DNA from: Azolla caroliniana
Lineage: Eukaryota; Plantae; Polypodiophyta
Length of the DNA: 36,920 nucleotides
Reading direction: 5' to 3'
NCBI GenBank assembly: GCA_043228905.1
Contig: JBHGNT010000304.1
Location: 1-36,920 of the forward strand
Part shown: in pieces, positions 1 through 36,920 of the stretch
Layout of the letters: each line of letters begins with the position of its first letter
How positions within the stretch are numbered: position 1 is the stretch's first letter
Made by a program: the position numbers and the translations under genes
Notes under the pieces: model-generated
Seen by the model: the letters and a program-made list of their open reading frames with translations, nothing else
The model's database searches: none
Told to the model about the DNA's origin: nothing

Positions 1-365
1 CTTTCGGAGCGCTCTTGTAGCTCTCGGATCTGCTTGTCGATGAAATCACCGCACTCTCGCCTCAGTTCCTCGTCACGTGGCTCATCGCGACCACGGCTAC
101 GACGTTCCCTTTCCTCTTCGGAGTCTCTCTTGTTGTCTCTGTAGCGGCGCCCCTCCTCAAGGAACCCCTCACGACGTCGCTCGCGCCTCTCGTCATCGCA
201 CTCCCCCTCTCGGCGTCGATCGCGCCTCTCCTCGTCAATGTCTCCCTCACGACGTCGATCGCGTCGCTCCTCTTCACGGTCCCGCCCTACAGACCTAGCA
301 TTGGCCGCGGTACACGCGGCGAGCATGATCACGGCCATGAGGAATACGGAAGTAAGCTTTGCCAT
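1..365 (-). CDS. 2S albumin-like Arg/Glu-rich storage protein precursor, 5' part (3' end outside window)
   Basis: ATG at 363-365 (minus strand). Sequence matches the 5' part (1656-2020) of the first complete copy and is truncated by the window edge. Confidence 0.85.
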   Translation of the reverse strand, partial: MAKLTSVFLMAVIMLAACTAANARSVGRDREEERRDRRREGDIDEERRDRRREGECDDERRERRREGFLEEGRRYRDNKRDSEEERERRSRGRDEPRDEELRRECGDFIDKQIRELQERSE

Positions 366-431
366 TGCGATTGTCCTTATGATCCCGGTGCTTGTCTCCT
401 AATGGATTGTATTGACATTGCTCCCTCCACC

Positions 432-442
432 TTTAATATATA
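432..442 (-). promoter_or_regulatory. TATA box (TATATATTAAA on minus strand); recurs every 1,655 bp
   Basis: AT-only run 67-77 bp upstream of the ATG at 365, in otherwise mixed or GC-rich sequence. Position fits a short 5' UTR. Confidence 0.75.
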
Positions 443-444
443 CA

Positions 445-474
445 CATGGCCATGCAATCAGAGCACATGCATGT
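445..474. promoter_or_regulatory. RY/Sph elements (CATGCA 451-456; CATGCATG 466-473) in a legumin-box-like context; recurs every 1,655 bp
   Basis: Perfect RY octamer inside the palindrome ACATGCATGT, plus CATGGCCATGCAA, directly upstream of the TATA box. RY is the established binding site of B3-domain ABI3/VP1, FUS3 and LEC2 factors in storage-protein promoters. Confidence 0.75.
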
Positions 475-496
475 CACTCACCACTCCCATTACCAT

Positions 497-563
497 AACG
501 TGTGTGTCCTGCGTACAACTCTTGCCCAAGACCCATACCAACTAGTCCACCCTCCCACACGTC
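497..563. promoter_or_regulatory. ACGT-core (ABRE-like) elements AACGTGT (497-503) and CACACGTC (556-563); recur every 1,655 bp
   Basis: bZIP-type ACGT cores about 130-200 bp upstream of the ATG and next to the RY elements. The motifs are short, so chance matches are possible. Confidence 0.45.
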
Positions 564-718
564 TAGGCTAGTCCTAGGTGTCGTATTGTCACCAGACAAT
601 CTGGGCGCAACCTGTAGCGGGTACTCCTCCTCCTCGCGCGAGAGCTTGTCGAGCAACATAACATTTATACATACATAGGTAAATGTGCGCACTCGCGCGT
701 GCGCGTAGGGGTGTGCGG

Positions 719-726
719 GCACGTGC
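719..726. promoter_or_regulatory. G-box GCACGTGC; recurs every 1,655 bp
   Basis: Perfect palindromic CACGTG (720-725) about 355 bp upstream of the ATG. Confidence 0.4.
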
Positions 727-1073
727 ACATTAAACTAGAACGCGCTAGTGCCGAGACACTAAGCACGCGGAGGCTACTGCGGGACGAGTGGTGGCTCCCG
801 AGTGTGCTACATCGATGAACGTAGATAGACCGGTGTCCGTACTCGCTCGTTCGGACGGACGAGGGGTTGGTAACGACGACGACAAGGAAAGCTAACCGGA
901 CTACCACACTAGGAGTGTCCTATCGGGCAAGTGTGGAAGCAAGTTCACATTCGCCGCGTGTACAAGTTGACCTTAGCCTTAGCCGTTGCCGTGGCGTGTG
1001 CGGTATGGGTGTCCTGCTTTGATGTTTTTTTTTCCGTTTGGGTGGTTTGCGGTCCCTATAGGCAAATTCTATG

Positions 1074-1135
1074 CGTTGGTGCTCGTGTTTACGTTCGTGT
1101 TGGAGGGACGTTGGTGCTCGTGTTTACGTTCGTGT
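1074..1135. repeat. Exact 27-bp direct repeat (CGTTGGTGCTCGTGTTTACGTTCGTGT x2, 35-bp period) in the 3' flank; present in every unit
   Basis: Copies at 1074-1100 and 1109-1135, separated by TGGAGGGA. Confidence 0.95.
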
Positions 1136-1222
1136 GGGTGTAATGCGCGATTGGGGAGACGCACTTGTTCGTAAACACTTACGAGAAATTAGAGAGAGAC
1201 CACGAGAATAATTTGAACAAGG

Positions 1223-1228
1223 TTTATG
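1223..1228 (-). terminator. Possible polyadenylation near-upstream element (CATAAA) just after the stop codon
   Basis: One mismatch from AATAAA, followed on the minus strand by U/C-rich sequence. Plant poly(A) signals are degenerate, so this is weak. Confidence 0.25.
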
Positions 1229-1234
1229 TACTAT

Positions 1235-2020
1235 TTAGAAGCGACGAATACAAGCACGAGGGCGAAGATCGCACTGTTGGAGTAGGCGGGAGGCGGCGAC
1301 GCCTAGAGCTCTTTCCTCGTCATCGGCCTTGAATTGGCGACGTTGTTGACGTTCGTCCTCTTGTCGTCGAGACATGCGGTGGCGGCGTTCGTCACCCTCT
1401 CGTCGCTCACGGCTGCTATCTCTCTCGCGCTCCTCGTCCTCTTCCTCCCAGCTACGGTGTTCCCTTGATTGTTGGCCATGGCGTCGGCCTTCATCATTGC
1501 GTCGTTCCTCCTCGTCAGCATACAAGGCATCACGTAGGCGATCGCATCGATCTTCGGCGGGGATTCGTTCGACGTTCCTGCAGCACCGTTCCGAGGGTCT
1601 TGAGTATCGAGTGTTTTCGATCCATGGGGAGCGACGTCCTTGTTCACCTTCCTCTCTTTCGGAGCGCTCTTGTAGCTCTCGGATCTGCTTGTCGATGAAA
1701 TCACCGCACTCTCGCCTCAGTTCCTCGTCACGTGGCTCATCGCGACCACGGCTACGACGTTCCCTTTCCTCTTCGGAGTCTCTCTTGTTGTCTCTGTAGC
1801 GGCGCCCCTCCTCAAGGAACCCCTCACGACGTCGCTCGCGCCTCTCGTCATCGCACTCCCCCTCTCGGCGTCGATCGCGCCTCTCCTCGTCAATGTCTCC
1901 CTCACGACGTCGATCGCGTCGCTCCTCTTCACGGTCCCGCCCTACAGACCTAGCATTGGCCGCGGTACACGCGGCGAGCATGATCACGGCCATGAGGAAT
2001 ACGGAAGTAAGCTTTGCCAT
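1235..2020 (-). CDS. 2S albumin-like (prolamin superfamily) Arg/Glu-rich seed/spore storage protein precursor, 261 aa, copy 1
   Basis: Longest ORF in the unit, with plant-like start context caATGGC. Hydrophobic signal peptide MAKLTSVFLMAVIMLAACTAANA ends in an A-x-A site. Cys skeleton C105, C146-C147 (PSERCC), D157-R-C159, C250 (LLQQC), C257. About 26% Arg and 19% Glu by hand count. TATA and RY elements lie directly upstream. Family call comes from motif recognition, not a database search. Confidence 0.85.
   Translation of the reverse strand: MAKLTSVFLMAVIMLAACTAANARSVGRDREEERRDRRREGDIDEERRDRRREGECDDERRERRREGFLEEGRRYRDNKRDSEEERERRSRGRDEPRDEELRRECGDFIDKQIRELQERSEREEGEQGRRSPWIENTRYSRPSERCCRNVERIPAEDRCDRLRDALYADEEERRNDEGRRHGQQSREHRSWEEEDEERERDSSRERREGDERRHRMSRRQEDERQQRRQFKADDEERALGVAASRLLQQCDLRPRACIRRF
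1820..1936 (-). repeat. Intragenic 39-bp (13-aa) tandem repeat x3: DREEERRDRRREG / DIDEERRDRRREG / ECDDERRERRREG; present in every copy
   Basis: Visible in the translation (residues 29-67) and in the DNA (ccctcacgacgtcg recurs). Two more degenerate units may follow (residues 68-93). Confidence 0.85.
1952..2020 (-). other. Signal-peptide coding segment (residues 1-23); present in every copy
   Basis: Basic n-region (K3), hydrophobic core VFLMAVIMLAA, then A-N-A before RSVGR, then an abrupt switch to charged sequence. Confidence 0.85.
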
Positions 2021-2889
2021 TGCGATTGTCCTTATGATCCCGGTGCTTGTCTCCTAATGGATTGTATTGACATTGCTCCCTCCACCTTTAATATATACAC
2101 ATGGCCATGCAATCAGAGCACATGCATGTCACTCACCACTCCCATTACCATAACGTGTGTGTCCTGCGTACAACTCTTGCCCAAGACCCATACCAACTAG
2201 TCCACCCTCCCACACGTCTAGGCTAGTCCTAGGTGTCGTATTGTCACCAGACAATCTGGGCGCAACCTGTAGCGGGTACTCCTCCTCCTCGCGCGAGAGC
2301 TTGTCGAGCAACATAACATTTATACATACATAGGTAAATGTGCGCACTCGCGCGTGCGCGTAGGGGTGTGCGGGCACGTGCACATTAAACTAGAACGCGC
2401 TAGTGCCGAGACACTAAGCACGCGGAGGCTACTGCGGGACGAGTGGTGGCTCCCGAGTGTGCTACATCGATGAACGTAGATAGACCGGTGTCCGTACTCG
2501 CTCGTTCGGACGGACGAGGGGTTGGTAACGACGACGACAAGGAAAGCTAACCGGACTACCACACTAGGAGTGTCCTATCGGGCAAGTGTGGAAGCAAGTT
2601 CACATTCGCCGCGTGTACAAGTTGACCTTAGCCTTAGCCGTTGCCGTGGCGTGTGCGGTATGGGTGTCCTGCTTTGATGTTTTTTTTTCCGTTTGGGTGG
2701 TTTGCGGTCCCTATAGGCAAATTCTATGCGTTGGTGCTCGTGTTTACGTTCGTGTTGGAGGGACGTTGGTGCTCGTGTTTACGTTCGTGTGGGTGTAATG
2801 CGCGATTGGGGAGACGCACTTGTTCGTAAACACTTACGAGAAATTAGAGAGAGACCACGAGAATAATTTGAACAAGGTTTATGTACTAT

Positions 2890-3675
2890 TTAGAAGCGAC
2901 GAATACAAGCACGAGGGCGAAGATCGCACTGTTGGAGTAGGCGGGAGGCGGCGACGCCTAGAGCTCTTTCCTCGTCATCGGCCTTGAATTGGCGACGTTG
3001 TTGACGTTCGTCCTCTTGTCGTCGAGACATGCGGTGGCGGCGTTCGTCACCCTCTCGTCGCTCACGGCTGCTATCTCTCTCGCGCTCCTCGTCCTCTTCC
3101 TCCCAGCTACGGTGTTCCCTTGATTGTTGGCCATGGCGTCGGCCTTCATCATTGCGTCGTTCCTCCTCGTCAGCATACAAGGCATCACGTAGGCGATCGC
3201 ATCGATCTTCGGCGGGGATTCGTTCGACGTTCCTGCAGCACCGTTCCGAGGGTCTTGAGTATCGAGTGTTTTCGATCCATGGGGAGCGACGTCCTTGTTC
3301 ACCTTCCTCTCTTTCGGAGCGCTCTTGTAGCTCTCGGATCTGCTTGTCGATGAAATCACCGCACTCTCGCCTCAGTTCCTCGTCACGTGGCTCATCGCGA
3401 CCACGGCTACGACGTTCCCTTTCCTCTTCGGAGTCTCTCTTGTTGTCTCTGTAGCGGCGCCCCTCCTCAAGGAACCCCTCACGACGTCGCTCGCGCCTCT
3501 CGTCATCGCACTCCCCCTCTCGGCGTCGATCGCGCCTCTCCTCGTCAATGTCTCCCTCACGACGTCGATCGCGTCGCTCCTCTTCACGGTCCCGCCCTAC
3601 AGACCTAGCATTGGCCGCGGTACACGCGGCGAGCATGATCACGGCCATGAGGAATACGGAAGTAAGCTTTGCCAT
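2890..3675 (-). CDS. 2S albumin-like storage protein precursor, copy 2
   Basis: Translation identical to copy 1. Confidence 0.85.
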   Translation of the reverse strand: MAKLTSVFLMAVIMLAACTAANARSVGRDREEERRDRRREGDIDEERRDRRREGECDDERRERRREGFLEEGRRYRDNKRDSEEERERRSRGRDEPRDEELRRECGDFIDKQIRELQERSEREEGEQGRRSPWIENTRYSRPSERCCRNVERIPAEDRCDRLRDALYADEEERRNDEGRRHGQQSREHRSWEEEDEERERDSSRERREGDERRHRMSRRQEDERQQRRQFKADDEERALGVAASRLLQQCDLRPRACIRRF

Positions 3676-4544
3676 TGCGATTGTCCTTATGATCCCGGTG
3701 CTTGTCTCCTAATGGATTGTATTGACATTGCTCCCTCCACCTTTAATATATACACATGGCCATGCAATCAGAGCACATGCATGTCACTCACCACTCCCAT
3801 TACCATAACGTGTGTGTCCTGCGTACAACTCTTGCCCAAGACCCATACCAACTAGTCCACCCTCCCACACGTCTAGGCTAGTCCTAGGTGTCGTATTGTC
3901 ACCAGACAATCTGGGCGCAACCTGTAGCGGGTACTCCTCCTCCTCGCGCGAGAGCTTGTCGAGCAACATAACATTTATACATACATAGGTAAATGTGCGC
4001 ACTCGCGCGTGCGCGTAGGGGTGTGCGGGCACGTGCACATTAAACTAGAACGCGCTAGTGCCGAGACACTAAGCACGCGGAGGCTACTGCGGGACGAGTG
4101 GTGGCTCCCGAGTGTGCTACATCGATGAACGTAGATAGACCGGTGTCCGTACTCGCTCGTTCGGACGGACGAGGGGTTGGTAACGACGACGACAAGGAAA
4201 GCTAACCGGACTACCACACTAGGAGTGTCCTATCGGGCAAGTGTGGAAGCAAGTTCACATTCGCCGCGTGTACAAGTTGACCTTAGCCTTAGCCGTTGCC
4301 GTGGCGTGTGCGGTATGGGTGTCCTGCTTTGATGTTTTTTTTTCCGTTTGGGTGGTTTGCGGTCCCTATAGGCAAATTCTATGCGTTGGTGCTCGTGTTT
4401 ACGTTCGTGTTGGAGGGACGTTGGTGCTCGTGTTTACGTTCGTGTGGGTGTAATGCGCGATTGGGGAGACGCACTTGTTCGTAAACACTTACGAGAAATT
4501 AGAGAGAGACCACGAGAATAATTTGAACAAGGTTTATGTACTAT

Positions 4545-5330
4545 TTAGAAGCGACGAATACAAGCACGAGGGCGAAGATCGCACTGTTGGAGTAGGCGGG
4601 AGGCGGCGACGCCTAGAGCTCTTTCCTCGTCATCGGCCTTGAATTGGCGACGTTGTTGACGTTCGTCCTCTTGTCGTCGAGACATGCGGTGGCGGCGTTC
4701 GTCACCCTCTCGTCGCTCACGGCTGCTATCTCTCTCGCGCTCCTCGTCCTCTTCCTCCCAGCTACGGTGTTCCCTTGATTGTTGGCCATGGCGTCGGCCT
4801 TCATCATTGCGTCGTTCCTCCTCGTCAGCATACAAGGCATCACGTAGGCGATCGCATCGATCTTCGGCGGGGATTCGTTCGACGTTCCTGCAGCACCGTT
4901 CCGAGGGTCTTGAGTATCGAGTGTTTTCGATCCATGGGGAGCGACGTCCTTGTTCACCTTCCTCTCTTTCGGAGCGCTCTTGTAGCTCTCGGATCTGCTT
5001 GTCGATGAAATCACCGCACTCTCGCCTCAGTTCCTCGTCACGTGGCTCATCGCGACCACGGCTACGACGTTCCCTTTCCTCTTCGGAGTCTCTCTTGTTG
5101 TCTCTGTAGCGGCGCCCCTCCTCAAGGAACCCCTCACGACGTCGCTCGCGCCTCTCGTCATCGCACTCCCCCTCTCGGCGTCGATCGCGCCTCTCCTCGT
5201 CAATGTCTCCCTCACGACGTCGATCGCGTCGCTCCTCTTCACGGTCCCGCCCTACAGACCTAGCATTGGCCGCGGTACACGCGGCGAGCATGATCACGGC
5301 CATGAGGAATACGGAAGTAAGCTTTGCCAT
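4545..5330 (-). CDS. 2S albumin-like storage protein precursor, copy 3
   Basis: Translation identical to copy 1. Confidence 0.85.
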   Translation of the reverse strand: MAKLTSVFLMAVIMLAACTAANARSVGRDREEERRDRRREGDIDEERRDRRREGECDDERRERRREGFLEEGRRYRDNKRDSEEERERRSRGRDEPRDEELRRECGDFIDKQIRELQERSEREEGEQGRRSPWIENTRYSRPSERCCRNVERIPAEDRCDRLRDALYADEEERRNDEGRRHGQQSREHRSWEEEDEERERDSSRERREGDERRHRMSRRQEDERQQRRQFKADDEERALGVAASRLLQQCDLRPRACIRRF

Positions 5331-6199
5331 TGCGATTGTCCTTATGATCCCGGTGCTTGTCTCCTAATGGATTGTATTGACATTGCTCCCTCCACCTTTA
5401 ATATATACACATGGCCATGCAATCAGAGCACATGCATGTCACTCACCACTCCCATTACCATAACGTGTGTGTCCTGCGTACAACTCTTGCCCAAGACCCA
5501 TACCAACTAGTCCACCCTCCCACACGTCTAGGCTAGTCCTAGGTGTCGTATTGTCACCAGACAATCTGGGCGCAACCTGTAGCGGGTACTCCTCCTCCTC
5601 GCGCGAGAGCTTGTCGAGCAACATAACATTTATACATACATAGGTAAATGTGCGCACTCGCGCGTGCGCGTAGGGGTGTGCGGGCACGTGCACATTAAAC
5701 TAGAACGCGCTAGTGCCGAGACACTAAGCACGCGGAGGCTACTGCGGGACGAGTGGTGGCTCCCGAGTGTGCTACATCGATGAACGTAGATAGACCGGTG
5801 TCCGTACTCGCTCGTTCGGACGGACGAGGGGTTGGTAACGACGACGACAAGGAAAGCTAACCGGACTACCACACTAGGAGTGTCCTATCGGGCAAGTGTG
5901 GAAGCAAGTTCACATTCGCCGCGTGTACAAGTTGACCTTAGCCTTAGCCGTTGCCGTGGCGTGTGCGGTATGGGTGTCCTGCTTTGATGTTTTTTTTTCC
6001 GTTTGGGTGGTTTGCGGTCCCTATAGGCAAATTCTATGCGTTGGTGCTCGTGTTTACGTTCGTGTTGGAGGGACGTTGGTGCTCGTGTTTACGTTCGTGT
6101 GGGTGTAATGCGCGATTGGGGAGACGCACTTGTTCGTAAACACTTACGAGAAATTAGAGAGAGACCACGAGAATAATTTGAACAAGGTTTATGTACTAT

Positions 6200-6985
6200 T
6201 TAGAAGCGACGAATACAAGCACGAGGGCGAAGATCGCACTGTTGGAGTAGGCGGGAGGCGGCGACGCCTAGAGCTCTTTCCTCGTCATCGGCCTTGAATT
6301 GGCGACGTTGTTGACGTTCGTCCTCTTGTCGTCGAGACATGCGGTGGCGGCGTTCGTCACCCTCTCGTCGCTCACGGCTGCTATCTCTCTCGCGCTCCTC
6401 GTCCTCTTCCTCCCAGCTACGGTGTTCCCTTGATTGTTGGCCATGGCGTCGGCCTTCATCATTGCGTCGTTCCTCCTCGTCAGCATACAAGGCATCACGT
6501 AGGCGATCGCATCGATCTTCGGCGGGGATTCGTTCGACGTTCCTGCAGCACCGTTCCGAGGGTCTTGAGTATCGAGTGTTTTCGATCCATGGGGAGCGAC
6601 GTCCTTGTTCACCTTCCTCTCTTTCGGAGCGCTCTTGTAGCTCTCGGATCTGCTTGTCGATGAAATCACCGCACTCTCGCCTCAGTTCCTCGTCACGTGG
6701 CTCATCGCGACCACGGCTACGACGTTCCCTTTCCTCTTCGGAGTCTCTCTTGTTGTCTCTGTAGCGGCGCCCCTCCTCAAGGAACCCCTCACGACGTCGC
6801 TCGCGCCTCTCGTCATCGCACTCCCCCTCTCGGCGTCGATCGCGCCTCTCCTCGTCAATGTCTCCCTCACGACGTCGATCGCGTCGCTCCTCTTCACGGT
6901 CCCGCCCTACAGACCTAGCATTGGCCGCGGTACACGCGGCGAGCATGATCACGGCCATGAGGAATACGGAAGTAAGCTTTGCCAT
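6200..6985 (-). CDS. 2S albumin-like storage protein precursor, copy 4
   Basis: Translation identical to copy 1. Confidence 0.85.
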   Translation of the reverse strand: MAKLTSVFLMAVIMLAACTAANARSVGRDREEERRDRRREGDIDEERRDRRREGECDDERRERRREGFLEEGRRYRDNKRDSEEERERRSRGRDEPRDEELRRECGDFIDKQIRELQERSEREEGEQGRRSPWIENTRYSRPSERCCRNVERIPAEDRCDRLRDALYADEEERRNDEGRRHGQQSREHRSWEEEDEERERDSSRERREGDERRHRMSRRQEDERQQRRQFKADDEERALGVAASRLLQQCDLRPRACIRRF

Positions 6986-7854
6986 TGCGATTGTCCTTAT
7001 GATCCCGGTGCTTGTCTCCTAATGGATTGTATTGACATTGCTCCCTCCACCTTTAATATATACACATGGCCATGCAATCAGAGCACATGCATGTCACTCA
7101 CCACTCCCATTACCATAACGTGTGTGTCCTGCGTACAACTCTTGCCCAAGACCCATACCAACTAGTCCACCCTCCCACACGTCTAGGCTAGTCCTAGGTG
7201 TCGTATTGTCACCAGACAATCTGGGCGCAACCTGTAGCGGGTACTCCTCCTCCTCGCGCGAGAGCTTGTCGAGCAACATAACATTTATACATACATAGGT
7301 AAATGTGCGCACTCGCGCGTGCGCGTAGGGGTGTGCGGGCACGTGCACATTAAACTAGAACGCGCTAGTGCCGAGACACTAAGCACGCGGAGGCTACTGC
7401 GGGACGAGTGGTGGCTCCCGAGTGTGCTACATCGATGAACGTAGATAGACCGGTGTCCGTACTCGCTCGTTCGGACGGACGAGGGGTTGGTAACGACGAC
7501 GACAAGGAAAGCTAACCGGACTACCACACTAGGAGTGTCCTATCGGGCAAGTGTGGAAGCAAGTTCACATTCGCCGCGTGTACAAGTTGACCTTAGCCTT
7601 AGCCGTTGCCGTGGCGTGTGCGGTATGGGTGTCCTGCTTTGATGTTTTTTTTTCCGTTTGGGTGGTTTGCGGTCCCTATAGGCAAATTCTATGCGTTGGT
7701 GCTCGTGTTTACGTTCGTGTTGGAGGGACGTTGGTGCTCGTGTTTACGTTCGTGTGGGTGTAATGCGCGATTGGGGAGACGCACTTGTTCGTAAACACTT
7801 ACGAGAAATTAGAGAGAGACCACGAGAATAATTTGAACAAGGTTTATGTACTAT

Positions 7855-8640
7855 TTAGAAGCGACGAATACAAGCACGAGGGCGAAGATCGCACTGTTGG
7901 AGTAGGCGGGAGGCGGCGACGCCTAGAGCTCTTTCCTCGTCATCGGCCTTGAATTGGCGACGTTGTTGACGTTCGTCCTCTTGTCGTCGAGACATGCGGT
8001 GGCGGCGTTCGTCACCCTCTCGTCGCTCACGGCTGCTATCTCTCTCGCGCTCCTCGTCCTCTTCCTCCCAGCTACGGTGTTCCCTTGATTGTTGGCCATG
8101 GCGTCGGCCTTCATCATTGCGTCGTTCCTCCTCGTCAGCATACAAGGCATCACGTAGGCGATCGCATCGATCTTCGGCGGGGATTCGTTCGACGTTCCTG
8201 CAGCACCGTTCCGAGGGTCTTGAGTATCGAGTGTTTTCGATCCATGGGGAGCGACGTCCTTGTTCACCTTCCTCTCTTTCGGAGCGCTCTTGTAGCTCTC
8301 GGATCTGCTTGTCGATGAAATCACCGCACTCTCGCCTCAGTTCCTCGTCACGTGGCTCATCGCGACCACGGCTACGACGTTCCCTTTCCTCTTCGGAGTC
8401 TCTCTTGTTGTCTCTGTAGCGGCGCCCCTCCTCAAGGAACCCCTCACGACGTCGCTCGCGCCTCTCGTCATCGCACTCCCCCTCTCGGCGTCGATCGCGC
8501 CTCTCCTCGTCAATGTCTCCCTCACGACGTCGATCGCGTCGCTCCTCTTCACGGTCCCGCCCTACAGACCTAGCATTGGCCGCGGTACACGCGGCGAGCA
8601 TGATCACGGCCATGAGGAATACGGAAGTAAGCTTTGCCAT
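7855..8640 (-). CDS. 2S albumin-like storage protein precursor, copy 5
   Basis: Translation identical to copy 1. Confidence 0.85.
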   Translation of the reverse strand: MAKLTSVFLMAVIMLAACTAANARSVGRDREEERRDRRREGDIDEERRDRRREGECDDERRERRREGFLEEGRRYRDNKRDSEEERERRSRGRDEPRDEELRRECGDFIDKQIRELQERSEREEGEQGRRSPWIENTRYSRPSERCCRNVERIPAEDRCDRLRDALYADEEERRNDEGRRHGQQSREHRSWEEEDEERERDSSRERREGDERRHRMSRRQEDERQQRRQFKADDEERALGVAASRLLQQCDLRPRACIRRF

Positions 8641-9509
8641 TGCGATTGTCCTTATGATCCCGGTGCTTGTCTCCTAATGGATTGTATTGACATTGCTCCC
8701 TCCACCTTTAATATATACACATGGCCATGCAATCAGAGCACATGCATGTCACTCACCACTCCCATTACCATAACGTGTGTGTCCTGCGTACAACTCTTGC
8801 CCAAGACCCATACCAACTAGTCCACCCTCCCACACGTCTAGGCTAGTCCTAGGTGTCGTATTGTCACCAGACAATCTGGGCGCAACCTGTAGCGGGTACT
8901 CCTCCTCCTCGCGCGAGAGCTTGTCGAGCAACATAACATTTATACATACATAGGTAAATGTGCGCACTCGCGCGTGCGCGTAGGGGTGTGCGGGCACGTG
9001 CACATTAAACTAGAACGCGCTAGTGCCGAGACACTAAGCACGCGGAGGCTACTGCGGGACGAGTGGTGGCTCCCGAGTGTGCTACATCGATGAACGTAGA
9101 TAGACCGGTGTCCGTACTCGCTCGTTCGGACGGACGAGGGGTTGGTAACGACGACGACAAGGAAAGCTAACCGGACTACCACACTAGGAGTGTCCTATCG
9201 GGCAAGTGTGGAAGCAAGTTCACATTCGCCGCGTGTACAAGTTGACCTTAGCCTTAGCCGTTGCCGTGGCGTGTGCGGTATGGGTGTCCTGCTTTGATGT
9301 TTTTTTTTCCGTTTGGGTGGTTTGCGGTCCCTATAGGCAAATTCTATGCGTTGGTGCTCGTGTTTACGTTCGTGTTGGAGGGACGTTGGTGCTCGTGTTT
9401 ACGTTCGTGTGGGTGTAATGCGCGATTGGGGAGACGCACTTGTTCGTAAACACTTACGAGAAATTAGAGAGAGACCACGAGAATAATTTGAACAAGGTTT
9501 ATGTACTAT

Positions 9510-10295
9510 TTAGAAGCGACGAATACAAGCACGAGGGCGAAGATCGCACTGTTGGAGTAGGCGGGAGGCGGCGACGCCTAGAGCTCTTTCCTCGTCATCG
9601 GCCTTGAATTGGCGACGTTGTTGACGTTCGTCCTCTTGTCGTCGAGACATGCGGTGGCGGCGTTCGTCACCCTCTCGTCGCTCACGGCTGCTATCTCTCT
9701 CGCGCTCCTCGTCCTCTTCCTCCCAGCTACGGTGTTCCCTTGATTGTTGGCCATGGCGTCGGCCTTCATCATTGCGTCGTTCCTCCTCGTCAGCATACAA
9801 GGCATCACGTAGGCGATCGCATCGATCTTCGGCGGGGATTCGTTCGACGTTCCTGCAGCACCGTTCCGAGGGTCTTGAGTATCGAGTGTTTTCGATCCAT
9901 GGGGAGCGACGTCCTTGTTCACCTTCCTCTCTTTCGGAGCGCTCTTGTAGCTCTCGGATCTGCTTGTCGATGAAATCACCGCACTCTCGCCTCAGTTCCT
10001 CGTCACGTGGCTCATCGCGACCACGGCTACGACGTTCCCTTTCCTCTTCGGAGTCTCTCTTGTTGTCTCTGTAGCGGCGCCCCTCCTCAAGGAACCCCTC
10101 ACGACGTCGCTCGCGCCTCTCGTCATCGCACTCCCCCTCTCGGCGTCGATCGCGCCTCTCCTCGTCAATGTCTCCCTCACGACGTCGATCGCGTCGCTCC
10201 TCTTCACGGTCCCGCCCTACAGACCTAGCATTGGCCGCGGTACACGCGGCGAGCATGATCACGGCCATGAGGAATACGGAAGTAAGCTTTGCCAT
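9510..10295 (-). CDS. 2S albumin-like storage protein precursor, copy 6
   Basis: Translation identical to copy 1. Confidence 0.85.
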   Translation of the reverse strand: MAKLTSVFLMAVIMLAACTAANARSVGRDREEERRDRRREGDIDEERRDRRREGECDDERRERRREGFLEEGRRYRDNKRDSEEERERRSRGRDEPRDEELRRECGDFIDKQIRELQERSEREEGEQGRRSPWIENTRYSRPSERCCRNVERIPAEDRCDRLRDALYADEEERRNDEGRRHGQQSREHRSWEEEDEERERDSSRERREGDERRHRMSRRQEDERQQRRQFKADDEERALGVAASRLLQQCDLRPRACIRRF

Positions 10296-11164
10296 TGCGA
10301 TTGTCCTTATGATCCCGGTGCTTGTCTCCTAATGGATTGTATTGACATTGCTCCCTCCACCTTTAATATATACACATGGCCATGCAATCAGAGCACATGC
10401 ATGTCACTCACCACTCCCATTACCATAACGTGTGTGTCCTGCGTACAACTCTTGCCCAAGACCCATACCAACTAGTCCACCCTCCCACACGTCTAGGCTA
10501 GTCCTAGGTGTCGTATTGTCACCAGACAATCTGGGCGCAACCTGTAGCGGGTACTCCTCCTCCTCGCGCGAGAGCTTGTCGAGCAACATAACATTTATAC
10601 ATACATAGGTAAATGTGCGCACTCGCGCGTGCGCGTAGGGGTGTGCGGGCACGTGCACATTAAACTAGAACGCGCTAGTGCCGAGACACTAAGCACGCGG
10701 AGGCTACTGCGGGACGAGTGGTGGCTCCCGAGTGTGCTACATCGATGAACGTAGATAGACCGGTGTCCGTACTCGCTCGTTCGGACGGACGAGGGGTTGG
10801 TAACGACGACGACAAGGAAAGCTAACCGGACTACCACACTAGGAGTGTCCTATCGGGCAAGTGTGGAAGCAAGCTCACATTCGCCGCGTGTACAAGTTGA
10901 CCTTAGCCTTAGCCGTTGCCGTGGCGTGTGCGGTATGGGTGTCCTGCTTTGATGTTTTTTTTTCCGTTTGGGTGGTTTGCGGTCCCTATAGGCAAATTCT
11001 ATGCGTTGGTGCTCGTGTTTACGTTCGTGTTGGAGGGACGTTGGTGCTCGTGTTTACGTTCGTGTGGGTGTAATGCGCGATTGGGGAGACGCACTTGTTC
11101 GTAAACACTTACGAGAAATTAGAGAGAGACCACGAGAATAATTTGAACAACGTTTATGTACTAT

Positions 11165-11950
11165 TTAGAAGCGACGAATACAAGCACGAGGGCGAAGATC
11201 GCACTGTTGGAGTAGGCGGGAGGCGGCGACGCCTAGAGCTCTTTCCTCGTCATCGGCCTTGAATTGGCGACGTTGTTGACGTTCGTCCTCTTGTCGTCGA
11301 GACATGCGGTGGCGGCGTTCGTCACCCTCTCGTCGCTCACGGCTGCTATCTCTCTCGCGCTCCTCGTCCTCTTCCTCCCAGCTACGGTGTTCCCTTGATT
11401 GTTGGCCATGGCGTCGGCCTTCATCATTGCGTCGTTCCTCCTCGTCAGCATACAAGGCATCACGTAGGCGATCGCATCGATCTTCGGCGGGGATTCGTTC
11501 GACGTTCCTGCAGCACCGTTCCGAGGGTCTTGAGTATCGAGTGTTTTCGATCCATGGGGAGCGACGTCCTTGTTCACCTTCCTCTCTTTCGGAGCGCTCT
11601 TGTAGCTCTCGGATCTGCTTGTCGATGAAATCACCGCACTCTCGCCTCAGTTCCTCGTCACGTGGCTCATCGCGACCACGGCTACGACGTTCCCTTTCCT
11701 CTTCGGAGTCTCTCTTGTTGTCTCTGTAGCGGCGCCCCTCCTCAAGGAACCCCTCACGACGTCGCTCGCGCCTCTCGTCATCGCACTCCCCCTCTCGGCG
11801 TCGATCGCGCCTCTCCTCGTCAATGTCTCCCTCACGACGTCGATCGCGTCGCTCCTCTTCACGGTCCCGCCCTACAGACCTAGCATTGGCCGCGGTACAC
11901 GCGGCGAGCATGATCACGGCCATGAGGAATACGGAAGTAAGCTTTGCCAT
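11165..11950 (-). CDS. 2S albumin-like storage protein precursor, copy 7
   Basis: Translation identical to copy 1; 3' flank carries G>C at 11151. Confidence 0.85.
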   Translation of the reverse strand: MAKLTSVFLMAVIMLAACTAANARSVGRDREEERRDRRREGDIDEERRDRRREGECDDERRERRREGFLEEGRRYRDNKRDSEEERERRSRGRDEPRDEELRRECGDFIDKQIRELQERSEREEGEQGRRSPWIENTRYSRPSERCCRNVERIPAEDRCDRLRDALYADEEERRNDEGRRHGQQSREHRSWEEEDEERERDSSRERREGDERRHRMSRRQEDERQQRRQFKADDEERALGVAASRLLQQCDLRPRACIRRF

Positions 11951-12819
11951 TGCGATTGTCCTTATGATCCCGGTGCTTGTCTCCTAATGGATTGTATTGA
12001 CATTGCTCCCTCCACCTTTAATATATACACATGGCCATGCAATCAGAGCACATGCATGTCACTCACCACTCCCATTACCATAACGTGTGTGTCCTGCGTA
12101 CAACTCTTGCCCAAGACCCATACCAACTAGTCCACCCTCCCACACGTCTAGGCTAGTCCTAGGTGTCGTATTGTCACCAGACAATCTGGGCGCAACCTGT
12201 AGCGGGTACTCCTCCTCCTCGCGCGAGAGCTTGTCGAGCAACATAACATTTATACATACATAGGTAAATGTGCGCACTCGCGCGTGCGCGTAGGGGTGTG
12301 CGGGCACGTGCACATTAAACTAGAACGCGCTAGTGCCGAGACACTAAGCACGCGGAGGCTACTGCGGGACGAGTGGTGGCTCCCGAGTGTGCTACATCGA
12401 TGAACGTAGATAGACCGGTGTCCGTACTCGCTCGTTCGGACGGACGAGGGGTTGGTAACGACGACGACAAGGAAAGCTAACCGGACTACCACACTAGGAG
12501 TGTCCTATCGGGCAAGTGTGGAAGCAAGCTCACATTCGCCGCGTGTACAAGTTGACCTTAGCCTTAGCCGTTGCCGTGGCGTGTGCGGTATGGGTGTCCT
12601 GCTTTGATGTTTTTTTTTCCGTTTGGGTGGTTTGCGGTCCCTATAGGCAAATTCTATGCGTTGGTGCTCGTGTTTACGTTCGTGTTGGAGGGACGTTGGT
12701 GCTCGTGTTTACGTTCGTGTGGGTGTAATGCGCGATTGGGGAGACGCACTTGTTCGTAAACACTTACGAGAAATTAGAGAGAGACCACGAGAATAATTTG
12801 AACAACGTTTATGTACTAT

Positions 12820-13605
12820 TTAGAAGCGACGAATACAAGCACGAGGGCGAAGATCGCACTGTTGGAGTAGGCGGGAGGCGGCGACGCCTAGAGCTCTTTC
12901 CTCGTCATCGGCCTTGAATTGGCGACGTTGTTGACGTTCGTCCTCTTGTCGTCGAGACATGCGGTGGCGGCGTTCGTCACCCTCTCGTCGCTCACGGCTG
13001 CTATCTCTCTCGCGCTCCTCGTCCTCTTCCTCCCAGCTACGGTGTTCCCTTGATTGTTGGCCATGGCGTCGGCCTTCATCATTGCGTCGTTCCTCCTCGT
13101 CAGCATACAAGGCATCACGTAGGCGATCGCATCGATCTTCGGCGGGGATTCGTTCGACGTTCCTGCAGCACCGTTCCGAGGGTCTTGAGTATCGAGTGTT
13201 TTCGATCCATGGGGAGCGACGTCCTTGTTCACCTTCCTCTCTTTCGGAGCGCTCTTGTAGCTCTCGGATCTGCTTGTCGATGAAATCACCGCACTCTCGC
13301 CTCAGTTCCTCGTCACGTGGCTCATCGCGACCACGGCTACGACGTTCCCTTTCCTCTTCGGAGTCTCTCTTGTTGTCTCTGTAGCGGCGCCCCTCCTCAA
13401 GGAACCCCTCACGACGTCGCTCGCGCCTCTCGTCATCGCACTCCCCCTCTCGGCGTCGATCGCGCCTCTCCTCGTCAATGTCTCCCTCACGACGTCGATC
13501 GCGTCGCTCCTCTTCACGGTCCCGCCCTACAGACCTAGCATTGGCCGCGGTACACGCGGCGAGCATGATCACGGCCATGAGGAATACGGAAGTAAGCTTT
13601 GCCAT
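12820..13605 (-). CDS. 2S albumin-like storage protein precursor, copy 8
   Basis: Translation identical to copy 1; 3' flank carries G>C at 12806. Confidence 0.85.
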   Translation of the reverse strand: MAKLTSVFLMAVIMLAACTAANARSVGRDREEERRDRRREGDIDEERRDRRREGECDDERRERRREGFLEEGRRYRDNKRDSEEERERRSRGRDEPRDEELRRECGDFIDKQIRELQERSEREEGEQGRRSPWIENTRYSRPSERCCRNVERIPAEDRCDRLRDALYADEEERRNDEGRRHGQQSREHRSWEEEDEERERDSSRERREGDERRHRMSRRQEDERQQRRQFKADDEERALGVAASRLLQQCDLRPRACIRRF

Positions 13606-14474
13606 TGCGATTGTCCTTATGATCCCGGTGCTTGTCTCCTAATGGATTGTATTGACATTGCTCCCTCCACCTTTAATATATACACATGGCCATGCAATCA
13701 GAGCACATGCATGTCACTCACCACTCCCATTACCATAACGTGTGTGTCCTGCGTACAACTCTTGCCCAAGACCCATACCAACTAGTCCACCCTCCCACAC
13801 GTCTAGGCTAGTCCTAGGTGTCGTATTGTCACCAGACAATCTGGGCGCAACCTGTAGCGGGTACTCCTCCTCCTCGCGCGAGAGCTTGTCGAGCAACATA
13901 ACATTTATACATACATAGGTAAATGTGCGCACTCGCGCGTGCGCGTAGGGGTGTGCGGGCACGTGCACATTAAACTAGAACGCGCTAGTGCCGAGACACT
14001 AAGCACGCGGAGGCTACTGCGGGACGAGTGGTGGCTCCCGAGTGTGCTACATCGATGAACGTAGATAGACCGGTGTCCGTACTCGCTCGTTCGGACGGAC
14101 GAGGGGTTGGTAACGACGACGACAAGGAAAGCTAACCGGACTACCACACTAGGAGTGTCCTATCGGGCAAGTGTGGAAGCAAGCTCACATTCGCCGCGTG
14201 TACAAGTTGACCTTAGCCTTAGCCGTTGCCGTGGCGTGTGCGGTATGGGTGTCCTGCTTTGATGTTTTTTTTTCCGTTTGGGTGGTTTGCGGTCCCTATA
14301 GGCAAATTCTATGCGTTGGTGCTCGTGTTTACGTTCGTGTTGGAGGGACGTTGGTGCTCGTGTTTACGTTCGTGTGGGTGTAATGCGCGATTGGGGAGAC
14401 GCACTTGTTCGTAAACACTTACGAGAAATTAGAGAGAGACCACGAGAATAATTTGAACAAGGTTTATGTACTAT

Positions 14475-15260
14475 TTAGAAGCGACGAATACAAGCACGAG
14501 GGCGAAGATCGCACTGTTGGAGTAGGCGGGAGGCGGCGACGCCTAGAGCTCTTTCCTCGTCATCGGCCTTGAATTGGCGACGTTGTTGACGTTCGTCCTC
14601 TTGTCGTCGAGACATGCGGTGGCGGCGTTCGTCACCCTCTCGTCGCTCACGGCTGCTATCTCTCTCGCGCTCCTCGTCCTCTTCCTCCCAGCTACGGTGT
14701 TCCCTTGATTGTTGGCCATGGCGTCGGCCTTCATCATTGCGTCGTTCCTCCTCGTCAGCATACAAGGCATCACGTAGGCGATCGCATCGATCTTCGGCGG
14801 GGATTCGTTCGACGTTCCTGCAGCACCGTTCCGAGGGTCTTGAGTATCGAGTGTTTTCGATCCATGGGGAGCGACGTCCTTGTTCACCTTCCTCTCTTTC
14901 GGAGCGCTCTTGTAGCTCTCGGATCTGCTTGTCGATGAAATCACCGCACTCTCGCCTCAGTTCCTCGTCACGTGGCTCATCGCGACCACGGCTACGACGT
15001 TCCCTTTCCTCTTCGGAGTCTCTCTTGTTGTCTCTGTAGCGGCGCCCCTCCTCAAGGAACCCCTCACGACGTCGCTCGCGCCTCTCGTCATCGCACTCCC
15101 CCTCTCGGCGTCGATCGCGCCTCTCCTCGTCAATGTCTCCCTCACGACGTCGATCGCGTCGCTCCTCTTCACGGTCCCGCCCTACAGACCTAGCATTGGC
15201 CGCGGTACACGCGGCGAGCATGATCACGGCCATGAGGAATACGGAAGTAAGCTTTGCCAT
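14475..15260 (-). CDS. 2S albumin-like storage protein precursor, copy 9
   Basis: Translation identical to copy 1. Confidence 0.85.
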   Translation of the reverse strand: MAKLTSVFLMAVIMLAACTAANARSVGRDREEERRDRRREGDIDEERRDRRREGECDDERRERRREGFLEEGRRYRDNKRDSEEERERRSRGRDEPRDEELRRECGDFIDKQIRELQERSEREEGEQGRRSPWIENTRYSRPSERCCRNVERIPAEDRCDRLRDALYADEEERRNDEGRRHGQQSREHRSWEEEDEERERDSSRERREGDERRHRMSRRQEDERQQRRQFKADDEERALGVAASRLLQQCDLRPRACIRRF

Positions 15261-16129
15261 TGCGATTGTCCTTATGATCCCGGTGCTTGTCTCCTAATGG
15301 ATTGTATTGACATTGCTCCCTCCACCTTTAATATATACACATGGCCATGCAATCAGAGCACATGCATGTCACTCACCACTCCCATTACCATAACGTGTGT
15401 GTCCTGCGTACAACTCTTGCCCAAGACCCATACCAACTAGTCCACCCTCCCACACGTCTAGGCTAGTCCTAGGTGTCGTATTGTCACCAGACAATCTGGG
15501 CGCAACCTGTAGCGGGTACTCCTCCTCCTCGCGCGAGAGCTTGTCGAGCAACATAACATTTATACATACATAGGTAAATGTGCGCACTTGCGCGTGCGCG
15601 TAGGGGTGTGCGGGCACGTGCACATTAAACTAGAACGCGCTAGTGCCGAGACACTAAGCACGCGGAGGCTACTGCGGGACGAGTGGTGGCTCCCGAGTGT
15701 GCTACATCGATGAACGTAGATAGACCGGTGTCCGTACTCGCTCGTTCGGACGGACGAGGGGTTGGTAACGACGACGACAAGGAAAGCTAACCGGACTACC
15801 ACACTAGGAGTGTCCTATCGGGCAAGTGTGGAAGCAAGCTCACATTCGCCGCGTGTACAAGTTGACCTTAGCCTTAGCCGTTGCCGTGGCGTGTGCGGTA
15901 TGGGTGTCCTGCTTTGATGTTTTTTTTTCCGTTTGGGTGGTTTGCGGTCCCTATAGGCAAATTCTATGCGTTGGTGCTCGTGTTTACGTTCGTGTTGGAG
16001 GGACGTTGGTGCTCGTGTTTACGTTCGTGTGGGTGTAATGCGCGATTGGGGAGACGCACTTGTTCGTAAACACTTACGAGAAATTAGAGAGAGACCACGA
16101 GAATAATTTGAACAAGGTTTATGTACTAT

Positions 16130-16915
16130 TTAGAAGCGACGAATACAAGCACGAGGGCGAAGATCGCACTGTTGGAGTAGGCGGGAGGCGGCGACGCCTA
16201 GAGCTCTTTCCTCGTCATCGGCCTTGAATTGGCGACGTTGTTGACGTTCGTCCTCTTGTCGTCGAGACATGCGGTGGCGGCGTTCGTCACCCTCTCGTCG
16301 CTCACGGCTGCTATCTCTCTCGCGCTCCTCGTCCTCTTCCTCCCAGCTACGGTGTTCCCTTGATTGTTGGCCATGGCGTCGGCCTTCATCATTGCGTCGT
16401 TCCTCCTCGTCAGCATACAAGGCATCACGTAGGCGATCGCATCGATCTTCGGCGGGGATTCGTTCGACGTTCCTGCAGCACCGTTCCGAGGGTCTTGAGT
16501 ATCGAGTGTTTTCGATCCATGGGGAGCGACGTCCTTGTTCACCTTCCTCTCTTTCGGAGCGCTCTTGTAGCTCTCGGATCTGCTTGTCGATGAAATCACC
16601 GCACTCTCGCCTCAGTTCCTCGTCACGTGGCTCATCGCGACCACGGCTACGACGTTCCCTTTCCTCTTCGGAGTCTCTCTTGTTGTCTCTGTAGCGGCGC
16701 CCCTCCTCAAGGAACCCCTCACGACGTCGCTCGCGCCTCTCGTCATCGCACTCCCCCTCTCGGCGTCGATCGCGCCTCTCCTCGTCAATGTCTCCCTCAC
16801 GACGTCGATCGCGTCGCTCCTCTTCACGGTCCCGCCCTACAGACCTAGCATTGGCCGCGGTACACGCGGCGAGCATGATCACGGCCATGAGGAATACGGA
16901 AGTAAGCTTTGCCAT
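16130..16915 (-). CDS. 2S albumin-like storage protein precursor, copy 10
   Basis: Translation identical to copy 1. Confidence 0.85.
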   Translation of the reverse strand: MAKLTSVFLMAVIMLAACTAANARSVGRDREEERRDRRREGDIDEERRDRRREGECDDERRERRREGFLEEGRRYRDNKRDSEEERERRSRGRDEPRDEELRRECGDFIDKQIRELQERSEREEGEQGRRSPWIENTRYSRPSERCCRNVERIPAEDRCDRLRDALYADEEERRNDEGRRHGQQSREHRSWEEEDEERERDSSRERREGDERRHRMSRRQEDERQQRRQFKADDEERALGVAASRLLQQCDLRPRACIRRF

Positions 16916-17784
16916 TGCGATTGTCCTTATGATCCCGGTGCTTGTCTCCTAATGGATTGTATTGACATTGCTCCCTCCACCTTTAATATATACACATGGC
17001 CATGCAATCAGAGCACATGCATGTCACTCACCACTCCCATTACCATAACGTGTGTGTCCTGCGTACAACTCTTGCCCAAGACCCATACCAACTAGTCCAC
17101 CCTCCCACACGTCTAGGCTAGTCCTAGGTGTCGTATTGTCACCAGACAATCTGGGCGCAACCTGTAGCGGGTACTCCTCCTCCTCGCGCGAGAGCTTGTC
17201 GAGCAACATAACATTTATACATACATAGGTAAATGTGCGCACTCGCGCGTGCGCGTAGGGGTGTGCGGGCACGTGCACATTAAACTAGAACGCGCTAGTG
17301 CCGAGACACTAAGCACGCGGAGGCTACTGCGGGACGAGTGGTGGCTCCCGAGTGTGCTACATCGATGAACGTAGATAGACCGGTGTCCGTACTCGCTCGT
17401 TCGGACGGACGAGGGGTTGGTAACGACGACGACAAGGAAAGCTAACCGGACTACCACACTAGGAGTGTCCTATCGGGCAAGTGTGGAAGCAAGCTCACAT
17501 TCGCCGCGTGTACAAGTTGACCTTAGCCTTAGCCGTTGCCGTGGCGTGTGCGGTATGGGTGTCCTGCTTTGATGTTTTTTTTTCCGTTTGGGTGGTTTGC
17601 GGTCCCTATAGGCAAATTCTATGCGTTGGTGCTCGTGTTTACGTTCGTGTTGGAGGGACGTTGGTGCTCGTGTTTACGTTCGTGTGGGTGTAATGCGCGA
17701 TTGGGGAGACGCACTTGTTCGTAAACACTTACGAGAAATTAGAGAGAGACCACGAGAATAATTTGAACAAGGTTTATGTACTAT

Positions 17785-18570
17785 TTAGAAGCGACGAATA
17801 CAAGCACGAGGGCGAAGATCGCACTGTTGGAGTAGGCGGGAGGCGGCGACGCCTAGAGCTCTTTCCTCGTCATCGGCCTTGAATTGGCGACGTTGTTGAC
17901 GTTCGTCCTCTTGTCGTCGAGACATGCGGTGGCGGCGTTCGTCACCCTCTCGTCGCTCACGGCTGCTATCTCTCTCGCGCTCCTCGTCCTCTTCCTCCCA
18001 GCTACGGTGTTCCCTTGATTGTTGGCCATGGCGTCGGCCTTCATCATTGCGTCGTTCCTCCTCGTCAGCATACAAGGCATCACGTAGGCGATCGCATCGA
18101 TCTTCGGCGGGGATTCGTTCGACGTTCCTGCAGCACCGTTCCGAGGGTCTTGAGTATCGAGTGTTTTCGATCCATGGGGAGCGACGTCCTTGTTCACCTT
18201 CCTCTCTTTCGGAGCGCTCTTGTAGCTCTCGGATCTGCTTGTCGATGAAATCACCGCACTCTCGCCTCAGTTCCTCGTCACGTGGCTCATCGCGACCACG
18301 GCTACGACGTTCCCTTTCCTCTTCGGAGTCTCTCTTGTTGTCTCTGTAGCGGCGCCCCTCCTCAAGGAACCCCTCACGACGTCGCTCGCGCCTCTCGTCA
18401 TCGCACTCCCCCTCTCGGCGTCGATCGCGCCTCTCCTCGTCAATGTCTCCCTCACGACGTCGATCGCGTCGCTCCTCTTCACGGTCCCGCCCTACAGACC
18501 TAGCATTGGCCGCGGTACACGCGGCGAGCATGATCACGGCCATGAGGAATACGGAAGTAAGCTTTGCCAT
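17785..18570 (-). CDS. 2S albumin-like storage protein precursor, copy 11
   Basis: Translation identical to copy 1. Confidence 0.85.
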   Translation of the reverse strand: MAKLTSVFLMAVIMLAACTAANARSVGRDREEERRDRRREGDIDEERRDRRREGECDDERRERRREGFLEEGRRYRDNKRDSEEERERRSRGRDEPRDEELRRECGDFIDKQIRELQERSEREEGEQGRRSPWIENTRYSRPSERCCRNVERIPAEDRCDRLRDALYADEEERRNDEGRRHGQQSREHRSWEEEDEERERDSSRERREGDERRHRMSRRQEDERQQRRQFKADDEERALGVAASRLLQQCDLRPRACIRRF

Positions 18571-19439
18571 TGCGATTGTCCTTATGATCCCGGTGCTTGT
18601 CTCCTAATGGATTGTATTGACATTGCTCCCTCCACCTTTAATATATACACATGGCCATGCAATCAGAGCACATGCATGTCACTCACCACTCCCATTACCA
18701 TAACGTGTGTGTCCTGCGTACAACTCTTGCCCAAGACCCATACCAACTAGTCCACCCTCCCACACGTCTAGGCTAGTCCTAGGTGTCGTATTGTCACCAG
18801 ACAATCTGGGCGCAACCTGTAGCGGGTACTCCTCCTCCTCGCGCGAGAGCTTGTCGAGCAACATAACATTTATACATACATAGGTAAATGTGCGCACTCG
18901 CGCGTGCGCGTAGGGGTGTGCGGGCACGTGCACATTAAACTAGAACGCGCTAGTGCCGAGACACTAAGCACGCGGAGGCTACTGCGGGACGAGTGGTGGC
19001 TCCCGAGTGTGCTACATCGATGAACGTAGATAGACCGGTGTCCGTACTCGCTCGTTCGGACGGACGAGGGGTTGGTAACGACGACGACAAGGAAAGCTAA
19101 CCGGACTACCACACTAGGAGTGTCCTATCGGGCAAGTGTGGAAGCAAGTTCACATTCGCCGCGTGTACAAGTTGACCTTAGCCTTAGCCGTTGCCGTGGC
19201 GTGTGCGGTATGGGTGTCCTGCTTTGATGTTTTTTTTTCCGTTTGGGTGGTTTGCGGTCCCTATAGGCAAATTCTATGCGTTGGTGCTCGTGTTTACGTT
19301 CGTGTTGGAGGGACGTTGGTGCTCGTGTTTACGTTCGTGTGGGTGTAATGCGCGATTGGGGAGACGCACTTGTTCGTAAACACTTACGAGAAATTAGAGA
19401 GAGACCACGAGAATAATTTGAACAAGGTTTATGTACTAT

Positions 19440-20225
19440 TTAGAAGCGACGAATACAAGCACGAGGGCGAAGATCGCACTGTTGGAGTAGGCGGGAGGCG
19501 GCGACGCCTAGAGCTCTTTCCTCGTCATCGGCCTTGAATTGGCGACGTTGTTGACGTTCGTCCTCTTGTCGTCGAGACATGCGGTGGCGGCGTTCGTCAC
19601 CCTCTCGTCGCTCACGGCTGCTATCTCTCTCGCGCTCCTCGTCCTCTTCCTCCCGGCTACGGTGTTCCCTTGATTGTTGGCCATGGCGTCGGCCTTCATC
19701 ATTGCGTCGTTCCTCCTCGTCAGCATACAAGGCATCACGTAGGCGATCGCATCGATCTTCGGCGGGGATTCGTTCGACGTTCCTGCAGCACCGTTCCGAG
19801 GGTCTTGAGTATCGAGTGTTTTCGATCCATGGGGAGCGACGTCCTTGTTCACCTTCCTCTCTTTCGGAGCGCTCTTGTAGCTCTCGGATCTGCTTGTCGA
19901 TGAAATCACCGCACTCTCGCCTCAGTTCCTCGTCACGTGGCTCATCGCGACCACGGCTACGACGTTCCCTTTCCTCTTCGGAGTCTCTCTTGTTGTCTCT
20001 GTAGCGGCGCCCCTCCTCAAGGAACCCCTCACGACGTCGCTCGCGCCTCTCGTCATCGCACTCCCCCTCTCGGCGTCGATCGCGCCTCTCCTCGTCAATG
20101 TCTCCCTCACGACGTCGATCGCGTCGCTCCTCTTCACGGTCCCGCCCTACAGACCTAGCATTGGCCGCGGTACACGCGGCGAGCATGATCACGGCCATGA
20201 GGAATACGGAAGTAAGCTTTGCCAT
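19440..20225 (-). CDS. 2S albumin-like storage protein precursor, copy 12 (W191R variant)
   Basis: Same as copy 1 except A>G at 19655 (TGG>CGG). Confidence 0.85.
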   Translation of the reverse strand: MAKLTSVFLMAVIMLAACTAANARSVGRDREEERRDRRREGDIDEERRDRRREGECDDERRERRREGFLEEGRRYRDNKRDSEEERERRSRGRDEPRDEELRRECGDFIDKQIRELQERSEREEGEQGRRSPWIENTRYSRPSERCCRNVERIPAEDRCDRLRDALYADEEERRNDEGRRHGQQSREHRSREEEDEERERDSSRERREGDERRHRMSRRQEDERQQRRQFKADDEERALGVAASRLLQQCDLRPRACIRRF

Positions 20226-21094
20226 TGCGATTGTCCTTATGATCCCGGTGCTTGTCTCCTAATGGATTGTATTGACATTGCTCCCTCCACCTTTAATATA
20301 TACACATGGCCATGCAATCAGAGCACATGCATGTCACTCACCACTCCCATTACCATAACGTGTGTGTCCTGCGTACAACTCTTGCCCAAGACCCATACCA
20401 ACTAGTCCACCCTCCCACACGTCTAGGCTAGTCCTAGGTGTCGTATTGTCACCAGACAATCTGGGCGCAACCTGTAGCGGGTACTCCTCCTCCTCGCGCG
20501 AGAGCTTGTCGAGCAACATAACATTTATACATACATAGGTAAATGTGCGCACTCGCGCGTGCGCGTAGGGGTGTGCGGGCACGTGCACATTAAACTAGAA
20601 CGCGCTAGTGCCGAGACACTAAGCACGCGGAGGCTACTGCGGGACGAGTGGTGGCTCCCGAGTGTGCTACATCGATGAACGTAGATAGACCGGTGTCCGT
20701 ACTCGCTCGTTCGGACGGACGAGGGGTTGGTAACGACGACGACAAGGAAAGCTAACCGGACTACCACACTAGGAGTGTCCTATCGGGCAAGTGTGGAAGC
20801 AAGTTCACATTCGCCGCGTGTACAAGTTGACCTTAGCCTTAGCCGTTGCCGTGGCGTGTGCGGTATGGGTGTCCTGCTTTGATGTTTTTTTTTCCGTTTG
20901 GGTGGTTTGCGGTCCCTATAGGCAAATTCTATGCGTTGGTGCTCGTGTTTACGTTCGTGTTGGAGGGACGTTGGTGCTCGTGTTTACGTTCGTGTGGGTG
21001 TAATGCGCGATTGGGGAGACGCACTTGTTCGTAAACACTTACGAGAAATTAGAGAGAGACCACGAGAATAATTTGAACAAGGTTTATGTACTAT

Positions 21095-21880
21095 TTAGAA
21101 GCGACGAATACAAGCACGAGGGCGAAGATCGCACTGTTGGAGTAGGCGGGAGGCGGCGACGCCTAGAGCTCTTTCCTCGTCATCGGCCTTGAATTGGCGA
21201 CGTTGTTGACGTTCGTCCTCTTGTCGTCGAGACATGCGGTGGCGGCGTTCGTCACCCTCTCGTCGCTCACGGCTGCTATCTCTCTCGCGCTCCTCGTCCT
21301 CTTCCTCCCGGCTACGGTGTTCCCTTGATTGTTGGCCATGGCGTCGGCCTTCATCATTGCGTCGTTCCTCCTCGTCAGCATACAAGGCATCACGTAGGCG
21401 ATCGCATCGATCTTCGGCGGGGATTCGTTCGACGTTCCTGCAGCACCGTTCCGAGGGTCTTGAGTATCGAGTGTTTTCGATCCATGGGGAGCGACGTCCT
21501 TGTTCACCTTCCTCTCTTTCGGAGCGCTCTTGTAGCTCTCGGATCTGCTTGTCGATGAAATCACCGCACTCTCGCCTCAGTTCCTCGTCACGTGGCTCAT
21601 CGCGACCACGGCTACGACGTTCCCTTTCCTCTTCGGAGTCTCTCTTGTTGTCTCTGTAGCGGCGCCCCTCCTCAAGGAACCCCTCACGACGTCGCTCGCG
21701 CCTCTCGTCATCGCACTCCCCCTCTCGGCGTCGATCGCGCCTCTCCTCGTCAATGTCTCCCTCACGACGTCGATCGCGTCGCTCCTCTTCACGGTCCCGC
21801 CCTACAGACCTAGCATTGGCCGCGGTACACGCGGCGAGCATGATCACGGCCATGAGGAATACGGAAGTAAGCTTTGCCAT
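21095..21880 (-). CDS. 2S albumin-like storage protein precursor, copy 13 (W191R variant)
   Basis: Same as copy 1 except A>G at 21310. Confidence 0.85.
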   Translation of the reverse strand: MAKLTSVFLMAVIMLAACTAANARSVGRDREEERRDRRREGDIDEERRDRRREGECDDERRERRREGFLEEGRRYRDNKRDSEEERERRSRGRDEPRDEELRRECGDFIDKQIRELQERSEREEGEQGRRSPWIENTRYSRPSERCCRNVERIPAEDRCDRLRDALYADEEERRNDEGRRHGQQSREHRSREEEDEERERDSSRERREGDERRHRMSRRQEDERQQRRQFKADDEERALGVAASRLLQQCDLRPRACIRRF

Positions 21881-22749
21881 TGCGATTGTCCTTATGATCC
21901 CGGTGCTTGTCTCCTAATGGATTGTATTGACATTGCTCCCTCCACCTTTAATATATACACATGGCCATGCAATCAGAGCACATGCATGTCACTCACCACT
22001 CCCATTACCATAACGTGTGTGTCCTGCGTACAACTCTTGCCCAAGACCCATACCAACTAGTCCACCCTCCCACACGTCTAGGCTAGTCCTAGGTGTCGTA
22101 TTGTCACCAGACAATCTGGGCGCAACCTGTAGCGGGTACTCCTCCTCCTCGCGCGAGAGCTTGTCGAGCAACATAACATTTATACATACATAGGTAAATG
22201 TGCGCACTCGCGCGTGCGCGTAGGGGTGTGCGGGCACGTGCACATTAAACTAGAACGCGCTAGTGCCGAGACACTAAGCACGCGGAGGCTACTGCGGGAC
22301 GAGTGGTGGCTCCCGAGTGTGCTACATCGATGAACGTAGATAGACCGGTGTCCGTACTCGCTCGTTCGGACGGACGAGGGGTTGGTAACGACGACGACAA
22401 GGAAAGCTAACCGGACTACCACACTAGGAGTGTCCTATCGGGCAAGTGTGGAAGCAAGTTCACATTCGCCGCGTGTACAAGTTGACCTTAGCCTTAGCCG
22501 TTGCCGTGGCGTGTGCGGTATGGGTGTCCTGCTTTGATGTTTTTTTTTCCGTTTGGGTGGTTTGCGGTCCCTATAGGCAAATTCTATGCGTTGGTGCTCG
22601 TGTTTACGTTCGTGTTGGAGGGACGTTGGTGCTCGTGTTTACGTTCGTGTGGGTGTAATGCGCGATTGGGGAGACGCACTTGTTCGTAAACACTTACGAG
22701 AAATTAGAGAGAGACCACGAGAATAATTTGAACAAGGTTTATGTACTAT

Positions 22750-23535
22750 TTAGAAGCGACGAATACAAGCACGAGGGCGAAGATCGCACTGTTGGAGTAG
22801 GCGGGAGGCGGCGACGCCTAGAGCTCTTTCCTCGTCATCGGCCTTGAATTGGCGACGTTGTTGACGTTCGTCCTCTTGTCGTCGAGACATGCGGTGGCGG
22901 CGTTCGTCACCCTCTCGTCGCTCACGGCTGCTATCTCTCTCGCGCTCCTCGTCCTCTTCCTCCCGGCTACGGTGTTCCCTTGATTGTTGGCCATGGCGTC
23001 GGCCTTCATCATTGCGTCGTTCCTCCTCGTCAGCATACAAGGCATCACGTAGGCGATCGCATCGATCTTCGGCGGGGATTCGTTCGACGTTCCTGCAGCA
23101 CCGTTCCGAGGGTCTTGAGTATCGAGTGTTTTCGATCCATGGGGAGCGACGTCCTTGTTCACCTTCCTCTCTTTCGGAGCGCTCTTGTAGCTCTCGGATC
23201 TGCTTGTCGATGAAATCACCGCACTCTCGCCTCAGTTCCTCGTCACGTGGCTCATCGCGACCACGGCTACGACGTTCCCTTTCCTCTTCGGAGTCTCTCT
23301 TGTTGTCTCTGTAGCGGCGCCCCTCCTCAAGGAACCCCTCACGACGTCGCTCGCGCCTCTCGTCATCGCACTCCCCCTCTCGGCGTCGATCGCGCCTCTC
23401 CTCGTCAATGTCTCCCTCACGACGTCGATCGCGTCGCTCCTCTTCACGGTCCCGCCCTACAGACCTAGCATTGGCCGCGGTACACGCGGCGAGCATGATC
23501 ACGGCCATGAGGAATACGGAAGTAAGCTTTGCCAT
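22750..23535 (-). CDS. 2S albumin-like storage protein precursor, copy 14 (W191R variant)
   Basis: Same as copy 1 except A>G at 22965. Confidence 0.85.
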   Translation of the reverse strand: MAKLTSVFLMAVIMLAACTAANARSVGRDREEERRDRRREGDIDEERRDRRREGECDDERRERRREGFLEEGRRYRDNKRDSEEERERRSRGRDEPRDEELRRECGDFIDKQIRELQERSEREEGEQGRRSPWIENTRYSRPSERCCRNVERIPAEDRCDRLRDALYADEEERRNDEGRRHGQQSREHRSREEEDEERERDSSRERREGDERRHRMSRRQEDERQQRRQFKADDEERALGVAASRLLQQCDLRPRACIRRF

Positions 23536-24404
23536 TGCGATTGTCCTTATGATCCCGGTGCTTGTCTCCTAATGGATTGTATTGACATTGCTCCCTCCAC
23601 CTTTAATATATACACATGGCCATGCAATCAGAGCACATGCATGTCACTCACCACTCCCATTACCATAACGTGTGTGTCCTGCGTACAACTCTTGCCCAAG
23701 ACCCATACCAACTAGTCCACCCTCCCACACGTCTAGGCTAGTCCTAGGTGTCGTATTGTCACCAGACAATCTGGGCGCAACCTGTAGCGGGTACTCCTCC
23801 TCCTCGCGCGAGAGCTTGTCGAGCAACATAACATTTATACATACATAGGTAAATGTGCGCACTCGCGCGTGCGCGTAGGGGTGTGCGGGCACGTGCACAT
23901 TAAACTAGAACGCGCTAGTGCCGAGACACTAAGCACGCGGAGGCTACTGCGGGACGAGTGGTGGCTCCCGAGTGTGCTACATCGATGAACGTAGATAGAC
24001 CGGTGTCCGTACTCGCTCGTTCGGACGGACGAGGGGTTGGTAACGACGACGACAAGGAAAGCTAACCGGACTACCACACTAGGAGTGTCCTATCGGGCAA
24101 GTGTGGAAGCAAGTTCACATTCGCCGCGTGTACAAGTTGACCTTAGCCTTAGCCGTTGCCGTGGCGTGTGCGGTATGGGTGTCCTGCTTTGATGTTTTTT
24201 TTTCCGTTTGGGTGGTTTGCGGTCCCTATAGGCAAATTCTATGCGTTGGTGCTCGTGTTTACGTTCGTGTTGGAGGGACGTTGGTGCTCGTGTTTACGTT
24301 CGTGTGGGTGTAATGCGCGATTGGGGAGACGCACTTGTTCGTAAACACTTACGAGAAATTAGAGAGAGACCACGAGAATAATTTGAACAAGGTTTATGTA
24401 CTAT

Positions 24405-25190
24405 TTAGAAGCGACGAATACAAGCACGAGGGCGAAGATCGCACTGTTGGAGTAGGCGGGAGGCGGCGACGCCTAGAGCTCTTTCCTCGTCATCGGCCTT
24501 GAATTGGCGACGTTGTTGACGTTCGTCCTCTTGTCGTCGAGACATGCGGTGGCGGCGTTCGTCACCCTCTCGTCGCTCACGGCTGCTATCTCTCTCGCGC
24601 TCCTCGTCCTCTTCCTCCCAGCTATGGTGTTCCCTTGATTGTTGGCCATGGCGTCGGCCTTCATCATTGCGTCGTTCCTCCTCGTCAGCATACAAGGCAT
24701 CACGTAGGCGATCGCATCGATCTTCGGCGGGGATTCGTTCGACGTTCCTGCAGCACCGTTCCGAGGGTCTTGAGTATCGAGTGTTTTCGATCCATGGGGA
24801 GCGACGTCCTTGTTCACCTTCCTCTCTTTCGGAGCGCTCTTGTAGCTCTCGGATCTGCTTGTCGATGAAATCACCGCACTCTCGCCTCAGTTCCTCGTCA
24901 CGTGGCTCATCGCGACCACGGCTACGACGTTCCCTTTCCTCTTCGGAGTCTCTCTTGTTGTCTCTGTAGCGGCGCCCCTCCTCAAGGAACCCCTCACGAC
25001 GTCGCTCGCGCCTCTCGTCATCGCACTCCCCCTCTCGGCGTCGATCGCGCCTCTCCTCGTCAATGTCTCCCTCACGACGTCGATCGCGTCGCTCCTCTTC
25101 ACGGTCCCGCCCTACAGACCTAGCATTGGCCGCGGTACACGCGGCGAGCATGATCACGGCCATGAGGAATACGGAAGTAAGCTTTGCCAT
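24405..25190 (-). CDS. 2S albumin-like storage protein precursor, copy 15 (R189H variant)
   Basis: Same as copy 1 except C>T at 24625 (CGT>CAT). Confidence 0.85.
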   Translation of the reverse strand: MAKLTSVFLMAVIMLAACTAANARSVGRDREEERRDRRREGDIDEERRDRRREGECDDERRERRREGFLEEGRRYRDNKRDSEEERERRSRGRDEPRDEELRRECGDFIDKQIRELQERSEREEGEQGRRSPWIENTRYSRPSERCCRNVERIPAEDRCDRLRDALYADEEERRNDEGRRHGQQSREHHSWEEEDEERERDSSRERREGDERRHRMSRRQEDERQQRRQFKADDEERALGVAASRLLQQCDLRPRACIRRF

Positions 25191-26059
25191 TGCGATTGTC
25201 CTTATGATCCCGGTGCTTGTCTCCTAATGGATTGTATTGACATTGCTCCCTCCACCTTTAATATATACACATGGCCATGCAATCAGAGCACATGCATGTC
25301 ACTCACCACTCCCATTACCATAACGTGTGTGTCCTGCGTACAACTCTTGCCCAAGACCCATACCAACTAGTCCACCCTCCCACACGTCTAGGCTAGTCCT
25401 AGGTGTCGTATTGTCACCAGACAATCTGGGCGCAACCTGTAGCGGGTACTCCTCCTCCTCGCGCGAGAGCTTGTCGAGCAACATAACATTTATACATACA
25501 TAGGTAAATGTGCGCACTCGCGCGTGCGCGTAGGGGTGTGCGGGCACGTGCACATTAAACTAGAACGCGCTAGTGCCGAGACACTAAGCACGCGGAGGCT
25601 ACTGCGGGACGAGTGGTGGCTCCCGAGTGTGCTACATCGATGAACGTAGATAGACCGGTGTCCGTACTCGCTCGTTCGGACGGACGAGGGGTTGGTAACG
25701 ACGACGACAAGGAAAGCTAACCGGACTACCACACTAGGAGTGTCCTATCGGGCAAGTGTGGAAGCAAGTTCACATTCGCCGCGTGTACAAGTTGACCTTA
25801 GCCTTAGCCGTTGCCGTGGCGTGTGCGGTATGGGTGTCCTGCTTTGATGTTTTTTTTTCCGTTTGGGTGGTTTGCGGTCCCTATAGGCAAATTCTATGCG
25901 TTGGTGCTCGTGTTTACGTTCGTGTTGGAGGGACGTTGGTGCTCGTGTTTACGTTCGTGTGGGTGTAATGCGCGATTGGGGAGACGCACTTGTTCGTAAA
26001 CACTTACGAGAAATTAGAGAGAGACCACGAGAATAATTTGAACAAGGTTTATGTACTAT

Positions 26060-26845
26060 TTAGAAGCGACGAATACAAGCACGAGGGCGAAGATCGCACT
26101 GTTGGAGTAGGCGGGAGGCGGCGACGCCTAGAGCTCTTTCCTCGTCATCGGCCTTGAATTGGCGACGTTGTTGACGTTCGTCCTCTTGTCGTCGAGACAT
26201 GCGGTGGCGGCGTTCGTCACCCTCTCGTCGCTCACGGCTGCTATCTCTCTCGCGCTCCTCGTCCTCTTCCTCCCAGCTATGGTGTTCCCTTGATTGTTGG
26301 CCATGGCGTCGGCCTTCATCATTGCGTCGTTCCTCCTCGTCAGCATACAAGGCATCACGTAGGCGATCGCATCGATCTTCGGCGGGGATTCGTTCGACGT
26401 TCCTGCAGCACCGTTCCGAGGGTCTTGAGTATCGAGTGTTTTCGATCCATGGGGAGCGACGTCCTTGTTCACCTTCCTCTCTTTCGGAGCGCTCTTGTAG
26501 CTCTCGGATCTGCTTGTCGATGAAATCACCGCACTCTCGCCTCAGTTCCTCGTCACGTGGCTCATCGCGACCACGGCTACGACGTTCCCTTTCCTCTTCG
26601 GAGTCTCTCTTGTTGTCTCTGTAGCGGCGCCCCTCCTCAAGGAACCCCTCACGACGTCGCTCGCGCCTCTCGTCATCGCACTCCCCCTCTCGGCGTCGAT
26701 CGCGCCTCTCCTCGTCAATGTCTCCCTCACGACGTCGATCGCGTCGCTCCTCTTCACGGTCCCGCCCTACAGACCTAGCATTGGCCGCGGTACACGCGGC
26801 GAGCATGATCACGGCCATGAGGAATACGGAAGTAAGCTTTGCCAT
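26060..26845 (-). CDS. 2S albumin-like storage protein precursor, copy 16 (R189H variant)
   Basis: Same as copy 1 except C>T at 26280. Confidence 0.85.
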   Translation of the reverse strand: MAKLTSVFLMAVIMLAACTAANARSVGRDREEERRDRRREGDIDEERRDRRREGECDDERRERRREGFLEEGRRYRDNKRDSEEERERRSRGRDEPRDEELRRECGDFIDKQIRELQERSEREEGEQGRRSPWIENTRYSRPSERCCRNVERIPAEDRCDRLRDALYADEEERRNDEGRRHGQQSREHHSWEEEDEERERDSSRERREGDERRHRMSRRQEDERQQRRQFKADDEERALGVAASRLLQQCDLRPRACIRRF

Positions 26846-27714
26846 TGCGATTGTCCTTATGATCCCGGTGCTTGTCTCCTAATGGATTGTATTGACATTG
26901 CTCCCTCCACCTTTAATATATACACATGGCCATGCAATCAGAGCACATGCATGTCACTCACCACTCCCATTACCATAACGTGTGTGTCCTGCGTACAACT
27001 CTTGCCCAAGACCCATACCAACTAGTCCACCCTCCCACACGTCTAGGCTAGTCCTAGGTGTCGTATTGTCACCAGACAATCTGGGCGCAACCTGTAGCGG
27101 GTACTCCTCCTCCTCGCGCGAGAGCTTGTCGAGCAACATAACATTTATACATACATAGGTAAATGTGCGCACTCGCGCGTGCGCGTAGGGGTGTGCGGGC
27201 ACGTGCACATTAAACTAGAACGCGCTAGTGCCGAGACACTAAGCACGCGGAGGCTACTGCGGGACGAGTGGTGGCTCCCGAGTGTGCTACATCGATGAAC
27301 GTAGATAGACCGGTGTCCGTACTCGCTCGTTCGGACGGACGAGGGGTTGGTAACGACGACGACAAGGAAAGCTAACCGGACTACCACACTAGGAGTGTCC
27401 TATCGGGCAAGTGTGGAAGCAAGTTCACATTCGCCGCGTGTACAAGTTGACCTTAGCCTTAGCCGTTGCCGTGGCGTGTGCGGTATGGGTGTCCTGCTTT
27501 GATGTTTTTTTTTCCGTTTGGGTGGTTTGCGGTCCCTATAGGCAAATTCTATGCGTTGGTGCTCGTGTTTACGTTCGTGTTGGAGGGACGTTGGTGCTCG
27601 TGTTTACGTTCGTGTGGGTGTAATGCGCGATTGGGGAGACGCACTTGTTCGTAAACACTTACGAGAAATTAGAGAGAGACCACGAGAATAATTTGAACAA
27701 GGTTTATGTACTAT

Positions 27715-28500
27715 TTAGAAGCGACGAATACAAGCACGAGGGCGAAGATCGCACTGTTGGAGTAGGCGGGAGGCGGCGACGCCTAGAGCTCTTTCCTCGT
27801 CATCGGCCTTGAATTGGCGACGTTGTTGACGTTCGTCCTCTTGTCGTCGAGACATGCGGTGGCGGCGTTCGTCACCCTCTCGTCGCTCACGGCTGCTATC
27901 TCTCTCGCGCTCCTCGTCCTCTTCCTCCCGGCTACGGTGTTCCCTTGATTGTTGGCCATGGCGTCGGCCTTCATCATTGCGTCGTTCCTCCTCGTCAGCA
28001 TACAAGGCATCACGTAGGCGATCGCATCGATCTTCGGCGGGGATTCGTTCGACGTTCCTGCAGCACCGTTCCGAGGGTCTTGAGTATCGAGTGTTTTCGA
28101 TCCATGGGGAGCGACGTCCTTGTTCACCTTCCTCTCTTTCGGAGCGCTCTTGTAGCTCTCGGATCTGCTTGTCGATGAAATCACCGCACTCTCGCCTCAG
28201 TTCCTCGTCACGTGGCTCATCGCGACCACGGCTACGACGTTCCCTTTCCTCTTCGGAGTCTCTCTTGTTGTCTCTGTAGCGGCGCCCCTCCTCAAGGAAC
28301 CCCTCACGACGTCGCTCGCGCCTCTCGTCATCGCACTCCCCCTCTCGGCGTCGATCGCGCCTCTCCTCGTCAATGTCTCCCTCACGACGTCGATCGCGTC
28401 GCTCCTCTTCACGGTCCCGCCCTACAGACCTAGCATTGGCCGCGGTACACGCGGCGAGCATGATCACGGCCATGAGGAATACGGAAGTAAGCTTTGCCAT
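27715..28500 (-). CDS. 2S albumin-like storage protein precursor, copy 17 (W191R variant)
   Basis: Same as copy 1 except A>G at 27930. Confidence 0.85.
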   Translation of the reverse strand: MAKLTSVFLMAVIMLAACTAANARSVGRDREEERRDRRREGDIDEERRDRRREGECDDERRERRREGFLEEGRRYRDNKRDSEEERERRSRGRDEPRDEELRRECGDFIDKQIRELQERSEREEGEQGRRSPWIENTRYSRPSERCCRNVERIPAEDRCDRLRDALYADEEERRNDEGRRHGQQSREHRSREEEDEERERDSSRERREGDERRHRMSRRQEDERQQRRQFKADDEERALGVAASRLLQQCDLRPRACIRRF

Positions 28501-29369
28501 TGCGATTGTCCTTATGATCCCGGTGCTTGTCTCCTAATGGATTGTATTGACATTGCTCCCTCCACCTTTAATATATACACATGGCCATGCAATCAGAGCA
28601 CATGCATGTCACTCACCACTCCCATTACCATAACGTGTGTGTCCTGCGTACAACTCTTGCCCAAGACCCATACCAACTAGTCCACCCTCCCACACGTCTA
28701 GGCTAGTCCTAGGTGTCGTATTGTCACCAGACAATCTGGGCGCAACCTGTAGCGGGTACTCCTCCTCCTCGCGCGAGAGCTTGTCGAGCAACATAACATT
28801 TATACATACATAGGTAAATGTGCGCACTCGCGCGTGCGCGTAGGGGTGTGCGGGCACGTGCACATTAAACTAGAACGCGCTAGTGCCGAGACACTAAGCA
28901 CGCGGAGGCTACTGCGGGACGAGTGGTGGCTCCCGAGTGTGCTACATCGATGAACGTAGATAGACCGGTGTCCGTACTCGCTCGTTCGGACGGACGAGGG
29001 GTTGGTAACGACGACGACAAGGAAAGCTAACCGGACTACCACACTAGGAGTGTCCTATCGGGCAAGTGTGGAAGCAAGTTCACATTCGCCGCGTGTACAA
29101 GTTGACCTTAGCCTTAGCCGTTGCCGTGGCGTGTGCGGTATGGGTGTCCTGCTTTGATGTTTTTTTTTCCGTTTGGGTGGTTTGCGGTCCCTATAGGCAA
29201 ATTCTATGCGTTGGTGCTCGTGTTTACGTTCGTGTTGGAGGGACGTTGGTGCTCGTGTTTACGTTCGTGTGGGTGTAATGCGCGATTGGGGAGACGCACT
29301 TGTTCGTAAACACTTACGAGAAATTAGAGAGAGACCACGAGAATAATTTGAACAAGGTTTATGTACTAT

Positions 29370-30155
29370 TTAGAAGCGACGAATACAAGCACGAGGGCGA
29401 AGATCGCACTGTTGGAGTAGGCGGGAGGCGGCGACGCCTAGAGCTCTTTCCTCGTCATCGGCCTTGAATTGGCGACGTTGTTGACGTTCGTCCTCTTGTC
29501 GTCGAGACATGCGGTGGCGGCGTTCGTCACCCTCTCGTCGCTCACGGCTGCTATCTCTCTCGCGCTCCTCGTCCTCTTCCTCCCAGCTACGGTGTTCCCT
29601 TGATTGTTGGCCATGGCGTCGGCCTTCATCATTGCGTCGTTCCTCCTCGTCAGCATACAAGGCATCACGTAGGCGATCGCATCGATCTTCGGCGGGGATT
29701 CGTTCGACGTTCCTGCAGCACCGTTCCGAGGGTCTTGAGTATCGAGTGTTTTCGATCCATGGGGAGCGACGTCCTTGTTCACCTTCCTCTCTTTCGGAGC
29801 GCTCTTGTAGCTCTCGGATCTGCTTGTCGATGAAATCACCGCACTCTCGCCTCAGTTCCTCGTCACGTGGCTCATCGCGACCACGGCTACGACGTTCCCT
29901 TTCCTCTTCGGAGTCTCTCTTGTTGTCTCTGTAGCGGCGCCCCTCCTCAAGGAACCCCTCACGACGTCGCTCGCGCCTCTCGTCATCGCACTCCCCCTCT
30001 CGGCGTCGATCGCGCCTCTCCTCGTCAATGTCTCCCTCACGACGTCGATCGCGTCGCTCCTCTTCACGGTCCCGCCCTACAGACCTAGCATTGGCCGCGG
30101 TACACGCGGCGAGCATGATCACGGCCATGAGGAATACGGAAGTAAGCTTTGCCAT
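29370..30155 (-). CDS. 2S albumin-like storage protein precursor, copy 18
   Basis: Translation identical to copy 1. Confidence 0.85.
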   Translation of the reverse strand: MAKLTSVFLMAVIMLAACTAANARSVGRDREEERRDRRREGDIDEERRDRRREGECDDERRERRREGFLEEGRRYRDNKRDSEEERERRSRGRDEPRDEELRRECGDFIDKQIRELQERSEREEGEQGRRSPWIENTRYSRPSERCCRNVERIPAEDRCDRLRDALYADEEERRNDEGRRHGQQSREHRSWEEEDEERERDSSRERREGDERRHRMSRRQEDERQQRRQFKADDEERALGVAASRLLQQCDLRPRACIRRF

Positions 30156-31024
30156 TGCGATTGTCCTTATGATCCCGGTGCTTGTCTCCTAATGGATTGT
30201 ATTGACATTGCTCCCTCCACCTTTAATATATACACATGGCCATGCAATCAGAGCACATGCATGTCACTCACCACTCCCATTACCATAACGTGTGTGTCCT
30301 GCGTACAACTCTTGCCCAAGACCCATACCAACTAGTCCACCCTCCCACACGTCTAGGCTAGTCCTAGGTGTCGTATTGTCACCAGACAATCTGGGCGCAA
30401 CCTGTAGCGGGTACTCCTCCTCCTCGCGCGAGAGCTTGTCGAGCAACATAACATTTATACATACATAGGTAAATGTGCGCACTCGCGCGTGCGCGTAGGG
30501 GTGTGCGGGCACGTGCACATTAAACTAGAACGCGCTAGTGCCGAGACACTAAGCACGCGGAGGCTACTGCGGGACGAGTGGTGGCTCCCGAGTGTGCTAC
30601 ATCGATGAACGTAGATAGACCGGTGTCCGTACTCGCTCGTTCGGACGGACGAGGGGTTGGTAACGACGACGACAAGGAAAGCTAACCGGACTACCACACT
30701 AGGAGTGTCCTATCGGGCAAGTGTGGAAGCAAGTTCACATTCGCCGCGTGTACAAGTTGACCTTAGCCTTAGCCGTTGCCGTGGCGTGTGCGGTATGGGT
30801 GTCCTGCTTTGATGTTTTTTTTTCCGTTTGGGTGGTTTGCGGTCCCTATAGGCAAATTCTATGCGTTGGTGCTCGTGTTTACGTTCGTGTTGGAGGGACG
30901 TTGGTGCTCGTGTTTACGTTCGTGTGGGTGTAATGCGCGATTGGGGAGACGCACTTGTTCGTAAACACTTACGAGAAATTAGAGAGAGACCACGAGAATA
31001 ATTTGAACAAGGTTTATGTACTAT

Positions 31025-31810
31025 TTAGAAGCGACGAATACAAGCACGAGGGCGAAGATCGCACTGTTGGAGTAGGCGGGAGGCGGCGACGCCTAGAGCT
31101 CTTTCCTCGTCATCGGCCTTGAATTGGCGACGTTGTTGACGTTCGTCCTCTTGTCGTCGAGACATGCGGTGGCGGCGTTCGTCACCCTCTCGTCGCTCAC
31201 GGCTGCTATCTCTCTCGCGCTCCTCGTCCTCTTCCTCCCAGCTACGGTGTTCCCTTGATTGTTGGCCATGGCGTCGGCCTTCATCATTGCGTCGTTCCTC
31301 CTCGTCAGCATACAAGGCATCACGTAGGCGATCGCATCGATCTTCGGCGGGGATTCGTTCGACGTTCCTGCAGCACCGTTCCGAGGGTCTTGAGTATCGA
31401 GTGTTTTCGATCCATGGGGAGCGACGTCCTTGTTCACCTTCCTCTCTTTCGGAGCGCTCTTGTAGCTCTCGGATCTGCTTGTCGATGAAATCACCGCACT
31501 CTCGCCTCAGTTCCTCGTCACGTGGCTCATCGCGACCACGGCTACGACGTTCCCTTTCCTCTTCGGAGTCTCTCTTGTTGTCTCTGTAGCGGCGCCCCTC
31601 CTCAAGGAACCCCTCACGACGTCGCTCGCGCCTCTCGTCATCGCACTCCCCCTCTCGGCGTCGATCGCGCCTCTCCTCGTCAATGTCTCCCTCACGACGT
31701 CGATCGCGTCGCTCCTCTTCACGGTCCCGCCCTACAGACCTAGCATTGGCCGCGGTACACGCGGCGAGCATGATCACGGCCATGAGGAATACGGAAGTAA
31801 GCTTTGCCAT
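31025..31810 (-). CDS. 2S albumin-like storage protein precursor, copy 19
   Basis: Translation identical to copy 1. Confidence 0.85.
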   Translation of the reverse strand: MAKLTSVFLMAVIMLAACTAANARSVGRDREEERRDRRREGDIDEERRDRRREGECDDERRERRREGFLEEGRRYRDNKRDSEEERERRSRGRDEPRDEELRRECGDFIDKQIRELQERSEREEGEQGRRSPWIENTRYSRPSERCCRNVERIPAEDRCDRLRDALYADEEERRNDEGRRHGQQSREHRSWEEEDEERERDSSRERREGDERRHRMSRRQEDERQQRRQFKADDEERALGVAASRLLQQCDLRPRACIRRF

Positions 31811-32679
31811 TGCGATTGTCCTTATGATCCCGGTGCTTGTCTCCTAATGGATTGTATTGACATTGCTCCCTCCACCTTTAATATATACACATGGCCATGC
31901 AATCAGAGCACATGCATGTCACTCACCACTCCCATTACCATAACGTGTGTGTCCTGCGTACAACTCTTGCCCAAGACCCATACCAACTAGTCCACCCTCC
32001 CACACGTCTAGGCTAGTCCTAGGTGTCGTATTGTCACCAGACAATCTGGGCGCAACCTGTAGCGGGTACTCCTCCTCCTCGCGCGAGAGCTTGTCGAGCA
32101 ACATAACATTTATACATACATAGGTAAATGTGCGCACTCGCGCGTGCGCGTAGGGGTGTGCGGGCACGTGCACATTAAACTAGAACGCGCTAGTGCCGAG
32201 ACACTAAGCACGCGGAGGCTACTGCGGGACGAGTGGTGGCTCCCGAGTGTGCTACATCGATGAACGTAGATAGACCGGTGTCCGTACTCGCTCGTTCGGA
32301 CGGACGAGGGGTTGGTAACGACGACGACAAGGAAAGCTAACCGGACTACCACACTAGGAGTGTCCTATCGGGCAAGTGTGGAAGCAAGTTCACATTCGCC
32401 GCGTGTACAAGTTGACCTTAGCCTTAGCCGTTGCCGTGGCGTGTGCGGTATGGGTGTCCTGCTTTGATGTTTTTTTTTCCGTTTGGGTGGTTTGCGGTCC
32501 CTATAGGCAAATTCTATGCGTTGGTGCTCGTGTTTACGTTCGTGTTGGAGGGACGTTGGTGCTCGTGTTTACGTTCGTGTGGGTGTAATGCGCGATTGGG
32601 GAGACGCACTTGTTCGTAAACACTTACGAGAAATTAGAGAGAGACCACGAGAATAATTTGAACAAGGTTTATGTACTAT

Positions 32680-33465
32680 TTAGAAGCGACGAATACAAGC
32701 ACGAGGGCGAAGATCGCACTGTTGGAGTAGGCGGGAGGCGGCGACGCCTAGAGCTCTTTCCTCGTCATCGGCCTTGAATTGGCGACGTTGTTGACGTTCG
32801 TCCTCTTGTCGTCGAGACATGCGGTGGCGGCGTTCGTCACCCTCTCGTCGCTCACGGCTGCTATCTCTCTCGCGCTCCTCGTCCTCTTCCTCCCAGCTAC
32901 GGTGTTCCCTTGATTGTTGGCCATGGCGTCGGCCTTCATCATTGCGTCGTTCCTCCTCGTCAGCATACAAGGCATCACGTAGGCGATCGCATCGATCTTC
33001 GGCGGGGATTCGTTCGACGTTCCTGCAGCACCGTTCCGAGGGTCTTGAGTATCGAGTGTTTTCGATCCATGGGGAGCGACGTCCTTGTTCACCTTCCTCT
33101 CTTTCGGAGCGCTCTTGTAGCTCTCGGATCTGCTTGTCGATGAAATCACCGCACTCTCGCCTCAGTTCCTCGTCACGTGGCTCATCGCGACCACGGCTAC
33201 GACGTTCCCTTTCCTCTTCGGAGTCTCTCTTGTTGTCTCTGTAGCGGCGCCCCTCCTCAAGGAACCCCTCACGACGTCGCTCGCGCCTCTCGTCATCGCA
33301 CTCCCCCTCTCGGCGTCGATCGCGCCTCTCCTCGTCAATGTCTCCCTCACGACGTCGATCGCGTCGCTCCTCTTCACGGTCCCGCCCTACAGACCTAGCA
33401 TTGGCCGCGGTACACGCGGCGAGCATGATCACGGCCATGAGGAATACGGAAGTAAGCTTTGCCAT
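32680..33465 (-). CDS. 2S albumin-like storage protein precursor, copy 20
   Basis: Translation identical to copy 1. Confidence 0.85.
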   Translation of the reverse strand: MAKLTSVFLMAVIMLAACTAANARSVGRDREEERRDRRREGDIDEERRDRRREGECDDERRERRREGFLEEGRRYRDNKRDSEEERERRSRGRDEPRDEELRRECGDFIDKQIRELQERSEREEGEQGRRSPWIENTRYSRPSERCCRNVERIPAEDRCDRLRDALYADEEERRNDEGRRHGQQSREHRSWEEEDEERERDSSRERREGDERRHRMSRRQEDERQQRRQFKADDEERALGVAASRLLQQCDLRPRACIRRF

Positions 33466-34334
33466 TGCGATTGTCCTTATGATCCCGGTGCTTGTCTCCT
33501 AATGGATTGTATTGACATTGCTCCCTCCACCTTTAATATATACACATGGCCATGCAATCAGAGCACATGCATGTCACTCACCACTCCCATTACCATAACG
33601 TGTGTGTCCTGCGTACAACTCTTGCCCAAGACCCATACCAACTAGTCCACCCTCCCACACGTCTAGGCTAGTCCTAGGTGTCGTATTGTCACCAGACAAT
33701 CTGGGCGCAACCTGTAGCGGGTACTCCTCCTCCTCGCGCGAGAGCTTGTCGAGCAACATAACATTTATACATACATAGGTAAATGTGCGCACTCGCGCGT
33801 GCGCGTAGGGGTGTGCGGGCACGTGCACATTAAACTAGAACGCGCTAGTGCCGAGACACTAAGCACGCGGAGGCTACTGCGGGACGAGTGGTGGCTCCCG
33901 AGTGTGCTACATCGATGAACGTAGATAGACCGGTGTCCGTACTCGCTCGTTCGGACGGACGAGGGGTTGGTAACGACGACGACAAGGAAAGCTAACCGGA
34001 CTACCACACTAGGAGTGTCCTATCGGGCAAGTGTGGAAGCAAGTTCACATTCGCCGCGTGTACAAGTTGACCTTAGCCTTAGCCGTTGCCGTGGCGTGTG
34101 CGGTATGGGTGTCCTGCTTTGATGTTTTTTTTTCCGTTTGGGTGGTTTGCGGTCCCTATAGGCAAATTCTATGCGTTGGTGCTCGTGTTTACGTTCGTGT
34201 TGGAGGGACGTTGGTGCTCGTGTTTACGTTCGTGTGGGTGTAATGCGCGATTGGGGAGACGCACTTGTTCGTAAACACTTACGAGAAATTAGAGAGAGAC
34301 CACGAGAATAATTTGAACAAGGTTTATGTACTAT

Positions 34335-35120
34335 TTAGAAGCGACGAATACAAGCACGAGGGCGAAGATCGCACTGTTGGAGTAGGCGGGAGGCGGCGAC
34401 GCCTAGAGCTCTTTCCTCGTCATCGGCCTTGAATTGGCGACGTTGTTGACGTTCGTCCTCTTGTCGTCGAGACATGCGGTGGCGGCGTTCGTCACCCTCT
34501 CGTCGCTCACGGCTGCTATCTCTCTCGCGCTCCTCGTCCTCTTCCTCCCAGCTACGGTGTTCCCTTGATTGTTGGCCATGGCGTCGGCCTTCATCATTGC
34601 GTCGTTCCTCCTCGTCAGCATACAAGGCATCACGTAGGCGATCGCATCGATCTTCGGCGGGGATTCGTTCGACGTTCCTGCAGCACCGTTCCGAGGGTCT
34701 TGAGTATCGAGTGTTTTCGATCCATGGGGAGCGACGTCCTTGTTCACCTTCCTCTCTTTCGGAGCGCTCTTGTAGCTCTCGGATCTGCTTGTCGATGAAA
34801 TCACCGCACTCTCGCCTCAGTTCCTCGTCACGTGGCTCATCGCGACCACGGCTACGACGTTCCCTTTCCTCTTCGGAGTCTCTCTTGTTGTCTCTGTAGC
34901 GGCGCCCCTCCTCAAGGAACCCCTCACGACGTCGCTCGCGCCTCTCGTCATCGCACTCCCCCTCTCGGCGTCGATCGCGCCTCTCCTCGTCAATGTCTCC
35001 CTCACGACGTCGATCGCGTCGCTCCTCTTCACGGTCCCGCCCTACAGACCTAGCATTGGCCGCGGTACACGCGGCGAGCATGATCACGGCCATGAGGAAT
35101 ACGGAAGTAAGCTTTGCCAT
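34335..35120 (-). CDS. 2S albumin-like storage protein precursor, copy 21
   Basis: Translation identical to copy 1. Confidence 0.85.
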   Translation of the reverse strand: MAKLTSVFLMAVIMLAACTAANARSVGRDREEERRDRRREGDIDEERRDRRREGECDDERRERRREGFLEEGRRYRDNKRDSEEERERRSRGRDEPRDEELRRECGDFIDKQIRELQERSEREEGEQGRRSPWIENTRYSRPSERCCRNVERIPAEDRCDRLRDALYADEEERRNDEGRRHGQQSREHRSWEEEDEERERDSSRERREGDERRHRMSRRQEDERQQRRQFKADDEERALGVAASRLLQQCDLRPRACIRRF

Positions 35121-35989
35121 TGCGATTGTCCTTATGATCCCGGTGCTTGTCTCCTAATGGATTGTATTGACATTGCTCCCTCCACCTTTAATATATACAC
35201 ATGGCCATGCAATCAGAGCACATGCATGTCACTCACCACTCCCATTACCATAACGTGTGTGTCCTGCGTACAACTCTTGCCCAAGACCCATACCAACTAG
35301 TCCACCCTCCCACACGTCTAGGCTAGTCCTAGGTGTCGTATTGTCACCAGACAATCTGGGCGCAACCTGTAGCGGGTACTCCTCCTCCTCGCGCGAGAGC
35401 TTGTCGAGCAACATAACATTTATACATACATAGGTAAATGTGCGCACTCGCGCGTGCGCGTAGGGGTGTGCGGGCACGTGCACATTAAACTAGAACGCGC
35501 TAGTGCCGAGACACTAAGCACGCGGAGGCTACTGCGGGACGAGTGGTGGCTCCCGAGTGTGCTACATCGATGAACGTAGATAGACCGGTGTCCGTACTCG
35601 CTCGTTCGGACGGACGAGGGGTTGGTAACGACGACGACAAGGAAAGCTAACCGGACTACCACACTAGGAGTGTCCTATCGGGCAAGTGTGGAAGCAAGTT
35701 CACATTCGCCGCGTGTACAAGTTGACCTTAGCCTTAGCCGTTGCCGTGGCGTGTGCGGTATGGGTGTCCTGCTTTGATGTTTTCTTTTCCGTTTGGGTGG
35801 TTTGCGGTCCCTATAGGCAAATTCTATGCGTTGGTGCTCGTGTTTACGTTCGTGTTGGAGGGACGTTGGTGCTCGTGTTTACGTTCGTGTGGGTGTAATG
35901 CGCGATTGGGGAGACGCACTTGTTCGTAAACACTTACGAGAAATTAGAGAGAGACCACGAGAATAATTTGAACAAGGTTTATGTACTAT

Positions 35990-36775
35990 TTAGAAGCGAC
36001 GAATACAAGCACGAGGGCGAAGATCGCACTGTTGGAGTAGGCGGGAGGCGGCGACGCCTAGAGCTCTTTCCTCGTCATCGGCCTTGAATTGGCGACGTTG
36101 TTGACGTTCGTCCTCTTGTCGTCGAGACATGCGGTGGCGGCGTTCGTCACCCTCTCGTCGCTCACGGCTGCTATCTCTCTCGCGCTCCTCGTCCTCTTCC
36201 TCCCAGCTACGGTGTTCCCTTGATTGTTGGCCATGGCGTCGGCCTTCATCATTGCGTCGTTCCTCCTCGTCAGCATACAAGGCATCACGTAGGCGATCGC
36301 ATCGATCTTCGGCGGGGATTCGTTCGACGTTCCTGCAGCACCGTTCCGAGGGTCTTGAGTATCGAGTGTTTTCGATCCATGGGGAGCGACGTCCTTGTTC
36401 ACCTTCCTCTCTTTCGGAGCGCTCTTGTAGCTCTCGGATCTGCTTGTCGATGAAATCACCGCACTCTCGCCTCAGTTCCTCGTCACGTGGCTCATCGCGA
36501 CCACGGCTACGACGTTCCCTTTCCTCTTCGGAGTCTCTCTTGTTGTCTCTGTAGCGGCGCCCCTCCTCAAGGAACCCCTCACGACGTCGCTCGCGCCTCT
36601 CGTCATCGCACTCCCCCTCTCGGCGTCGATCGCGCCTCTCCTCGTCAATGTCTCCCTCACGACGTCGATCGCGTCGCTCCTCTTCACGGTCCCGCCCTAC
36701 AGACCTAGCATTGGCCGCGGTACACGCGGCGAGCATGATCACGGCCATGAGGAATACGGAAGTAAGCTTTGCCAT
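35990..36775 (-). CDS. 2S albumin-like storage protein precursor, copy 22
   Basis: Translation identical to copy 1. Confidence 0.85.
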   Translation of the reverse strand: MAKLTSVFLMAVIMLAACTAANARSVGRDREEERRDRRREGDIDEERRDRRREGECDDERRERRREGFLEEGRRYRDNKRDSEEERERRSRGRDEPRDEELRRECGDFIDKQIRELQERSEREEGEQGRRSPWIENTRYSRPSERCCRNVERIPAEDRCDRLRDALYADEEERRNDEGRRHGQQSREHRSWEEEDEERERDSSRERREGDERRHRMSRRQEDERQQRRQFKADDEERALGVAASRLLQQCDLRPRACIRRF

Positions 36776-36920
36776 TGCGATTGTCCTTATGATCCCGGTG
36801 CTTGTCTCCTAATGGATTGTATTGACATTGCTCCCTCCACCTTTAATATATACACATGGCCATGCAATCAGAGCACATGCATGTCACTCACCACTCCCAT
36901 TACCATAACGTGTGTGTCCT

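Follow-up and report, generated by a model that had tools for sequence, protein, structure and literature searches.

A uniform tandem array of intronless genes for a putative secreted, Arg/Glu-rich storage protein of the prolamin superfamily

Ribosomal DNA is built of head-to-tail, homogeneous units with spacers, has variable copy number, and undergoes concerted evolution. The human coding macrosatellites RS447/USP17, D4Z4/DUX4, TAF11-like, and RNU2 share this organization, as far as their available description goes (PMC5687341), and both systems resemble the locus we describe here. Further likenesses come from plant storage genes, cited from the accessible portions of each source. The rye Sec-1 omega-secalin locus (PMC3273464) repeats a prolamin-superfamily storage gene as a gene-plus-spacer unit, and storage genes have expanded in tandem in the wheat Gli-2 alpha-gliadins (25–150 copies estimated; PMC5980091), the maize alpha-zeins (PMC3121756), and a Cycas vicilin-like array (PMC9023351). 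In the storage-gene clusters that these sources describe, copies number in the tens, pseudogenes are common, and transposons fill the long spacers. Protein-coding genes seldom form uniform arrays of hundreds of copies.

Rodin and Rask reportedly described fern matteuccin in 1990. The available accounts give the 2S albumin motif as C..C../..CC..CxC..C..C (PMC4366206), place 2S albumins in fern spores, and have LAFL factors expressed in maturing spores (PMC4973428, PMC5379062). A 2023 survey counted no 2S albumins among the seed-free plants in its list, its one fern included, in the available part of its Supplementary Data 7 (PMC10006428). We found no description of the present array in the literature searched, outside which lay subscription journals, bioRxiv supplements, and eight of the 19 PMC10006428 files; the word "albumin" occurs 0 times in the main text of PMC6786969, PMC12400808, PMC9477723, and PMC8386757.

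We analyzed a 36,920-bp stretch of DNA (hereafter, the window). We think it probable that it belongs to a real array, likely chromosomal and likely of hundreds of copies, of a small gene whose product would be a secreted, Arg/Glu-rich member of the prolamin superfamily; this product would likely store nitrogen in spores (or seeds), and unequal exchange between neighbors would likely keep the array uniform.

Organization of the array

A 1,655-bp unit (type A), composed of a 786-bp intronless CDS and an 869-bp spacer, is repeated 22.31 times (lag identity of 99.96% at period 1,655), in agreement with the ∼22.3 units in one orientation described in the initial annotation. All 22 complete ORFs are intact, as that annotation had also claimed, and encode three distinct proteins; the window edge truncates a 23rd gene copy (Table 1). 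HindIII (AAGCTT), proposed there to cut once per unit with a candidate site at 354–359, has 23 sites in the sequence, at 354 + 1,655k. Every spacing is 1,655 bp, so the array within the window is free of indels and insertions, again as claimed. A single HindIII site per unit is likewise present in the two further unit types, B and C, described below. We looked for terminal inverted repeats and long direct repeats in the unit and found none, and the unit therefore bears no transposon sign. Rfam and ARAGORN gave no matches on the contigs L001–L004.

Table 1. Coordinates of the array, its units, and the features of one unit within the window
Feature	Position	Strand	Basis and remarks
Head-to-tail array, 22.31 copies of the type A unit, both ends cut by the window	1..36920	-	Lag identity and variant analysis
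5' portion of first gene copy, truncated where the window begins	1..365	-	ORF list
869-bp spacer, from the 3' flank of one gene into the next gene's promoter	366..1234	-	Unit comparison and spanning contigs
Likely short 3' UTR	1214..1234	-	Homologous poly(A)-like end ∼20 nt past the stop; single loose end, run X20, related organism; weak
First complete intronless CDS, 261 aa, recurring every 1,655 bp (22 complete copies)	1235..2020	-	ORFs
Cysteine core, last part: C250, C257	1250..1273	-	Sequence comparison; C-X6-C spacing also in type C and P0003
Cysteine core, part one: C105, C146-C147, C159	1544..1708	-	Sequence comparison; D-R-C replaces C-X-C
Three 39-bp internal repeats encoding an Arg/Glu/Asp-rich N-terminal extension	1820..1936	-	Repeat analysis
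Predicted signal peptide, about residues 1–24	1949..2020	-	Hydropathy; cleavage site inferred
TATA-like box, about 67–78 bp 5' of the ATG at 2020	2087..2098	-	In types A, B, and C
Two RY boxes, CATGCA (2106–2111) and CATGCATG (2121–2128); likely B3/LAFL sites	2106..2128	.	Invariant in 3/3 unit types
G-box (CACGTG) located 355 bp 5' of the ATG	2375..2380	.	Type comparison; CACGT core retained in types B and C
Block of units 7–11 with common spacer variant, phase 944 T>C; units 7–8 also share phase 1221	10874..17494	.	Unit comparison
Block of units 12–17 with CDS variants W191R (12–14, 17) and R189H (15–16)	19655..27930	.	Unit comparison
Last complete CDS copy	35990..36775	-	ORFs

Unit types, selection, and homogenization

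Six of the 1,655 columns vary between units of the window (15 variant bases), four in the spacer and two in the CDS, which bears out the earlier statement that spacers are as homogeneous as coding sequence. Both CDS variants are non-synonymous (W191R in four copies, R189H in two), and the mean pairwise difference is 1.2 bases per unit, a within-array diversity of 0.07%. With just two CDS variants, no nonsense change would be expected with P = 0.91, and the intact ORFs alone are therefore no evidence of selection. One singleton, at 35784, matches the L001 allele and is hence not a read error. Variants are shared between neighboring units in eight adjacent pairs (p about 1e-5 by permutation, given the order in which the assembly places the units).

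Two further unit types are tandem and deep: type B (contig L002) and type C (contig L003; unit of 1,857 bp). Both contigs close on themselves as tandem units. Between types, the CDS is 93% identical and the spacers are 58%–72% identical, so that the spacers follow an rDNA-like pattern of 4/869 variable columns within the array and divergence between types; spacer length ranges from 0.85 to 0.97 kb and protein length from 261 to 294 aa. The type-C spacer had no coverage in run X14, a gap in the data that we do not take as absence. Synonymous divergence (dS) between types is 0.15–0.23, and dN/dS is 0.12–0.14 in all three comparisons (Fisher p of 3e-6 to 2e-10); by this measure, the gene is under purifying selection between unit types.

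The initial annotation had offered concerted evolution or very recent amplification. The neighbor-clustered variants and the several diverged, internally uniform tandem types favor the former and disfavor one recent burst. Taken with the between-type dN/dS, the clustering suggests that the array likely reflects concerted evolution of a selected gene, in which unequal exchange between adjacent copies would maintain uniformity.

The alternative that survives best, although we regard it as unlikely, is a gene-derived satellite: the arrays would be real and their copy number would drift neutrally, with a few copies making storage protein and the others being silent passengers. The tiny within-array diversity, with only non-synonymous changes in the CDS, is consistent with this, as is the shift in the type A:C depth ratio across three runs (2.0, 2.6–2.8, and 6.1; the runs may differ in species). 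So is human RS447, whose protein output does not depend on copy number (PMC5687341), and a dosage effect therefore need not follow here. Against a satellite, at least three diverged unit types were each amplified as a whole promoter-gene unit, at low dN/dS. Long-methylated satellites show CpG depletion; in contrast, the unit shows none (observed/expected 1.13 and 1.36).

The encoded protein and its expression

The protein is 26% Arg and 19% Glu, with 1.96 nitrogen atoms per residue (21.9% by mass). Its predicted signal peptide (hydropathy only; peak of 2.95 at residue 7, nothing above 1.07 past residue 30) is conserved across types B and C and P0001. Pfam family PF00234 scored 21.7 bits on the whole protein, equal to the curated cut-off of 21.7, and 23.3 bits on residues 100–261; scores for types B and C and for P0003 fell just below the cut-off (19.0–20.7 bits). 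On this match at the cut-off, we assign the protein to the prolamin superfamily. A Pfam Conotoxin match (E 0.06, under cut-off) was rejected, as it falls on the signal-peptide region. Protein searches returned only P0001, P0002, and P0003, all without informative names; P0003 is a diverged paralog (42%) that retains six cysteines at matching places. The nearest PDB sequences were cereal amylase/trypsin (bifunctional) inhibitors (E 0.2–1: not significant), and Atlas matches (0.76–0.82) serve as leads only. 2S albumins have a five-helix fold held by disulfide bonds and are cut into a small and a large chain; for the present protein, two AlphaFold2 predictions gave long helices, with pTM of 0.41 and 0.32 and an unconfident cysteine core (pLDDT <50).

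The eight-cysteine motif of 2S albumins is absent: six cysteines are conserved, and the CxC element is replaced by D/E-R-C. Types B and C have Tyr at the position of C56 in type A, and the C159–C250 gap varies among 64, 91, and 125 residues of Arg/Glu filler. Of the 2S albumin-type storage protein proposed at the outset, the prolamin superfamily (PF00234, signal peptide) thus stands and the canonical 2S albumin, with six of eight cysteines present, does not; although not a canonical member, the protein likely functions as 2S albumins do, and it is likely a nitrogen store of spores (or seeds). We consider it improbable that the propagule is instead packed with a defense protein of the same superfamily, an amylase/protease inhibitor or antimicrobial. 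Such a role would fit the closest PDB sequences (E 0.18–0.98) and the antifungal activity of some 2S albumins in the available account (PMC4366206), but the inhibitor matches lack significance, the chain is mostly filler of free length, and the low dN/dS carries no sign of diversifying selection.

The proximal promoter is 86%–90% identical between types, barely above synonymous sites, so the conservation of the RY boxes (motif defined following the available part of PMC5487486) is weak evidence. In run X20 (presumed RNA from a related organism), the coding 3' end has a depth of at least 4,100, and a contig running into the spacer (depth 19.5) has a loose end in an A-run; This single study of a related organism, with one contig ending in a poly(A)-like run, constitutes the RNA support. 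The family signal is strong in X20 and weak in X19 (related organism; both compared with L004 only). Among the runs listed for the type-A unit itself, none was RNA, and its words are almost absent from runs X23 and X24, which carry the same organism label; both observations are neutral on expression.

Each unit comprises a promoter (RY boxes, TATA), an intronless CDS, and a short 3' flank. For a storage role, we envisage that LAFL/B3 factors would activate many copies simultaneously in spore or seed filling. The precursor would enter the ER and form three disulfides, two of the usual eight cysteines having been lost, likely as a pair that we take to be disulfide partners. It would then be stored and trimmed in vacuoles, with Arg-rich linkers bringing its nitrogen content to about 22% by mass. 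A high copy number could give a high transcription rate over a short period, and amplification may serve dosage; if so, hundreds of near-identical copies would allow fast build-up of a protein reserve.

Copy number and comparison with known systems

At least half of the unit's sequence words were present in 18 of the 24 runs listed, with just two flagged as possible source. Single contigs with 0 differences cover the whole spacer into both adjacent genes in two of four runs compared (X11 record 1, depth 580; X4 record 25, depth 14), and L001 also spans the spacer into both neighboring genes (99.2%). The ratio of array depth to low-depth contigs was 124–290× in X11, 639–1,027× in X13, and 206–656× in X14 (all three runs with a baseline); these ratios, from the longest records of each run, reflect assembled contigs and not raw reads, give no direct copy number, and assume single-copy low-depth contigs (to be halved if these are heterozygous alleles). 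In X13, AT-rich non-array flank has a depth of 8.2–8.4 versus 6,841–7,437 for the array, and a depth-8 contig connects the type-C spacer to low-copy AT-rich DNA. SPAdes coverages of 332–657 in contig names, which have no baseline, were not treated as copy numbers. Contig depth thus indirectly points to a copy number likely in the hundreds, in line with the prediction that the true number exceeds the window's (about 23).

Extrachromosomal circles, or in vivo rolling-circle amplification of a 1.6–1.9 kb unit, assembled as linear, are very improbable: the short-read contigs L002 and L003 are self-closing and no read here covers the array plus both flanks, but collapsed tandem arrays equally give closed contigs, variants lie in blocks of adjacent units, the depth-8 contig ties type C to low-copy DNA, and the unit lacks a replication gene. 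Least probable is the outcome against which the initial annotation had warned, a concatemer, made in assembly or amplification, of a gene with one to a few copies, which near-perfect identity and two open window ends might suggest but which is largely refuted by head-to-tail contigs and a depth raised 120- to 1,000-fold in samples without a source flag and by the recurrence of the window singleton in L001. Head-to-tail contigs in independent samples, together with high depth, confirm that the array is not an assembly artifact.

A broader reading, to which we give somewhat less than an even chance, is that the spores of a seed-free plant are filled with an Arg-packed 2S albumin relative that has six cysteines and is expressed under a seed-type RY promoter, from several rDNA-scale, separately homogenized arrays (hundreds of copies each, 0.2–1.5 Mb per array). 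The seed-storage program would then predate seeds, would have been missed in fern genomes through array collapse, and would use gene dosage as ribosomal genes do. If the host is a fern, the locus would supply, at the level of the gene, a 2S-type storage protein of spores in plants for which the recent survey, in its available part, counted none (PMC10006428), would bear on an origin of the seed-maturation program from spores, and would show that collapsed arrays can hide major genes. The locus is a natural test of whether a Pol II gene can sustain concerted evolution and rDNA-like dosage without silencing.

The comparison with known systems, within the accessible portions of the sources, sets the locus apart in several respects. 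At rye Sec-1, a 9-kb unit that includes part of a retrotransposon is present about 15 times (PMC3273464), whereas here there are likely hundreds of copies of an insertion-free 1.66-kb unit and several array types. In wheat Gli-2, pseudogenes make up 21 of 47 alpha-gliadins, and the spacers, which contain transposons, span 10–245 kb (PMC5980091); here, spacers of 0.85–0.97 kb are as uniform as the CDS. The coding macrosatellites have about 4–103 copies of 3.4–4.8 kb (PMC5687341), compared with a plant Pol II structural gene in likely rDNA-like numbers. With 2S albumins, fern matteuccin among them (PMC4366206, PMC4973428; matteuccin compared without its sequence), the protein shares a signal peptide, PF00234, a C..CC..C..C..C scaffold, Arg/Glu richness, and an RY-box promoter; they have eight cysteines, whereas the present proteins have six, a length of 261–294 aa, and long Arg/Glu inserts.

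A uniform array present in independent samples

The 1,655-bp unit (type A) recurs 22.31 times at 99.96% lag identity across the whole window, matching the roughly 22.3 repeats of the initial annotation. The 23 HindIII sites are spaced exactly equally, which together with the lag identity bears out its claim of an array without indels or inserted elements. The complete ORFs, described there as intact, are so in all cases (22/22; 261 aa each, minus strand), next to one cut copy; intactness alone is little evidence, because two random changes would miss a stop 91% of the time. Six columns of the unit vary, four in the spacer (869 bp) and two in the coding sequence, both of the latter non-synonymous and within a low-complexity linker. 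Alleles are shared by units 7–11, 7–8, 12–14 plus 17, and 15–16, and eight adjacent unit pairs have a variant in common (permutation p about 1e-5); that is, variants are clustered, not scattered.

Half or more of the unit's words were present in 18 of the 24 listed public sequencing runs (two of these flagged as a possible source), and unit words were held by 20 runs from 14 studies. Coverage was examined in four runs, none flagged as source (X4, X11, X13, and X14), and all 30 bins of the unit were covered in each. Single contigs in X11 (1,326 bp, depth 580) and X4 (1,018 bp, depth 14) link, with zero differences, the 3' portion of one gene to the beginning of the following one, the complete spacer lying between them; shorter pieces cover the spacer in X13 and X14 (0–1 differences, depth 5,450–7,437). 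L001, a contig from a separate metagenome assembly, likewise reads gene–spacer–gene at 99.2% identity to the window. Such contigs in independent samples make a concatemer artefact, which would have undone the initial annotation, very unlikely.

Copy number and further array types

Depth was compared record by record (assembled contigs, each with its own depth), since summed depth is no copy number, using the longest records only, with 337 and 109 further records outside the comparison. Diverged paralogue contigs served as baseline (depth 2–4.7 in X11, 7.2–10.7 in X13, and 8.5–21 in X14). In X13, depth was 8.2–8.4 for AT-rich DNA outside the array whose homologue is the far half of L004, one of the confirmed loci below. 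Array-to-baseline ratios were 124–290 in X11, 639–1,027 in X13, and 206–656 in X14 (X4 lacked a baseline). These ratios (124–1,027) speak against a few-copy locus and agree with the earlier expectation of more copies than the window holds. If the baseline is single-copy, they suggest hundreds of copies (0.2–1.5 Mb), an estimate drawn from contigs, not raw reads, that halves should the baseline contigs represent heterozygous alleles.

A pattern search gave 187 matches, among which four loci were confirmed (L001–L004). Types B and C, represented by L002 and L003 respectively, have a coding identity of 93% and close on themselves with terminal overlaps of 37 and 67 bp; the type-C unit is 1,857 bp long with an intact ORF of about 294 aa. 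Spacers of types B and C are 58%–72% alike, to each other and to type A. A type-C-like spacer accompanies type A at depth 7.1 in X4, 95.6 in X11, and 2,434–2,820 in X13 (A:C ratio 2.0–6.1), and these runs hold more deep unit variants. Uniformity within types, divergence between them, and neighbor-shared variants form the pattern expected of concerted evolution or repeated array turnover; slow homogenization and repeated recent bursts fit the data alike.

Rfam and ARAGORN gave no match for a tRNA-like stretch of the type-C spacer; its boxes read as an A-box and a B-box, and by eye it resembles a SINE. The human RNU2 unit, like the type-C spacer, includes a CT microsatellite (PMC5687341).

Coordinates of features in the window and in L001, L003, and L004
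Sequence	Position	Feature	Remark
Window	366–2020	CpG not depleted (o/e 1.13 spacer, 1.36 CDS)	Compatible with weak methylation or rapid turnover
Window	35784	Singleton	Equals allele of independent contig L001
L001	about 1630–1650	Second gene copy 15 bp (5 codons) shorter, in 39-bp repeat region	Variant or local assembly slip
L003	about 1120–1165	CT microsatellite and duplicated 3'-flank piece	Type-C spacer
L004	535–612 (minus strand)	tRNA-like A-box/B-box stretch, by eye	Partly at L003 about 1650–1710
L004	600–1317	Type-C-like spacer running into AT-rich DNA (depth about 8 in X13)	May be the edge of an array, or an orphan copy
L004	496 to 1151	Joint at depth 8 in X13	Same candidate edge or orphan copy
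L004	85; 133	Loose ends (X13, X14, X19, X20): further paralogue family, other C-terminus and 3' flank	X14 record depth 6,202; in both RNA-like runs

Protein, promoter, and transcription

The protein is rich in arginine (26%) and glutamate (19%), contains about 22% nitrogen by mass, and has one hydrophobic segment, at its N terminus. It resembles 2S albumins in part: PF00234 is reached at the cut-off (21.7 bits; 23.3 for residues 100–261), but the defining feature is absent, because the protein has six cysteines versus the motif's eight (PMC4366206). These six (105, 146, 147, 159, 250, and 257) are conserved in type C and in P0003, a 42% identical paralogue, with variable linkers between cysteines (41 to 93 and 64 to 125 residues). 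The two cysteines absent relative to the motif would presumably form one disulfide pair; structure prediction gave no informative model. A dN/dS of 0.12–0.14 in all three comparisons between types places the coding sequence under purifying selection. In another diverged paralogue, P0001, the likeness ends near residue 98 and the cysteine core is missing; it is likely a frameshifted low-copy relic.

Upstream, the gene has a TATA-like box as well as two RY boxes and one G-box. The RY boxes are invariant across types A, B, and C, but the proximal 170 bp are 86%–90% identical, only slightly above synonymous sites. RY and G boxes are known napin/2S promoter elements bound by FUSCA3 (PMC5487486). 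In ferns, maturing spores express LEC2-type genes (PMC5379062) and 2S albumins are cited for spores (PMC4973428); one survey gives a count of zero 2S albumins for its seed-free plants, which include one fern (PMC10006428, Supplementary Data 7). None of the runs listed for type A is an RNA run, which counts neither for nor against its expression. X20, a putative RNA run from a related organism, with a type-B-like 3' flank, was examined on L004: contigs over the coding 3' end reach depth 4,100 and more, a contig into the spacer has 19.5, and one contig terminates in an A-run about 20 nt past the stop. Contigs of X19, from the same study, have depth 8–37 on L004. These observations hint that transcription in the relative is strong and sample-specific, though contig depth gauges expression poorly.

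Proposed mechanism and comparison with known arrays

Alongside the observed structure, depth, several types, selection, and motifs, we propose that each unit is most likely self-contained and transcribed specifically at maturation. Many copies firing together would load the propagule, probably the spore, with an arginine-rich reserve protein, a presumed storage role with a possible dosage benefit; unequal crossing-over or conversion between neighbors, presumably on a chromosome, would keep each array uniform while the arrays diverge from one another. The main alternative is a gene-derived satellite whose copy number is neutral; output need not track copy number in human RS447 (PMC5687341).

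A description of this array was not found in literature searches, including term searches of the main text of further fern papers; an account may exist in supplements or subscription journals. Storage genes in tandem are not new: they include zeins (PMC3121756), a Cycas vicilin-like array (PMC9023351), and rye omega-secalins, the last with a 9-kb unit in about 15 copies (PMC3273464). Wheat alpha-gliadins are also tandem, at 25–150 copies, but 21 of 47 are pseudogenes and their spacers are long and transposon-filled (PMC5980091); human coding macrosatellites reach about 100 copies (PMC5687341). Against these, the present array is extreme in its compactness, its uniformity, and its likely copy number.

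Follow-up and report, generated by a model that had tools for sequence, protein, structure and literature searches.

The window analysed here, that is the whole of contig C304 (positions 1-36920, 36,920 nucleotides) of a 523-Mb assembly, is filled by a head-to-tail array of 1,655-bp units, and the open reading frame that the sequence-only reading had described at 1235..2020 recurs in it 22-fold. This frame is one unit of a fern gene array of several hundred copies and encodes a six-cysteine, arginine-padded relative of the 2S albumins, and we regard it as probable that this protein is the main nitrogen store of the spore, most likely of the megaspore. Storage in the megaspore would be expected by analogy with matteuccin, a storage protein of fern spores that is considered below.

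Within the window the array (1..36920) comprises 22 complete frames and a partial one, with an exact period of 1,655 bp, and 22 of the 22 frames are intact. When the window is compared with itself at a lag of 1,655 only 13 mismatches are found in 35,265 comparisons; six columns are variable among the units, and any two units differ by 0-3 bases. One repeat unit (1235..2889, minus strand) consists of a 786-bp coding sequence and an 869-bp spacer, the latter being made up of the 3′ flank of one copy and the promoter of the next. No Rfam match at E ≤ 1 is present within window positions 1100-3100, and a linked 5S or snRNA gene, considered as the driver of the array, was discarded because the spacer yielded none. 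Just downstream of the stop codon of the neighbouring copy, the spacer carries a direct repeat of 30 nt and an inverted repeat that is weak (2729-2793 and 2775-2833), both of which could belong to the 3′ UTR.

The array extends far beyond this contig. A 30-nt piece of the coding sequence has 427 exact matches in the assembly (control, 0); those of the family represented in the window, hereafter subfamily A, begin in contig order at C109 among the matches listed, so that none of them lies on the 22 large contigs. Ten array contigs, including the window and, in part, C109 and C117, were read and account for 204 of the 427 matches. They carry 203 full-length A copies, 194 of which are intact and nine broken, with a mean identity of 99.8%, and 139 of the 203 encode exactly the protein of the window (P0001). 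The unit length varies by sub-array between 1,640 and 1,655 bp, and 86 distinct sequences occur among 196 units, their variants being clustered in runs of adjacent units. As in rDNA-like arrays, units are more alike within an array than between arrays, variants are shared within adjacent runs, and the spacers of subfamily A and of the second subfamily described below, B, are unalignable outside a promoter block. The array occupies about 0.2% of the assembly; in comparison, a 30-mer of the 5.8S rRNA occurs 83 times, and the counts of collapsed arrays are inexact for the rRNA and the storage gene alike.

Several mobile elements were observed in these contigs. An LTR retroelement of 7.0 kb (C113, 68741-75757) has 455-bp LTRs that are 100% identical, a 5-bp target duplication and an open frame of 1,479 codons, and further members of its family are found at C162 529-7546, at C117 696-7272 and in the flank on C109, which suggests very recent activity and perhaps a preference for these arrays. 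A coding copy on C238 is interrupted by a second LTR element (29510-36777), which is GC-rich (60%), measures 7.3 kb, has near-identical LTRs and is flanked by a target duplication of 5 bp. Cupin-domain genes showed no short-period arrays (78 matches, with all 96 candidates scored); they do form a cluster of about 20 matches, probably germin-like, in less than 1 Mb of C8 (17.1-18.0 Mb).

Copy number was also estimated in independent DNA. Half or more of the sampled words of the unit are held by 18 of the 24 public runs listed; once three rows that may be the source are set aside, these come from 12 studies, of which seven leaf metagenomes of 2025 may be one campaign. At one array end the adjoining sequence occurs only once in the assembly, its next-best match being 88% over 370 bp, and four runs were compared across this flank, using single-contig depths that are rough. 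In run X14 the depth is 4,337-5,595 over the array and 15.8-19.4 over the flank, giving about 220-350 copies, and in run X13, which carries another organism label, it is 6,841-8,055 and 8.4-8.9, respectively, giving about 770-960 copies; all such estimates assume a homozygous single-copy flank and would be halved if the flank were hemizygous. Run X1, possibly the source sample, gives about 210-300 copies with the flank depth at the assembly floor, and one of its contigs closes on itself head to tail. Run X16 was left out of the ratios because its array contigs are fragmented and only summed depths are shown. The flank contigs of X13 and X14 differ from the assembly by 6-32 letters per piece, and the array-to-flank ratios in these two independent DNA runs show that the array is not an assembly artefact: an array of several hundred copies exists in the DNA.

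The host is a fern. The sequence-only reading had placed the DNA in a non-angiosperm lineage, and this could be narrowed by dynein heavy-chain genes, by a fern-type plastid inverted repeat and by 22 chromosome-scale contigs. Dynein heavy chains, which to our knowledge are absent from angiosperms and conifers, have 19 matches in the assembly. The plastid contig (C1503, 149.7 kb) has a 20.8-kb inverted repeat containing psbA, the rRNA operon and a very long frame taken to be ycf2, its genes having been recognized by eye from the translations, and such a layout marks core leptosporangiate ferns. Frames resembling chlL and chlN are also present on this contig, and rpoB, rpoC2 and ndhF are interrupted by in-frame stops, as is expected from the U-to-C editing that PMC6786969 describes in Salviniales. 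Contig sizes, sampled on 17 contigs, drop from 12.8 Mb for C22 to 0.6 Mb for C23, leaving 22 chromosome-scale pieces, and PMC4199785 gives n = 22 for Azolla, to which the fern likely belongs. Two peculiarities were noted: the end of the inverted repeat that contains trnN recurs as additional short copies at both edges of the small single-copy region (C1503, 104514-105737 and about 127985-128939), bringing the trnN genes to four, and four copies of one dynein heavy-chain piece lie at about 30-kb spacing on the unplaced contig C53 (62977-152170), which may represent either a tandem amplification or a duplication in the assembly.

The gene is an intronless open reading frame on the minus strand (1235..2020), uninterrupted from ATG to stop and encoding a 2S-albumin-like precursor of 261 aa in subfamily A. 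All four motifs quoted by the earlier reading, as well as a hydrophobic N-terminus, are found in it. The predicted signal peptide (residues 1 to about 24; 1949..2020, minus strand) is recognized by a Kyte-Doolittle hydropathy peak of 2.95 over 11 residues (7-17), the best value elsewhere being 1.07, and it is near-identical in subfamily B. It is followed by an N-terminal extension of Arg/Glu/Asp repeats (residues 25-98; 1727..1948, minus strand), in which three 39-nt repeats occur at 1820-1936 and which is longer in B and missing from the compact homologues of Adiantum. A predicted small-chain helix (residues 99-123; 1652..1726, minus strand), seen as a helix in a low-confidence model, bears Cys105, motif cysteine 2, which is invariant in 10 of 10 aligned sequences. 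Next comes the PSERCC...RC block (1520..1606, minus strand) with Cys146, Cys147 and Cys159 (motif cysteines 3, 4 and 6), Asp157 occupying the place of cysteine 5 in the CxC motif. An expanded, Arg/Glu-rich hypervariable loop (residues 168-237; 1310..1519, minus strand) produces long alignment gaps against the compact homologues, and the C-terminal block SRLLQQCDLRPRxC (1235..1309, minus strand), with Cys250 and Cys257 (motif cysteines 7 and 8), is nearly invariant among the window, B, the unnamed relative P0007 and Adiantum and is aligned to the last helix of Mo-CBP4.

The protein had been called arginine-loaded and unusually long, and both descriptions hold. P0001 contains 26.1% Arg, 18.8% Glu, 9.6% Asp and only 4.2% Gln, and with 261-358 aa the fern precursors exceed the typical 2S precursor of about 155 aa, the added length being Arg/Glu/Asp padding ahead of the first helix and in the hypervariable loop. 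Nitrogen makes up 21.9% of the mass in A and 22.1% in B, against a textbook share of 16% for proteins, and the calculated pI after residue 24 is 5.8. A protamine-like role was rejected in view of this pI and the signal peptide. A plus-strand frame of 141 aa (1374-1799) mirrors the Arg/Glu codons in antisense, and matches to the Pfam Conotoxin family (E 0.06-0.38) are weak and confined to the region of the signal peptide.

Membership in the prolamin superfamily rests on several profile comparisons. Against Pfam PF00234 the whole P0001 scores 21.7 bits (E 2.5e-4), exactly the curated cut-off of 21.7, and residues 94-261 rise above it with 23.2 bits (E 8.4e-5), so the profile check proposed with the earlier reading came out at the threshold for the whole protein and beyond it for the core. 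For B the whole proteins score 19.9-20.0 bits, below the cut-off, and the core 22.6; the Adiantum homologues reach 31.8 bits. The whole-protein scores of 19.9-21.7 bits are borderline and count against the family call. Single-protein searches returned no named relative (one match among 7,119 candidates and two among 1.84 billion representatives), a search with residues 98-170 gave none among nine candidates, and a PDB sequence search with P0001 or with the A/B alignment gave nothing under E 0.05. A profile of the A/B core instead retrieved four proteins among 4,519 candidates, namely two hypothetical proteins of Adiantum capillus-veneris (E 0.011-0.012) and two unnamed ones, and the clusters of these matches name eight Adiantum loci of 128-132 aa; HHalign relates the window family to these homologues with a probability of 97.9%. 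When a profile of 10 sequences was compared with the PDB, the top three matches were 2S albumins (Mo-CBP4 with E 4.6e-7 over profile positions 28-125, then E 1.8e-4 and 4.5e-4), cereal inhibitors ranked after them from E 1.8e-3, and no lipid-transfer protein was among the 13 matches. Both Adiantum and the 2S structures were thus reached only through alignment-based searches, which place the family nearer to the 2S albumins than to cereal inhibitors or lipid-transfer proteins. Three ESM Atlas matches (0.82, 0.76 and 0.87), each to PF00234, are all under 0.9 and serve as leads only.

The cysteines set this family apart. Instead of the canonical eight-cysteine motif C-C-CC-CxC-C-C, six cysteines are conserved: all 10 aligned sequences have Asp or Glu at position CC+11, and they share no first cysteine. 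The inter-chain bonds of napin are Cys10-Cys62 and Cys23-Cys51 (PMC8674280), which correspond to motif cysteines 1-5 and 2-3. The acidic residue at CC+11 and the lack of a conserved first cysteine thus mean that one whole disulfide pair, C1-C5, is missing. Three bonds possibly remain, 105-146, 147-250 and 159-257. With six of the eight cysteines the protein is 2S-like rather than a canonical 2S albumin, and the 2S-albumin-like assignment of the sequence-only reading stands on PF00234, on the fern homologues and on the PDB profile search topped by 2S albumins, but not as far as canonical status is concerned. Other features of 2S albumins, a hydropathy-predicted N-terminal signal peptide and intronless tandem genes, are present. 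Among the homologues, the unnamed P0007 (246 aa) has an independent Glu/Arg/His padding in its linker and the unnamed P0010 (130 aa) is compact, and padding of a 2S-like scaffold appears to have arisen more than once.

Structure prediction added little. AlphaFold returned one long helix from the single sequence and a pLDDT of 58 from three sequences, and both models are unusable; the searches started from them, in which Foldseek found no match and VIA-align gave a best Z of 4.9 among unrelated helices, are uninformative. Two-chain folding with ESMFold2 of residues 94-126 with 138-261 scored 0.38, the best control being 0.02, which is weak support; at least 90% of the contacts agree between runs and the partner pLDDT is 65-66. 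The mark used for this score is reached by 51 of 78 solved pairs and by 2 of 108 mismatched ones, and at scores of 0.60 or less there are only five solved pairs against all four passing mismatches. Furthermore, resemblance to solved 2S structures may explain the score obtained.

Subfamily B was exposed by a search with the unnamed relative P0002. Its units measure 2,161 or 2,200 bp, encode proteins of 336-358 aa and lie on at least 11 other contigs, and a B-specific 31-mer occurs 168 times in the assembly; in 100 kb of B array that were read, 28 of 36 copies are intact and eight broken. Decayed B copies broken by retroelements are found on the chromosome-scale contig C12 (13,062,620-13,114,563, that is 13.06-13.11 Mb), where a B fragment abuts a 100-N scaffold gap at 13,114,463 that is likely the place on the chromosome to which a B array belongs. 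Run X13 contains a second variant of depth about 2,800 (window 1975-2309), which shows 32 differences and 23 gap letters in the promoter region and points to a further amplified subfamily in the organism of that run.

Comparison of A and B gives a dS of about 0.9 and a dN/dS of 0.19 (202 codons; bootstrap 0.12-0.30), with regional values of 0.15 for the cysteine blocks, 0.27 for the loops and 0.09 for codons 1-40, and both subfamilies are under purifying selection. Within A, all variants taken together (41 amino-acid-changing, 84 silent or spacer; p 0.21) are consistent with neutrality. Among the variants common to at least 20 of 196 units, 10 are silent or in the spacer and none changes an amino acid (p 0.01), a pattern that fits selection on the pooled product and not on single copies, bearing in mind that shared variants are not independent events.

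The proximal promoter block (2092..2156, minus strand) is the sole part of the spacer that can be aligned between A and B (77% over 66 nt, E 3e-9). It includes a TATA box (2092-2097), two RY-type motifs (2106-2111 and 2121-2128) and an ACGT core (2153-2157). RY hexamers, the B3-factor sites of seed storage genes, number three against 0.49 in shuffled sequences (p 0.02), an enrichment that is modest when taken alone. The full-text search found no literature on RY motifs in ferns, and PMC5379062 reports that fern LAFL genes (ABI3/LEC2/LEC1-type) are expressed in mature sporangia. No RNA run with the window's own sequence was among the runs listed. In run X20 of a related organism, probably RNA by the guess of the tool (5.3 million contig letters), most of the coding region is covered at a depth of 5e3-1.7e5, many sequence variants being present on 296 contigs, and in X19, from the same study, the depth is 8-58. 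This contrast of about 1000-fold suggests strong and stage-limited expression in the relative, although the species label of both runs is a different one and expression is poorly measured by contig depth; missing spacer cover in X19 and X20 was not taken as proof of RNA, since the spacer may be too diverged.

Other explanations of these data have to be weighed. An array made by assembly or library, through duplicated long reads or concatemers, might be suspected from the fact that all A matches listed sit on unplaced contigs, that several contigs are pure array and that overlapping contigs could inflate the count of 427. Such an origin is already largely refuted by the 86 distinct unit sequences among 196 with variants shared in runs, by LTR insertions with 5-bp target duplications within the arrays, by depth ratios in the hundreds for X13 and X14, whose flank contigs differ from the assembly, and by the 18 of 24 listed runs that hold half or more of the unit's words, and we consider it extremely improbable. 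A less remote alternative, which we still judge unlikely, is that a real storage gene was carried along in a neutral or selfish, satellite-like amplification in which few copies matter and copy number is unselected. Such a process would account for the neutral build-up of rare variants, the young LTR elements inserted in coding sequences, the broken copies (4% of A and 22% of B), the decayed B copies on C12 and a copy number that is about three-fold apart between X14 and X13. It is harder to reconcile with two subfamilies at a dS of about 0.9 that are both arrayed as exactly one gene plus promoter, with the finding of no common amino-acid-changing variant and with the many variants in the deep, probable-RNA run of the relative; moreover, redundant copies are expected to tolerate rare mutations even with dosage selection.

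The function itself may be read in another way, as that of a mainly defensive or structural protein, either an antifungal or inhibitor similar to Mo-CBP and the cereal inhibitors or a component of the massulae or of the spore-wall matrix. The signal peptide would suit such a role, and an antifungal 2S protein as well as amylase/trypsin inhibitors are among the best structural matches; however, the growth from about 130 aa in Adiantum to 261-358 aa consists almost entirely of Arg/Glu/Asp padding with 22% nitrogen, the length of this padding differs between the subfamilies, which fits bulk storage better than binding, and the promoter block is of the seed-storage type. We give this possibility little credence, below that of unselected amplification.

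Under the preferred reading of a dosage-selected spore storage gene, B3 factors of the ABI3/LEC2 type that bind RY motifs would switch on hundreds of identical promoters during spore maturation. Its signal peptide would send the precursor into storage vacuoles, disulfides Cys105-146, 147-250 and 159-257 would hold a compact four-helix core and the charged Arg/Glu/Asp extensions would lift nitrogen to 22% of the mass at near-neutral net charge, and proteolysis at germination would free the arginine. Each array would be kept uniform by unequal crossing-over or conversion, and it would be through selection on total output that the copy number stays high and the common variants stay silent. A reason for high output may be found in the biology of the host: as stated in PMC11314209, only one megaspore matures per megasporocarp in Azolla. 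In its broader form, to which we assign about even chances, this reading holds that ferns of the Azolla type have at least two old, three-disulfide, arginine-padded 2S-like subfamilies in concertedly evolving arrays, totalling 500 to more than 1,000 mostly intact copies, dosage-selected for the fast loading of megaspores with symbiont-fixed nitrogen in the form of a protein with 22% nitrogen.

The family can be set beside several known systems. With the 2S albumins of seeds (napin, Mo-CBP3/4, mabinlin) it shares the signal peptide, the C..CC..C..C..C scaffold and a hypervariable loop at the same place, and 2S albumin genes are intronless and tandem as a rule (PMC4366206). It differs from them in having six cysteines and not eight, 261-358 aa as opposed to about 155, and an Arg/Glu-rich and not Gln-rich composition. 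In gene number the difference is larger, since the supplementary table concerned (Supplementary Data 7 of PMC10006428) gives 0-21 2S genes over 19 species and here there are hundreds. The eight Adiantum loci (GOP47_0008549, 0011519/20/24/25, 0011995/96 and 0030837), whose neighbouring locus numbers suggest small clusters, have the same six cysteines and the PSxxCC and SRLLQQCDLRPR motifs (SRLLQQCxLRPRxC); unlike the window family they are 128-132 aa long, lack the padding, contain 13-16% Arg, are eight named loci as opposed to hundreds and bear no storage annotation. Matteuccin, the ostrich fern's 2.2S spore storage protein (Rodin and Rask, 1990), is cited in PMC4973428 as evidence for 2S proteins in fern spores; by that description it is likewise a fern 2S-related protein.

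As regards genome organization, the alpha-zeins of maize also are tandem storage genes with copy-number variation, unequal crossing-over and transposon insertions, and PMC3121756 gives 23-30 genes in the densest half megabase and 1-9% genic DNA. The fern array has more than 10 times as many copies, with one gene per 1.65 kb, 47% coding sequence and 99.8% mean identity. Arrays of rDNA and histone genes evolve concertedly and consist of uniform, head-to-tail, near-identical units. The fern arrays resemble them in their spacers, which diverge between subfamilies, in the inserted retroelements and in ending up on unplaced contigs, but their unit is one gene, likely stage-specific, for a protein of the secretory pathway. 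Full-text searches of papers open without subscription turned up no report of the gene or of its rDNA-like amplification, and the word ‘albumin’ occurs 0 times in the main texts of PMC6786969, PMC12400808 and PMC8386757. Fern 2S proteins were already known, and it is the rDNA-like amplification that is surprising, with no earlier report in the literature searched. A fern 2S-like family fits the relevance to storage albumins before seeds that the earlier reading had proposed, but a pre-seed 2S protein is not new, matteuccin dating from 1990.

These results bear on the origin of seed storage proteins. A survey of 2023 (PMC10006428) scores Azolla filiculoides, like other plants without seeds, as having zero 2S albumin genes and proposes that these genes arose in seed plants. 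That published inference is corrected by the hundreds of 2S-like genes described here and by their compact homologues in Adiantum. Arrays of this kind are left on unplaced contigs and would therefore tend to escape standard annotation, and the broader reading, if true, would explain the zero score of Azolla in such a survey and would exceed the storage-gene copy numbers of the papers cited by more than 10-fold. With the six-cysteine fern subfamily and its promoter, it becomes possible to test directly whether the LAFL/RY storage programme was co-opted from spore to seed. Furthermore, the arrays are a rare example of a protein-coding gene amplified in the manner of rDNA within a small plant genome, useful for the study of dosage selection and concerted evolution.
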